A DNA stretch of 64,000 nucleotides from Longimicrobiales bacterium (lineage in GTDB: Bacteria > Gemmatimonadota > Gemmatimonadetes > Longimicrobiales > Gaopeijiaceae): positions 1 to 64,000 of the forward strand of contig CAXXKM010000002.1 in NCBI GenBank assembly GCA_963664435.2. The letters are read 5' to 3'. Shown here in pieces: positions 1 to 64,000 of this stretch; the stretch's first letter is position 1; the number at the start of each line of letters is the position of its first letter. The position numbers and the translations under genes are program-made. A model generated the notes under the pieces. That model saw nothing but the letters and a program-made list of their open reading frames with translations. It ran no database searches and had not been told where the DNA came from.

Positions 1-2
1 TC

Positions 3-2846
3 GTCTCGTGCGAGAACCCGCTGTCGCCCGAATTGTGCGGGACGATCCCGGTCCAGACGGTCGCGGTGGGCGGGACGGTCGATGTCGCCCCGTGCTTCCG
101 CGACCCCAACGGCGAGGCGCTCGTTTTCGCAGCGTTCAGTTCCGACGCCGGGGTTGCCACCGTACAGGCCACGGGCAGCACGGTGACGGTCACCGCGGTC
201 TCCCCCGGCACTGCGGTCGTGACGGTGGTGGCGACCGATCCGGGCGGTCTGGAAGCGCGGCAGACCTTCCAGGTCGTGGTGCCGGACCGGCCGCCGACCG
301 CCGTGGGAACGATCGACGACCGGGAACTGATGGTGGGCGACTCCGCCGCCGTCGACGTTCGGGGACATTTCACCGAGCCCGACGGGCAGCCGCTCCGGTA
401 CTCGGCGGCGGCAGACTCGAGCCGCCTGGCGGTCTCGGTGGAGGGCACGGTCGTGACGGTGGTGGCGCTCGCAAAGGGCACGGCGGTGGTAACGGTCACG
501 GCGACCGACCCGGGCGGACTGGCGGCTACGCAGCGCTTCGAGGTGACGGTTCCCAACCGGCCCCCGTTCGCGGTCGACTCGATCGCGGCCCGGGAGGTCA
601 TGGTCGACCGGGCGGACACCCTGGAGCTGTCACCCTTCTTCGGCGACCCGGACGGCGATCCGCTGACCTGGGCGGCGGCCGCGTCCGACGGTGCGGTGGT
701 CGGCACGGCCGTGGCCGGCGACACCCTCACGCTGACCGGACTCGCCAAGGGCGAGGCGACGGTGACCGTCACGGCCACCGACGACGAAGGCCTGGCGGCC
801 GAGCAGAGCTTCACGGTCACCGTTCCCAACCGGCCGCCGGTCGCGACCGACACGATCCCGTCGCGGGTGCTCTACAAGAGCGAGGCGGACACGCTCCGGC
901 TGGCGGCCTGGTTCTCCGACCCGGACGGCGACCCGCTCACCTGGGCCGCGCAGGCTTCGACCCCCGGCGTGGTGGCGCTGGCCCTCGCCGCCGGCGAGGG
1001 CACGCTGGCCATCACGCCGCTGGCCGGGGGCGAGACGGTGGTCACCGTAACCGCGACCGACCCCGAGGGCCTCACGGCCTTCCAGAGCTTCACGGTTACC
1101 GTCCCCAACCGGCCGCCGGTCGCGACCGACACGATCCCGTCGCGGATGCTCTACAAGAGCGAGGCGGACACGCTCGACCTGACGGCCCACTTCTCGGACC
1201 CCGATGAGGAGCCGCTGACCTACGCGGCCGCGACCTCCAACGGGAGCGTGGTGGCGCTCGAAGTTTCCGCGGGCGCCGGTACGCTGATCGTGACGTCCCT
1301 TTCCCAGGGCGAGGCCGTGGTCACCGTGACCGCGACCGACCCCGAGGGCCTCACGGCCTCCCAGAGCTTCACGGTCGCCGTCCCCAACCGCGGCCCGGTC
1401 GCAACGGCCTCCATTCCGGCGCAGACCCTCTTCAAGCGCGAGACGGCGCCGCTCGACCTCACCCGCCACTTCAGCGACCCGGACGGCGACATCCTGCGGG
1501 TCGAGATCGCGTCGAGCGACGGCCTGGTGGCCACGGCGACCGCCAGCGGCACCACGCTCGAGGTGCGGGCCGGGGTGACCGGCGAGGCCACCCTGACCGT
1601 GACCGTCATCGATCCCGGCGGGCTGTCGGCCGAACAGAGCTTCGCGGTCACCGTGCTCAACCGGGGGCCGGTCGCGACCACCCCGATCCCCGCGCAGACG
1701 CTCCCCCGCGGGCCCTCCCGGACGCTGGGCATGGCCGCCCACTTCTCCGACCCGGATGGGGACGCGCTCAGCTACTCGGCATCGTCATCCGACCCCAGGG
1801 TCGTGCGCGTCCGCGTAGACGGAAGCGACCTCATCCTCACCGCCTGGCGGGTCGGCACGGCCGAAGTCACCGTCACCGCCGCCGACCCGGACGGTCTCAC
1901 GGCCGCGCAGGAGTTCCCCGTCGACGTCCCGCGCACCGACGCCGGCTTCGAGATCCAACTGGGCTTCGCATCCGGCGTGGGCGCCGACGTGGAGTCGGCG
2001 GTGCGTTCCGCCGCGGCAACCTGGGAGGCGATCCTCAGAGACACCGAGTTCGCGGATGTCGCGGTCAACGACACCATCTCCTGCAGAATCGCCGAGGCGG
2101 TAATCGACGTGGAACTCGGACATCTGGACGACCTGGCGATCGTCGTTGGCGCGCAAACAGGGGAAGCGGGCGGCACGCTGGCGCTGGCAGCCACCTGCGC
2201 GAGACGCGTTGCCGGCGGTGAACCTGCGCTGGGCGTCATCCTGTTCGACAACACCGATGCGGGGCGCCTGGCCCGGACGGGCAATCTGTTCGAGGTGGCA
2301 ATGCACGAGATCGCCCATGTCCTGGGGATAGGCCTGGGTGAGAACTGGCACTCCTCGATCGCGAATCCATCGGACGCGCTTTCCGACGCCGACACGCATT
2401 TCCCCGGATTCCGGGCCGTCGCAGCGTTCAACGCCGCCGGAGGCGCCCGCTACACGGGCGGCAAGGTCCCGGTCGAAAACGGGGGCGATGACGCCCATTG
2501 GCGGGAATCGGCCATGGGCGCGGAGAACATGACGCCGGCGCTCACGGTGGGAGCGGCGAATCCCCTGAGCGCGATCACCATCCAGGCGCTGGCGGATCTG
2601 GGGTACAACGTCAACGCCGGCCTCGCCGAAGCGTACATCGTGCCCTCGCCGGCCCTGGCGGCCGCGGCCGCCGAGGATGCCCCGACCATCGATCTCGGCA
2701 ACGACGTCTACAGGGGACCGATCGTCGAGATCGACGGGGAAGGAAACACCGTCCGCGTCGTCCCGGGCGAGGACGTCGCCCAACCTCCCGCCACGAGCGG
2801 GCGCGCCGCCGTCGCCCGCATCCCATCACCCCGAGACGCCACATGA
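3..2846 (+). CDS. 5'-truncated lipoprotein with tandem Ig-like/cadherin-like repeats and a C-terminal leishmanolysin (M8)-like Zn metalloprotease domain
   Basis: The frame is open from the window start (VSC-ENPLSPELCGTIP, lipobox-like). About 7 repeats of F.DPDG..L...VTVTATDP.GL.A.Q.F.VTVPNR. HEIAHVLGIG plus downstream HWRES..E.MTP. Confidence 0.8.
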   Translation, partial: VSCENPLSPELCGTIPVQTVAVGGTVDVAPCFRDPNGEALVFAAFSSDAGVATVQATGSTVTVTAVSPGTAVVTVVATDPGGLEARQTFQVVVPDRPPTAVGTIDDRELMVGDSAAVDVRGHFTEPDGQPLRYSAAADSSRLAVSVEGTVVTVVALAKGTAVVTVTATDPGGLAATQRFEVTVPNRPPFAVDSIAAREVMVDRADTLELSPFFGDPDGDPLTWAAAASDGAVVGTAVAGDTLTLTGLAKGEATVTVTATDDEGLAAEQSFTVTVPNRPPVATDTIPSRVLYKSEADTLRLAAWFSDPDGDPLTWAAQASTPGVVALALAAGEGTLAITPLAGGETVVTVTATDPEGLTAFQSFTVTVPNRPPVATDTIPSRMLYKSEADTLDLTAHFSDPDEEPLTYAAATSNGSVVALEVSAGAGTLIVTSLSQGEAVVTVTATDPEGLTASQSFTVAVPNRGPVATASIPAQTLFKRETAPLDLTRHFSDPDGDILRVEIASSDGLVATATASGTTLEVRAGVTGEATLTVTVIDPGGLSAEQSFAVTVLNRGPVATTPIPAQTLPRGPSRTLGMAAHFSDPDGDALSYSASSSDPRVVRVRVDGSDLILTAWRVGTAEVTVTAADPDGLTAAQEFPVDVPRTDAGFEIQLGFASGVGADVESAVRSAAATWEAILRDTEFADVAVNDTISCRIAEAVIDVELGHLDDLAIVVGAQTGEAGGTLALAATCARRVAGGEPALGVILFDNTDAGRLARTGNLFEVAMHEIAHVLGIGLGENWHSSIANPSDALSDADTHFPGFRAVAAFNAAGGARYTGGKVPVENGGDDAHWRESAMGAENMTPALTVGAANPLSAITIQALADLGYNVNAGLAEAYIVPSPALAAAAAEDAPTIDLGNDVYRGPIVEIDGEGNTVRVVPGEDVAQPPATSGRAAVARIPSPRDAT

Positions 2847-3958
2847 GCTCCGACCCGACCCGCTTCCAGAACCGTTTCCTGCTCGTGCTGGCGCTCGGGA
2901 TCTCGCTGCTGTTCCTGGTGATGATCCGCGAGTTCCTGGTTGCCATCCTGCTGGCCGCGGTGTTCAGCGGCATGACCCGGCCGCTCTACCTGCGCCTGAC
3001 GGCGGGCATGAGAGGGCGCGAGCGGGCCGCCGCGGTCGCCACGCTCCTGCTGGTGCTGGTCGTCCTGGTGGCGCCCGCCATCGCCTTCATGGGGCTGGTC
3101 GTCTCGCAGGCGGTGGACGTCTCCCAGGCGGCGGCCACCTGGGTGCGCGGCAACATGGACCTGGTCGAGACCGTCGAGGCGCGGCTGCTCGAAATCCCGC
3201 TGGTGGGGGAGTTCCTGCCCGACCGCGAGCGCATCATCGCCCTTGCGGGCCAGCTGGCCCAGAGCGCGGGCGGCGTGCTGGTCGACAGTTTGACCGCCGC
3301 CACCCTCGGCACCACCAACTTCCTGTTCCAGCTCTTCCTGATGCTGTACGCGATGTACTTCTTCCTCACCAGCGGCCCCGCAATCCTCGACCGCATCCTC
3401 TACCTCGTGCCCCTCAACTCCGCGGACGAGCAGCAGCTCCTCGACCGCTTCGTCTCCGTTACGCGCGCCACCATCAAGGGGTCGCTCGTGATCGGCGTCA
3501 TCCAGGGCGCCCTCGCCGGCCTCAGCTTCGCCGTCTTCGGGGTTCCCGGAGCCGCGTTCTGGGGCACGATGATGGCGGTTCTGTCCATCGTGCCCGCGCT
3601 GGGCACGGCGCTCGTATGGGTGCCGGCGGTCATCTGGCTGCTCGCCACCGGCCAGATCGCGGCGGGCATCTCGGTCGGCCTCTGGTGCGGGCTCGTGGTG
3701 GGCACGGTCGACAACTTCCTGCGCCCGCGCCTGGTCGGCCGCGACGCCAGGCTCCCAGACCTGCTGATCCTGCTCAGCACCTTCGGCGGCATCCTCTTCT
3801 TCGGGGCCGTCGGTTTCATCCTCGGGCCCATCGTGGCCGCGCTCTTCGTGACCGTCTGGGAGATCTTCGCGGTGGCGTACGGCGACGTGCTTCCGCGGGT
3901 GCGCCCGAGAACACCTCCTGCAGACCTTTCTTCGGAAGACGATTCCGTAGATATTTGA
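2843..3958 (+). CDS. AI-2E family transporter
   Basis: ATGA overlap with the upstream stop. Multi-TM protein with DNFLRPRLVG and GG...FG..GFILGPIV motifs. Confidence 0.9.
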   Translation: MSSDPTRFQNRFLLVLALGISLLFLVMIREFLVAILLAAVFSGMTRPLYLRLTAGMRGRERAAAVATLLLVLVVLVAPAIAFMGLVVSQAVDVSQAAATWVRGNMDLVETVEARLLEIPLVGEFLPDRERIIALAGQLAQSAGGVLVDSLTAATLGTTNFLFQLFLMLYAMYFFLTSGPAILDRILYLVPLNSADEQQLLDRFVSVTRATIKGSLVIGVIQGALAGLSFAVFGVPGAAFWGTMMAVLSIVPALGTALVWVPAVIWLLATGQIAAGISVGLWCGLVVGTVDNFLRPRLVGRDARLPDLLILLSTFGGILFFGAVGFILGPIVAALFVTVWEIFAVAYGDVLPRVRPRTPPADLSSEDDSVDI

Positions 3959-3960
3959 AT

Positions 3961-4632
3961 ATGCAAGCGAATCGCCCCGGGCTCGGCGGCCCGATCCCGC
4001 GTCGCGCCAGACGTACGACCCGGGCCCTCCTGTCCCCGGTCGCCCTGTCGCTGGCGGTATTCCTTCCCACCGCCTGCGCGCCCGGAGGCGGGGGCGCCTC
4101 CGACGCCGAATTCCAGGGCGAGCCCCTCCCCATCCTCATCGAGCGTCCCGACTTCACGCTCACCGACACCGAGGGGCGTCCGTACTCCTTTCTCGACGAG
4201 ACGCGCGGCCGCGTGGCGCTGCTCTTCTTCGGCTACACCTGGTGCCCGGACATCTGCCCCATCCACATGGCCAACATCGGCCAGGCGATGAAATCCATCC
4301 CCAGCGAGGACCGGCACCGCGTGGAGGTCGTCTTCGTGTCGACCGATCCGGCCCGCGACACGCCCGAGCGCATCCGCGAGTGGCTGGACGTCTTCGACCC
4401 GTCGTTCGTCGGGCTGCGCGGCACCCTCGAGGAAGTCAACCGCATCCAGAACCAGGTCGGCCTCCCCGCCTCGCTGCTCGACGAGCCCGATGAGGACGGC
4501 AACTACCTGGTCGGCCACGCGGCTTCGGTGCTGGCTTTTACCGCGGATGGACCGGCGCGGCTGCGCTATCCCTTCGGGACGCGCCAGTCGGCCTGGGCCC
4601 ACGACCTCCCCAGGCTCATCGAACAGAGGTGA
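3961..4632 (+). CDS. SCO1/SenC family copper-binding lipoprotein
   Basis: FFGYTWCPDICP (CxxxC), VSTDPARDTPE, conserved distal His (VGH), lipobox PTAC. Confidence 0.92.
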   Translation: MQANRPGLGGPIPRRARRTTRALLSPVALSLAVFLPTACAPGGGGASDAEFQGEPLPILIERPDFTLTDTEGRPYSFLDETRGRVALLFFGYTWCPDICPIHMANIGQAMKSIPSEDRHRVEVVFVSTDPARDTPERIREWLDVFDPSFVGLRGTLEEVNRIQNQVGLPASLLDEPDEDGNYLVGHAASVLAFTADGPARLRYPFGTRQSAWAHDLPRLIEQR

Positions 4633-5189
4633 CGCACCGACGGATTCTGACGCATCGGCGACGGATTCTGACGCATGGACGATGGCCATTGACGCATCCC
4701 GCGCTCACCGCGGCGCTCCTTCTCCTCGCCGCGGCGGCCTGCGACCCCCAGGGGCACCAGTGGGTGTCCACCAGCCGAGACGGGGTCGTGGAGGTCTCGC
4801 AGGCGTTCGCCGGCGAGTCGGTCACGGGCGAGACGGCGGCGGTCTACTTCGCGCTCCGCAATCGCGGGCCGACGGAAGACACCCTGGAGTCCATCGTGGT
4901 CGAAGGGGCGGGATCGGCCCGGATCCACGAGACCGGCGAGCGCGACGGGATCCGCGTCATGTCCCCGGTCGACGCCCTGCCGCTTCCTGCCGACGCAGTC
5001 ACCCAGCTCGTCCCCGGCGGCACGCACGTGATGCTGCTCGACCTGGCGCGCCGCCCGGTCGCCGGCGACTCGCTCAAGGGCGTACTGCGCTTCCGCAGCG
5101 GACGGGAGGTCTCGCTGCGCGCGGAGGTCCACGGTCTCACCGATCTGGAACGGGTCGTCAACAACGGCATCAGCCGCAGCGCGGGCTAG
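4629..5189 (+). CDS. PCu(A)C copper chaperone (true start possibly TTG 4689)
   Basis: IHET...VM...PGGTHVML metal motif, lipobox AAAC, adjacent to SCO. Confidence 0.88.
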   Translation: MTHRRILTHRRRILTHGRWPLTHPALTAALLLLAAAACDPQGHQWVSTSRDGVVEVSQAFAGESVTGETAAVYFALRNRGPTEDTLESIVVEGAGSARIHETGERDGIRVMSPVDALPLPADAVTQLVPGGTHVMLLDLARRPVAGDSLKGVLRFRSGREVSLRAEVHGLTDLERVVNNGISRSAG

Positions 5190-5346
5190 TCCGGGGCACC
5201 GGCCTCGTCCCTCTCTCCGGCTCGACCCCTTCGGTTCATCCTTGCACCTGGCTGAACAATTATTCCCCGGGTAGCGTAACCCCGTCCCGTGCTGATAACC
5301 TTCCGTGTCGCACAATGGATGCGACACTATCCGCTGGAGGAACGAC

Positions 5347-6507
5347 ATGTTCAGAGCAAGTTCCCGAGTGATTTTCGCGGCATTGGGTCTGGCCGTCGCG
5401 CTGGGACCCACGGCAGCGGCCAGCCAGGAGCTGCCTCCCGATGTCCAGATAGACCTCTATCTCGTGCGAGCCGATCGCCACATGCAGAACCAGGACTGGG
5501 CCGCCGCCCTGGAAGCCCTGGACGTGGCGATGCTGCTGCAGGCCAATCAAGGCATGGAGACCCCGGCCGAACTCTGGTTCAGGCACGCGACGACCGCCCT
5601 GGAGGCCGGATTCCGCGAGACGGCCATCACGTCCGCGACCCGCTACCTGCAGGAGGCGGGTCGGGAGGGTGAGCACTACGGCTCCGCGCTGGTGCTTCTG
5701 GACGAGGCGATGAGCCAGGGCGAGGCGACGCCGGCACCGGCACCCCAGGGCCCGGCTCCCGCGCGTGCCGCGGAGCCCGCGCCTGCCCCCGCCCCCACCG
5801 CTGCGCCTGCACCCGCCGCCGCGCCCGCCCCTGCCGCCGAGCCTGCCCCTGCCGCTGCGCCAGCGCCTGCGGCCGAGCCCGCGCCTGCGGTCGAACCTTC
5901 ACAGGCCAGGGGCGGGCTTACCGTGCTCTTTCCTCTGGTCGGGGTGAACGCGGCAACCATGGCCTTCACGACCAGCGACGCGGTGCCCATCAACGCGTCG
6001 CAGCGCACCGGCGTGGGCGGCGGATTCGGTGTCGCGTTTCCCGTCAGCGGCCGCTACGGCGTCCAGCTCGGCGCCCAATTCGCGAAGAAAGGCGCCCGAA
6101 TGACGCAGGGGGCGGGTGACATGGTCGCCAGCGCGGACATCACCTTCGAAAATATCGATTTCACGGCGCTGGCCCGCATCGCTGCGCCGCCGGTGGCGAA
6201 TCTCCCGCTGTATGTGCTGATCGGCCCCTACGCGTCCTTCGAGGTGGGTTGCCGCCTCGTCCTGAACGCCAGCGCCGGGGGTGGGCGCTTCACCGGCAGC
6301 GACGATTGCCGGAGCGCCAACCTCGACACCCAGTCGATCGACTTCGGGGTGTCGGGGGGTGTCGGCATCGAGATGGGCACCGGCGACACCCGCCTGACCG
6401 CGGGGCTCCTGTACAGCTACGGCCTCCAGGACATCGACAAGTACGTCGGCGAGACGGCCAGGCACCGGGTCCTCAACATCAATGTCGGGGTTGCCAGGGC
6501 CTTCTGA
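5347..6507 (+). CDS. Secreted TPR-like domain, Pro/Ala linker and PorT-like outer-membrane beta-barrel
   Basis: GGAGG SD before ATG 5347, signal peptide, helical N-domain, APAAEP repeats, alternating beta-strands ending in Phe. Confidence 0.75.
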   Translation: MFRASSRVIFAALGLAVALGPTAAASQELPPDVQIDLYLVRADRHMQNQDWAAALEALDVAMLLQANQGMETPAELWFRHATTALEAGFRETAITSATRYLQEAGREGEHYGSALVLLDEAMSQGEATPAPAPQGPAPARAAEPAPAPAPTAAPAPAAAPAPAAEPAPAAAPAPAAEPAPAVEPSQARGGLTVLFPLVGVNAATMAFTTSDAVPINASQRTGVGGGFGVAFPVSGRYGVQLGAQFAKKGARMTQGAGDMVASADITFENIDFTALARIAAPPVANLPLYVLIGPYASFEVGCRLVLNASAGGGRFTGSDDCRSANLDTQSIDFGVSGGVGIEMGTGDTRLTAGLLYSYGLQDIDKYVGETARHRVLNINVGVARAF

Positions 6508-6569
6508 AGCGTCCATGACGGGCCAGCCGTACCCATCGGTGGACCAGTTGCGTCCAGGAGCGTTCTGAC

Positions 6570-7367
6570 GTGCAGTGGTGGTGCTTTTCGCAGAGCACGG
6601 CCTGGAGCTGGGAGTGGCAGGCGTACCCGGGGGTGTGGCTCTTCGTGGCCGCCCTCGCCGCCGGGTACGCACGGTGGAGCGGAGTTCCCCTGCGCGACCG
6701 GCGCGCGCGCTGTTTCTACGCCGGCGTGCTCCTGCTGTGGGCCGCCTTCGACTGGCCGCTCGGTCCGCTGGGGGCGTCGTACCTGGCCAGCGCGCACATG
6801 GCCCAGTTCCTGCTTGTCGGTCTGATTGCGCCGGCGTTCCTGCTGCTCGGCATGCCGGCCGCCTTTTTCGACCGCCTCCGCGAGCGCCCGCGCGCCATCA
6901 CCGTCCTCTCCGACCTCACGCACCCGCTGGCCGCGTTCCTGATCTACAACGTCGTCATGACCGTCACTCACTGGCCGGGCGTCGTCGACACCCTCATGGC
7001 CACCCAGCCGGGGATGTTCGCGCTGGACATGGCCTGGCTCCTGGCCGGCCTCGTGTTCTGGTGGCCGGTCCTCTGCCCGGTCCCGGACCGCAGCGGTTTC
7101 CATCCGCTGGCCAAGATCGCCTACCTCGGCATCAACGGAATCCTCATCCGCCCGCCCTTCGCGATGATGGTCTTCTCCGAGTTCCCCATCTACGCCACCT
7201 ACGAGCTCGCGCCCCCGATTCCCGGCACCACGGCGCTCGGGGATCAGCAGATGGCGGGCGCGGTGATGAAGGTGGGGCAGGGGTGGATCATGGGCATCGC
7301 CCTGGGGATCATCTTCTACCGCTGGTGGCTCGAGACCAGACGCGTCCGCAAGGCAAGCTCCGCATGA
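6570..7367 (+). CDS. ctaG: Cytochrome c oxidase assembly protein (Caa3_CtaG family)
   Basis: SAHMAQFLL, HP..AF, FWWPV and DQQ.AGAVMK motifs. Located in a SCO/PCuAC cluster. Confidence 0.85.
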   Translation: MQWWCFSQSTAWSWEWQAYPGVWLFVAALAAGYARWSGVPLRDRRARCFYAGVLLLWAAFDWPLGPLGASYLASAHMAQFLLVGLIAPAFLLLGMPAAFFDRLRERPRAITVLSDLTHPLAAFLIYNVVMTVTHWPGVVDTLMATQPGMFALDMAWLLAGLVFWWPVLCPVPDRSGFHPLAKIAYLGINGILIRPPFAMMVFSEFPIYATYELAPPIPGTTALGDQQMAGAVMKVGQGWIMGIALGIIFYRWWLETRRVRKASSA

Positions 7368-8938
7368 GCGACTCGGACCTTCCGTTGCTGGGCGCCGCCC
7401 GGAGCGATCCGGATCGGACCGCCCTGGTGGTCGGTGAGGAGGACTACACCTACGGCGACCTGCTCGCCGCGTCGGAGCGGGTGGCGCGCTTTCTCCTGCG
7501 TGGCCGCACCGACCTCGAAGAAGCCCGCGTCGTCCTGCTGGTGCCCCCCGGCATCGGGTACGTCGCCGCGCAGTGGGGCATCTGGCGCGCCGGGGGCGTG
7601 GTGATACCGCTGGCGCTGGCCCATCCGATCCCGGAGCTGGCGTCGCTCATCGTCGATGCCGACCCGGAGGTGGTGCTCCTGCACTCCGGGACGGAGAAGA
7701 AGGGGATGGTGGCGGCGCAGGCGTGCGGCGTCCCCTGGGCCCGGGTGGAGGATGCCCTCAGGGGCCACTGGTCCGCGTCCACCCGCGTTCCCGATCCCGA
7801 AACCAACGGGTACCATCTCCACATGTCGGCGCCCGCGCCCTCCCTCCCGGCCGTCGACGAGTCCCGCCGCGCGCACATCATCTACACAAGCGGCACCACC
7901 GGGAAGCCCAAGGGCGTGGTCACCACGCACGCCAACACCCGTCACCAGGTCGAGAGCATCGCCAAAGCCTGGGAGATCCGCCCGGGCGACACGGTCCTCA
8001 ACGCGCTGCCCCTGCACCACGTTCACGGCATCGTCAACGCCCTGCTGTGCCCGCTCTGGTACGGGGCCCGGGTCGAGATCCTTCCGCGCTTCGACCCCGA
8101 CGAGGTCTGGAAGCGCTTCGAGCTCCTGCGCCCCACCATCTTCATGGGCGTGCCCACCATGTACGTGCGCCTGATCCGGGCGTGGGAGGAGGCGTCCCCC
8201 GAACGGCGCAGGGAGCTCAGCGACCGCGCCCAATGGCTGCACCTCACGATCTCCGGCTCGGCCGCGCTCCCCGGACACGTCCACAAGCGCTGGGCCGAGG
8301 TCGCCAGGCACGCCATCCTCGAGCGCTACGGCCTCACCGAGACCGGCATGGTGCTCACCAACCCGCTGTACGGCCACCGCGCCGAGGGCTTCGTCGGCCG
8401 TCCCTTCCCGGGGGTGAAAGTACGCCTCCGGGGCGACGGAGGGCACAAGGCCCTCCCCGGGGAAGAGGGCTCCATCGAGGTGCGGGGACCGGGCGTCTTC
8501 AGCGAATACTGGCGCCGGCCGGAGGAGACCGCCGCCGCCTTCGACAAGCACGGCTGGTTCCGCACCGGCGACCGCGCCGTCCTGCACCCGGAGCACGGCT
8601 ACCGCATCCTCGGACGCGAGAGCGTCGACATCATCAAGACCGGGGGGGAGAAGGTCTCGGCGCTCGAGATCGAGGATGTGCTGCGCCGGCACCCCTGCGT
8701 CGAAGACTGCGCGGTGGTGGGGATCCCCGACGACGAGTGGGGCGAGCAGGTGTCCGCGGCGCTCGTCTGCACGCCGGAGGGCGCTGTTCCCGCGCCCGAA
8801 CTGCGCGCCTGGGTCAAGCGTTACCTTGCGGGCTACAAGGCCCCCGCGCGTATCATGGTGCTCGAGGCCCTGCCCCGGAACTCCATGGGCAAGGTGCTCA
8901 AGACCCAATTGCGCGACCTCTTCCTCCGGGCCCCATGA
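7364..8938 (+). CDS. Acyl-CoA synthetase (malonyl-CoA synthetase/ACSF3-like)
   Basis: IYTSGTTGKPKG, ERYGLTE, FRTGD, DIIKTGGEKVSALEIE, LPRNSMGKV. ATGA coupling. Confidence 0.9.
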   Translation: MSDSDLPLLGAARSDPDRTALVVGEEDYTYGDLLAASERVARFLLRGRTDLEEARVVLLVPPGIGYVAAQWGIWRAGGVVIPLALAHPIPELASLIVDADPEVVLLHSGTEKKGMVAAQACGVPWARVEDALRGHWSASTRVPDPETNGYHLHMSAPAPSLPAVDESRRAHIIYTSGTTGKPKGVVTTHANTRHQVESIAKAWEIRPGDTVLNALPLHHVHGIVNALLCPLWYGARVEILPRFDPDEVWKRFELLRPTIFMGVPTMYVRLIRAWEEASPERRRELSDRAQWLHLTISGSAALPGHVHKRWAEVARHAILERYGLTETGMVLTNPLYGHRAEGFVGRPFPGVKVRLRGDGGHKALPGEEGSIEVRGPGVFSEYWRRPEETAAAFDKHGWFRTGDRAVLHPEHGYRILGRESVDIIKTGGEKVSALEIEDVLRRHPCVEDCAVVGIPDDEWGEQVSAALVCTPEGAVPAPELRAWVKRYLAGYKAPARIMVLEALPRNSMGKVLKTQLRDLFLRAP

Positions 8939-10428
8939 TCGACTCGCTGCGCGAATACTGGCCGGTCCACGCCCTGCTCGCCCTCTACACCCTCCTGCTC
9001 GCCTACCACGCCTGGGAGGGGAACCGGGGCACGAAGCGGCTGGCCGACTACTACGTGGGCGGGCGCAACATGGGGGCGGTCACCATCGCCCTCTCCTTCT
9101 TCGCCACCTACTCGAGCACCAACAGCTTCGTCGGCTTCTCGGGACAGTCCTGGTCGTGGGGCGCCCCCTGGCTCCTGATGGCTCCCCTCATCGTCCTCTT
9201 CTCGATGTCCGCCTGGGTCTGGGTGGCCCCGCGCCTGCGCGACTTCACCGCCGCGCTCGATTCGCTCACCATCCCCGACTTCGTGGGCTTCCGCTTCGAG
9301 AGCCCCGCGGCCCGCGTGCTCGCGGCCATCATCATCATCTTCGCGTCGTTCTTCTACATGACGGCGGTCTTCAAGGGCATCGGCAACCTGCTGGAGACCT
9401 TCCTCGAGATACCCTACCGCACCGCCATCCTCATCGTCTTCGTGATCGTGATGCTCTACACCGTCATCGGCGGCTTCATCTCGGTGGTGAAGACCGACGC
9501 GGTGCAGGGGGTGGTGATGATCTTCGCGGCCGTGCTCCTCTTCCACGGCACCACGCGCGCCGCGGGCGGGGTGGGCTCGATCTTCGAGATGGCCGACGCC
9601 CCCGACACCGCGCACCTGTTCACCTGGAACGGGGGGCAGGCCTTCCCGCTGGTGCTGGGGGTGATGGTGGCCGCGACCATCAAGTTCATCGTGGAGCCGC
9701 GCCAGCTCTCCCGCTTCTACGCGCTGCGCAGCGCGCGCGAGGCGCGTACCGGGGTCTGGATCTCGACGATCACCTTCGCCGTCGTCTACGCGATGCTGGT
9801 GCCGATCGGGATGTACGCGCGCAACATCCTCCCCGGCGGCATGGAGGACACCGACCTGGTGGTGCCGGGGCTGCTCACCGAGCCCGGCGTCTTCGCCCCG
9901 GGGGTGGGGGCCTTCCTGCTGGTGGCGATGGTCGCCGCCGCCATGTCGTCGCTCGACAGCGTGCTGCTGGTGATGGCCTCCACCACGGACCGCGACATCT
10001 TCGGGGCGTGGCGCGGCAGGCGCGACGAGCGCTCGGCGATGCGCCGCACCCGGTGGTACGTGGCCCTGTTCGCCGCCATCACCGCCGTGATCTCGCTCAA
10101 CCCGCCCGACGGCGTGGTCGGCCTGACCGCCTTCTCGGGCGCCATGTACGCCGCCTGTTTCTTCCCGGCGGTGATCCTCGGGCTGCACTGGCGGCGCGGC
10201 AACGGCGCCTCCGCGGTCACCTCCTTCCTGGTGGGCCTGGGGGTGCTCGTGACCTGGCGGCTCACCCCGCTGGGCGACGTGCTGCACGAGGTCTTCCCGG
10301 CTCTCGCCCTCTCCCTCGCCGCCTATGTCCTGGTGGCCATGCGCACCAGCCCGCCGCACGCGCCCCACAGGGTGGAGGTGCTGTTCAAGCAGGCGGAACG
10401 TCGCAGCCGCAGGCGGGCACGTCGCTGA
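8935..10428 (+). CDS. Sodium:solute symporter (SSS/PutP-like)
   Basis: DYYVGGR, SVVKTDAVQG, AAAMSSLDS, many TM segments. Confidence 0.9.
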   Translation: MIDSLREYWPVHALLALYTLLLAYHAWEGNRGTKRLADYYVGGRNMGAVTIALSFFATYSSTNSFVGFSGQSWSWGAPWLLMAPLIVLFSMSAWVWVAPRLRDFTAALDSLTIPDFVGFRFESPAARVLAAIIIIFASFFYMTAVFKGIGNLLETFLEIPYRTAILIVFVIVMLYTVIGGFISVVKTDAVQGVVMIFAAVLLFHGTTRAAGGVGSIFEMADAPDTAHLFTWNGGQAFPLVLGVMVAATIKFIVEPRQLSRFYALRSAREARTGVWISTITFAVVYAMLVPIGMYARNILPGGMEDTDLVVPGLLTEPGVFAPGVGAFLLVAMVAAAMSSLDSVLLVMASTTDRDIFGAWRGRRDERSAMRRTRWYVALFAAITAVISLNPPDGVVGLTAFSGAMYAACFFPAVILGLHWRRGNGASAVTSFLVGLGVLVTWRLTPLGDVLHEVFPALALSLAAYVLVAMRTSPPHAPHRVEVLFKQAERRSRRRARR

Positions 10429-10940
10429 TGGTGCAGGAGCACGCTGAGCCGTTGACGTGGCTCCAAGCTGCCCTCGAATCCGACTACCGGGCAGTCCTGG
10501 GGGCGATGGCGTCGCCGGCCGAAGAGCGCGGGCGGCGACGACTCAGGGAAAGACTCCGCGCGTCGCTCGATGCCGAGCCGCTTGAGGACGGGATGGCTCA
10601 TCCTGCCGAGAGTGTGATCACAGCAGCGCTGGATTCTGAGGATCCAGACACCGTCCTGCGTTGGCTACGAAGCTGTTGCCTGGATACATCGAATCCGACG
10701 TTTGCGGCAGCCGTGTTCGTATGTGTGGCTCGTCAACCGGGAGTCGGCACCGTCGAGTGGCGAGAGGACCTGGTTCGCGGCGGCCTCGCCGTGGACGACG
10801 TGGAGGTGCGCGACGCCGCCATGCAGGCTGCCGAGTATTGGGCTGACCCGGGCTTCCTGCATGTGCTCTCGGCCCACTTGGAGCCGGTCGGGTGGCTTGA
10901 CGAGTACCGTCGCGGCGTGATGGACGACTTCGGCGGGTGA
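10428..10940 (+). CDS. Hypothetical protein with HEAT-like C-terminus
   Basis: TGATG coupling to SSS. EVRDAAMQAAEYW helical repeat. Codon usage looks atypical by eye. Confidence 0.6.
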   Translation: MVQEHAEPLTWLQAALESDYRAVLGAMASPAEERGRRRLRERLRASLDAEPLEDGMAHPAESVITAALDSEDPDTVLRWLRSCCLDTSNPTFAAAVFVCVARQPGVGTVEWREDLVRGGLAVDDVEVRDAAMQAAEYWADPGFLHVLSAHLEPVGWLDEYRRGVMDDFGG

Positions 10941-11239
10941 GCGGCTGTCCGGAACCGCGGCCAGGAGCGCTTCCGCGAGTTCCGTGACGGGCAGGCCGCC
11001 GCATCCCGCTCCGTCGAACTCCGCTGATGGTAGGCGGATTCGAAGATCGTTACCTTATCGTCCACTTTGTTCCCAGGTATCGCATCGCGACTCGTACAGG
11101 AGCCGAAGATGGTCGATGACCGAAAACAGAGCGACCACATCGCCGACTTGACTTCACCCAACACCGCCGAGCCGATCCGCAGGGCGGCCGCTCGGTCCGG
11201 CGTTCACGAGGACGTGCGCGTGTACCAGGGAACCAGCAC

Positions 11240-11896
11240 ATGAACCGCACCCGCCGCGACATCGTGGCCGCCGCACTTGCCGCGGCCGGACCGGAAGCTT
11301 TCTGCGACCCAATCCAGCTTCAGGTGCGGCTCTTCCTGATCGACCGCAAAACCCCCAACCGCATCGGCGGACCCTGCTTCGACTTCCGGCCTGGCCCTCT
11401 GGGTCCAGCCGACGACTCCCTCTACGACGACATTGGGACGATGGCCGCGACGGGCGAAGCCGTCATCGACCAATCGGGGCCCACTACCCTCTTTCGGCTC
11501 ACCGAAGCGGGCCGCGCAAAGGGTGAGGCGGTGCTGGCAACGCTGGATCCACCGGTCGCCGACTACTTCGGGCGCGTGGCACGGTGGACCTCGCTGGTGC
11601 CGTACGGCGCAATGCTCCGGTCCATCTTTCGCGAGTATCCTGAGATGGCCACCAAGTGTGTGGTGAAGAAACGGGCGAAGGTGCGGCGGACACGGCCGGA
11701 CGCGGAGCGCGGGTTGCGTCCCTTCGTGGAGGGTTTCGTGAGGGCCTTCGACTTCTTCGGAGTCATGCGACATCCTCAACCAGGCAAGTCCAAGTCGAAG
11801 TCCGATGCGGAAGCGATTGAAGAGATCTGGCACGACGTGGGTGGTTTCATCGAGGACGCGATGGTAACCGTTGGGCACTCGGAGCGACTCTGGTGA
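11240..11896 (+). CDS. Putative SocA/Panacea(YwgA)-like winged-helix protein with extra C-terminal segment
   Basis: Degenerate LQ..LFLID, F.F.P...GP...LYDD, F.LTEAG, IFREYPEM pattern. Family call is from memory. Confidence 0.5.
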   Translation: MNRTRRDIVAAALAAAGPEAFCDPIQLQVRLFLIDRKTPNRIGGPCFDFRPGPLGPADDSLYDDIGTMAATGEAVIDQSGPTTLFRLTEAGRAKGEAVLATLDPPVADYFGRVARWTSLVPYGAMLRSIFREYPEMATKCVVKKRAKVRRTRPDAERGLRPFVEGFVRAFDFFGVMRHPQPGKSKSKSDAEAIEEIWHDVGGFIEDAMVTVGHSERLW

Positions 11897-12459
11897 GCGG
11901 GCGCGAGAACGACCGCGAGTCACGCCAGACGGCGAGCGAGGAGGCGGACAAACCACCGGTTTCGACGGCGGTCACTCCAGCCGAAGCCGTCGCACCGCAC
12001 CCGGAACACTTCTCCGGCGAAACACCCGGCGCAACGGCCGCGGTTGTCACTCAACGCTTTTCCCTATCCGCGGGACCGCTACCGCACCCGGAGGCATTTC
12101 GTTCCTACGACGAGACCCTGTCCGGCGCGGCGGATCGGATTCTGAAGATGGCCGAGAAGCAACAGAGTCATCGTCACGCACAGGAGCGGCGAGAAATGGA
12201 GCTGAAAGAGAATGACTTCGAGATCCTCACACGCGGCCAGTGGATGGGATTCGTCTTCGGGACTCTCGCACTCATCGGAGCGGTGCTCCTGGTGATCGTC
12301 GGACGGCCGGTGGAAGGACTGACCGCCATGCTGCTTCCGGTCGCGACGATCATCGGGATCTTCACGATGTCGAAGCGTGTCCGTCGGGGCACGACCCAAC
12401 CGGAGGAAGCCTCCGACAACGACTCCGATCCCCCTTTGCGGCTACCCAACGGTCCCTAG
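11893..12459 (+). CDS. DUF2335 family membrane protein
   Basis: GPLPHPE...Y....GAADRILKMAEKQQSHRH followed by two TM helices. Confidence 0.8.
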   Translation: MSGRENDRESRQTASEEADKPPVSTAVTPAEAVAPHPEHFSGETPGATAAVVTQRFSLSAGPLPHPEAFRSYDETLSGAADRILKMAEKQQSHRHAQERREMELKENDFEILTRGQWMGFVFGTLALIGAVLLVIVGRPVEGLTAMLLPVATIIGIFTMSKRVRRGTTQPEEASDNDSDPPLRLPNGP

Positions 12460-12625
12460 GCCCGAGTTCGGTTCGGCGTCCCCGGATCGTGAGGCGCTGG
12501 ATCCAGCCCCGGCTCCCCGTGGGCCCGACATCGAGGTAGAGGCCGTTGCCAGCGCAGTACCGTCCGGCCCGGCTCACGTTGCGGACGAAGGCGGGTGTGA
12601 GCGCGTTATGCGGATGCCGCCCGCG
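12460..12625 (-). pseudogene. N-terminal Arm DNA-binding fragment of a P4-like tyrosine integrase
   Basis: RGRHPHNALTPAFVRNVSRAGRYC.GNGLYLDV.PTGSR.WIQRLTIRGRRTELG, then truncated. Confidence 0.8.
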
Positions 12626-12793
12626 CGCCTCGGAGAGTCGATTCTCACGCGCCCGCGCCCGCGCGCCTAAACATTTCAGTGCGAAACCGGCCGGCAGCCC
12701 TTTCGGTCCGCGACACCGGGGCTTAAGCTTCTGGCTCGTTTGCCCAGGTGCGCAAAAGCGCGAAGGAGGAGGAGAAAAACGCCCCGGAGCATC

Positions 12794-12820
12794 GGAAATC
12801 CGGTGGTTCCACGGATTTCC
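12794..12820. promoter_or_regulatory. Dyad GGAAATCCG-N9-CGGATTTCC, candidate enhancer for a sigma-54 activator
   Basis: Perfect 9-bp inverted arms about 95 bp upstream of the -12 element. Confidence 0.45.
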
Positions 12821-12888
12821 AAGACCCTCAACCACAGGACATGGTCTCGTAATCGCCTGTCAGCCAACAACTTACGAATCCGTTTTTT

Positions 12889-12904
12889 TGGCACCAGCCT
12901 TGCA
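12889..12904 (+). promoter_or_regulatory. Sigma-54 (-24/-12) promoter of S-layer-like gene A
   Basis: TGGCAC-CAGCC-TTGCA (GG-N10-GC). IHF-like AGCCAACAACTTA at 12862-12874. Confidence 0.75.
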
Positions 12905-13001
12905 TCCAAGGCTCCTGCCATCTCATGTCCACAGGAAACCCACAACCGACTCGCTTTGGCATTAAGCCCTGATTCGTTCAACCTTCACAAGGGACGGTAT
13001 C

Positions 13002-16000
13002 ATGAACTGACTCAAACTCTTCGCCACAGCTACGCTGATGGCCTTGGCCTTCACCGCCTGCGACGAGGGCACTCCACCGCCTGTGGAGCCGCCCCCGCCG
13101 CCCACTCCCGTGGGAACCATTTCCGGGACGGTGACGGTTGAAGGCACGGCCGCCAGCGGCATCACCGCCACCTTGTCGTCGGGTGCGACCACGACGACCG
13201 GGTCGGGTGGCAGCTTCGCCTTCTCGGGCGTGGAAGCCGGGACCTACACGGTCACCATCAGCGGCTTCCCCGAGGATGCGACGTTCGCCCAGGTGACGCA
13301 GTCCGCGACCATCGCGACGGATGGTCAGAACGTCCAACTCAACTTCGCCGGCGAGTATATCCGCTCCTCCGCGGTGGTCGGCAACGTGGTTGCGGCCGAC
13401 GCGATGATGAGCGGCGGCGACGGTCAGCCCGAGACGCTGGCGGGCGTGACGGTCACGCTCGGCGGCGAGCACGCCATGGGCGAGACCATGGAGACCGACG
13501 AGACCGGCGGCTTTGCCTTCACCGGGCTCCGGGCCGGCACCTACACGGTCACGATCTCGGACTATCCCGAGGATGTTTCCTTCGAGACGGTGATGGTCGA
13601 GGTCCCGGTTGACGTGGGCGATGTCGGCCAGGCCGACTTCACGGGCCACTTCATCCGCACCTCCGCGGTCGCGGGCCAGGTGATCATCGAAGGCGAGGGC
13701 CTTGCCGGGGTGACGGTTACCCTGAGCGGCGGACCCGCCGACGAGAGCTTCACGATGATGACCGACGCCGACGGCATGTACCGGTTCGACGAACTGCGCC
13801 CCGGCGACTACACGGTCTCGATCGCGGACTTCGACCCGCGGGACTACGAGTTCGCGGCCACGTCGCAGGACGTGAGCGTGGACCTGGATGAGACCGGAAC
13901 GGTTTCGTTCACGGGCGTCCTGCTCCGCACTTCCGGCATCAGCGGCCGGGTGAGCGTCGAGGGCATGGGTCTCGGTGACATCGCGGTCACGCTATCGGGC
14001 GCGGCCGACGATACCACGATGACCGACGCGAGCGGCCAATACGCCTTCGCGGGCCTGGCGGCCGGCGACTACACGGTCTCGATCGCGGTCGAGAGCAACG
14101 CCTACGTCTTCGACTCGATGAGCCAGGACAAGACGGTCGGCGACGACGAGTCGGCGATCGTGAACTTCGAGGGCGCGCACGATACGTCGGCGACCCTTAC
14201 GGCGATGCTGTTCATCGACGAGGCATCGAAGAACGACGAGTACGACGAGGGCGAGGACGCCTTCCCGTCGGCTGCCATGCTGGCGGCGCTTCAGGCGGCG
14301 CAGGTTGCGCTGCCGCCAATGCTGCCGGTGCCGGTGACCCTGGTGGGCCCGGAAGTCAATCAGATGAGGTCGGGCACGCTGAACGTCGCGACCGGCCAAG
14401 TCTCGTTTTCGGGGCTGCGCGCAGGCAGTTACCATCTGCAGGTTGGATCCCTCTCCGCGTTGCTGGCCGGACTACCGCCTCAGGTGGCTGCGGTGCTGCA
14501 GGACTACGAGTACGGTGGCCCCTCGGACGGCTACGCGATCGAAATCGATGTCGGCGAGATGGAGATGCAAGCCGTCCCGGTCGACATCACGCACACGACG
14601 GTTCACTTCGCGGTGATGCTGAGACACGGCGACGACACCGGCCATCCGGTCCCCGGCGCCGCCGTGACACTCTACTCGGGTGAGAACAGCGTCGGCAGCG
14701 GCACGACGGGCGAAAACGGTGAGCCGGCCATGATCCGGTTTGCGCGCACCGGCACCAGCGACAACATGGTCAACGCCGGGGTCGCGGTCGACGGCCTCCA
14801 CGTGGCCGACGGCATGACGCCGGTGCCGTGGGATCCGAAGAGCCCGCACACCGCGGCGGCGAACGCAAACGACATCGTCAACCTGAACGTCGCAGTGTCC
14901 GTCAGCGGCGCCACGATCACGACCGATTACGGTGGTGGAGTCGAGCTCGCCAACTGGGCCATCACTGTCATGTCCGGCGAAGAGGCGGTCGAAGACGCAC
15001 CGGAGGCGCTGGGCGAAGACGGCAACACGTCGTTCGGGGCCACAGTGGATGCTGGCGATCTGCCAGTGATGTACTCCTTCGCCGTTGCCGAAGAGCAGGA
15101 CGACGATTTGGACGGCGGCGAGGAGGTCGAGTCGGAATCCGTCGAGTACGAGCACGACGGACTGTCGCTGACCGGCGGGGAGGTCGCGCTCGAAGCGAGC
15201 TTCGCGACCCAGACCCTCAAGGTCTACGTGCACCATGAGCGCGACCAGGTCAAGGGCTTCACCGGCAACGTGCTGGGCGGCGACCTGCGGATGTCCGGAA
15301 TGGTCGACATCGAGGTTCGGTACGTTGCGGACAACGGTCGCACCCGCGCGTTCACGAAGGACATGTGGGATGCTGCGGAGAATACGACGGACAGCAAAGG
15401 CGTGCTGACCTTCTCCGGCGTGCCGGCCGACATGAACGTCATCGTTACCGCGAGAGCGGCTGAAGACAACGTCATGCTTTCCGGTGCCGAACAGCTTGCG
15501 GCATACGAGGACTTCGAGGAGAACGGCGTGTCGGGCAGCGCGTTCGGCGACCTGGGCGGCTTCCACCACACGGTGGAGCTCTGTCCGCTGCAGGACACCA
15601 ATCCGACGGGCCAGGACCATGGAGACTGCGCGTCGTTTGCCTTCGTAAGCGCATTCACGGTCGACGGGCAAGCGTGGAAGAACGAGGTCAAGAAGGACTC
15701 CGGCGACGACTTCGGCAAAGTGAATGTAGTCGGCGTGGAAGGGACTGCGGTCACCCTGGACCCGGTCGCAGGCAAGAACCTCGAGGGCGAGAGCGAGGAG
15801 TTCGAGGCCGCGGGGAGTGACGACAAGTCCACGGACGACATCGACGAGACCAAGCAGTTCGACTTCGGCCGGATGGCCGACGGCGTCTACGAGATCGGCG
15901 TACCGGCCGGCTGGGTTGCGACGGCCGGCATGGGCGGCGACAAGCTGTCCGAGCAGTTCCTGCTCCGGAACAACCTCACCTCCGACGAGGACGAGGACGA

Positions 16001-18320
16001 CGCGGACGACCACCTCAACATCGACGTGACGCCGTCGACGGGTGTCCTCTACGGACGCGTTACCGACGATGCGGGGCTGCCCGCGGAAGGCGTGACCGTC
16101 GATGTGAACGGCCAGACGGACGTGACGGACGAATCCGGTCGCTACATCGTCGAGGGGTTCAGCGGCAGGAGGCCGCCCAGGAAGCCCGTCCTCGTTCAGC
16201 TTTCCGGGACGGGATACGCCTCGAAGACCGACTCCACCACCGTCTCGAAGTTCGCGGCAAACTCGCCGACGAGACAGGACTTCGAACTGACGGGTATTGG
16301 CGACTTCGCCACGTTCAGCGGCATCGTCACGAAGTCCGGCGGCGGAGTCGTTTCGGGTGTGACGATCTCGGTGACAGGTTCGACCTTGATCAACCCGAAC
16401 GCGATGTCACGCGGCGCCACGGAGGACGACATCTACCAGACGGACGACAACGGGGCGTACAGCGTGCAGGTGCGGGCTACCGGCGCCAGCGTGATCCTGA
16501 AGGCGTCCAAGAAGGATCTGTCGTTCTCGCCCGAAGATGGGCACTCCGTCTCGGCCACGGCCGACCAGGACATCTCCGGACTCAACTTCACGGCGTTCGA
16601 CCACGCCATGATATCGGGCAGAGTGCTCAACGAGGACGGCGGTCCCGAGCGGTACGTCAAGATCACGGCGACGCGGGCAGATGACGACTCTCGCACGTAC
16701 TCCGACGTTTCAAGCAGGACCGGGACCTTCACGCTCAGCGTGCCGTACGGCGTCTACGTCATCGGCGGTGATGCCGAGAGCGGTTACACCTTCGAATACC
16801 CGAATGGCATCACGAGGGTGAACGTCGCGCCCGGCCAGAGGCTGGCATACGGCGATATCGAGGCGACGGTATCGGCGACCGGACGGCCTCCGAGATTCAC
16901 CAGCAGCGCCAGCTTCAGCGTCGAAGAGGGTGAGACGGACATCGGCACCGTGGAGGCGGTCGACCCCGATGACGACGATGCGACAATCACCTACTCCGGC
17001 TCGTCGGATGACGTAGCGGTTGCCTCGGACGGCGACCTGGTGTGGGTCGGGACTGCTCCGGCCTACGACGACGATGACGATGACGCCAACGACTACAAGT
17101 TGACGGTCACGGCAACGAGCACCGACGACTTGGGGACCAATTCGACTGACCAGAACGTCACGGTCACCGTGACTGAGAGCGGTGATGCGGTCGTGACGCT
17201 GGTTGTGACGCCGGACGAGATCGTCGAGGGCGGGAGCAGCACGGTAAGTGCGACGCTCGCGTCTGCGGCATCGAGCCCCTTCTCCGTGAATGTGAGCGTG
17301 ACAGCAGACGACAACGCTCGCGGACACCGCGTCAGCACCAACAAGTCGCTGTTCTTCAATGCGGGCGACAAGGAGAGCAGCGGGGCTCCGGTGACGATCA
17401 CATCGAGCAACGACAACGTCCATACCGGCGATCAGACGTTGACGGTGACCGGAACGGTGGAAGGCGCCGACGACATGACCGTCAAGTCGGTTGAGCTCAC
17501 GGTCACGGATAACGACGTGCCGAACGGGCAGGTGAGGCTGGTCCTCAAGAGGTCCCGGATTGACGAGACGGACGACGCCGCCACCACCGGCGACGATAAT
17601 CAGGAAGCCCAGGATACCCTGACGGCTACGCTCGCCGGCGGAACAACGTTCGAAGAGGACATCACGATTGCGGTGACGGTGAGCCCTGCAGGTGTTGTAA
17701 CGCCAGCGGACACAGACGCCGACGCCGACGGTCACCAGATCGGGACGCTGACCATCCTGGCTGGCTCAAGGAGTTCCACCCTTAATGACGATGGCACCGA
17801 TAAGACCACCGATGCCACAATCGTGATCGAGGCGGTCGGTGATAACGAAGATGAGGGTAACACGGTGGTAACCGTGAGCGGAGTCGTAAGTGTTGGTGGC
17901 ACTGCATTGGACGATGATCATGACAGTCAGCCCAACGCCGTCTCCCTGATCATCCTCGACGATGACGCGGCACCGGGCGCTCCGCAGAACATCGATGCAA
18001 GTGTAGACGACGCGGCGGCCGACGCTGACGCCACCGTAACGGTGGAGTGGGACGCTCCGTCGAGCTTGGGCGAGGTGAACGGAACCGCGCCCACTGCTGC
18101 TTACGAGTATCGCTTCGAAGAGGCCTCTGTCATCGGACGCGAGAGTTGGACCGCGGTCACCGCCACCCCCGCCGACGACGGGTCGGTGGAAATGACAATC
18201 ACAGTCGCTGCGGACTCAAACTTGAGGGGCAGAACGGTCACTGTGCAGGTTCGGACGACCAGCGACGCGGGCCAAAGCAGCCCCGTGCCCGACACCGTTG
18301 ACGTTCCGGCTGGCACCTAA
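13002..18320 (+). CDS. Large acidic surface lipoprotein A (carboxypeptidase-regulatory-like/SdrD-B repeats, cadherin/Calx-like, terminal FN3), S-layer-like; in-frame TGA at codon 3
   Basis: ATG AAC TGA CTC AAA... reads MN*LKLFATATLMALAFTAC. The ORF track starts at 13038. Repeated TT...G.F.F.GL.AG.YTV.I modules, D/E/T-rich. Confidence 0.75.
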
Positions 18321-18355
18321 CCTAAACCCGGGTTAGTTCCCGGCAGCAGTAAGAG

Positions 18356-18392
18356 CGCCCCCGCCCGGTTCGCCGGGCGGGGGCGAGCTTTT
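18356..18392 (+). terminator. Intrinsic terminator
   Basis: 13-bp stem CGCCCCCGCCCGG/TTCG/CCGGGCGGGGGCG followed by AGCTTTT. Confidence 0.8.
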
Positions 18393-18495
18393 CGGTCGAA
18401 GACGACCACCCCGGCTCCCGGGGGCACGTCGAATGAGGTCACCAGAAATGCTAGACGACGAGTAGACATATGATTATCCGCAGCAAAGAGGCGGA

Positions 18496-21400
18496 ATGAT
18501 GATTCCGAACAAGCTCAGGATACCGGTCCGGTTCTTCCTGGTCGCCGCGGTGGGCGGCGCGGTCTTGGCGCCATCCATGGGCGCGCATGCCCAGGAGCCG
18601 TTTTCGGATAGTTCGGACGGAGCCGTCCGGCCGGTCGCGAAGCGGGTTGCGGCGAAGGCGGCCGTTCCTCCCAGGATCACCTCGATGCGACATGAGTGGA
18701 CCGGGGACCGGCAGGAGGAATTCCGTCTCGAAATCCGTTTCTCGCAAGCCGTGACGGGCTTCGATGTCGACGACATCCGGGTCTTCGGGGCGACATTGGA
18801 TCGCTCCTCCTTTATCGGCACGACCAGCCGTTATTTCGTCACGATGGATACGTGGCCCAACCGCGAGGACCTGGTCATCGTGACCATCGACGGGAACGTG
18901 GCAGTTAACGACGATGGCGACGGTAACATCGGGGATGACTACACGTTCCACGCGGATACTCGGGCGCCCATTGCCCGCAATGCCGAGGTGGACGGCAGGG
19001 AACTCGTCGTCAGCTTCCACGAAGACCTGGATGAGGGCACGATCCCGCCCGTCGGAAACTTCGACGTGTACGTCACCAGGGACGGTGACCGCGACGACGA
19101 GAGAGTGTCGCGAGTCGAAGTGCAGGCGGCCGAGGTGATCCTGACGCTGGCCCGGGCGGTCCGTTTCGACGACGTCGTCGAGCTGTTCTACGACGACGCG
19201 GGCACGAGAGCCCTTCGGGACGAGGCCGGCAATCTCGCCGATCCCTTCGACCTGCCGGTGGTGAACGAGACCGCCGACGGGGAGGCGCCGGATCCGCCGC
19301 GCGGCCTCTCGGCGGAAGCCGACGGCGCCACCGTGATCGAGTTGAGCTGGCGTGCCCCACTGGACCGCGGCAGCAGCGCGATCATCGGCTACTGGATCGA
19401 GGTGTCGACGGATGGAGGCGACACCTGGTCGACGCTCGTGCGCGACACCGGGGACACCACGACCCGCTACCGGCACACGAGCCTCAGCGCGGACACCACG
19501 CTCCACTATAGGGTCTCCGCAATCAACTCCTACGATACGGGAGACCCGTCCAGCGTCGCGAGCGCCACGACGGAGGAGCACGTTCCGGGCACGCCCAGGG
19601 GACTGACCGCCGGGGCTAGGGGGACATCGGCTATCGAACTGGACTGGAGGGCGCCCTTATCCGCCGGCACGGCCGCGGTGACCGGCTACCGGATCGAGAC
19701 GTCGCCCAACGGCAGGAGCGCTTGGACGGTGCTCGAGGCGGACACGGAATCCACGACCACCGCTTACACGCACAGGGATCTCAGCCCCGGGACTACCCGC
19801 CACTACCGCGTCGCGGCGATCAGCAGGGTGGGCAGGAGCGCGTGGTCGAGCGTCGTGCATGCGACCACCAATGTTACCACTCCGGGCGCGCCCACTGGCC
19901 TGAAGGCGGTTCCGAGTGTTGTGGGGGGAAGCACCCAGCTCCTACTCACCTGGACGCGCCCGGTCACGGACGGCGGGAGCGCGGTGACCGGCTACCGGAT
20001 CGAGACGTCGCCCAACGGCGTCGCGGGCTGGACGCTCGTCGCGGCCGGCACGGCCACCACCTACGTGCACACCGGCCTTGCCCCCGGCACCACCCGATAC
20101 TACCGCGTGGCCGCGGTCAACAGGGTAGGCAGAAGCGCCTGGTCTGACGTCACGCCCGGCACCACCAACCCCGCCTCCCCCGGCCAGCCACAGAACCTGC
20201 GCGCGCGCGGCGCCGGACCGAGGAGCATCACCCTCACCTGGGACGCGCCCACCAGCGACGGGGGGGCGCGCATCACCGGCTACCGCGTCCGGGCGCGCGG
20301 GCCCAACGACGGCACCTGGATCATCGTCCGTCCCAATACGGGTTCGACGGCGACTACCTTCACGCACACCGGCCTCCAGCCGGCGACCGCCTACCGGTAC
20401 CAAGTGGCGGCGATCAACTCGGTGGGAGCCGGCGCGTGGTCGTTCGAGGCGGGGACGAACACGCACCCCGACGTGCCTGGCGCGCCGTTTGACCTGACGG
20501 CCCGGGCCGTCGGCACCTCGCGCATCGACCTGTCGTGGAGCGCACCCAGCAACACCGGCGGCGCCCCGATCCTCGGCTACCGCATCGAGGCCTCGGGCGA
20601 CGCGGGCGGCACCTGGCGCATCATCCGCCGCAACACGGGCTCTACGGCGACGACGTTCTCGGACCTGAACCTTCAGCCGGCGACCACGCGCCACTACCGG
20701 GTCGCGGTAATCAACACCGCGGGGACGGGGCCGTTCTCGAACTACGCGGGCGCGACCACCGACGCGACGCTGCCGGGCGTGCCTCAACGTGTCAGCGCGG
20801 AGGCGGACGGCACATCGCGGATCGAGCTCTCATGGCAGGCACCCACGGGCGACGGGGGCGCGCGGGTCACCGGCTACCGGATCGAGGTCTCGGAAAACGC
20901 GGGCGCGAGCTGGCAGGACCTGGTGGCCAACACCCGCAACACGCTCACGACGTACTCGCACACCGGGCTGGAGCCGGCCACGACGCGGCACTACCGCGTC
21001 TCGGCGGTTAACCGGATCGGGGTGGGCAGGGCGTCGCGGGTGACGAGCGCGACCACCGACGCGACCGTGCCCGACGCGCCCACCGGGCTGGTGGCCACCG
21101 CGGTGACGCCCACGCAGATCAACCTCGCGTGGGTCGCGCCCGCGTATGACGGCGGCGCGCCGATCACCGCCTACCGCATCGAGGTGTCGGAGACCGGCGC
21201 CGCCTGGGCCGATCTGGCGTCCAACTCCGGGTCGACGGCCACTGCGTTTTCGCACACCGGCCTGCAGCCCGGGAGCGTGCGCCACTACCGGGTGTCGGCG
21301 ATCAACCGGGTGGGCGCCGGCGCGGCGTCGACGAGCGCAACGGCAGCGACCGACGATCCCGTCCAACGCGCGGGCCGGCTGAACACGCGCGTGCTGCCTC

Positions 21401-22758
21401 ATGTCGCGGCCGCGATGACCTCGAGCACCGTCTCGGCGATCGCCCGCCGCGTCGACGCGGTGGCCAGCGGGATGGGCATGCAGCGGCGCGTCGAGACGAA
21501 CGGGCTCTCGTCGATGGCCGCGCGCCTGTCCGCGCCGGACGCAGGGGGTCTCGGCCTCGCGCAAGGCGATCAGGCCGGCCTGGCCGCCCTCTTCGGCGGC
21601 ATTTCATTCCAGATGCCCTTGGGCGCCTCCGACGCGCAGCAGCAGTCCGCCACGGGCACGCAGCTGGGGAGCTGGGGAGCGGGCGAGTACCACCACCTCG
21701 GCGAACCCGGCGCGAGCGCCCTCGACTGGAAGGGCAACATGGTGAGCGCCCACGCCGGCCTGGACGTGCGCGTGGGGCCGGACATCCTGGCGGGTGTCGC
21801 GGGCTCGTACTCCTCGGGCAGCTTCGACTTCACCGACAAGACCGGCGCCAGCCCGGTGAGAGGCACCTACGGCGCCACCATGACCAGCGTACATCCCTAC
21901 ATGGCGTGGTTCTCCGGCGCGGGCGGCGCCTCGGTGTGGGGCTCGGCCGGGCTCGGCCGGGGCGACATCGAGGTCGACGACGAGCGCGAGGGACTCCGCA
22001 CCAGCCCCGCGAGCATGCTTACGGGGGCGGGGGGCGCCAGCTATCAGCTGTTCACGCGCGGCACGGGCGGCGTGCGCATCAAGGCCGAGGGCTGGTACGG
22101 CGAGGTCACGGTCGACGGCAGCGAGCAGATCGGAGAGGTGACGCTCGAGATGCAGCGCGGCAAGCTCGCCCTGGAGTTGACGCAGGGCTTCCGCTCCGGC
22201 ACCGAAAGCGAGATGGCGTTCGTGCTCGAGGGCGGCATGCGCTACGACGACGGGGACGCCATCAACGGCACCAGCGCGGAAGTCGGCGGCGGACTCCGCT
22301 ACACGAACCCCGGGCTGGGACTGACCGCGGAGGGCCGCGGGCGGTTCGTGATCTCGGCGCGCCAGGGCTACGAGGAATGGGGCCTCGGCGGCATGCTCAT
22401 GTTCGATCCTGCGGCCCGCGGCCAGGGGCTGCAGGTCAGGGTGGCGCCTTCGTACGGCGACCACACGAGCGGGGTGAACCAGCTCTGGGAGCGCGGCGTC
22501 TCTGACGCGGTGGGCGGCCACGGCCTGGGGATGGGTCCCAACGTGGACGGCGAAGTGGCGTACGGCATCGCCGGCTTCCAGGGGACGCCCTACAGCGGCT
22601 TCTACCTGGGCCAGGGTGGCACGCGGGCCTTCAGCAGCGGCGTACGCTACGATCTGGGCTCAGGGGTCGGGCTGCGCCTCGAAGGTACGCGGCGTGAGAA
22701 GGGGTTCGGGACGGCACAACACACCGTCGGCATCCGGGGACGGTTGCGCTTCCGGTAG
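18496..22758 (+). CDS. Autotransporter-like adhesin A: Ig-like, SwmB-like, 7 fibronectin type III domains, beta-barrel
   Basis: Signal peptide, LRDEAGNLA, seven P..P..L...W..P..GG..I.GYRIE...YRV.AIN repeats, barrel ending GRLRFR. Confidence 0.85.
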   Translation: MMIPNKLRIPVRFFLVAAVGGAVLAPSMGAHAQEPFSDSSDGAVRPVAKRVAAKAAVPPRITSMRHEWTGDRQEEFRLEIRFSQAVTGFDVDDIRVFGATLDRSSFIGTTSRYFVTMDTWPNREDLVIVTIDGNVAVNDDGDGNIGDDYTFHADTRAPIARNAEVDGRELVVSFHEDLDEGTIPPVGNFDVYVTRDGDRDDERVSRVEVQAAEVILTLARAVRFDDVVELFYDDAGTRALRDEAGNLADPFDLPVVNETADGEAPDPPRGLSAEADGATVIELSWRAPLDRGSSAIIGYWIEVSTDGGDTWSTLVRDTGDTTTRYRHTSLSADTTLHYRVSAINSYDTGDPSSVASATTEEHVPGTPRGLTAGARGTSAIELDWRAPLSAGTAAVTGYRIETSPNGRSAWTVLEADTESTTTAYTHRDLSPGTTRHYRVAAISRVGRSAWSSVVHATTNVTTPGAPTGLKAVPSVVGGSTQLLLTWTRPVTDGGSAVTGYRIETSPNGVAGWTLVAAGTATTYVHTGLAPGTTRYYRVAAVNRVGRSAWSDVTPGTTNPASPGQPQNLRARGAGPRSITLTWDAPTSDGGARITGYRVRARGPNDGTWIIVRPNTGSTATTFTHTGLQPATAYRYQVAAINSVGAGAWSFEAGTNTHPDVPGAPFDLTARAVGTSRIDLSWSAPSNTGGAPILGYRIEASGDAGGTWRIIRRNTGSTATTFSDLNLQPATTRHYRVAVINTAGTGPFSNYAGATTDATLPGVPQRVSAEADGTSRIELSWQAPTGDGGARVTGYRIEVSENAGASWQDLVANTRNTLTTYSHTGLEPATTRHYRVSAVNRIGVGRASRVTSATTDATVPDAPTGLVATAVTPTQINLAWVAPAYDGGAPITAYRIEVSETGAAWADLASNSGSTATAFSHTGLQPGSVRHYRVSAINRVGAGAASTSATAATDDPVQRAGRLNTRVLPHVAAAMTSSTVSAIARRVDAVASGMGMQRRVETNGLSSMAARLSAPDAGGLGLAQGDQAGLAALFGGISFQMPLGASDAQQQSATGTQLGSWGAGEYHHLGEPGASALDWKGNMVSAHAGLDVRVGPDILAGVAGSYSSGSFDFTDKTGASPVRGTYGATMTSVHPYMAWFSGAGGASVWGSAGLGRGDIEVDDEREGLRTSPASMLTGAGGASYQLFTRGTGGVRIKAEGWYGEVTVDGSEQIGEVTLEMQRGKLALELTQGFRSGTESEMAFVLEGGMRYDDGDAINGTSAEVGGGLRYTNPGLGLTAEGRGRFVISARQGYEEWGLGGMLMFDPAARGQGLQVRVAPSYGDHTSGVNQLWERGVSDAVGGHGLGMGPNVDGEVAYGIAGFQGTPYSGFYLGQGGTRAFSSGVRYDLGSGVGLRLEGTRREKGFGTAQHTVGIRGRLRFR

Positions 22759-22818
22759 AGAGCAGGAACGGCGGCGAGAAGACCCGGGGGAAGGTCCCCA
22801 GCGGACAGCCACGGGCGC

Positions 22819-23082
22819 TCAGGCTGGTCCTGGGCGCCCCCCCGTCTCCACGTCCATCGGCGAAATGATGTCGCCGAGAATCTCAATGTTCCCGCGATCC
22901 GCGCCGAACCAGTCCCGGAACCGCTTGCGGCAGGGAACGAGCCGCGCCGTGGGATGCCCGTTCTTGGTGATGACGATTTCGACTCCGCTCTCCGCCACCT
23001 CATCCATCAGCCGGAGACAAGTCGCCTTGAATTCGGACGCCCTGATCGTGCGGGATCCACCTCCTGTATCATCGACCGCCAT
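22819..23082 (-). CDS. Phd/YefM family antitoxin (orphan)
   Basis: TIRASEFKATCLRLMDEVAESG.EIVITKNG.P.ARLVP, GGAGGTGA SD. No toxin downstream. Confidence 0.85.
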   Translation of the reverse strand: MAVDDTGGGSRTIRASEFKATCLRLMDEVAESGVEIVITKNGHPTARLVPCRKRFRDWFGADRGNIEILGDIISPMDVETGGRPGPA

Positions 23083-23115
23083 CGTGTCACCTCCTTCCCT
23101 GGCCGGGGCATAAAA

Positions 23116-23140
23116 ATGACCATGGTCATGTCCATGGACA
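23116..23140. promoter_or_regulatory. Tandem palindromic operator of the antitoxin promoter
   Basis: ATGACCATGGTCAT and TGTCCATGGACA, adjacent and sharing a CCATGG core. Confidence 0.6.
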
Positions 23141-23147
23141 ATGCTCT

Positions 23148-23447
23148 CACTCTTCCACGCGTCACCGGCCCGGATGCCCCGGCTGAACAGCGTTGCCAAC
23201 CCTGCCCGGCAGCCTGTCCCACAGCGTCCGCGACCGCCTGGGTCGCGGGCGGCAGATCCGACAGGCCGGTAGCGAGGGGATTGCGTCGACGACGAAGGCA
23301 GGATCGAGATAGGGGGACGCCATCCTCATCAAGACCGCCCCGCACCAGCAGCGACCGCACGGGACTCGCTGCCGCCGATTCGGCGGCAGCTTCGGAGACA
23401 CGGTGGCCGAACGCCTTGTTGTAGAGATAATCGCTGGTGCAATAGTA
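23148..23447 (-). pseudogene. Frameshifted relic of the C-terminal tail of an M66-like peptidase lipoprotein
   Basis: SDYLYNKAF..VRSLLVRGGLDEDG / YLDPAFVVDAIPSLP / TLFSRGIRAGDAWK match the end of 36101-40870. Confidence 0.7.
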
Positions 23448-23454
23448 GGGCCCG

Positions 23455-23610
23455 CGCGATCTCAGGCGGCTCCTGATCACCGGAGCCATGGCGGTTATTC
23501 GGCACGCGATCCGGTGCGGCGCGAACACGGATCCGTGGCTGGCCGCGATGTTGTCACGCAAGCCGAACAAGGTAGTCGCGGTGGCACTCGCAAACCCGAT
23601 CGCCGCCGGA
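23455..23610 (+). mobile_element. IS110-family transposase C-terminal fragment
   Basis: RDLRRLLITGAMAVIR...WLAAMLSRKPNKVVAVALAN. Confidence 0.75.
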
Positions 23611-23621
23611 AGGTCCGGACC

Positions 23622-23727
23622 GCCGGTCGGCTCGACCACCGGCTCAAGACCCTCACCCACCCCGTGCTCCTGGTCGTAGACGAGATCGGCTACCTCTCGG
23701 TCACCCGCAGCGGCGCCATCCTCTTGC
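23622..23727 (+). mobile_element. istB: IS21 IstB helper ATPase fragment
   Basis: GRLDHRLKTLTHPVLLVVDEIGYL.VTRSGA.LL (Walker B region). Confidence 0.7.
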
Positions 23728-23864
23728 ACTCCCCGACGTGTCTGTCGTATTCATTGCCGGCGCAATCGCGTAGTAATCGCACATGCTACGATCGCATGAG
23801 AAGTTCGGCGCGCGCCGTTGCGACATCTGGATCAATTGGAGCACCGAGGAAGAGAGTGGAAGCA

Positions 23865-26800
23865 ATGGGTGGGCGCAACGAGCAGTTGGCGCGAGCATTG
23901 TCGCTGGGCGCGGTCTTGCTGGCGTCGGCCGCGTGGGCGGTTGCCTGCGGCGACGGAGCCGTGGAACCGACGTCCGCCGATGGGCTCCGGCCGACCACGG
24001 TGGCCGTAACCCCGGCGACGGCGGCCAATTTGCCCCAGGGGGCCACGCTGCAGCTCACTGCGGTGGTGCGGGACCAAAACGGGCAGGCGATGGAGGGCTC
24101 GGCGGTGGCATGGTCGACCAGTGATGCCTCGGTCGCAACCGTGGACGCCTCGGGCCTGGTGACGGCGGTGGCCGAAGGGCCGGCGACGGCCAACATCACG
24201 GTCGCCGCGGGTGGCGCCTCCGCGACCGTGCAGCTCTTCGTGGCGGATCCGCAGTTCGCCGTGCTGACAGCCCTCTATATGGCGACTGAGGGCGACAATT
24301 GGGACCGCAACGACGGGTGGCTCGAATCGCGCGACTTGGGGACGTGGCACGGGGTGACGACCGACAATGCCGGTCGCGTGACGGGACTCGACCTCCCGGC
24401 TAACAGCCTGACTGGCCGCATTCCGCCCAAGCTGGGCGACCTCGAACACCTGGAAGTCCTGACCCTCGACCGCAACGATTTGTCAGGGCCGATCCCACCG
24501 GAGCTGGGCGAGCTCGCCAATCTGAAACACCTGGACCTCGGCTCCAACGACCTGACGGACTCGATCCCGGGCGAGTTGGGCAACCTCGAGAGCCTCGAGA
24601 TCCTGACCCTCGACCGCAACGGCTTGTCGGGCTCGATCCCGCGTGAGCTCGCCGGGCTCGCCAATCTGAAGCACTTGGACCTCGGCTCCAACGACCTGAC
24701 AGGCTCGATCCCGGGCGAGCTGGCCAACCTCGATAGCCTGACCCTGTTGCACCTTGACCGCAACAGCCTCGCCGGTCGCATCCCGTCCGAGTTGGCCGAG
24801 CTCGCCGACATGCGGAGCCTGCTACTTCACGACAATGACTTGGTCGGCCCGATGCCGCCCGCGCTGGGCGAGCTCGCCAGCTTGCGGCAACTGTACCTGC
24901 ACCACAATGGGCTGACGGGTCGGATTCCGTCGGAACTGGGCGAGCTGTCCCGGTTGGAGGCGCTGTGGATCAGTCACAACAGCCTTGGCGGCGGCCTCCC
25001 GCCGGAGCTGGGCGGGCTCGACAGCCTGAGCTGGCTCCTGGTCGGCGACAACCCGCTTTCGGGTCCGTTGCCGCTTGAACTCGAAGGGCTGCCGCTGGAG
25101 GTGTTCGGCTATTCGAACACGCGGTTGTGCGTGCCGGGCGACGAGTCCTTCCGGACATGGCTGAACGCCATCCCTGAGCACGGCGGCACGGGCGCGGACT
25201 GCGCGCCGGCCGATGACCGGAGCATCCTCGAGATTCTGTACAACGCGACGGACGGTCCCAACTGGACCAACAACGAGAACTGGCTGACCGACGCACCGCT
25301 CGGAGAGTGGTACGGCGTGGACACGGATGACTCAGGGCGCGTGACAAGCCTGGTCCTGGAGATCAAGTGGGACGAAGAGGCTCGCTCGTGGGTGACGGGG
25401 AGTCTGAGCGGGCACCTCCCTCCAGAACTGGGGAGCCTCTCCCATTTGGAGGTGCTGAATCTCAGGGGCAACAACCTGAGCGGCCGCATCCCGTCCGAAC
25501 TGGGAGGGCTAGTCAGACTCACGGAACTCGATCTTAGCTGGAATCCGTGGGTAGTTGGCCCGATCCCGCCCGAACTGGGGAAGTTGGCCAGGCTTGAGAG
25601 ACTTGAGCTGGGCGATAACCAACGCATGAGCGGAGGGATTCCGCCGGAACTCGGGCGGCTCACCAACCTCGAGGTCCTGGTACTCCACGATGTTCCCCTG
25701 ACCGGTGCGATTTCCCCGGAGCTGGGCAACTTGGTTCAACTCAGGCATCTAGACCTTTCGGAAACCGGTCTTACCGGCCCGTTCCCCTCAAGCTTTGTAC
25801 GACTTCAACGGCTGGAATACCTCCTAATGGAGGCGACCGCCGTTTGCTTGCCGGGCACCTCCGAGTGGGTCGATTGGTCTTCACGGCTGCGGCACTCCAT
25901 TTCATCGTGGTGCAACCAATCGGAAATGAAGGTGCTGGAACGGCTGTATGAGATCTCTGGAGGCCCGAACTGGCCCAACTCCGGCGGCTGGCTTCAGACA
26001 CCCGCGTTGGACGAGTGGCACGGAGTGGCCGCCGATTCTCTGGGACGGGTGCTCGAACTCGATCTCAGCGAAAACGGTCTCACCGGACAGCTTCCGGCAC
26101 ACCTGGGCCAACTGGAACGGATGACAAGTCTTCGCATCGGAAACAATGCCGCACTCGTCGGCCGCCTGCCGGCATCTCTATCCAGACTCGCGCTGAGGGC
26201 CTTCCACTACGGAGGCACCGGTCTGTGTGTTCCCCCTGATGACGCATTCCAGCAATGGCTGGGAGGCATTCCTTCCCACAATGGCACGGGGAAGGAATGC
26301 GGGCTGCTGTCGGACCGCGACATCCTGGGAACCCTCTACGACGCGACGAGCGGGACGAACTGGACCGACAGCGAGAACTGGTTGACGGACTCGTCGTTGG
26401 GAGCATGGCACGGGGTCACGGTGGACGAGTCGGGAAGGGTCGTCAGACTGGATCTTCAGGGTAACAATCTCGAGGGTCCGATTCCGCCCGAACTCGGCCA
26501 CTTGTCAAGCTTGGAGGAGTTGTTCCTCAGGGGAAACAGCCTTTCCGGCGAGATTCCACCGGAACTCGGCAACCTCACTAACCTGCGGCAATTGCGTCTC
26601 TCATTCAACAATCTCGTCGGCGAAATTCCGCCGGAACTCGGCAACCTGTCCAACCTGTTCTACGACTTGGGTCTGTTGGAAAACAACCTGACGGGGTCGA
26701 TTCCGCCGGAGCTCGGCAAGCTCAGTGGATTGCGGTGGCTGTTTCTGGCCGGCAACGACCTGACGGGCGCAATCCCGCCTGAACTCGGCAGCCTCGGTGG

Positions 26801-29135
26801 ATTGGAAACCCTGGCTCTGTGGGAGAATGACCTGACGGGCGCAATCCCGCCCGAGCTTGGCAAGCTTGCCAAGCTCGAGGAGCTATCGGTTTATAACAAC
26901 TCCCTTGGCGGTGTGATCCCGCCCGAATTCGGCAGCCTGGTGAGTTTGGAGGAACTGGATCTCGACAACAACAATCTGGCGGGCCCGATCCCGCCACACC
27001 TGGGCAACCTCGTCCGGCTACAGGAGTTGTATTTGCGAAACAACGACCTGGGCGGCCCGATTCCGCCGGAACTCGGCGGCCTCGCCGAGCTGCGGACGCT
27101 GTACCTGCACGTGAACAATCTCTCGGGTTCGATTCCATCCGAACTCGGCAACCTCGCCAACCTGGATGCCCTACTCCTCGACCGGAACAACCTCTCAGGC
27201 TCGATTCCACCCGAATTCGGCGGCCTCGCCAACCTGCAGTGGCTGTACCTGAACTCCAACGATCTTTCGGGCTCGATTCCGCCCGAACTCGGCAACCTCG
27301 CCAACCTCCAGACGCTGTACCTCACCGGGAACGATCTTTCGGGCTCGATTCCGCCCGAACTCGGCAACCTCGCCAACCTGGGTGGCCTACTCCTCGCCCA
27401 GAACAACCTCTCGGGCTCGATTCCGCCCGAACTCGGCAACCTCGCCAACCTGAAGTGGTTGCAACTGCACGGGAACGATCTTTCGGGCTCGATTCCGCCC
27501 GAACTCGGCAACCTCGCCAACCTCCAGTGGCTGGACCTGGACTCCAACGATCTTTCGGGCTCGATTCCGCCCGAACTCGGCAACCTCGCCAACCTCCAGA
27601 GGCTGAACCTGGACTCCAACGATCTTTCGGGCTCGATTCCGCCCGAGCTCGGCAACCTCGCCAACTTGCAGACGCTGGACCTGGGCGTGAACAACCTCTC
27701 GGGCTCGATTCCGCCGGCACTGGGCACCCTGTCCAGCCTGACACAGCTGTTCATCTCCGACAACCCTCTGGCGGGTCCGTTGCCGCTGGAGTTGTCGGAA
27801 CTGCCGCTTGAATGGTTCCGCTATTACAACACCGACCTGTGCGTGCCGGCCGACGAGTCCTTCCGGACATGGCTGAACGCCATCCCGAATCACAGCGGCA
27901 CGGGCGTGGACTGCGTGTCCGGCGCCCCGGATCTGCTGGTCAGTTCTGTGGACCCGACGGAGATCACGTTGGTGGCGGGCGGATCAGCGGTCAGCGTGAC
28001 GTTCACGATCCACAACGCGGGAGACGGGGCGGCGGACGCAACGACAGCGACCATACGCGCATCCAGCGATTCGACGATTGCCACGGATGACGACCAGATC
28101 GGCACCCTCGCAGTGCCCGGTCTGGCGGCCTCTGACAGTACCGAATTTGTGGCCTCCTTCAACGCCCCCGCTGGCTTGCCGCCGCAGGTCCTGTACGCCG
28201 GGCTGTGCGTGGAGCCCGTGTCAGGGGAATCCGACACCGGGAACAACTGTTCAAGCGCGGTCACGGTGACCATAGTCGCAGGCGTGACGCGGCTGACGAA
28301 CAACTCCTTCGGTGATCTGGAGCCCGCGTGGTCACCGGACGGGACCAAAGTGGCTTTCTATTCCCTGCGCGACGGCAACGCTGAAATCTACGTGATGAAC
28401 GCCGACGGAACGGGGCAGACCCGGCTGACCAGCAACTCCGCCCGCGAGTTTGGGCCCTCGTGGTCGCCGGACGGGGCCAAGATCGCTTTCCAGTCCGACC
28501 GCGACGACAACGCCGAAATCTACGCGATGAACGCCGACGGAGGCGGCACGGTGCGACTGACCAACAACTCGGACGGTGATTATCGGCCCTCGTGGTCGCC
28601 CGACGGCGGCAGGATCGCCTTTTATTCCGACCGTGACGGCAACTCGGAGATCTACGTGATGAACGCCGACGGATCCGAGGAGGTGCGACTGACGAACAAC
28701 TCGGCTGACGATCTGTACCCTGCGTGGTCGCCGGACGGCGCCAAGATCGCTTTCCGGTCCAACCGTGACGGCAACGACGAAATCTACGTGATGAACGCTG
28801 ACGGGACAGGGGCGGCGACGAATCTGACGAACCACTCTACCGACGATCGGGCCCCCGCGTGGTCGCCGGATGGAGCCAAGCTCGTTTTCGAGTCCCAGCG
28901 CGACGGCAACTCGGAGATCTACGTGATGAACGCCGACGGCAGCGGCGTGACGAGATTGACGACCCACCTGAGCGGGGACTATGACCCCGCGTGGTCGCCC
29001 GACGGTACCGGAATCGCTTTCTCGTCAACCCGCGACGGCAACCAGGAAATCTACGTGATAACCGTTCCCGCTTCCGCCACCGCGGCAAGCCAAGTCAAAC
29101 AGTTGCGCTCGGCCCCTCGTGCCGGCCGGGACTAG
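23865..29135 (+). CDS. Lipoprotein: BIG2, four capped LRR blocks, CARDB-like domain, TolB/PD40 propeller
   Basis: AVAC-GDGAVEP lipobox, 24-aa L..L.L..N.LSGSIPPELG.L repeats, six P.WSPDG..IAF.S.RDGN.EIYVM repeats. The ORF extension back to 23403 is IS debris. Confidence 0.88.
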   Translation: MGGRNEQLARALSLGAVLLASAAWAVACGDGAVEPTSADGLRPTTVAVTPATAANLPQGATLQLTAVVRDQNGQAMEGSAVAWSTSDASVATVDASGLVTAVAEGPATANITVAAGGASATVQLFVADPQFAVLTALYMATEGDNWDRNDGWLESRDLGTWHGVTTDNAGRVTGLDLPANSLTGRIPPKLGDLEHLEVLTLDRNDLSGPIPPELGELANLKHLDLGSNDLTDSIPGELGNLESLEILTLDRNGLSGSIPRELAGLANLKHLDLGSNDLTGSIPGELANLDSLTLLHLDRNSLAGRIPSELAELADMRSLLLHDNDLVGPMPPALGELASLRQLYLHHNGLTGRIPSELGELSRLEALWISHNSLGGGLPPELGGLDSLSWLLVGDNPLSGPLPLELEGLPLEVFGYSNTRLCVPGDESFRTWLNAIPEHGGTGADCAPADDRSILEILYNATDGPNWTNNENWLTDAPLGEWYGVDTDDSGRVTSLVLEIKWDEEARSWVTGSLSGHLPPELGSLSHLEVLNLRGNNLSGRIPSELGGLVRLTELDLSWNPWVVGPIPPELGKLARLERLELGDNQRMSGGIPPELGRLTNLEVLVLHDVPLTGAISPELGNLVQLRHLDLSETGLTGPFPSSFVRLQRLEYLLMEATAVCLPGTSEWVDWSSRLRHSISSWCNQSEMKVLERLYEISGGPNWPNSGGWLQTPALDEWHGVAADSLGRVLELDLSENGLTGQLPAHLGQLERMTSLRIGNNAALVGRLPASLSRLALRAFHYGGTGLCVPPDDAFQQWLGGIPSHNGTGKECGLLSDRDILGTLYDATSGTNWTDSENWLTDSSLGAWHGVTVDESGRVVRLDLQGNNLEGPIPPELGHLSSLEELFLRGNSLSGEIPPELGNLTNLRQLRLSFNNLVGEIPPELGNLSNLFYDLGLLENNLTGSIPPELGKLSGLRWLFLAGNDLTGAIPPELGSLGGLETLALWENDLTGAIPPELGKLAKLEELSVYNNSLGGVIPPEFGSLVSLEELDLDNNNLAGPIPPHLGNLVRLQELYLRNNDLGGPIPPELGGLAELRTLYLHVNNLSGSIPSELGNLANLDALLLDRNNLSGSIPPEFGGLANLQWLYLNSNDLSGSIPPELGNLANLQTLYLTGNDLSGSIPPELGNLANLGGLLLAQNNLSGSIPPELGNLANLKWLQLHGNDLSGSIPPELGNLANLQWLDLDSNDLSGSIPPELGNLANLQRLNLDSNDLSGSIPPELGNLANLQTLDLGVNNLSGSIPPALGTLSSLTQLFISDNPLAGPLPLELSELPLEWFRYYNTDLCVPADESFRTWLNAIPNHSGTGVDCVSGAPDLLVSSVDPTEITLVAGGSAVSVTFTIHNAGDGAADATTATIRASSDSTIATDDDQIGTLAVPGLAASDSTEFVASFNAPAGLPPQVLYAGLCVEPVSGESDTGNNCSSAVTVTIVAGVTRLTNNSFGDLEPAWSPDGTKVAFYSLRDGNAEIYVMNADGTGQTRLTSNSAREFGPSWSPDGAKIAFQSDRDDNAEIYAMNADGGGTVRLTNNSDGDYRPSWSPDGGRIAFYSDRDGNSEIYVMNADGSEEVRLTNNSADDLYPAWSPDGAKIAFRSNRDGNDEIYVMNADGTGAATNLTNHSTDDRAPAWSPDGAKLVFESQRDGNSEIYVMNADGSGVTRLTTHLSGDYDPAWSPDGTGIAFSSTRDGNQEIYVITVPASATAASQVKQLRSAPRAGRD
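27114..27725 (+). repeat. Near-identical 72-bp tandem LRR units
   Basis: AACGATCTTTCGGGCTCGATTCCGCCCGAACTCGGCAACCTCGCCAACCT recurs every 72 bp. Confidence 0.9.
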
Positions 29136-29388
29136 GACCCAACGCCCCACGCGCTTTCCTCCGCTTCGCTCGCCCGGGTCCGCCCAAACCGTCTCCGGCG
29201 TGCGATCCGGCAAGCCCGGAGAGCAGATCCTCCCGCACCAGATCGTTTCGCCGTTTCGCGATTACCTCCGAGATTCTGGTCGCCAGCAGCTGTTGCAGCA
29301 GGAGTAAGAACGTGTTCCCCAATGTCTATTCCCTGGAGGTGTCCCGGCATGTAAAGAGAGGGATCGCGAACGGTTTGTTTACTGGGTC

Positions 29389-30313
29389 AACGACGAGAAC
29401 TGGCTGACCGACGCGCCGCTGGGGGACTGGTACGGCGTGAGTACCGACGCCTCCGTGCCTCGGAGCGATTCCGTTTTCATAGCGTGGCTTCAAGGCGTGG
29501 ACCACGACACCGACGGTCTGCCCTCCTGCGAGGACGGCTTCGTAGATGATTTCGACTCCACCGCGAGCCTTGACGACTGGGACGTCCTCAACGCAGACGC
29601 TGCCGTTTCCAACGACGGCCTGCTCGGTTTGACCAACAACGCCAGTGACAGGTGGGGATTAGCGGAGCGCCGCTCGCCGCCGACCCTGACCGCTTGGACA
29701 CCCTCGGCGAGACTGGGCCGGGCCACATCCGATGCGAGCCCAGGCGTTCTCTGATTTACCGGCCACAGCCGATTCTCCCACCTCAGATTCGCATTGACGA
29801 GCAGCGCGAGCGATTCGACGAACTACGAAGTCGCGATATACGACCGTGAGGCAACCCAGTGGATACGGATTTCAAGCATGTCCGGCTTCTCGGAGGCCGG
29901 GCGGGGGGATCTCGGCGGGTTCACGGAAATCAGGCTCGGGCGCGTAAAACAATGATTTTGTCGGATACGCGGACAGCGATGCCTCCGACGGGCCGGCGGA
30001 GCTCTTCAGATTCGACATGGATCGCACGAACCTGGATGGCGTGGGGTTGCGGGATTTCCTGGACCGAGCGACCGGAGTCTGGCTGGTGAATCTTGGTGCC
30101 GAGGGCGAGACCTCGCTCCATGATTGGGTGCGTGCGGTCGGTACGGCTAGTTCTGGCAGCGCTGCGATGGCCCAGGGCGTCGGAGCTGCGATGGCCCAGG
30201 GCGTCGGAGCTGCCCGCCGCATCGATCCCGCGAATGCAGCGACCGGTGGCCGAGCCCCGAGCCAGACCCGGTTGGAGGTGGTCAGCAATGGCATGACGCG
30301 ACCGGAGCGCTAG
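29389..30313 (+). pseudogene. Orphan relic: LRR N-cap fused to LRR C-cap plus an alternative C-terminal domain
   Basis: NDENWLTDAPLGDWYGVSTDAS-VPRSDSVFIAWLQGV..C-EDGFVDDFDS. Stop at 29752-29754, then frameshifts. Confidence 0.65.
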
Positions 30314-30611
30314 CGGTGAATCGCTTCCCTTTGACGGCGCGGTGGCCGGTCGCCGGCGCCGAGCGCAGGTATGCGGTGGCCAACGCCTTGGTGGGGATCG
30401 CGGCCCTTGGGCAGCGGCTTCTCGATGGCGTGGTTACGCTGGCGGCTACGGTCGCAATCGCAGGCTTGCTCCCAGCTTCCGCGCCGGTCGGGACGCTGGA
30501 GGCGGTGTAGCGTGTGGGCGAGCTCGCGGCGTACTGCCTGCACAACGCCCCGGAGCCGGACGACCGGAGTCTGGAGGCGCTGGGGCTGGAGGGGCCACGA
30601 GGCGCTGATCG

Positions 30612-32018
30612 TCAGCCGCGCACCCGCGCCGGCAGTTCGTACGGCTGCCACCGTCCGGGGGTCAAGGGCACGTAGATCATCGGAATCGGATCCTCGCCCG
30701 CCGCGGCGGACTCCGCGAAGAGCGGCACGCCCATCCACTCGCCGACCCGGGTGATGGTGGCGCAGTTCGGGTTGATCTGTTCGCCCACCTTCTCGTACGG
30801 GTAGCCCCCGTGCTCGATCTCGCTGTCGTTGTTGAACCACTCGGCGTCCGCCGCGTATACGCCGCCCAGCGCTTCCACGGCAATCACTTCCGCCCCTTCG
30901 GGCGTGGCCATCACCGTGCCGTTCTCACCCGTCGCCAGGCACAGGGTCCGCTCCATGCTGAGCTCGATCGGAACCTCGGTGGTGCGCTCGATGACGACCG
31001 TGTCCGGCGGCGGCGCGGGAAGCTGAATCGGCTCCGGACGCGGCATCAGCTCGGGCCTGCACAGCAGACCGCTGCCGCCGGGACAGAGCGCCAGCGAAGC
31101 CATCACCCCGAAGCGGGCGCTGCGATATATGGTGGAGTTCTCGACGTGCTGAATTCCGAGCACATAGGCGCCGGCCCGAATCCCGCCGACGTCCAGCTGC
31201 AGCCCGGTGTTGAAGTCCCATCCGTCGTATTCGCCCATGAGGTTCAGGAGCACCCCCCGGGACAGCTGGATGTGCAGTGCGGTGGCCGCGAGCCAGCCAC
31301 GCGAGTAACGCCTGCCGTACCAGCCGAGATCGCTTCCGCTCCCGCCGAACATCCCCATGCCGTATCCCAGCCCGAAGGTCAGGTCGTGCTCCGGAAGGGC
31401 GTCGCTGTCCACGCCGGCGAGCTGGAAGGTCGCCATCGCGTACGGAGAGAACGAGGTCGCCATGTCGTCGACCAGGCCTCCCTCGTATTCGCCGTAGAAT
31501 CGGATGTCGGGGAATCCGAGGCGGGGAGGAATGTGGTCTTGCCCCTCCCCGGAGAAGGAAGGTCCGCTCACGAAGCGCGCCCCCACCGCCAACCCGAATC
31601 CCGACGACTCGGGACTCACCAGCGCGACGCGGCCGAATGCCCCGACCATGTTCCCGCCGTCTTCGGCATCGGCGAAATTCTGGAAGGAGGCGCCGAGTTC
31701 GACGCGGTCGAAGAGGCCGATCGCAACCGACGCGTCCTGCAGCCACTCGCTCCACTCGCCCGAGAGACGACCCTTTTCGATCCCTCTCTGGGAGATGAAT
31801 ACGCGCTCGTCCACGCTGATCCCGAACCCCGAATAGGTGCCCGTGATCGCGAGATGCGGGAGCGTGGAAGCGGCGGGGACGTTGAAGAATCCGGAACCGT
31901 ACCGCAGTGTGCTGCCGATCTTGGTGCCCTGAGCGTCGAGCGGTTGAACCTGAGCGACACAGACCAGCGCCACGATGAGTGCGGGGATCCAACGGGCTGG
32001 ATTGGCGCGTCCTTTCAT
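30612..32018 (-). CDS. Secreted outer-membrane beta-barrel protein (YjbH-like) with Pro linker and small Cys-containing C-terminal domain
   Basis: AGGAG SD, signal peptide, G...VP.A..L, amphipathic strands. The upstream ORF extension is transposase relic. Confidence 0.65.
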   Translation of the reverse strand: MKGRANPARWIPALIVALVCVAQVQPLDAQGTKIGSTLRYGSGFFNVPAASTLPHLAITGTYSGFGISVDERVFISQRGIEKGRLSGEWSEWLQDASVAIGLFDRVELGASFQNFADAEDGGNMVGAFGRVALVSPESSGFGLAVGARFVSGPSFSGEGQDHIPPRLGFPDIRFYGEYEGGLVDDMATSFSPYAMATFQLAGVDSDALPEHDLTFGLGYGMGMFGGSGSDLGWYGRRYSRGWLAATALHIQLSRGVLLNLMGEYDGWDFNTGLQLDVGGIRAGAYVLGIQHVENSTIYRSARFGVMASLALCPGGSGLLCRPELMPRPEPIQLPAPPPDTVVIERTTEVPIELSMERTLCLATGENGTVMATPEGAEVIAVEALGGVYAADAEWFNNDSEIEHGGYPYEKVGEQINPNCATITRVGEWMGVPLFAESAAAGEDPIPMIYVPLTPGRWQPYELPARVRG

Positions 32019-32149
32019 CCTGTAACTCCTTAGGTTTGTCCAGGCGCCCGGAGGTGTGACAGACCTCCTTCCGATCACGCATTGGGCACCAACGTCAAAG
32101 CCATAAATAATAGCCCCCGTCAGGGCCGAGAGCCAGTGAACCTGAGGTG

Positions 32150-33010
32150 GCTGTCGGAAGCAAATGAACATGTCCGGTTTTGGCAGCACGTAATGTGTCC
32201 GCTTTTCTCGTCCCGCCCGGAGCGAGGGGAGCGAGGGGCGGGAGCACCGGCTACGCGGCTTCCCGCGCCGGGCACAGGGCCTCCTCGAGCCGCCCATTCG
32301 GCGCGTAGCGCCCCAACTGGAGCTGGTCGTGGAAGACCGCCAGGCGCCCGTCCTCGTATTCGCGCACCTCGACGTCTGTTGTGGCGCGGCCAGTACTCCC
32401 GCAGATACGCGTTCGCCCCAACGATCCCCCGGATCCCCTCCCGCGCCAGCTCCTGTGGCAACCGCCCCTGAAGCGTCCCGAAGCACCGCTCGCACCGGCC
32501 CCGCGCCTGTGGCGAATACGACGGGATCATCTCGATCCCCAACTCTCCCATCGCCCGCCCGAACTCCCCGCCTCACAAGCCCCGCCGCCTGGAGCCGGTT
32601 CTTCACCCAGGTGTAAGACCGCGTCCCGCCGTGCACCTCTCGGGACCGCTCCCAGAAGTGCCGCACGTTCCAGCCCGCGTACTCCCCAGCGTAACAGCGC
32701 CTCCAGCGCCGCGACCTCCGCGTCCGGAGCCCTGGCGTGCGAGCCTCCCGACGAGCACCCGTCCCGAAGACCTTCCCGTCCTCCCGCTTCGTAGCGCAAT
32801 GGCCAGCGCGGGAACGTCCGCTCGCTCATCCCCAGCACCCCGGCCGCCTCCGGCTGCGTTACCCGCCTCGACCGCCATGCCCCATACAGCTCCACGAATC
32901 TCAAAATCCGCACTTCGCCAGAACGCCCCCTCGCGCTCCCTGGAGGCCCGTGGAACGGTCGGGCGTCCTTGCCGGTGGTTCTCTGGACACGGTAATCTCA
33001 TGCTGCATCA
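32150..33010 (-). mobile_element. Degraded ISNCY/IS481-like element
   Basis: LRFVELYGAWRSRRVTQPEAAGVLGMSERTF, SYTWVKNRLQAAGLV, ELGIEMIPSYSPQARGR.ER.FGTLQGRLPQEL and SGHITC.QNRT occur in different frames. Confidence 0.8.
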
Positions 33011-33125
33011 GCCGATGACTCGCGTAGTAGTCGCGATAATCAAGTATCGTATGACATGGCCGGCGCGCAGCCGATGCGAAAGGCCCCCCCCAACACCGAA
33101 ACGGGCAGGGCGAGGAGAGATGGAC

Positions 33126-35831
33126 ATGCAATCGAGAGAGCTTCCGGGAGAGGGTCGGGAAAGAGCGAACCGTTGGCACGTTCGTCGGAGACGCGGCGGT
33201 GGACCGGGGCGGTCGAACGCGGGCTTCGCGATCTTGGCCATCGCCGCGATCGCGGCGATGGTCCTGTCCTGCGGTGATGGCGCAGTCGAGCCCGCTCCTC
33301 CGCCGACTCCCGTGGCCACCACGGTGACGGTCAGCCCGGCTTCCGCCACACTGACCGCGCTCGAAGAAACGGCCCGGTTCACCGCCGAGGTACGCGACCA
33401 GAACGGGCAAGTGATGGCGGGGGCAGCCATCGCCTGGGCGACCAGCGACGCCTCGGTCGCGTCGGTGGACGCCTCTGGGCTGGCCACGTCAGCCGGGAAC
33501 GGGACCGCAACGATCACGGCGACGGCGGGATCGGTCTCCGGGACTGCGGCGGTTACCGTGGCCCAGGCGGTAAGCGCAGTTGCCGTGTCGCTGGCCGCAG
33601 ACACCTTGGTGGCGCTCGGGGACACGGTGCGCCTCATCGCCGAGGCGACAGACGCCAACGGTCACGCCGTGCCGGGCTCGGAGTTCTCCTGGTCGTCCAG
33701 CGACACGCTCGTCGCGCGGGTGGACGCTTCCGGCCTGGTAGTGGCGGTGGGCAATGGCGCGGCCACGATCACGGCGATGGCGGGCTCGGTCTCCGGCACG
33801 GCGGAGGTGACCGTGGCCCAAGTGGTGAGTGCGGTCGCCGTGTCCCCCGCGGCGGACACGCTGGTGGCCTTTGGCCACACGGTGCGTCTATTGGCGGAAG
33901 CCACCGATGTCAACGGTCACGGCGTAGCGGGCCCGGAGTTCTCCTGGTCGTCCAGCGACACGCTGGTGGCGCGGGTGGACGCTTCCGGCCTGGTGACGGC
34001 GGTGGGCAACGGCGCGGCCACGATCACGGCGACGGCGGGCTCGGTCTCCGGCACGGCGGAGGTGACCGTGGCCCAAGTGGTGAGTGCGGTCGCCGTGTCC
34101 CCCGCGGCGGACACGCTGGTGGCCTTTGGCCACACGGTGCGTCTATTGGCGGAAGCCACCGATGTCAACGGTCACGGCGTAGCGGGCCCGGAGTTCTCCT
34201 GGTCGTCCAGCGACACGCTGGTGGCGCGGGTGGACGCTTCCGGCCTGGTGACGGCGGTGGGCAACGGTGCGGCCACGATCACGGCGACGGCGGGCTCGGT
34301 CTTGGGCACGGCGGAGGTGACCGTGGCCCAAGTGGTGAGTGCGGTCGCCGTGTCCCCCGCGGCGGACACGCTGGTGGCCTTCGGCGACACGGTGCGTCTA
34401 TTGGCGGAAGCCACCGATGCTAACGATCACGGCGTAGCGGGCCCGGAGTTCTCCTGGTCGTCCAACGACACGCTGGTGGCGCGGGTGGACGCTTCCGGCC
34501 TGGTGACGGCGGTGGGCAACGGTGCGGCCATGATCACGGCGACGGCGGGATCGGTCTCCGGCACGGCGGAGGTGACCGTAATGGCTTCGCTCCGTTCGGC
34601 ACCCCCCACCTATGTGTTCGCCGGAGATATACCGGAGTCCACGCGGACGCTCATTCGCAACGAGATGGAGCACAGCCGGGCGTACTTCGCGAGCGAACAC
34701 GGTGTCGAGGCGACGGGATTCACCGTTATCGTCGGTGATGCCGCGGATGCACTCGCTCTCGCCTCCGTCTACAAGCAGGTGACGGGGAACGACCTAAGTG
34801 ATGTATATCTCCCGTTCTATACGCACAGTCTCGCTTGGGTCGAGTCTTCACTACAAGGCGGCGCCGTCGTAACGATCATGATCGGTCTCGGCGAATGGGC
34901 GGTTTCCGAGGTCGAGCACTTTATCGTTCACGAGTATTTCCATGTCCTGCAGGGACAACTCGCACGGGAATTCGAGCCGGTGGGGAATGGCGAAATCTGG
35001 TGGGACATGGACGCACCCGGGTGGACCGTGGAGGGATTCGCCACCTTTGCCGATTACAAGTACTCGCCCACTCGCCCAGGTCGGCGTGCGTTCCTGAACG
35101 ACAGGTACTATCCCTTGAGCGACGTGGCGGAGGCCACACTTATCGGCGAGCTCGATCCGAATGACCTGACCTGGCCCCTCAACCCTGACCGATACACCGG
35201 TTGCTCCTGGAATGTGTGGAGTATCTACTCCTTGGGTTTCCTGGCGACGCTTTTCCTGTCGAGCCAGGCATCGGACGACGCTTACGTCGAGTTCTGGAAG
35301 CTGCTTCCGCGGCACGCGACCTGGGAGGATGCGTTCAGCGAAGCGTTCGGCCTTGACGTTGGCGACTTCTTTCGGGCGTTCCAAACATGGCTTTTGCCCC
35401 AGCTGCCCACCTATGACCTGGTTCGCATGCGAGTCCTCTGGCCTGAGCGGAGCACGGATCCCGAGAATCCTGAAGACAGAATCGCCATCAGCGCTGACGA
35501 AGTAACATGGGAAAGTGACGACCACGGCTTGACCTCGCGGATCGGCCTTGCGTTTGACCCGCCCATCCGCCCGCCTCTCGACTTCGAGATTATCGTTCCC
35601 GGCGGGACCGTCGGTACGGCTGTCCTGTCCCTCTGGTGGTGGAATGAACCGACGAAGAGGTACCTGCTTGGCTGGTACAAGGATGGGGCGTTGACGGCCA
35701 AGCGCGAGGAAGCCACGCTGTTCCAGTTTACGGCCGTCTCCCAGAACGCCGAATGGATGCTCCCCGCCCACCCAACCACGCTGCCAAGATTGGCCTGCGT
35801 GCAGGACTCCGACGGCAAACCGTGCTCCTGA
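33126..35831 (+). CDS. Lipoprotein with ~5 BIG2 Ig-like repeats and a HEXXH (gluzincin-like) C-terminal domain
   Basis: AGGAG SD, VLSC-GDGAVEP lipobox, IVHEYFHVLQ...W.VEGFA. Confidence 0.8.
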   Translation: MQSRELPGEGRERANRWHVRRRRGGGPGRSNAGFAILAIAAIAAMVLSCGDGAVEPAPPPTPVATTVTVSPASATLTALEETARFTAEVRDQNGQVMAGAAIAWATSDASVASVDASGLATSAGNGTATITATAGSVSGTAAVTVAQAVSAVAVSLAADTLVALGDTVRLIAEATDANGHAVPGSEFSWSSSDTLVARVDASGLVVAVGNGAATITAMAGSVSGTAEVTVAQVVSAVAVSPAADTLVAFGHTVRLLAEATDVNGHGVAGPEFSWSSSDTLVARVDASGLVTAVGNGAATITATAGSVSGTAEVTVAQVVSAVAVSPAADTLVAFGHTVRLLAEATDVNGHGVAGPEFSWSSSDTLVARVDASGLVTAVGNGAATITATAGSVLGTAEVTVAQVVSAVAVSPAADTLVAFGDTVRLLAEATDANDHGVAGPEFSWSSNDTLVARVDASGLVTAVGNGAAMITATAGSVSGTAEVTVMASLRSAPPTYVFAGDIPESTRTLIRNEMEHSRAYFASEHGVEATGFTVIVGDAADALALASVYKQVTGNDLSDVYLPFYTHSLAWVESSLQGGAVVTIMIGLGEWAVSEVEHFIVHEYFHVLQGQLAREFEPVGNGEIWWDMDAPGWTVEGFATFADYKYSPTRPGRRAFLNDRYYPLSDVAEATLIGELDPNDLTWPLNPDRYTGCSWNVWSIYSLGFLATLFLSSQASDDAYVEFWKLLPRHATWEDAFSEAFGLDVGDFFRAFQTWLLPQLPTYDLVRMRVLWPERSTDPENPEDRIAISADEVTWESDDHGLTSRIGLAFDPPIRPPLDFEIIVPGGTVGTAVLSLWWWNEPTKRYLLGWYKDGALTAKREEATLFQFTAVSQNAEWMLPAHPTTLPRLACVQDSDGKPCS
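33550..34580 (+). repeat. 255-bp tandem repeats encoding BIG2 domains
   Basis: GAGTTCTCCTGGTCGTCC at 33681, 33936, 34191 and 34446. Confidence 0.92.
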
Positions 35832-36010
35832 CGGTCGTGCCCCGGCGGATCGGCCACGCTGCATGAGACCACGGATCGTTCTATGGCGATCCTGCGCGAC
35901 CCCCAAGCCGGGCGGGTGCGCGCGTTCCTGCGGAATCCGGCTCCTGAGACCCGGGCGGCGCCGGACGCGGTGGGATCGGCACCGGGCAGCGGCGAACGGG
36001 AACTCCGCGG
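35832..36010 (+). pseudogene. Second relic of the M66-lipoprotein C-terminal tail
   Basis: PGGSATLHETTDRSMAILRDPQAGRVRAFLRNP aligns with ESDRETPLAVLRDAATGRIRGFLRDP of 36101-40870. Confidence 0.65.
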
Positions 36011-36100
36011 CATGCCTCCTCCACGAAGTCGTCGAAACCGGCCACGGCCTGCTCTAGCCCTCATCACGGCTGTGGAAACCGGGGCCCAGCAAGATGATCG

Positions 36101-39100
36101 CTACCTCCGCCAGTCGGACGCGCGCGGCACGCCCCGGCTCACGGTCACCTCGATCCGTTCTGGATCTACGCCGAGCGACGCCAGAGCGGGCGGTTCACCG
36201 CGAGTCAGCGCCTGGGCGTCGCCCGGGTCGCGCAGGAACCCTCGTATCCGACCTGTAGCCGCGTCGCGCAGGACGGCCAAGGGCGTTTCCCTGTCACTTT
36301 CAATGCTGGTTTCCCGTTCCGGCGAGGCGAGGACGATGCGGGCCAAACGGCCCGCCCAGGAGATATTGCCCGGGATGGCGAAGACGAATGAACGGCGCCC
36401 ATCGCCATCGGCCACTTCGGCCATGTGGAAGTCCAGCGCGAAGAGTTCGGAGCCGTCTGAGGCCTCCCCGCTCACGCGCCAGTCTCCACCGCTGTCCGGA
36501 AGCGATGGCTGCCCGTCGAAGAGGAATGCGGGCTCGAGCGCGAGGGCTCCGTCGCCAGCCGCACCGCCCCAGAGCAGCAGCATCCGCTCGGCCACGACGC
36601 TCGCCGCCGCTTGCGTGCTGGCTTCGCTCTTTCGCCGCCATCGCAGAGCGTTGGAGAAGTGGTAGGGGCTCACCCACGCCGGATCGCAGTATGTCATGAG
36701 GTCCGCTTGCCTTGGGTTCACGAGCGAGCCCGTGGCGAAGTCGTAGCCCCAGGCCCCGATTGTTCCCTGCTCGTGCGGGTAGCCGGTATCGGTATTCCAC
36801 GGGTTACCACAGGGCGCATGATAGAGGTGGAGATTGTGGCCGAACTCGTGCGCAATCTTGGATCCGTCGAGGCGCGACATCTGCGAGCGGCTCGGGACGG
36901 CGAGCGCCACGCCGCCCGGAGAGTTCGGACTCCACTCGCCCGCCAACGTTCCCATGTAGTAGCCCGGCGCGCCGTCCGTGACCCGTAGCGCGTCAAGCTC
37001 CCGCAGCAGCACGAACATGTCGTTGGTCGAGGTGAGCACCGGATCGCGCACGGCGACCGTCATGTCGTTGACCGGAAGCAGCGCCTGGGTATCGTGGAAA
37101 AGGGGATCGTCCGCCGTGAGTCCCTGGATGCGCTCCAAGGCGGCGCGGTCCTCCCGACCGTTCCGCACGAACGGAACCACCGTCACCTCGAACGGCGGCA
37201 CCTCGCGGATGTCCAGCGCAAGGCGGCCGGCCTCGGGGATTCGCTTTGCGATGCCGAGTGCGGGATCGAGCGTGCCACCGGGATCGATCTCGACGACCAT
37301 CTCCAGACCCGGGAGGATCGCCGCCCCGGGGATCTCCGCGTTCGACGATGCGGTCAGGGACCGCTCGGCGGGCTCGGAGGCGATGGGTGCGTCGAGGGCC
37401 GCGATGTCGACGGTGTGAACCAGCGCGCCGTCATTGTAGAAGCTCGCGCGCACAGGGGGAACGATCACGTCAACGGCGGAGCCTGCCGTGACGAAGACAC
37501 GCAGCAGCGCATCGCGGCCCTCGACCAGCGGAACCGGATCCCGGGCCGACTGGACGGCCTGCACGAGGTAGGCGCGCGCCACAATGCCGTGGCCGCACTC
37601 GGAGACCCCATGCTGCATCGTCACGCCTTCCAGCCAGGCGCGGAACGCGGGGTCTCCCGGAGCACAGAGACCGGTACCGCCGACGAGAAAGCGATCCAGT
37701 TTGTCGATCGCCGTCAGGGTGGAAGGGAGTTCGCCGGCCATCTCGCGGTTCTTCGCGAGATACAGCCACTCCAATGCCGAAAGCTGGCCGAACGACGGCG
37801 GTACCGGACCGGAGAAGCCCGCGTCCGGGGCGTAGAGCACCTTCAGGTGTGGGAGGTTGCCGAACGACGAACCAAAGCCGCCTTCGAAGCTGTTGCCCCA
37901 CAGATAGATTTCCTCGAGGCTTGAAGAACGGCTTCCGAGTTCGGATGGAATGGATCCCGACAAGTCGTTGCCGCCGAGCGCCAGGATCTTGAGGTTCGTC
38001 AACCGGCCAAACTCCGGCGGGATCGGTCCGGACAGTTGATTGCCGGTGACGCCGAAAGACTCCAGATTCGAGAGATTCCCGAGTTCGGGTGGAATGATCC
38101 CGGTCAACTCGTTGCGGCCCAACTCGAGGCGCTCCAGGCGCGAGAGCCGTCCGAGCTCGGGAGGAATTGGGCCCGTGAGTCCGTTCAACCAAAGACGCAG
38201 GGTACGAAGGTTGGCCAGCTGTGCCAACTCGGACGGAATCGGGCCCGAGAGGTTGTTCCCAACCAAGCTCAGATAGCTGAGGTTGGCGAGGTTGCCGAGT
38301 CCGGCCGGTATGGTTTCCGCTCCACCGCCTCGCAAGGCATGGTCGAGATTAAGGCGGTCCATGTTGAGGAGGTTGCCCAGTTCCGGCGGGAACGGACCGC
38401 GAAGTTGGTTGAACGAGAGATTAAGGTCTTCGAGGTTGTTCAGGTTCCCCAACTCCGGTGGAATCCGGCCTTCAAGACGGTTGGCTTGGAAGCTGGCGTA
38501 TGTGAGACGGGACAGGTTGCCCAGTTCGGGCGGTATGGGGCCTGAGAGATCGTTTGCCTGAAGACTCAGAAAGCTGAGAGCGCCGAGACTTCCCAGCGTG
38601 GACGGAACGGGGCCACTGAGGTCGTTGTAGAACAGATCCAACCGCTCGAGGTTCGACAGGTATCCGATCTCCGCCGGAATCCTGCCCGCCAATCCGTTGT
38701 CAGCCAGATCCAAGGCCACGACTGATCCGTCCGTCGCCGCTTGCACAGGGGCCCAAGCCGACGTGGGCGCGCCATCGGTTTCATCCCGGGATGCGACGCC
38801 CTCCCAGCGCGAACGAAGGTCCGCCAGTTCCTCTTCCAGTGACGCGCTGTCAAGCAGCATATCCGTGGCGGACTCCACCATGATCGCGTCCGGTCTTCGT
38901 TCGGTTCTCCGCCGACGTGAGGCGGCGCCCCGACCCCCGGTTCCGCTTGTCGTCTCGACACCATACCAGGTGGACAGCGGTTCGTCCGACAGCCAGTTGT
39001 CGTTGCGGTGCCAGCCGTCTCCGCCCAAGGCGTGATAGACGGCGACCAGCAGATCCCGCTCGGACAGCGGGGCGCAAGCTGGAAGGCGGATCTTGGTCGG

Positions 39101-40870
39101 AACTGTTGCCCACCAGCTCTGGAACGCCGCCTCGGACGGGGCACACACCGTGGGTTCCACCAACACCGTGTAGAGCGGAAGGGAGGCGAATCCGAGCGGC
39201 AACCGGCCTGTAACTCTGTTCCCCGTCAGGCGCAGTTCCCTGAGCGCCACGAGGTTGGCCAAGCTTGACGGCAAGTCGCCCACGACATTGTTGTCGGTGA
39301 GATCGAGACCCACGACCATGCCCAACGAGTCCGCCTCGACGCCGTACCATTCCTCCACCGGCCGCTCGCTCGCCCAGCCGTCGGAGCGGGTCCAGCCGGA
39401 ACCGCCCGTGGCCGCGTGGAGGGTGTTAAGCGCCAACATGTCGACGGCGTTGCAGGGATCCACCTCATCGGCGTCATGGCCACTTAGGTCCCCTAGCCAG
39501 GCGCCAAACGCCGCGGTCCCGGAGACGCATAGCCCAGGGTTGCCTCTGATACGCAGGTACTCGAGGTGCAATCCCAGAAAACTCTGAGGGAGTGGACCGG
39601 CAAGCTGATTTTGTGACAAATAGAGGCGCCGAAGGCTCGCGATGCGTCCGATCCCGGCCGGGATCGATCCGTTCAGCCGATTGTACGACAACTCGAATCG
39701 CCTAATGTTCGCGAGGTTGCCGAATTCCTCCGGGATGCGACCGGACAGCTGATTGTCACCGAGGTTGAGATCCTGAAGGTTGACAAGGTTGCCGAGCTCA
39801 GGCGGGATCGGACCGGTCAGGCGGTTTCCTCGCAAGGTCAAGTAACCAAGGTTGACAAGGTTGCCGAGTTCGGCCGGTATCGCGCCGGTCAACTGATTGG
39901 AACCGAGGGACAGATACCAGAGGTTTGCGAGGTTGCCGAGCTCCGGCGGGATCGGGCCGGTCAGGCGGTTTACACTCAACGAGCCGTCGTAGATGTTGAA
40001 GTCGCCGACGCCGGAAGAATTGCCCAAGTCTAGACGTTCCAGGCTCGTCAGACTTGCAAGCTCAGGCGGAATTGGACCGGACAACAGATTGTTGCCAATG
40101 TTGAGTTCTCGCAGCCCGTTGAGTTTTCCGATTTCCGGCGGAATCGGTCCGTCCAGCGCGTTGACCCACAACCCGAGCACCGCAAGCCGAGACAGATTAC
40201 CGAGCTCGGGTGGTATCGGGCCGGTCAAAGCGTTGAAGTCCAGCCTGAGGATGCGCAGTTCCGTGAGGTTCGCAAGTTCCCGCGGGATCGGGCCGACTAA
40301 TCCTTGCCGCACATAGCGTCCTTCGCCTTCATCGTAACCACCAGACAGATTGACGGTCACGACGCGGCCCGAATCATCGGTATCCACACCGTACCACTCG
40401 TCCAGCGGCGCGTCGGTCAACCAGTTGCTGTTGCTTCTCCAGTTCGGCCCGTCGGTCGCTTCGTAAAGCGCCACCAGCGCCTCGCGGTCGGTCGCTCCCG
40501 GGACCTGGGCCACTGTCACAGTCGCGGCTCCCGCTCCGGAGCCCGCCGTCGCTGTGATCGTCGCGGTGCCTTGACCTGCGACCGTCACCAACCCCGATGC
40601 ATCCACGGACGCCACTGTGGCGTCGCTGCTTGTCCACGTAACGCCGGCCCCCGCAATCACCCGCATGTTCTGGTCGTGCACCTTGGCGGTTACCTGCACG
40701 GTAGACCCAATCTCGGTGAGCGCGGCACTCGCCGGTGTCACCGTCACGGTTGCGGGGCGCAGCAGATCCGGCCGCGGTGGCTCAACCGCGCCGTCCCCGC
40801 ACGCCGCTACCCATGTGACGAAAGCCACAACACCAACGGCGAGCACGAGGTCGACAATTCGGTCACTCAT
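36101..40870 (-). CDS. Lipoprotein: BIG2, capped LRR blocks, M66-like Zn metallopeptidase
   Basis: VAAC-GDGAVEP lipobox, LRRs, AHEFGHNLHLYHAPC...DLMTYC. GAGGTGAGG SD before ATG 40870. Confidence 0.85.
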   Translation of the reverse strand: MSDRIVDLVLAVGVVAFVTWVAACGDGAVEPPRPDLLRPATVTVTPASAALTEIGSTVQVTAKVHDQNMRVIAGAGVTWTSSDATVASVDASGLVTVAGQGTATITATAGSGAGAATVTVAQVPGATDREALVALYEATDGPNWRSNSNWLTDAPLDEWYGVDTDDSGRVVTVNLSGGYDEGEGRYVRQGLVGPIPRELANLTELRILRLDFNALTGPIPPELGNLSRLAVLGLWVNALDGPIPPEIGKLNGLRELNIGNNLLSGPIPPELASLTSLERLDLGNSSGVGDFNIYDGSLSVNRLTGPIPPELGNLANLWYLSLGSNQLTGAIPAELGNLVNLGYLTLRGNRLTGPIPPELGNLVNLQDLNLGDNQLSGRIPEEFGNLANIRRFELSYNRLNGSIPAGIGRIASLRRLYLSQNQLAGPLPQSFLGLHLEYLRIRGNPGLCVSGTAAFGAWLGDLSGHDADEVDPCNAVDMLALNTLHAATGGSGWTRSDGWASERPVEEWYGVEADSLGMVVGLDLTDNNVVGDLPSSLANLVALRELRLTGNRVTGRLPLGFASLPLYTVLVEPTVCAPSEAAFQSWWATVPTKIRLPACAPLSERDLLVAVYHALGGDGWHRNDNWLSDEPLSTWYGVETTSGTGGRGAASRRRRTERRPDAIMVESATDMLLDSASLEEELADLRSRWEGVASRDETDGAPTSAWAPVQAATDGSVVALDLADNGLAGRIPAEIGYLSNLERLDLFYNDLSGPVPSTLGSLGALSFLSLQANDLSGPIPPELGNLSRLTYASFQANRLEGRIPPELGNLNNLEDLNLSFNQLRGPFPPELGNLLNMDRLNLDHALRGGGAETIPAGLGNLANLSYLSLVGNNLSGPIPSELAQLANLRTLRLWLNGLTGPIPPELGRLSRLERLELGRNELTGIIPPELGNLSNLESFGVTGNQLSGPIPPEFGRLTNLKILALGGNDLSGSIPSELGSRSSSLEEIYLWGNSFEGGFGSSFGNLPHLKVLYAPDAGFSGPVPPSFGQLSALEWLYLAKNREMAGELPSTLTAIDKLDRFLVGGTGLCAPGDPAFRAWLEGVTMQHGVSECGHGIVARAYLVQAVQSARDPVPLVEGRDALLRVFVTAGSAVDVIVPPVRASFYNDGALVHTVDIAALDAPIASEPAERSLTASSNAEIPGAAILPGLEMVVEIDPGGTLDPALGIAKRIPEAGRLALDIREVPPFEVTVVPFVRNGREDRAALERIQGLTADDPLFHDTQALLPVNDMTVAVRDPVLTSTNDMFVLLRELDALRVTDGAPGYYMGTLAGEWSPNSPGGVALAVPSRSQMSRLDGSKIAHEFGHNLHLYHAPCGNPWNTDTGYPHEQGTIGAWGYDFATGSLVNPRQADLMTYCDPAWVSPYHFSNALRWRRKSEASTQAAASVVAERMLLLWGGAAGDGALALEPAFLFDGQPSLPDSGGDWRVSGEASDGSELFALDFHMAEVADGDGRRSFVFAIPGNISWAGRLARIVLASPERETSIESDRETPLAVLRDAATGRIRGFLRDPGDAQALTRGEPPALASLGVDPERIEVTVSRGVPRASDWRR

Positions 40871-40883
40871 TTTTGACCTCACC

Positions 40884-43391
40884 TCATTTCGTGACTTCGT
40901 TCTCGCTCTTATACTTGCCGCGCACGCCTGCCAGCGTCATGTCGCCGACCAGCCGGTACGTGCCCGACGGGGCCGACGTGAGGTCGTAGCCGCACAGCTT
41001 GCCGGTCTGCCTCGAACCCGACACTTCGGTCCAGCCCGAGCCCGTATTCCGCTGCCACGCTGTCCAGTGGTAGTCGTAGACCCTGCCGTTCAGGGTGCCG
41101 CCGCCGGAGATGCACCCCGTCCTGCCCGCGCTCAGGGTGATGCCTCCCACCTGCAGCCTGACGGAACCGTCGTTGTTGATCCTCAGCCCGGCGAACGCCT
41201 CGAAGTCGTCGCCTCCCGCCTCCACCGTTACGCTGAACGTCTGAACAGCCGTGAGGCCGCCCGGATCAGTAGCGGTGATCCGGATCGTCGCGGCGCCCTC
41301 CGCTACTCCGGCCACCGTGACCGTTCGCCCGGAGACGCTGGTTGTCGCAACGCTCGTCCTGGACGAACTGGCCGTGTAGGTCAGTGCGTCCCCGTCCGGG
41401 TCGCTGAAATACGAGGACGCGTTCACGCTCGCGCTCTCGCCCGCCCTCACGGTCGCCGAAGGTACGCTGCCGACCGTGAGGGGCGACCGGTTGCTGCCTC
41501 CTCCTCCCACGGTGACTTCGTTTGCGCTCTTGTACTTGCCCCGCACCCCCGCGAGCGTCCAGTCGCCCACCAGCCGGTAGGTGCCGGCCGAAGCGGAGGT
41601 CAGATCGTGGCCGCACAGCTCCCCTGCGACCTTCGTGCCCGACACATCGTTCCAGCCCGAGCCCGTGTTCCGCTGCCACGCGCTCCAGTGGTAGTCCCAC
41701 GTCTTGCCGTTCAACGTGACGCCGCCGCTGAGACAACCCGTGTTGCCGATGCTCAAGGTGATCCCTCCGGCCTGGAGAGTTATCGAGCCGTCGTTTGCGA
41801 TGCTGAGTCCGCTGAAAGCCTCGAAGTCGCGGTCACCACAGACATCGCCTCCCTTGTGATCTCCGATGGTCTCAAACCACGTCTGGAACCACGGCACGTT
41901 CGGCGAGCACAGCCCGGTGTCGTTCCACCAGAACGTCGACAGCCAAGTCTCCACAAAAGACATGGGGATCGGGCCTGTCAGACCGGGATTGCCATCAAGG
42001 TAGAGGTGGAACAGCCGCGAGTTACTTCCAAGTTCTGGGGGAATGGCGCCTTCCAGACGGTTGTTGGACAGGCGCAACGTGATCAGGTGCTCGAGGGAGC
42101 CCAGCTCGTTGGGGATGCTGCCCGTGAGCAGATTGTTGTAAAGGAACACCCATTTCAGCTCCGTGGCGTCCGCTAGCTCCGGCGGGATGGAGTCCGTCAG
42201 TTGGTTACGCCCGAGGGACAGGTATTCGAGGTTGGCCAGCCGGCCCAACTCTGGCGGGATAGTGCCTGTGAGTTCGTTGTAACGGAGAATCAGGTAACGC
42301 AGCGAACGCATGTTGCCCAGTTCGGGCGGGATCTCGCCCGTGAAGTGGTTGTCATGGAAAAGCATATACTGGACCGATCGCATTCGGCCCAGTTCCGACG
42401 GGATCTCGCCCGCGAGTTGGTTGTGATGGACCTCGAACTTCTTTAGTCGCGTCAGGTTCCCCAGCTCCGGCGGTAGCTCGCCCACTAGCTCGTTGCTCGA
42501 GACAATGAGCACCTCGAGCCTTGCCAAACCGCCCAACTCGGGCGGGATCTCGCCCTCCAGGTCGTTGCCCCAAAGCGAGAGGTTCTCCAGCCTTGCCATG
42601 GATCCGAGTTCAGGCGGGAGTGCACCCGTCAGCGCGTTGCCATTGAGATTCAGCACCTTTGCGTGCGCAAGCTCACCAAGTTCGACCGGGATCGTGCCGT
42701 CAAGTTCGAAGTACGGCAACGCCACCTTTTCGACGCCGAAGGTTCCGAGCGTCACGCCCTCCCACTCCGGCATCGCGAGCGCCGTGTCCCAATTCAGCAT
42801 CGCCGTGCCGCGCAACTCGTCGCGGGCGGCCAGCAGCGCGTTGCAGTCGTCGCGGTAGAAGAACGAGCGGTCGAAATCGAGCGCCGACGACCCACTGCAA
42901 ACATCCGGGATATCTGTCAAGACAAGCGTCATGGGCTGGCCGGCCGTGACCGCCACTCCGGGCGTTTCCGGACGGGCAATGACCGTCACCTGCCTGTCGG
43001 GTTCGTCCTCGCCGTGTACTATGCCCGTGATCGTGACCAAACCGCTGCTCGACGTCTCCCCAGGAGGGAACGTCAGTGTCCTGTTCTCGCTCAGCTGAAA
43101 GTCGGAGGTGACGGCAGGTGGCGCGGGCGTCGCGCTCACCGTGACCGTGATCCAGTCCTTCGATGGCCGGTCCAGCGTAGCCGTCACGATGCTCACGCCT
43201 TCGCTTTGCTGGATCGAGGCCGGCGACAGAGTCGGTGACACGGTCGGTGGGGGCTCGGAAAGATCGGTGGGCACCGCCATCGGGTCGTCGCCACAGGCGG
43301 CCAGGGCCGCGAGGAGCACCATCCAACCAACTTGGATGGCTCCGACCTCACAGGCTATGAGTGCTGGTCGCCTTGCTCGTCGTTCGTTCAT
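40884..43391 (-). CDS. Lipoprotein: Calx-beta-like, LRR, and a duplicated Cys/Trp domain flanking an Ig-like repeat
   Basis: LAAC lipobox, LRRs, two DFEAF.GL...YHW.AWQRNTGSGW...LCG.DL units. Confidence 0.82.
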   Translation of the reverse strand: MNERRARRPALIACEVGAIQVGWMVLLAALAACGDDPMAVPTDLSEPPPTVSPTLSPASIQQSEGVSIVTATLDRPSKDWITVTVSATPAPPAVTSDFQLSENRTLTFPPGETSSSGLVTITGIVHGEDEPDRQVTVIARPETPGVAVTAGQPMTLVLTDIPDVCSGSSALDFDRSFFYRDDCNALLAARDELRGTAMLNWDTALAMPEWEGVTLGTFGVEKVALPYFELDGTIPVELGELAHAKVLNLNGNALTGALPPELGSMARLENLSLWGNDLEGEIPPELGGLARLEVLIVSSNELVGELPPELGNLTRLKKFEVHHNQLAGEIPSELGRMRSVQYMLFHDNHFTGEIPPELGNMRSLRYLILRYNELTGTIPPELGRLANLEYLSLGRNQLTDSIPPELADATELKWVFLYNNLLTGSIPNELGSLEHLITLRLSNNRLEGAIPPELGSNSRLFHLYLDGNPGLTGPIPMSFVETWLSTFWWNDTGLCSPNVPWFQTWFETIGDHKGGDVCGDRDFEAFSGLSIANDGSITLQAGGITLSIGNTGCLSGGVTLNGKTWDYHWSAWQRNTGSGWNDVSGTKVAGELCGHDLTSASAGTYRLVGDWTLAGVRGKYKSANEVTVGGGGSNRSPLTVGSVPSATVRAGESASVNASSYFSDPDGDALTYTASSSRTSVATTSVSGRTVTVAGVAEGAATIRITATDPGGLTAVQTFSVTVEAGGDDFEAFAGLRINNDGSVRLQVGGITLSAGRTGCISGGGTLNGRVYDYHWTAWQRNTGSGWTEVSGSRQTGKLCGYDLTSAPSGTYRLVGDMTLAGVRGKYKSENEVTK

Positions 43392-43539
43392 GTCTGAACC
43401 CCACTGCCGACGCGAATCGCGACGTAGCAGTCGCTATCGCAATGCCTAGCGTGCTTTGTGCGCGATTGCATGCGTGATCAGCAGGGCAGTGTTGCGACGA
43501 TCACGAAGTTCCGCAAGACTGACCTGAGGGGGTGCCAGC

Positions 43540-43790
43540 GCCTAGGAGCCTGCGTCGCAGAACGGTTTTGCCCCGTTTTTCGGCGACCGAGATACCGCGC
43601 GCTGGAGCGGATCTCGACGCTCCTGGACGGTCATCCGGAGTTCCTGGACTGAATCGCGGCCGTTCGGGCAGAGGCGTGGGAGCGGATCATCGCCGGGCGG
43701 CGAAGCGATGGGCGCTGAGAGCGTTGCGGAGGCGCGGGAAGCGGCGTGTGGCGGCGTCGACCAGACCGAGCGCATGAGTGCTGCGAGGCG
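43540..43790 (+). mobile_element. Possible ISNCY transposase N-terminal relic
   Basis: RALERISTLLDGHPEFLD*IAA...M.AESV resembles ISNCY N-termini. Broken by stops. Confidence 0.45.
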
Positions 43791-43800
43791 AGAAAGTCCC

Positions 43801-44652
43801 TCACGGGGCGGATCCCGTGAACGACAACCTGACCTGGGCGAACCCAAACGCGGCAACAGGGTCCTGATCCAGATCGTTGTGGACCGCCCGGGAGACGAAG
43901 ACCATGAAGTGACTCCCCGCATGTTCGAAGAACAGGAAGCTCTTGCTGCGAAGCGAGCCTTGGATCACGACTGCCCCGTTTGCCCCGTCGAGGACGGAAA
44001 AGCCGTTGTAGCTGTCGGCGAATCCGTCGGCACGAATGCGGAGCGGGTACGGTGGCGAGAGGTCGGCTTCCTGCCCCTGCGTGAGGTCCTCGGTGTAGCG
44101 TAGGCCTCGTCCCTCGACCATTTCGAGATGGTCGAACAGGCCGAGTGAGCCGAACGAGGGAAAGCCTATCTGGGCCAAGTCGTGCGCCCCCGCTTTTACC
44201 CGAACCGCGTTGGAATCGTTTCGGATGTCCCAAGTCGTGTTCCGCAGGAACTCTGACGCGTCTGGATTCACCGACTCGCCACCGATGCGGAGGTCTACGG
44301 GGGCGCCGTCGCGGCCGATCGCGATCCAATCTTCCGGTTGGGGTTGAATCGCCGGATTCCGTGCGACCAATTCACCGTTCACGTACCACATCGCGGCGGC
44401 GAAAACCGCGACGCTACCGCCCGCTCGAAACGAGGCCACCGCAAACCGGCTACCCTCGACTCCACCCAGAAACCGGTATAGCGTGGCAGTCACCACCAGA
44501 CACACACACGTCGCCGTGAGCACGGGCGGAAGGGCATACACGAGCGTCAAGGCCGCCCCGCCGGTGAACAGCACGATCATTCCCAGCAGGATCTTGGTTT
44601 CAGCGTCCGCGGTTATGTGGCGGCCCGCCAAGTTGCTTGGTGTTCGTTCCAT
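43801..44652 (-). CDS. Hypothetical membrane protein (N-terminal TMs, soluble beta-rich domain)
   Basis: GGAG SD before MERTP, three hydrophobic segments, LYRFLGG motif. Confidence 0.6.
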   Translation of the reverse strand: MERTPSNLAGRHITADAETKILLGMIVLFTGGAALTLVYALPPVLTATCVCLVVTATLYRFLGGVEGSRFAVASFRAGGSVAVFAAAMWYVNGELVARNPAIQPQPEDWIAIGRDGAPVDLRIGGESVNPDASEFLRNTTWDIRNDSNAVRVKAGAHDLAQIGFPSFGSLGLFDHLEMVEGRGLRYTEDLTQGQEADLSPPYPLRIRADGFADSYNGFSVLDGANGAVVIQGSLRSKSFLFFEHAGSHFMVFVSRAVHNDLDQDPVAAFGFAQVRLSFTGSAP

Positions 44653-44792
44653 CCGTTGCTGACTCCGTCGGTGCCGGATGCGCTCTGCAGCCATATCGTG
44701 CAGGGCTTGCCCAACATCAAGGCCCATCGCAGGCGGCGGAAAGAGGTTAGAGTAGGACGCGCGGTGCCTGTCCGCAAATGGGCAGTCTTGCC

Positions 44793-44847
44793 TGTCAATG
44801 GCCGTTGAAAATGTCCCACTTCCGGCCATTGAAAATGTCCCACTTTT
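44793..44847 (+). mobile_element. Isolated IS21-family terminal end
   Basis: TGTCAAT start followed by two GGCCRTTGAAAATGTCCCACTT repeats with a 24-bp period. Confidence 0.7.
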
Positions 44848-45077
44848 CGAGCCGCCCCGCGGAGGGAACGAGCCCCCATGGGAGATCCAGCTAAGACATG
44901 TCAGTAAACGTCAGTAAATACGAGTAAGGGCGTCTGGAGAAACAGAAGACCACCAGGACCGGCATCCTCGTTCTCTCCCACGCGCGGGAAGGGACGGCGG
45001 GGCGCCCAGGACCAGCCTGAGCGCCCCTGGCGGCCCGCTGGGACCTCCCCCAGGGGTCTCGCCGCCGTTCCTGCTCT

Positions 45078-48000
45078 CTACCGGAAGCGCAACCTCCCCC
45101 GGATGCCGACGGTGTGCTGCGCCGTCCCGAGCGTGCTCTCGCGTCGCGTACCTTCCAGGCGCAGCCCGACACCTGACCCGAGGTCGTAGCGCACGCCGCT
45201 GCTGAAGGCCCGCGTGCCACCCTGGCCGAGGTAGAAGCCGCTGTAGGGCGTCCCCTGGAAGCCGGCGATGCCGTAGGCGACCTCGCCGTCCACGTTGGGA
45301 CCCATTCCCAGGCCGTGGCCGCCCACCGCGTCCGAGACCCCACGCTCCCAGAGTTGGTTCACCCCGCTCGCGTGGTCGCCGTACGAAGGCGCCACCCGGA
45401 GCGAGAGCCCCTGGCCGCGGGCCGCAGGATCGAACATCAGCATGCCGCCGAGACCCCATTCCTCGTAGCCTTGGCGCGCCGAGATCACGAACCGCCCGCG
45501 GCCCTCCGCGGTCACGCCCAAGCGGGAGTTCGTGTAGCGGAGCCCGCCGCCGACTTCGGCACTGGTGCCGTTGATGGCGTCGCCGTTGTCGTAGCGCATC
45601 CCGCCCTCGAGCACGAACGCCATCTCGCTGTCGGTGTCGGTGCGGAAGTTCTGAGTCAACTCCAGGGCAAGCTTGCCGCGCTGCATCTCGAGCGTCACCT
45701 CTCCGATCTGCTCGCTGCCGTCGACCGTGACCTCGCCGTACCAGCCCTCGGCCTTGATGCGCACGCCGCCCGTGCCGCGCGTGAACAGTTGATAGCTGGC
45801 GCCTCCCGCCCCCGTAAGCATGCTGGCAGGGCTGGTGCGCAGTCCCTCGCGCTCGTCGTCGACCTCGATGTCGCCCCGGCCGAGCCCGGCCGAGCCCCAT
45901 ACCGAGGCGCCGCCCGCGCCGGAGAACCACGCCATGTAGGGATGTACGCTGGTCATGGTGGTTCCGTAGGTGCCCCTCACCGGGCTGGCGCCCGTCTTGT
46001 CGGTGAAGTCGAAGCTGCCCGAGTTGTACGAACCGGCGACACCCGCCAGGATGTCCGGTCCCACGCGCACGTCCAGACCGGCGTGGGCGCTCACCATGTT
46101 GCCCTTCCAGTCGAGGGCGCTCTGGCCGGGTTCTCCGAGGTGGTGGTACTCGCCCGCGCCCCAGCTCCCCAGCTGCGTGCCCGTGGCGGACTGCTGCTGC
46201 GCGTCGGGGGCGCCCAAGGGCATCGTAAATGAGGTGCCGCCGAAGAGGGCGGCCAGGCCGGTCTGGTCGCCCTGCGCGAGGCCGAGACCTCTTGCGTCCG
46301 GCGCGGACAGGCTTGCGGCCATCGACGAGAGTCCGTTCGTCTTCACGCGCCGCTGCATGCCCATCCCGCTGGCCACCGCGTCGACGCGGCGGGCGATCGC
46401 CGAGACCGTGCTCGATGTCATCGCGGCCGCCACGTGCGGCAGCACGCGCGTGTTCAGCCGTCCCGCCCGCCCGACGGGGTCGTCGGTCTCGGCCGATGCG
46501 CTCACCGACGGCGCGCCGGTGCCCACCCGGTTGATCGCCGAGACGCGGTAGTGGCGCACGCTCCCCGGCAGCAGGCCGGTGTGCGAGAACGCGGTGGCCC
46601 TGGACCCGGTATTGACCACCAGGTCCGTCCACGCGGTGCCGGTCTCCGACACCTCGACGCGGTAGCCGGTGACGGGGGCGCCGCCGTCGTAGGCGGGCGC
46701 AGCCCAGAACAGGTCGATCTGCGTAGGCGAGACCGCGGTGGCCACCAACCCGGTGGGGGCGTCTGGCACCGTGGCGTCGGTAATGGCGCTCGCCACCCGC
46801 GACGCCCGGCCCTCGCCGATCCGGTTGATCGCCGAGACGCGGTAGTGGCGCCTGGTGGCCGGCTCGAGCCCCGTGTGCACGTAGGTCGTGCGCGTGTTGC
46901 GCGAGTTGGCCAGCAGGTCACCCCAGCGGACGCCGCCGTCTTCGGACACCTCGATCCGGTAGCCGGTGATGCTCGCGCCCCCGTCTCTCGTGGGCGCCAG
47001 CCAGGAAAGCTCGATCCGCGAGGTGCCGTCGGCCTCCGCGTCGAGACTCCGGGGCGCGCCCGGCACGGTGGCCTCGGTCGTCGCGCGCTCGACGTTCGAA
47101 AAGGGCCCGGTCCTCAATGCAGTGTTGATCGCGGCAACCCGGTAGTGCCGCGTGGTCGCGGGCTGGAGGTTCACGTCGGAGAACGTCGTCGCTTTCGAGT
47201 TCGTGTTGCGGCGGATAATGCGCCAGGTGCCGCCCCCGTCGTCGGAGGCGTCGACCCGATAGCCGAGGATGGCGACGCCGCCGGTGTTGCGGGGCGCACT
47301 CCACGAAAGGTCGATGCGCGAGGTGCCCACCGCGCGGGCCGTCAGCCCGACCGGTGCCTCGGGAGTGCCGGCGTATGTCTCCGTGCTCGCCGGGAACGAC
47401 CGCTGGCCGGGTCCCACGCGGTTGATCGCCGCCACCTGGTACTCGTAGGCGGTGGCCGGCTTGAGGCCCGTCGTGTCCGTGAAGGTGGTCGCCGCCGAAC
47501 CCGTGGTGCGAACGATCGAGATCAACGCGCCATCCTTGGGGCCGCGCCAAATTGTGTAGCCGGTGATTCGCTCCCCGCCGTCGCTGGCCGGCGCGTCCCA
47601 GGCGAGTGTGATGCTGTTCGGTCCCGTCGGCCGCGCGCGCAGGTTCCGGGGCTGGCCGGGCGGTGCGGCGCGGGTGGCGCCTCTGACCCCGTTCGAGTAG
47701 TTCCCCTGCCCCTGGGCGTTGAGCGCGGCCACCCGATAGAACCGGGTCGTGTTGGGGGCGAGACCGGTATGCAGATAGGTGGTGGCCGTGCCGGTGGGGC
47801 CGGGTACGAGGAAGGTCCAGTCCGGGGTACCGGCGGAACGCCACTGGATCCGGTAGGCGGTAATCGGACTCCCGCCGTTCGAGGCCGGGGCCCTCCAGTT
47901 GAGGAGGATGCGGTCGCTCCCCCCCACAACGGGCGCGGTCGCCGTGAGGCGCGTGGGCGCGCCCGGAACCGTGACTTCGGTGGTCGCGTGGGCGACGCTC

Positions 48001-49382
48001 GACCAGGGGCCCGTGCCCGCCGCGTTGATCGCCGCGACGCGGTAATGACGGGTGGTGCCGGGGCTGAGGCGGGTGTGGGTGTATGAGGTGGCTCTGTTAT
48101 TCCCCACGAGCAGCGTCCACCCGCGGGTTCCGGTTCCGGTCTCCGACCACTCGATGCGGTAGCCGGTGACCGGGGCTGAACCGCTGGAGGAGGGGGCGGT
48201 CCAGCTCAACTCGATGGTCGACGTCCCCCCGGGGGCCGCCGTCAATCGTGACGGCGCGTCCGGGACGCGCTCGGGCTCGGGCTCCTCCGTTGTGGCTCTG
48301 CCGACGCTGGAAGGCGCTCCCGTGTCGTAGGAGTTGATCGCCGAGACCCTGTAGTGGCGCGTGGTGCCCGCGGTGAGGCCCGTGTGGCGGTAGCGGGTCG
48401 CGGTGCTCCGGGTGTTCGATACCCGGTTCGACCAGGTGGCGCCACCGTCGCTCGACACCTCGATCAAGTACCCGATGATCGCGCTGCTGCCTTCGTCCAG
48501 CGGCTCATCCCAGTCCAGGTCGATCGCCGTGGCGCCGGAGGCCGTCGTCGCGAGGTTCCGCGGCCGACCGGGCGCCCTCCCCTCGGCCGTCTCGTTCACC
48601 ACCGAAAAGGCGTGGATGTCAGGCGCGAGATTGCCGGCCTCGTCCCTGAGCGCGCGGGTGCCCGCGTCGGCGTCGTAGTCCAGCTCAACGTCGTCGCCGG
48701 CGCGCACCGCGCGCGCCAGCGTCAGGATCACCGCCGATCCATCGACATCGACCCCCGACACCCGCTCGACGTCGCGGTCGCCGTCCCGGGTCACGAACAC
48801 GTCGAAGTTCCTGGCGGGCGGGACGGTGCTCTCATCCAGATCCTCGCTGAAGGTGACGGTGAGCTCCCTGCCGTCCACTTCGGCATTGAGGTGCCTGGGC
48901 GCCCGGGTGTCCGCGTGGAACGTGTATACATCCCCGTTATTGCCCTCGCCATCGTCGTTGGTTGCCACGTTCCCGTTTATGGTCACGATGACCTGGGCCT
49001 CGTGGTTGGGCCACGTGTTCATCGTCACGAAGTAGCGCCTGGCGGGGCCGCTGGTAGGCGCAAAGGAGTTGCCATCCTTCGTCGCCCCAAAGACCTGGAT
49101 GTCGTCGACCGTGAAACCCGTCACTTCCTGCGAAAAAAGGATCTCGAGACGGAATTCCTCCTGCCTGAAACCGGTCCAATCATGCGTCATCCTGCTGATC
49201 CGGGGACGGACGGCCGCGTCCGTCGTGCCGGTTCCCGCGACCGGTCTGACCACCTTGTCGTCCGAACCTCCTGGAGACACCTCCTCGGCACGCGCGGCGG
49301 CGGGAGGAACCATAGACCCGCAGATCACGGCGACCGCCAAGACCGCACGGGCTGCCACATCAAGCTGTTTCGGGATCATCAT
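45078..49382 (-). CDS. Autotransporter-like adhesin B (paralogue of 18496-22758)
   Basis: Same Ig/SwmB/7xFN3/barrel layout. Barrel near-identical, passenger diverged. Confidence 0.85.
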   Translation of the reverse strand: MMIPKQLDVAARAVLAVAVICGSMVPPAAARAEEVSPGGSDDKVVRPVAGTGTTDAAVRPRISRMTHDWTGFRQEEFRLEILFSQEVTGFTVDDIQVFGATKDGNSFAPTSGPARRYFVTMNTWPNHEAQVIVTINGNVATNDDGEGNNGDVYTFHADTRAPRHLNAEVDGRELTVTFSEDLDESTVPPARNFDVFVTRDGDRDVERVSGVDVDGSAVILTLARAVRAGDDVELDYDADAGTRALRDEAGNLAPDIHAFSVVNETAEGRAPGRPRNLATTASGATAIDLDWDEPLDEGSSAIIGYLIEVSSDGGATWSNRVSNTRSTATRYRHTGLTAGTTRHYRVSAINSYDTGAPSSVGRATTEEPEPERVPDAPSRLTAAPGGTSTIELSWTAPSSSGSAPVTGYRIEWSETGTGTRGWTLLVGNNRATSYTHTRLSPGTTRHYRVAAINAAGTGPWSSVAHATTEVTVPGAPTRLTATAPVVGGSDRILLNWRAPASNGGSPITAYRIQWRSAGTPDWTFLVPGPTGTATTYLHTGLAPNTTRFYRVAALNAQGQGNYSNGVRGATRAAPPGQPRNLRARPTGPNSITLAWDAPASDGGERITGYTIWRGPKDGALISIVRTTGSAATTFTDTTGLKPATAYEYQVAAINRVGPGQRSFPASTETYAGTPEAPVGLTARAVGTSRIDLSWSAPRNTGGVAILGYRVDASDDGGGTWRIIRRNTNSKATTFSDVNLQPATTRHYRVAAINTALRTGPFSNVERATTEATVPGAPRSLDAEADGTSRIELSWLAPTRDGGASITGYRIEVSEDGGVRWGDLLANSRNTRTTYVHTGLEPATRRHYRVSAINRIGEGRASRVASAITDATVPDAPTGLVATAVSPTQIDLFWAAPAYDGGAPVTGYRVEVSETGTAWTDLVVNTGSRATAFSHTGLLPGSVRHYRVSAINRVGTGAPSVSASAETDDPVGRAGRLNTRVLPHVAAAMTSSTVSAIARRVDAVASGMGMQRRVKTNGLSSMAASLSAPDARGLGLAQGDQTGLAALFGGTSFTMPLGAPDAQQQSATGTQLGSWGAGEYHHLGEPGQSALDWKGNMVSAHAGLDVRVGPDILAGVAGSYNSGSFDFTDKTGASPVRGTYGTTMTSVHPYMAWFSGAGGASVWGSAGLGRGDIEVDDEREGLRTSPASMLTGAGGASYQLFTRGTGGVRIKAEGWYGEVTVDGSEQIGEVTLEMQRGKLALELTQNFRTDTDSEMAFVLEGGMRYDNGDAINGTSAEVGGGLRYTNSRLGVTAEGRGRFVISARQGYEEWGLGGMLMFDPAARGQGLSLRVAPSYGDHASGVNQLWERGVSDAVGGHGLGMGPNVDGEVAYGIAGFQGTPYSGFYLGQGGTRAFSSGVRYDLGSGVGLRLEGTRRESTLGTAQHTVGIRGRLRFR

Positions 49383-49621
49383 GCTGCCTCTTTTCGAGTG
49401 GTCGGTTCCCGGTGTGGAAGGGGTTCACTGGGCTTCGTGCGCGCCGCACTTCGGATTCCGGCTGCGCCGCCGCCTCCTCGGTCGCACAGATCGCCGTGCC
49501 CGCGTGGCCTGCTTCCTTCGCTTTGGGGTTTCTCGTTCTTCGTCGGTAGCCACTTCTTCATGGCGCAATCGACTGTTTGAGATGCTCCCGGGGAGGCGCT
49601 TCGGTGTGTGTGTCTTCGATG

Positions 49622-49660
49622 GGAACAACTGGCCCCCGCCCGGCGGACCGGGCGGGGGCC
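49622..49660 (-). terminator. Intrinsic terminator after S-layer-like gene B
   Basis: Stem GGCCCCCGCCCGG/TCCG/CCGGGCGGGGGCC followed by AGTTGTT. Confidence 0.7.
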
Positions 49661-49696
49661 GTCTTCACTGCTGCCGGGGATTAGCCCGGGTTGAGA

Positions 49697-52600
49697 TTAA
49701 GAGGGCACAGTAAAGGTTACGGTCGCGACGCGGCTCTTGAGATCCGCGGGATCAGTACCATGGACTGTTCGAACCTGCACCGTGTATCCCTCCTCGTTTA
49801 GATCAGGAGATATACTAGTGACCTCGAAGTTGCCGGTGGTGGCATCCAAGGCTGCAGCGGTCCAACCACCACCAGTAGCACCAGGCGCCCAATCACTGTC
49901 TACGGCTACGGACAAGAGTGCGCTTCTGATGTAGCGGTACTGGTAGGTAACGTCAGCGATTTCGTCACCGTCAATGGATCCGTTGTCGTCGGTGTCCCCC
50001 GGTGTAACTCCATCCACCTTGCCCTTGTTCGATGGAGCCTTCCACGTCAGCGTGAAGCTAGTAGCCGATGGGTTGCCGACGACCGTAAGACCGGCCGGCA
50101 TACCTGGTGCCGCATCATCGTCGGTGACGGTCAGGTAGACGCCGTCGGGCTGATCGGCGGTCGCCAAAGCGTCCCGGTCAGTGTCGGTATCGGGACCATC
50201 GTCCATCGTAGCCGTTCCGGTCACCGTCACCACCGTGTTGACAGCATCGGCGTCATCGTCTGCGGTAATCGTGACTGATGCTACGCCCACGCCGGCTGAG
50301 GCGGCTGAGGCGCGTTTCCCGGCCTCGATAAACAGCGTAGCATCCTCAACCGTCGTCGATACAGATGCACCGTCCGACACCGAGATTACAACGTGGAGGT
50401 CCGTCGGGAACGTCGTGCCACCTACCAACTTAGCGGCCACGGTCGTGGCGTCGTCATCGCCCGACTCGTCAATCGACGTCTCATCCAACTCAAGTACGAT
50501 CCTGCCGTACGCGAGGTCGTCGTCCTCGATCAAGAGCTTCGCGGACTTGACCTCCATGTTGGCGATCGTGGGCGACATGGTTCCTGACACCGTTACTGCC
50601 CGCTTGTAGCCATTGGCTTCGGTGCCTGCGTTATACACGTTGTCATTGTTGATCGCCGTGATCGTCACGGAGGGTCCGGAACTGCTCGTCTCGCCCTCCC
50701 GGATGGTCAGTGTCTTGTTGGAGCTAAATTCGACCTCGGCATCCTGCGTTTCGCCATAGTTCCTACTATCTGTGGCAGAGACCGTCACGTAGAACTCGCT
50801 GGGCGCCGGATCCTCGAGCGTCGCGGTTACCGTGCTCGTCCCGCCAGCTTCGGAGATACTGGCCGGGTCCAGCTTCAGCGTCACGACCACATTGTCGCTC
50901 GCCGTCACGGTGACCGTGACTTCCGCGGTCGTTTCGTTATCACCACTGCCAACGTTAGTGCCGGAGCTCGTTACCGTGACGTCCAACGTCTTCTTGTTGT
51001 TGGCTGCGACCTTGTCGTCGTGGGACGGAGCTGACCCTACCCACCGCAGTTCGCCGTCACCGGTGACGTGGAGGTTGTTGTTTGACCCGGACCAAGCGAA
51101 TTTCGCCTTCGAATCGTCGTCGTCCACCGCCTTCATGTCGCCGATCTTCGACCCTGTCTTCTCTTCGTAGCTGAAGCTGGTCGTGGTGATTCTCGGAGGC
51201 CGGCCGCCTTCCACTATCGCCGCCGCGATGTTGAAGGGATAGTCCTCGCCGGGCCTGAGGTTGATCGTCAGCGGTGTGCTCACATTACCCGGATAGGTGT
51301 AGTCGTACCCCTCACTCACAGCCGTGACCGTGTAGCTGCCGTACGGCACCCTGATGCTGAAGGCGCCCGCACTATTGGTGACGTCGGATTTCACCACCAC
51401 CCTGTCGTCGCCCTCCCCTTGGGAGGCCTCGACCTTGACGTTCGCCTGGGGGTTGCCATCCACGGTCACCCTGCCGAGGATCGTGGCGTATTCGAAGCCG
51501 GTGAAGTTGGGTCCGGGGAACGAGCCGGCCCTGGCCTGTTGCGTGTACTCGCCGGGCTGGAACGACATGCCGTCCATGGATGCCGACAGGGTAACGTCCG
51601 CGCCGTTGGCTTCCACCATCACTTCGTACGTGCCGTCGGCTCCCGTCTTGTAGATGTCATCCGTCTTGCTGTTCTTCGACTTCGCGTTCGGGTTGAGCAA
51701 GTCCGAGCCGTCCACCGTGATCTCCACACCCGAAAGCGCTCCGCCGCCGGCCGCCGTGACGGTGCCGGTGAACGTGGCCGCTGAGCCGGAGCCCGTGACG
51801 GTCATGTCGTACTCCGCCGGGCTGTTCGCCGCGAAGTCGGGAACCTTGTGGGAATCGGTTGCCGAGGAGTACGTCTTCGAGGCGTACCCCGCCCCGGAAA
51901 GCTTCACTTCGATGGCCGGGCGGCCCGCCTTCGGCTTGCTGAAGCCCTCGACGACGTAGCGACCGAATTCGTCGGTCGGGTCCGACGCGTCCACGCCGTT
52001 CACGCTGACGGTCACGCCTTCCGCGGGCACGCCGTCCTGGTTCTCCACGATCCCGTAGAGGAACCCTGTCGTCGGCGTCACGTCGATGTTGAGGTGGCCG
52101 TCGCCCGTGAGTGTGCTGGCGAGCAGGAACTCCTCGGACAGCTCGTCGCCGTCCATGCCGGCCGTCGCCATCCAGCCGTCCGGAACACCGACGGAGTAGG
52201 CGCCGTCGACCATGCTGCCGAAGTCCAACTTGTCCTCGCCCTCGGCGGCCTCGCCTTCGAGGTTCTTGTCAGCGACCGGCGTCATGGAGACCGTGATCCC
52301 GGCATCCTTGACCACCGTATCCTCTGCCTTGAAGCCGTCGTCGCTGTCCATCTCGCGGACGTTCTTCCACGCCTGTCCGTTCACCGTGTAGGTCCTGATG
52401 AAGCCGAACGACGCGCACCCGCGGCCTGCGACCTGCATCGGACAGAGCTCGACCGTGTGGTGGTAGCCGCCCTGCTCGCCGAACACGCTGCTTGTATTCG
52501 GGATGCCGTTGTCGTCGAAATCCTCGTAGGTGGCAAGCTGGTCGGAGCCGTGAATGATGACGTTCTCGCCCGCCGCATTCGCCGTGACGATGACGTCCAG

Positions 52601-54970
52601 GCCGGACGGCAGGTGCGCGAACGTGTACACGCCGGCCGAGTCGCTCGTGTTCTCGGCCGCGTCCCAGTCCTCGCTCGAAATCGCGCGGGTCCGGGTGCCG
52701 GACCCGGCTTGACGGACCTCGACGTCGAGCACTCCGGACATCATCTCGTCGTCGCCCAGCGCGGTGCCGGTGTAGCCTTCCACCTGGTCCTTCTCGTGGT
52801 ACACGTAGACCATGAGCGTCTGGGTCGCGAAGCTGGCCTCGATCGCGACGTCCTGCGCGCCGGCCAGCGAAAGCCCGTCGTGCTCGTGCTCGACCGCTTC
52901 CGCCGCGATCATCTCGCCGTTGTCCAGGTCGTCGTCCTGCTCTTCGGCGACCGCGAACGTGAAGGTTGCCGGCAGATCGGCGTACATCACCGCGCTCGTG
53001 AACGATGCCGTACCGTCGTCGCCCAGCGCCTCCGGCGCGCCTTCGGCTGCTTCGTCGCCGCTCATCACCTCGATGGCCCAGCCGCCGAGCTCGACTCCGC
53101 CGCCGTGTGCGGTCTCGACCGTCGTGCCGGTGACGTTCAGCTCGACGTTCAGGTTGACGATGTCGGCCTCGTTGGAGGCCGCGTGCATGTTGGACTGCGG
53201 ATTCCACGTCACGGCCTGCATTCCCTCGGCGGCCACATGATAGTCGGCCACGGAGACCTGCGCGTAGACCATGTTACCGCTGGTATCGTCACGATCGACC
53301 CGGATCATCGCCGAGCCGTCCGCGCCGGTCTCGCCGCTGCCGACCATGGTCTCACCGGCCGCGTCCGAGTAGAGGTCCACGGCGGCGCCTTCGAGCGCCG
53401 GACCGCCGTCGTCGCCGTGCTTCAGCGCGACGCTGAAAGTGACCCTCGTGTGCGTGATGTCGAACGGAACGGCCTGCGTCCTGGCTTCGCCGACTCCGAG
53501 GGCGAAGGCGTAGCCCGTCCCCGGTCCGCCGTAGGCGACGTCGGCGGCCGCGAGCGCCGCCGCGACCGTGGCGTCGATCGGCACGACCAGCTGGTACGAG
53601 CCGGCGCGCAGACCTGAGAACATGAAGCTGCCATCCGGGCCGGTCGCGCTCAGCCGCTGGTCATTGACCCCGGGGCCCACCAGTGCAACCGGTATACCGG
53701 CGTGCGCGAGCGGATACTCGCCTTCGTCGTGCATGTCGTTGTTGTCAAGTTCGTCGATGAACAGCATTCCCGAGACGCTCGCCGTGGTGGCGTGCGCGCC
53801 CTCGAAGTTCACGATCGCCGACTCGTCGTCGCCGACCGTCCTGTCCGTGCTCATCGCGTCGAACACGTAGGCGTCGCTCTCGACCGCGATCGAGACCGTG
53901 TAGTCGCCGGCCGCCAGGCCCGCGAAGGCGTACTGCCCGCCCGCGTCGGTCATCGTGGTGTCGTCGGCCGCACCCGAAAGCGTGACCGCGATGCCCTCGA
54001 GACCCATGCCCTCGACGCTCACCCGGCCGCTGATGCCCGAGGTGCGGAGCAGGACACCCGTGAACGAAACCGTTCCGGTCTCATCCAGGTCCACGCTCAC
54101 GTCCTGAGACGTGGCCGCGAACTCGTAGTCCCGCGGGTCGAAGTCCGCGATCGAGACCGTGTAGTCGCCGGGGCGCAGTTCGTCGAACCGGTACATGCCG
54201 TCGGCGTCGGTCATCATCGTGAAGCTCTCGTCGGACGGGCCGCCGCTCAGGGTGACCGTAATGCCGGCAAGCCCCTCGCCCTCGATGATCACCTGACCCG
54301 CGACCGCGGAGGTGCGGATGAAGTGGCCCGTGAAGTCGGCGTCGCCGACCTCGCCCAGCCCGACATCGACCTCGACCATCACCGTCTCGAACGAGACGTC
54401 CTCGGGGAAGTCCGAGATCGTGACCGTGTAGGTCCCGGCCCGGAGCCCGGTGAAGGCGAAGCCGCCGGTCTCGTCGGTCTCCATGGTCTCGCCCATGGCG
54501 TGCTCGCCGCCGAGCGTGACCGTCACGCCCGCCAGCGTCTCGGGCTGGCCGTCGCCGCCGCTCATCATCGCGTCGGCCGCAACCACGTTGCCGACCACGG
54601 CGGAAGACCGGATATACTCGCCGGCGAAGTTGAGTTGGACGTTCTGACCATCCGTCGCGATGGTCGCGGACTGCGTCACCTGGGCGAACGTCGCATCCTC
54701 GGGGAAGCCGCTGATGGTGACCGTGTAGGTCCCGGCTTCCACGCCCGAGAAGGCGAAGCTGCCACCCGACCCGGTCGTCGTGGTCGCACCCGACGACAAG
54801 GTGGCGGTGATGCCGCTGGCGGCCGTGCCTTCAACCGTCACCGTCCCGGAAATGGTTCCCACGGGAGTGGGCGGCGGGGGCGGCTCCACAGGCGGTGGAG
54901 TGCCCTCGTCGCAGGCGGTGAAGGCCAAGGCCATCAGCGTAGCTGTGGCGAAGAGTTTGAGTCAGTTCAT
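49697..54970 (-). CDS. Large acidic surface lipoprotein B (paralogue of A), same TGA at codon 3
   Basis: N-terminus identical to A. TGA at 54964-54962. The ORF track starts at 54934. Body diverges inward of 53791. Confidence 0.75.
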
Positions 54971-55067
54971 GATACCGTCCCTTGTGAAGGTTGAACGAAT
55001 CAGGGCTTAATGCCAAAGCGAGTCGGTTGTGGGTTTCCTGTGGACATGAGATGGCAGGAGCCTTGGA

Positions 55068-55083
55068 TGCAAGGCTGGTGCCA
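55068..55083 (-). promoter_or_regulatory. Sigma-54 promoter (mirror copy)
   Basis: Reverse complement of 12889-12904. Confidence 0.75.
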
Positions 55084-55346
55084 AAAAAACGGATTCGTAA
55101 GTTGTTGGCTGACAGGCGATTACGAGACCATGTCCTGTGGTTGAGGGTCTTGGAAATCCGTGGAACCACCGGATTTCCGATGCTCCGGGGCGTTTTTCTC
55201 CTCCTCCTTCGCGCTTTTGCGCACCTGGGCAAACGAGCCAGAAGCTTAAGCCCCGGTGTCGCGGACCGAAAGGGCTGCCGGCCGGTTTCGCACTGAAATG
55301 TTTAGGCGCGCGGGCGCGGGCGCGTGAGAATCGACTCTCCGAGGCG

Positions 55347-55512
55347 CGCGGGCGGCATCCGCATAACGCGCTCACACCCGCCTTCGTCCGCAACGTGAGC
55401 CGGGCCGGACGGTACTGCGCTGGCAACGGCCTCTACCTCGATGTCGGGCCCACGGGGAGCCGGGGCTGGATCCAGCGCCTCACGATCCGGGGACGCCGAA
55501 CCGAACTCGGGC
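55347..55512 (+). pseudogene. Integrase Arm-domain fragment (mirror copy)
   Basis: Identical to 12460-12625. Confidence 0.8.
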
Positions 55513-56079
55513 CTAGGGACCGTTGGGTAGCCGCAAAGGGGGATCGGAGTCGTTGTCGGAGGCTTCCTCCGGTTGGGTCGTGCCCCGACGGACACGCTTC
55601 GACATCGTGAAGATCCCGATGATCGTCGCGACCGGAAGCAGCATGGCGGTCAGTCCTTCCACCGGCCGTCCGACGATCACCAGGAGCACCGCTCCGATGA
55701 GTGCGAGAGTCCCGAAGACGAATCCCATCCACTGGCCGCGTGTGAGGATCTCGAAGTCATTCTCTTTCAGCTCCATTTCTCGCCGCTCCTGTGCGTGACG
55801 ATGACTCTGTTGCTTCTCGGCCATCTTCAGAATCCGATCCGCCGCGCCGGACAGGGTCTCGTCGTAGGAACGAAATGCCTCCGGGTGCGGTAGCGGTCCC
55901 GCGGATAGGGAAAAGCGTTGAGTGACAACCGCGGCCGTTGCGCCGGGTGTTTCGCCGGAGAAGTGTTCCGGGTGCGGTGCGACGGCTTCGGCTGGAGTGA
56001 CCGCCGTCGAAACCGGTGGTTTGTCCGCCTCCTCGCTCGCCGTCTGGCGTGACTCGCGGTCGTTCTCGCGCCCGCTCAC
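55513..56079 (-). CDS. DUF2335 protein (mirror copy)
   Basis: Identical translation to 11893-12459. Confidence 0.8.
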   Translation of the reverse strand: MSGRENDRESRQTASEEADKPPVSTAVTPAEAVAPHPEHFSGETPGATAAVVTQRFSLSAGPLPHPEAFRSYDETLSGAADRILKMAEKQQSHRHAQERREMELKENDFEILTRGQWMGFVFGTLALIGAVLLVIVGRPVEGLTAMLLPVATIIGIFTMSKRVRRGTTQPEEASDNDSDPPLRLPNGP

Positions 56080-56732
56080 CAGAGTCGCTCCGAGTGCCCA
56101 ACGGTTACCATCGCGTCCTCGATGAAACCACCCACGTCGTGCCAGATCTCTTCAATCGCTTCCGCATCGGACTTCGACTTGGACTTGCCTGGTTGAGGAT
56201 GTCGCATGACTCCGAAGAAGTCGAAGGCCCTCACGAAACCCTCCACGAAGGGACGCAACCCGCGCTCCGCGTCCGGCCGTGTCCGCCGCACCTTCGCCCG
56301 TTTCTTCACCACACACTTGGTGGCCATCTCAGGATACTCGCGAAAGATGGACCGGAGCATTGCGCCGTACGGCACCAGCGAGGTCCACCGTGCCACGCGC
56401 CCGAAGTAGTCGGCGACCGGTGGATCCAGCGTTGCCAGCACCGCCTCACCCTTTGCGCGGCCCGCTTCGGTGAGCCGAAAGAGGGTAGTGGGCCCCGATT
56501 GGTCGATGACGGCTTCGCCCGTCGCGGCCATCGTCCCAATGTCGTCGTAGAGGGAGTCGTCGGCTGGACCCAGAGGGCCAGGCCGGAAGTCGAAGCAGGG
56601 TCCGCCGATGCGGTTGGGGGTTTTGCGGTCGATCAGGAAGAGCCGCACCTGAAGCTGGATTGGGTCGCAGAAAGCTTCCGGTCCGGCCGCGGCAAGTGCG
56701 GCGGCCACGATGTCGCGGCGGGTGCGGTTCAT
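56076..56732 (-). CDS. SocA/YwgA-like protein (mirror copy)
   Basis: Identical translation to 11240-11896. Confidence 0.5.
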   Translation of the reverse strand: MNRTRRDIVAAALAAAGPEAFCDPIQLQVRLFLIDRKTPNRIGGPCFDFRPGPLGPADDSLYDDIGTMAATGEAVIDQSGPTTLFRLTEAGRAKGEAVLATLDPPVADYFGRVARWTSLVPYGAMLRSIFREYPEMATKCVVKKRAKVRRTRPDAERGLRPFVEGFVRAFDFFGVMRHPQPGKSKSKSDAEAIEEIWHDVGGFIEDAMVTVGHSERLW

Positions 56733-57031
56733 GTGCTGGTTCCCTGGTACACGCGCACGTCCTCGTGAACGCCGGACCGAGCGGCCGCCCTGCGGATCGG
56801 CTCGGCGGTGTTGGGTGAAGTCAAGTCGGCGATGTGGTCGCTCTGTTTTCGGTCATCGACCATCTTCGGCTCCTGTACGAGTCGCGATGCGATACCTGGG
56901 AACAAAGTGGACGATAAGGTAACGATCTTCGAATCCGCCTACCATCAGCGGAGTTCGACGGAGCGGGATGCGGCGGCCTGCCCGTCACGGAACTCGCGGA
57001 AGCGCTCCTGGCCGCGGTTCCGGACAGCCGC

Positions 57032-57544
57032 TCACCCGCCGAAGTCGTCCATCACGCCGCGACGGTACTCGTCAAGCCACCCGACCGGCTCCAAGTGGGC
57101 CGAGAGCACATGCAGGAAGCCCGGGTCAGCCCAATACTCGGCAGCCTGCATGGCGGCGTCGCGCACCTCCACGTCGTCCACGGCGAGGCCGCCGCGAACC
57201 AGGTCCTCTCGCCACTCGACGGTGCCGACTCCCGGTTGACGAGCCACACATACGAACACGGCTGCCGCAAACGTCGGATTCGATGTATCCAGGCAACAGC
57301 TTCGTAGCCAACGCAGGACGGTGTCTGGATCCTCAGAATCCAGCGCTGCTGTGATCACACTCTCGGCAGGATGAGCCATCCCGTCCTCAAGCGGCTCGGC
57401 ATCGAGCGACGCGCGGAGTCTTTCCCTGAGTCGTCGCCGCCCGCGCTCTTCGGCCGGCGACGCCATCGCCCCCAGGACTGCCCGGTAGTCGGATTCGAGG
57501 GCAGCTTGGAGCCACGTCAACGGCTCAGCGTGCTCCTGCACCAT
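57032..57544 (-). CDS. Hypothetical HEAT-like protein (mirror copy)
   Basis: Identical to 10428-10940. Confidence 0.6.
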   Translation of the reverse strand: MVQEHAEPLTWLQAALESDYRAVLGAMASPAEERGRRRLRERLRASLDAEPLEDGMAHPAESVITAALDSEDPDTVLRWLRSCCLDTSNPTFAAAVFVCVARQPGVGTVEWREDLVRGGLAVDDVEVRDAAMQAAEYWADPGFLHVLSAHLEPVGWLDEYRRGVMDDFGG

Positions 57545-59037
57545 CAGCGACGTGCCCGCCTGCGGCTGCGACGTTCCGCCTGCTTGAACAGCACCTCCAC
57601 CCTGTGGGGCGCGTGCGGCGGGCTGGTGCGCATGGCCACCAGGACATAGGCGGCGAGGGAGAGGGCGAGAGCCGGGAAGACCTCGTGCAGCACGTCGCCC
57701 AGCGGGGTGAGCCGCCAGGTCACGAGCACCCCCAGGCCCACCAGGAAGGAGGTGACCGCGGAGGCGCCGTTGCCGCGCCGCCAGTGCAGCCCGAGGATCA
57801 CCGCCGGGAAGAAACAGGCGGCGTACATGGCGCCCGAGAAGGCGGTCAGGCCGACCACGCCGTCGGGCGGGTTGAGCGAGATCACGGCGGTGATGGCGGC
57901 GAACAGGGCCACGTACCACCGGGTGCGGCGCATCGCCGAGCGCTCGTCGCGCCTGCCGCGCCACGCCCCGAAGATGTCGCGGTCCGTGGTGGAGGCCATC
58001 ACCAGCAGCACGCTGTCGAGCGACGACATGGCGGCGGCGACCATCGCCACCAGCAGGAAGGCCCCCACCCCCGGGGCGAAGACGCCGGGCTCGGTGAGCA
58101 GCCCCGGCACCACCAGGTCGGTGTCCTCCATGCCGCCGGGGAGGATGTTGCGCGCGTACATCCCGATCGGCACCAGCATCGCGTAGACGACGGCGAAGGT
58201 GATCGTCGAGATCCAGACCCCGGTACGCGCCTCGCGCGCGCTGCGCAGCGCGTAGAAGCGGGAGAGCTGGCGCGGCTCCACGATGAACTTGATGGTCGCG
58301 GCCACCATCACCCCCAGCACCAGCGGGAAGGCCTGCCCCCCGTTCCAGGTGAACAGGTGCGCGGTGTCGGGGGCGTCGGCCATCTCGAAGATCGAGCCCA
58401 CCCCGCCCGCGGCGCGCGTGGTGCCGTGGAAGAGGAGCACGGCCGCGAAGATCATCACCACCCCCTGCACCGCGTCGGTCTTCACCACCGAGATGAAGCC
58501 GCCGATGACGGTGTAGAGCATCACGATCACGAAGACGATGAGGATGGCGGTGCGGTAGGGTATCTCGAGGAAGGTCTCCAGCAGGTTGCCGATGCCCTTG
58601 AAGACCGCCGTCATGTAGAAGAACGACGCGAAGATGATGATGATGGCCGCGAGCACGCGGGCCGCGGGGCTCTCGAAGCGGAAGCCCACGAAGTCGGGGA
58701 TGGTGAGCGAATCGAGCGCGGCGGTGAAGTCGCGCAGGCGCGGGGCCACCCAGACCCAGGCGGACATCGAGAAGAGGACGATGAGGGGAGCCATCAGGAG
58801 CCAGGGGGCGCCCCACGACCAGGACTGTCCCGAGAAGCCGACGAAGCTGTTGGTGCTCGAGTAGGTGGCGAAGAAGGAGAGGGCGATGGTGACCGCCCCC
58901 ATGTTGCGCCCGCCCACGTAGTAGTCGGCCAGCCGCTTCGTGCCCCGGTTCCCCTCCCAGGCGTGGTAGGCGAGCAGGAGGGTGTAGAGGGCGAGCAGGG
59001 CGTGGACCGGCCAGTATTCGCGCAGCGAGTCGATCAT
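57544..59037 (-). CDS. Sodium:solute symporter (mirror copy)
   Basis: Identical to 8935-10428. Confidence 0.9.
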   Translation of the reverse strand: MIDSLREYWPVHALLALYTLLLAYHAWEGNRGTKRLADYYVGGRNMGAVTIALSFFATYSSTNSFVGFSGQSWSWGAPWLLMAPLIVLFSMSAWVWVAPRLRDFTAALDSLTIPDFVGFRFESPAARVLAAIIIIFASFFYMTAVFKGIGNLLETFLEIPYRTAILIVFVIVMLYTVIGGFISVVKTDAVQGVVMIFAAVLLFHGTTRAAGGVGSIFEMADAPDTAHLFTWNGGQAFPLVLGVMVAATIKFIVEPRQLSRFYALRSAREARTGVWISTITFAVVYAMLVPIGMYARNILPGGMEDTDLVVPGLLTEPGVFAPGVGAFLLVAMVAAAMSSLDSVLLVMASTTDRDIFGAWRGRRDERSAMRRTRWYVALFAAITAVISLNPPDGVVGLTAFSGAMYAACFFPAVILGLHWRRGNGASAVTSFLVGLGVLVTWRLTPLGDVLHEVFPALALSLAAYVLVAMRTSPPHAPHRVEVLFKQAERRSRRRARR

Positions 59038-60608
59038 GGGGCCCGGAGGAAGAGGTCGCGCAATTGGGTCTTGAGCACCTTGCCCATGGAGTTCCGGGGC
59101 AGGGCCTCGAGCACCATGATACGCGCGGGGGCCTTGTAGCCCGCAAGGTAACGCTTGACCCAGGCGCGCAGTTCGGGCGCGGGAACAGCGCCCTCCGGCG
59201 TGCAGACGAGCGCCGCGGACACCTGCTCGCCCCACTCGTCGTCGGGGATCCCCACCACCGCGCAGTCTTCGACGCAGGGGTGCCGGCGCAGCACATCCTC
59301 GATCTCGAGCGCCGAGACCTTCTCCCCCCCGGTCTTGATGATGTCGACGCTCTCGCGTCCGAGGATGCGGTAGCCGTGCTCCGGGTGCAGGACGGCGCGG
59401 TCGCCGGTGCGGAACCAGCCGTGCTTGTCGAAGGCGGCGGCGGTCTCCTCCGGCCGGCGCCAGTATTCGCTGAAGACGCCCGGTCCCCGCACCTCGATGG
59501 AGCCCTCTTCCCCGGGGAGGGCCTTGTGCCCTCCGTCGCCCCGGAGGCGTACTTTCACCCCCGGGAAGGGACGGCCGACGAAGCCCTCGGCGCGGTGGCC
59601 GTACAGCGGGTTGGTGAGCACCATGCCGGTCTCGGTGAGGCCGTAGCGCTCGAGGATGGCGTGCCTGGCGACCTCGGCCCAGCGCTTGTGGACGTGTCCG
59701 GGGAGCGCGGCCGAGCCGGAGATCGTGAGGTGCAGCCATTGGGCGCGGTCGCTGAGCTCCCTGCGCCGTTCGGGGGACGCCTCCTCCCACGCCCGGATCA
59801 GGCGCACGTACATGGTGGGCACGCCCATGAAGATGGTGGGGCGCAGGAGCTCGAAGCGCTTCCAGACCTCGTCGGGGTCGAAGCGCGGAAGGATCTCGAC
59901 CCGGGCCCCGTACCAGAGCGGGCACAGCAGGGCGTTGACGATGCCGTGAACGTGGTGCAGGGGCAGCGCGTTGAGGACCGTGTCGCCCGGGCGGATCTCC
60001 CAGGCTTTGGCGATGCTCTCGACCTGGTGACGGGTGTTGGCGTGCGTGGTGACCACGCCCTTGGGCTTCCCGGTGGTGCCGCTTGTGTAGATGATGTGCG
60101 CGCGGCGGGACTCGTCGACGGCCGGGAGGGAGGGCGCGGGCGCCGACATGTGGAGATGGTACCCGTTGGTTTCGGGATCGGGAACGCGGGTGGACGCGGA
60201 CCAGTGGCCCCTGAGGGCATCCTCCACCCGGGCCCAGGGGACGCCGCACGCCTGCGCCGCCACCATCCCCTTCTTCTCCGTCCCGGAGTGCAGGAGCACC
60301 ACCTCCGGGTCGGCATCGACGATGAGCGACGCCAGCTCCGGGATCGGATGGGCCAGCGCCAGCGGTATCACCACGCCCCCGGCGCGCCAGATGCCCCACT
60401 GCGCGGCGACGTACCCGATGCCGGGGGGCACCAGCAGGACGACGCGGGCTTCTTCGAGGTCGGTGCGGCCACGCAGGAGAAAGCGCGCCACCCGCTCCGA
60501 CGCGGCGAGCAGGTCGCCGTAGGTGTAGTCCTCCTCACCGACCACCAGGGCGGTCCGATCCGGATCGCTCCGGGCGGCGCCCAGCAACGGAAGGTCCGAG
60601 TCGCTCAT
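59034..60608 (-). CDS. Acyl-CoA synthetase (mirror copy)
   Basis: Identical to 7364-8938. Confidence 0.9.
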   Translation of the reverse strand: MSDSDLPLLGAARSDPDRTALVVGEEDYTYGDLLAASERVARFLLRGRTDLEEARVVLLVPPGIGYVAAQWGIWRAGGVVIPLALAHPIPELASLIVDADPEVVLLHSGTEKKGMVAAQACGVPWARVEDALRGHWSASTRVPDPETNGYHLHMSAPAPSLPAVDESRRAHIIYTSGTTGKPKGVVTTHANTRHQVESIAKAWEIRPGDTVLNALPLHHVHGIVNALLCPLWYGARVEILPRFDPDEVWKRFELLRPTIFMGVPTMYVRLIRAWEEASPERRRELSDRAQWLHLTISGSAALPGHVHKRWAEVARHAILERYGLTETGMVLTNPLYGHRAEGFVGRPFPGVKVRLRGDGGHKALPGEEGSIEVRGPGVFSEYWRRPEETAAAFDKHGWFRTGDRAVLHPEHGYRILGRESVDIIKTGGEKVSALEIEDVLRRHPCVEDCAVVGIPDDEWGEQVSAALVCTPEGAVPAPELRAWVKRYLAGYKAPARIMVLEALPRNSMGKVLKTQLRDLFLRAP

Positions 60609-61402
60609 GCGGAGCTTGCCTTGCGGACGCGTCTGGTCTCGAGCCACCAGCGGTAGAAGATGATCCCCAGGGCGATGCCCATGATCCACCCCTGCCCCAC
60701 CTTCATCACCGCGCCCGCCATCTGCTGATCCCCGAGCGCCGTGGTGCCGGGAATCGGGGGCGCGAGCTCGTAGGTGGCGTAGATGGGGAACTCGGAGAAG
60801 ACCATCATCGCGAAGGGCGGGCGGATGAGGATTCCGTTGATGCCGAGGTAGGCGATCTTGGCCAGCGGATGGAAACCGCTGCGGTCCGGGACCGGGCAGA
60901 GGACCGGCCACCAGAACACGAGGCCGGCCAGGAGCCAGGCCATGTCCAGCGCGAACATCCCCGGCTGGGTGGCCATGAGGGTGTCGACGACGCCCGGCCA
61001 GTGAGTGACGGTCATGACGACGTTGTAGATCAGGAACGCGGCCAGCGGGTGCGTGAGGTCGGAGAGGACGGTGATGGCGCGCGGGCGCTCGCGGAGGCGG
61101 TCGAAAAAGGCGGCCGGCATGCCGAGCAGCAGGAACGCCGGCGCAATCAGACCGACAAGCAGGAACTGGGCCATGTGCGCGCTGGCCAGGTACGACGCCC
61201 CCAGCGGACCGAGCGGCCAGTCGAAGGCGGCCCACAGCAGGAGCACGCCGGCGTAGAAACAGCGCGCGCGCCGGTCGCGCAGGGGAACTCCGCTCCACCG
61301 TGCGTACCCGGCGGCGAGGGCGGCCACGAAGAGCCACACCCCCGGGTACGCCTGCCACTCCCAGCTCCAGGCCGTGCTCTGCGAAAAGCACCACCACTGC
61401 AC
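60605..61402 (-). CDS. ctaG: CtaG family protein (mirror copy)
   Basis: Identical to 6570-7367. Confidence 0.85.
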   Translation of the reverse strand: MQWWCFSQSTAWSWEWQAYPGVWLFVAALAAGYARWSGVPLRDRRARCFYAGVLLLWAAFDWPLGPLGASYLASAHMAQFLLVGLIAPAFLLLGMPAAFFDRLRERPRAITVLSDLTHPLAAFLIYNVVMTVTHWPGVVDTLMATQPGMFALDMAWLLAGLVFWWPVLCPVPDRSGFHPLAKIAYLGINGILIRPPFAMMVFSEFPIYATYELAPPIPGTTALGDQQMAGAVMKVGQGWIMGIALGIIFYRWWLETRRVRKASSA

Positions 61403-61464
61403 GTCAGAACGCTCCTGGACGCAACTGGTCCACCGATGGGTACGGCTGGCCCGTCATGGACGCT

Positions 61465-62625
61465 TCAGAAGGCCCTGGCAACCCCGACATTGATGTTGAG
61501 GACCCGGTGCCTGGCCGTCTCGCCGACGTACTTGTCGATGTCCTGGAGGCCGTAGCTGTACAGGAGCCCCGCGGTCAGGCGGGTGTCGCCGGTGCCCATC
61601 TCGATGCCGACACCCCCCGACACCCCGAAGTCGATCGACTGGGTGTCGAGGTTGGCGCTCCGGCAATCGTCGCTGCCGGTGAAGCGCCCACCCCCGGCGC
61701 TGGCGTTCAGGACGAGGCGGCAACCCACCTCGAAGGACGCGTAGGGGCCGATCAGCACATACAGCGGGAGATTCGCCACCGGCGGCGCAGCGATGCGGGC
61801 CAGCGCCGTGAAATCGATATTTTCGAAGGTGATGTCCGCGCTGGCGACCATGTCACCCGCCCCCTGCGTCATTCGGGCGCCTTTCTTCGCGAATTGGGCG
61901 CCGAGCTGGACGCCGTAGCGGCCGCTGACGGGAAACGCGACACCGAATCCGCCGCCCACGCCGGTGCGCTGCGACGCGTTGATGGGCACCGCGTCGCTGG
62001 TCGTGAAGGCCATGGTTGCCGCGTTCACCCCGACCAGAGGAAAGAGCACGGTAAGCCCGCCCCTGGCCTGTGAAGGTTCGACCGCAGGCGCGGGCTCGGC
62101 CGCAGGCGCTGGCGCAGCGGCAGGGGCAGGCTCGGCGGCAGGGGCGGGCGCGGCGGCGGGTGCAGGCGCAGCGGTGGGGGCGGGGGCAGGCGCGGGCTCC
62201 GCGGCACGCGCGGGAGCCGGGCCCTGGGGTGCCGGTGCCGGCGTCGCCTCGCCCTGGCTCATCGCCTCGTCCAGAAGCACCAGCGCGGAGCCGTAGTGCT
62301 CACCCTCCCGACCCGCCTCCTGCAGGTAGCGGGTCGCGGACGTGATGGCCGTCTCGCGGAATCCGGCCTCCAGGGCGGTCGTCGCGTGCCTGAACCAGAG
62401 TTCGGCCGGGGTCTCCATGCCTTGATTGGCCTGCAGCAGCATCGCCACGTCCAGGGCTTCCAGGGCGGCGGCCCAGTCCTGGTTCTGCATGTGGCGATCG
62501 GCTCGCACGAGATAGAGGTCTATCTGGACATCGGGAGGCAGCTCCTGGCTGGCCGCTGCCGTGGGTCCCAGCGCGACGGCCAGACCCAATGCCGCGAAAA
62601 TCACTCGGGAACTTGCTCTGAACAT
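61465..62625 (-). CDS. TPR-like/beta-barrel OMP (mirror copy)
   Basis: Identical to 5347-6507. Confidence 0.75.
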   Translation of the reverse strand: MFRASSRVIFAALGLAVALGPTAAASQELPPDVQIDLYLVRADRHMQNQDWAAALEALDVAMLLQANQGMETPAELWFRHATTALEAGFRETAITSATRYLQEAGREGEHYGSALVLLDEAMSQGEATPAPAPQGPAPARAAEPAPAPAPTAAPAPAAAPAPAAEPAPAAAPAPAAEPAPAVEPSQARGGLTVLFPLVGVNAATMAFTTSDAVPINASQRTGVGGGFGVAFPVSGRYGVQLGAQFAKKGARMTQGAGDMVASADITFENIDFTALARIAAPPVANLPLYVLIGPYASFEVGCRLVLNASAGGGRFTGSDDCRSANLDTQSIDFGVSGGVGIEMGTGDTRLTAGLLYSYGLQDIDKYVGETARHRVLNINVGVARAF

Positions 62626-62782
62626 GTCGTTCCTCCAGCGGATAGTGTCGCATCCATTGTGCGACACGGAAGGTTATCAGCACGGGACGGGGTTACGCTA
62701 CCCGGGGAATAATTGTTCAGCCAGGTGCAAGGATGAACCGAAGGGGTCGAGCCGGAGAGAGGGACGAGGCCGGTGCCCCGGA

Positions 62783-63343
62783 CTAGCCCGCGCTGCGGCT
62801 GATGCCGTTGTTGACGACCCGTTCCAGATCGGTGAGACCGTGGACCTCCGCGCGCAGCGAGACCTCCCGTCCGCTGCGGAAGCGCAGTACGCCCTTGAGC
62901 GAGTCGCCGGCGACCGGGCGGCGCGCCAGGTCGAGCAGCATCACGTGCGTGCCGCCGGGGACGAGCTGGGTGACTGCGTCGGCAGGAAGCGGCAGGGCGT
63001 CGACCGGGGACATGACGCGGATCCCGTCGCGCTCGCCGGTCTCGTGGATCCGGGCCGATCCCGCCCCTTCGACCACGATGGACTCCAGGGTGTCTTCCGT
63101 CGGCCCGCGATTGCGGAGCGCGAAGTAGACCGCCGCCGTCTCGCCCGTGACCGACTCGCCGGCGAACGCCTGCGAGACCTCCACGACCCCGTCTCGGCTG
63201 GTGGACACCCACTGGTGCCCCTGGGGGTCGCAGGCCGCCGCGGCGAGGAGAAGGAGCGCCGCGGTGAGCGCGGGATGCGTCAATGGCCATCGTCCATGCG
63301 TCAGAATCCGTCGCCGATGCGTCAGAATCCGTCGGTGCGTCAC
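62783..63343 (-). CDS. PCu(A)C copper chaperone (mirror copy)
   Basis: Identical to 4629-5189. Confidence 0.88.
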   Translation of the reverse strand: MTHRRILTHRRRILTHGRWPLTHPALTAALLLLAAAACDPQGHQWVSTSRDGVVEVSQAFAGESVTGETAAVYFALRNRGPTEDTLESIVVEGAGSARIHETGERDGIRVMSPVDALPLPADAVTQLVPGGTHVMLLDLARRPVAGDSLKGVLRFRSGREVSLRAEVHGLTDLERVVNNGISRSAG

Positions 63344-64000
63344 CTCTGTTCGATGAGCCTGGGGAGGTCGTGGGCCCAGGCCGACTGGCGCGTCCCGAAG
63401 GGATAGCGCAGCCGCGCCGGTCCATCCGCGGTAAAAGCCAGCACCGAAGCCGCGTGGCCGACCAGGTAGTTGCCGTCCTCATCGGGCTCGTCGAGCAGCG
63501 AGGCGGGGAGGCCGACCTGGTTCTGGATGCGGTTGACTTCCTCGAGGGTGCCGCGCAGCCCGACGAACGACGGGTCGAAGACGTCCAGCCACTCGCGGAT
63601 GCGCTCGGGCGTGTCGCGGGCCGGATCGGTCGACACGAAGACGACCTCCACGCGGTGCCGGTCCTCGCTGGGGATGGATTTCATCGCCTGGCCGATGTTG
63701 GCCATGTGGATGGGGCAGATGTCCGGGCACCAGGTGTAGCCGAAGAAGAGCAGCGCCACGCGGCCGCGCGTCTCGTCGAGAAAGGAGTACGGACGCCCCT
63801 CGGTGTCGGTGAGCGTGAAGTCGGGACGCTCGATGAGGATGGGGAGGGGCTCGCCCTGGAATTCGGCGTCGGAGGCGCCCCCGCCTCCGGGCGCGCAGGC
63901 GGTGGGAAGGAATACCGCCAGCGACAGGGCGACCGGGGACAGGAGGGCCCGGGTCGTACGTCTGGCGCGACGCGGGATCGGGCCGCCGAGCCCGGGGCGA
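63340..64000 (-). CDS. SCO family protein (mirror copy, start beyond window)
   Basis: Identical to 3972-4632. Confidence 0.9.
   Translation of the reverse strand, partial: RPGLGGPIPRRARRTTRALLSPVALSLAVFLPTACAPGGGGASDAEFQGEPLPILIERPDFTLTDTEGRPYSFLDETRGRVALLFFGYTWCPDICPIHMANIGQAMKSIPSEDRHRVEVVFVSTDPARDTPERIREWLDVFDPSFVGLRGTLEEVNRIQNQVGLPASLLDEPDEDGNYLVGHAASVLAFTADGPARLRYPFGTRQSAWAHDLPRLIEQR

What the first reader, a model, noticed from the sequence alone, without database searches (positions are those of the whole stretch)
13002..54970. Candidate invertible surface-coat switch: two inward-facing S-layer-like + adhesin cassettes with constant 5' ends and variable bodies
Seen: genes A (+) and B (-) are identical to 13363 and near-identical without indels to 14181/53791, then diverge strongly. 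Each is followed by its own FN3-autotransporter paralogue. Known: Campylobacter fetus sap S-layer genes share conserved 5' regions and switch by DNA inversion relative to one promoter. Inference: a crossover in the ~1.2-kb shared 5' block would flip ~41 kb and place A or B behind a single sigma-54 expression site. A mixed population would then assemble as this palindrome. No intact site-specific recombinase is in the window, so it would need homologous recombination or a trans-acting enzyme.
Basis: partly seen in the sequence, partly recalled or inferred. Interest (0 to 1): 0.85.

Follow-up and report, generated by a model that had tools for sequence, protein, structure and literature searches.

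The report
Integrase-driven surface lipoprotein cassette switch
A bacterium found in a sponge metagenome appears to swap the body of a giant surface protein by flipping 41,000 and probably 632,000 bases of its chromosome at an 11-letter site inside the gene, most likely using a phage-type integrase parked next to a headless spare copy.

Summary
The window starts a contig whose first 13,363 bases exactly copy, inverted, the flank beyond gene B: one promoter flank (P) was assembled joined to both A and B. The missing promoterless flank (Z) is on contig C3: an intact arm-domain tyrosine integrase, an AT-rich arm, then a lipoprotein body lacking its first 103 codons. A and B stop being identical at the last base of the 11 bp that Z shares with P (13353-13363). 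In 4 of 5 relatives the blocks upstream of P and Z are neighbours. All 16 close integrases (13 of 19 genus genomes) precede a headless cassette. Contigs of three public runs end where a Z-B junction (two runs) or Z-C without W-C (one run) predicts. Best reading: site-specific inversion of 41 kb, plus 632 kb to a second promoter locus W, not RecA-type recombination. Catalysis and expression are untested. S-layer identity is unsupported. P carries an in-frame TGA at codon 3, so W may be the real expression site.

The parts
1..13352 (+). Second assembled copy of the single flank P (PKD/Big_9 protein, SCO1, PCuAC, OMP, acyl-CoA synthetase, SSF symporter); not a second genomic copy
   Evidence: 0 mismatches with the reverse complement of C2:54609-67971, at the contig start; Pfam
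12362..12835 (-). N-terminal remnant of an unrelated arm-domain integrase (mirror copy 55137-55610 +)
   Evidence: PF13356 E 1e-4; best other match is C1:719500 at 56%, the Z integrase is not hit
12889..12903 (+). Sigma-54-type -24/-12 site TGGCAC-N5-TTGC (mirror 55069-55083 -)
   Evidence: the motif precedes 20 of 24 full-length copies examined; an RpoN-box motif and 4 GAFTGA motifs occur in the genome
13002..13352 (+). Constant 5' part: lipoprotein signal peptide with in-frame TGA at 13008-13010, lipobox Cys at 13059-13061, first Ig-like repeat
13347..13363 (+). Recombination core GCCGGC-GAGTATA-TCCG (codons 104-109 from Met13); shared 11-mer 13353-13363; inferred 7-bp overlap 13353-13359
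   Evidence: the 11-mer occurs at 4 places in the 4.5-Mb assembly (A, B, W, Z)
13353..18320 (+). Variable body A (transthyretin-like CarboxypepD_reg/SdrD_B repeats, then further beta-rich domains)
18356..18385 (+). GC-rich hairpin between the lipoprotein and autotransporter genes (possible attenuator; a similar one follows B)
   Evidence: read from the sequence printed; not listed by the terminator scan
18496..22758 (+). FN3-repeat autotransporter-like gene travelling with body A
23403..29135 (+). Passenger: LRR + PD40 protein
30612..32136 (.). Passenger: repeated element, probably an IS (98% copy on C1)
   Evidence: weak transposase hit for the adjacent ORF 32120-32551
32631..35831 (+). Passenger: Big_2 repeat protein
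36101..43391 (-). Passengers: two LRR/Ig proteins (36101-40882, 40884-43391)
45078..49382 (-). FN3-repeat autotransporter-like gene travelling with body B
49697..54619 (-). Variable body B
54609..54625 (-). Recombination core at B (inferred overlap 54613-54619)
54620..55083 (-). Constant 5' part and sigma-54-type promoter of locus P (chromosomal position in the inferred map)

Best explanation
A shufflon-like cassette switch for a large surface lipoprotein, run by a domesticated arm-domain (IntSXT/P4-type) tyrosine integrase. The integrase gene (G000:C3:1776946-1778097) is followed by a ~75-bp AT-rich arm and a core that lies in frame in the linker after the first Ig-like repeat. The body behind this site (dock Z) has no promoter, start or signal peptide. 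Recombination between Z and an inverted core inside a full gene swaps bodies in frame; each body brings its own autotransporter. Z x P flips 41.3 kb (13353-54619), and Z x W (C3:1145973-1145979) flips ~632 kb. Four states follow: W-C/Z-A/P-B, W-C/Z-B/P-A, Z-C/W-A/P-B and Z-C/W-B/P-A. Shown: the sequences; junctions P-A, P-B, W-C and Z-C in the assembly; conservation of the integrase-arm-headless module; synteny of the P and Z flanks. Inferred: the C3-C2 join, the Z-B junction (from contig break points), the 7-bp overlap, that the integrase is the catalyst, that switching is ongoing, and the surface-variation function.
For: (1) The exchange point is confined to 13353-13363. P-A and P-B differ from 13364 on, and Z matches P only from 13347, with one mismatch at 13352. 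(2) 16 of 16 integrases at >=83% identity, in 13 of 19 genus genomes, lie ~90-155 bp before the arm and a headless body; 0 of 14 more distant integrases examined do (14 of 64 such hits had loci). (3) All 16 keep RKHRHY, with dN/dS 0.16-0.31 against G000. (4) The Z-upstream and P-upstream blocks are 10-13 kb apart around one lipoprotein + autotransporter pair in G005, G001, G009 and G014 (4 of 5 tested). (5) In runs X1 and X5 (two studies) the Z contig ends at L021:13210; in X3 it runs to 13250 with C letters. A k=31 simulation gives 13210 only when Z-B coexists with Z-A or Z-C, 13250 with C letters only for Z-C without W-C, and 13229 for the assembly as it stands. (6) The three exchanging bodies share overlap GAGTATA; D (GAGTACA) and E (GAGTACG) differ and show no swapped junction. 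(7) 4 of 16 docks use the next linker (codon ~203, CATTATA); full genes with that variant were found in two of those genomes and in no other genome. (8) Inward-facing dock/full pairs also occur in G014 (19 kb) and G010 (23 kb, A-like facing B-like).
Against: No raw long reads were seen, and Z-A, Z-B, W-A and W-B were not read directly. X6 has a gap at the site, and 330 contig pieces were not shown. A co-occurring strain with another base after the core would give the same break, and k=31 is inferred from one contig overlap. Only 9 of 17 docks have a full gene with the same 7-bp overlap in their assembly (two of the 9 only if an extra A in the dock is ignored). G004, G011 and G002 have assembled copies that mismatch, so some switches are locked or the overlap rule is looser. 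In G010 the P and Z blocks lie on different contigs. The arm profile finds only one site in the genome, so the reaction would be arm-plus-core against bare core, which lambda-type integrases do poorly (recalled). The TGA at codon 3 of P means the 41-kb flip alone may change no surface protein in this strain. No activity or expression was tested.
Confidence: 0.8

Rival explanations
1. RecA-type homologous recombination in the shared 5' block (Campylobacter fetus sap-like).
For: A and B share 818 bp at 94% right of the core. Body clades are mixed across flank types in the tree, which gene conversion could also give.
Against: Identity stops at the first informative base after the core, and Z shares only a 17-bp stretch with P (one mismatch). 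The body after Z changes at the first base past the core between runs. The integrase is tied to headless cassettes in 16 of 16 cases.
Confidence: 0.07
2. Z is the attR end of an integrative element that once inserted into the lipoprotein gene; the arrangements are fixed in co-occurring strains and the assembler mixed them.
For: The integrase has an arm-binding domain typical of mobile elements (PMC8138268). The module sits at several chromosomal positions: 9 of 16 at the Z block, 3 at a second shared site, 4 with no match to the Z block. It was not found in 6 of 19 genomes.
Against: No orphan 5' fragment followed by non-body DNA (an attL) was found in G000 by tblastn, and the arm profile hits once. 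The two arrangements have 0 differences over 13.4 kb of P flank and 11.4 kb of C arm, so they come from near-clonal cells. Runs differ in state. The same position is kept in 9 species under purifying selection.
Confidence: 0.09
3. Assembly artefact: chimeric reads or a mis-join through the paralogous 5' repeats.
For: Both duplicated arms sit at contig ends and are about one long read in length (13.4 and 16.0 kb). The last 4.6 kb of the C3 arm carries 19 single-base gaps.
Against: Two contig ends break at the same 11-mer, which occurs 4 times in the genome. Separately deposited relatives show the headless junction at the same codon. Run contigs break where alternative junctions predict and not where the assembly predicts.
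Confidence: 0.04

Closest known systems
Shufflons: R64/IncI Rci-pilV (recalled; paper title seen in the reference list of PMC8138268) and the Rin shufflon of Bifidobacterium prophages (PMC6109161, passages)
   Same: Constant 5' coding part, short crossover site inside the gene, inward-facing alternative 3' parts, tyrosine recombinase at the far end; Rin uses an 11-bp site.
   Different: Rin lacks an arm-binding domain (stated in PMC6109161); this enzyme has one, plus a conserved arm on one side of its own site. Rin variable parts are ~100 residues; here they are ~1,430-1,650 residues plus a 4.3-kb partner gene and passengers, over 41 kb and probably 632 kb, with two partner loci.
Mycoplasma agalactiae vpma/Xer1 (PMC5634654, passages)
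   Same: Site-specific inversions by a neighbouring recombinase switch which surface lipoprotein is made.
   Different: There the recombinase is Xer-type and the genes form one compact cluster with sites at the 5' ends (details recalled). Here the site lies after the first folded repeat and the partners are dispersed sigma-54 loci.
Campylobacter fetus sap S-layer inversion (largely recalled; one search found no paper; PMC5634654 mentions switching in a recA mutant)
   Same: Paralogous large surface proteins with conserved 5' ends, exchanged by inversion relative to one promoter.
   Different: sap cassettes are complete promoterless ORFs recombining in long homology, with no dedicated recombinase. 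Here the spare is headless, the crossover is <=11 bp, and an integrase is adjacent.
IntSXT/P4-type integrases of genomic islands (PMC8138268, passages and section 19)
   Same: Arm-DNA-bind_3 + Phage_int_M + Phage_integrase domains; RKHRHY; nearest PDB chains are integrase domains; integrase gene next to its att-like site.
   Different: Those integrate and excise islands near tRNA, guaA or prfC genes. Here no second element end was found, the site is in frame inside a surface-protein gene, and the outcome is inversion.

Membership tests
Shufflon / site-specific inversion switch | Constant 5' coding part fused in frame to alternative 3' parts at a short repeated site | tested here: met
Shufflon / site-specific inversion switch | Sites in inverted orientation | tested here: met
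   Z/W directly on C3; Z/P through the synteny-supported join; G014 on one contig
Shufflon / site-specific inversion switch | Adjacent intact site-specific recombinase | tested here: met
Shufflon / site-specific inversion switch | Alternative orientations in a population | tested here: met
   P-A/P-B and W-C/Z-C in the assembly; run-specific break points; indirect, no raw reads
Shufflon / site-specific inversion switch | Recombinase shown to catalyse the inversion | not testable with these tools
   needs a reporter assay
Rci/Rin-type shufflon invertases | Armless (Xer-like) tyrosine recombinase | tested here: not met
   PF13356 arm domain at residues 21-104, above cut-off
C. fetus sap system | Complete promoterless cassettes recombining in extended 5' homology without a dedicated recombinase | tested here: not met
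   headless cassette, crossover <=11 bp, adjacent integrase
S-layer protein | Known S-layer or anchoring domain, or S-layer homologue | tested here: not met
   none among 11 Pfam families, 0 NCBIfam, 3 PDB matches (NOMO2, pyrogallol hydroxytransferase) or Atlas hits; S-layer proteins are often unrecognisable by sequence
S-layer protein | Forms a paracrystalline cell-covering lattice | not testable with these tools
   needs electron microscopy and proteomics
Integrative genomic island (IntSXT/P4 type) | Arm-domain integrase beside an att site | tested here: met
   equating PF13356 with DUF4102 is recalled
Integrative genomic island (IntSXT/P4 type) | Second end (attL) in direct repeat, bounding an excisable element | tested here: not met
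   no 5' gene fragment followed by non-body DNA in G000 (96% complete); arm profile hits once
Type V autotransporter (partner gene) | C-terminal autotransporter beta-barrel | tested here: inconclusive
   Atlas 0.96 to PF03797 clusters but no Pfam hit; not folded

The most novel reading that the evidence does not exclude
An arm-domain island integrase has been domesticated as a chromosome-scale, multi-locus shufflon. Its one-armed site is a storage dock that trades 5-kb surface-protein bodies, with their autotransporters, with any inverted paralogue carrying the same 7-bp overlap, reversibly and over hundreds of kilobases. The overlap sequence addresses which paralogues take part. In this strain the codon-3 TGA makes P a second silent or low-output store, so a 41-kb flip chooses the spare and a 632-kb flip delivers it to W.
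Probability: 0.4. Interest if true: 0.86.

Novelty: new variant of a known kind. Interest (0 to 1): 0.74.

Why it matters
It would be programmed surface variation in an uncultured, probably sponge-associated lineage; I found none described in the searches (listings only). It would show an arm-domain integrase, a class linked to directional integration and excision (PMC8138268), working as a reversible invertase on a one-armed site with an 11-bp in-frame target; I found no such case (listings only). It gives a concrete cause for contig breaks and large rearrangements in these genomes, and a compact enzyme-site pair that can be tested in E. coli.

Tried and rejected
GC skew in 50-kb bins and dif/DnaA-box scans did not locate origin or terminus, so the 632-kb flip could not be judged against the replichores. 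No RNA holder was listed; expression is open. The integrase remnant upstream of P is not part of the switch. I first took the G011 and G014 integrases as broken; their stops lie before the true start at Met15. A short G014 paralogue ending at linker 2 was considered as an attL; the arm profile did not hit it. The W-upstream synteny search returned mainly repeated elements. The body tree is the quick tree only, 30 rows, with one row (L006) mislabelled as truncated because it lies at a contig end; it shows mixing of flank and body types but cannot tell the mechanism. The sigma-70 scan gave nothing clearly above chance. NCBIfam matches of the LRR passenger to type III effectors are all below cut-off and reflect LRRs. 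One pattern search was mis-specified and returned nothing; it was redone. No structure was predicted. No supplements were read; supplements of genome papers could mention these loci.
Full report
OBSERVATION. The window is the first 64 kb of contig C2 of a 4.5-Mb, 68% GC, three-contig genome. Genes A (13038-18320 +) and B (49697-54934 -) face inward, each followed by an FN3-rich autotransporter-like gene. They are identical to 13363, differ at 50 of the next 818 bases without indels, and then fall to 38-60% amino-acid identity. The identity is not limited to the gene: C2:1-13363 equals the reverse complement of 54609-67971 with 0 mismatches. One flank (P) was therefore assembled twice, once on A and once on B. 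P carries a sigma-54-type site at 12889-12903, a motif found before 20 of 24 full-length copies examined.

THE MISSING FLANK. The end of contig C3 shows the same pattern. C3:1778193-1794204 is an inverted copy of C3:1145985-1129957, which is body C of a third paralogue whose full gene (locus W) starts at C3:1146294. Upstream of the copy there is no 5' gene part. Instead there is a tyrosine integrase (Arm-DNA-bind_3, Phage_int_M and Phage_integrase, all above cut-off), a ~75-bp AT-rich stretch, and then GCCGGG-GAGTATA-TCCG running in frame into the body at codon 104. I call this dock Z. The 11-mer GAGTATATCCG is window 13353-13363, and A and B first differ at 13364. It occurs at 4 places in the assembly: A, B, W and Z. 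Two further full paralogues on C1 (D, E) differ within the 7-bp centre and show no duplicated junction. In 4 of 5 near-complete relatives tested (G005, G001, G009, G014), the block upstream of Z and the block upstream of P lie 10-13 kb apart around one lipoprotein-autotransporter pair; in G010 they are on different contigs. So C3 at Z most likely continues into the 41-kb segment, and the map is C<-W ... Z->[A ... B]<-P. This join is inferred, not read.

CONSERVATION. Among 19 genomes of the genus, 16 integrases at >=83% identity occur in 13 genomes. All 16 lie ~90-155 bp before the arm and a headless body: 12 cut at the linker after repeat 1 and 4 at the equivalent linker after repeat 2 (codon ~203). 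None of the 14 more distant integrases with loci does (14 of 64 such hits examined). A 17th dock (G012:C27) follows an internally deleted integrase. All 16 keep R-K-H-R-H-Y, with dN/dS 0.16-0.31. The aligned sites read TGCCGGN-[7 bp]-TCCG; several show a perfect CGGA/TCCG inverted repeat around 7 bp, the layout of lambda-family cores (the layout is recalled). Nine of the 16 sit at the orthologous Z position, 3 at a second shared site, and 4 show no match to the Z block. G014 has a 19-kb and G010 a 23-kb inward-facing dock/full pair. Nine of 17 docks have a full gene with the same overlap in their assembly and 8 do not; G002, G004 and G011 have assembled copies that mismatch. The linker-2 variant CATTATA was found in full genes only in G003 and G007, both of which have a linker-2 dock (16 pattern matches in 19 genomes). 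These genomes are kin and not independent.

READ EVIDENCE. Six runs of three studies hold more than half of the words of window 11000-20000; one is labelled sponge metagenome. Four of them were laid on the Z junction. In X1 and X5 the Z contig ends at L021:13210, the last base of the 11-mer. In X3 it continues to 13250 with body C letters and no difference. X6 has a gap there. A k=31 graph walk over all 15 mixtures of the four predicted states gives 13210 only if Z-B is present together with Z-A or Z-C, 13213 for Z-A plus Z-C, and 13250 with C letters only for Z-C without W-C; the assembly as it stands gives 13229. So two studies imply a promoterless flank on gene B, and the samples differ in state. 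These are contigs, not reads; a related strain could mimic a branch.

MECHANISM. The crossover lies within 13353-13363, too short for RecA (recalled). The simplest catalyst is the adjacent integrase acting on its own one-armed site and a bare core in an inverted full gene. The products are again one armed and one bare site, so the reaction can reverse. Z x P flips 41.3 kb and Z x W ~632 kb, giving four states in which W carries C, C, A or B. After the long flip Z and P are direct repeats, so recombining them would delete the intervening chromosome. The likely purpose is variation of the outermost surface protein and its autotransporter against host recognition or phage (inference). The LRR and Ig passengers simply ride along.

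A COMPLICATION. P reads ATG AAC TGA (13008-13010). The same change marks one locus in each of 7 genomes, all among the 13 with the integrase (8 of 47 matched starts, two of them the duplicated P), and 0 of 21 starts in the 6 genomes without it. It occurs at P-type and D/E-type promoters, and near-identical upstream regions differ in it, so it probably arose more than once. It may be a null, a leaky UGA-C, or a restart at Met13 with too short a signal; I cannot tell. If it is a null, W is the working expression site in this strain and the 41-kb flip only selects the spare.

COMPARISON. It works like a shufflon: the Rin system (PMC6109161, passages) has a constant 5' part, 11-bp sites and a tyrosine invertase, but that enzyme is armless. 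It also resembles Mycoplasma vpma/Xer1 (PMC5634654, passages). It is not the C. fetus sap mechanism (recalled; one search found no paper). Arm-domain recombinases are described as integrases of phages and ICEs (PMC8138268, passages and section 19). No second element end was found here. Searches (listings only) showed no description of this system; most subscription papers are not in that library. S-layer status is unsupported. Of the 11 records holding this integrase clade, 6 are titled Gemmatimonadetes or Longimicrobiales and 5 Gammaproteobacteria, so Gemmatimonadota is likely but the depositors' labels conflict. PMC10469786 (passages; search terms S-layer and integrase gave 0 hits) covers sponge Gemmatimonadota without this topic. 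An earlier AI note on another genome (e1-7749730) describes the same layout; it was seen after my reading was formed and is not counted as support.

VERDICT. A real feature: a new variant of site-specific inversion switching, with an unusual enzyme class and scale. Confidence in the mechanism 0.8; interest 0.74.

Noticed in passing
window 13008-13010 and 54962-54964; G002:C34, G003:C374, G004:C2, G007:C29, G010:C1, G011:C25: Recurrent CGA->TGA at codon 3 of the signal peptide, one locus per genome, seen only in genomes with the switch integrase; meaning unknown.
   Followed up: partly
G000 C2:129333-141278 vs C3:59459-71404: An 11.9-kb inverted duplicate at 99.97% identity, with a neighbouring 1.1-kb exact repeat (C2:111559-112664 = C3:72499-71394); a recent duplication or another rearrangement.
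   Followed up: no
G000 C1:1596087-1599286 vs C2:1114652-1117851: Exact 3.2-kb overlap: C1 and the reverse of C2 can be joined.
   Followed up: no
L049, L050, L051 (G012, G010, G018): The dock core has one extra A (GAATACA-A-TCCG), which may lock the switch or shift the frame after exchange.
   Followed up: no
L021:11924-11945: The arm motif GTGATAAC also lies just upstream of the integrase start and is conserved in relatives; possible autoregulation.
   Followed up: no
L157 (G009:C2:1129000-1144000): At the P-orthologous locus the autotransporter gene is inverted relative to the lipoprotein gene, unlike in G001, G005 and G014.
   Followed up: no
G006:C1 and G008:C1: 15 and 14 matches to the lipoprotein, mostly full-length, and no switch integrase found: repertoire expansion instead of switching.
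   Followed up: no
window 10430-12650: Strain-specific insert between the SSF symporter and the promoter, with a DUF2335 gene and an integrase remnant; absent from relatives at this place.
   Followed up: partly
L222:17000-17700 (G010:C3:1297665): The gene facing the dock has lost its promoter and first codons to foreign sequence.
   Followed up: partly
L065:2231-2295 (G003:C58): Weak match to the arm profile (E 0.003) downstream of a 65%-identity integrase; may point to the island family from which the switch enzyme came.
   Followed up: no
G000 C3:706829-708925: Short paralogue made of repeated N-terminal units, with near-identical tandem blocks.
   Followed up: no
L155:7145-7830 (G014:C1:2439145): Short paralogue that ends just after linker 2, without the usual promoter; not matched by the arm profile.
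   Followed up: partly
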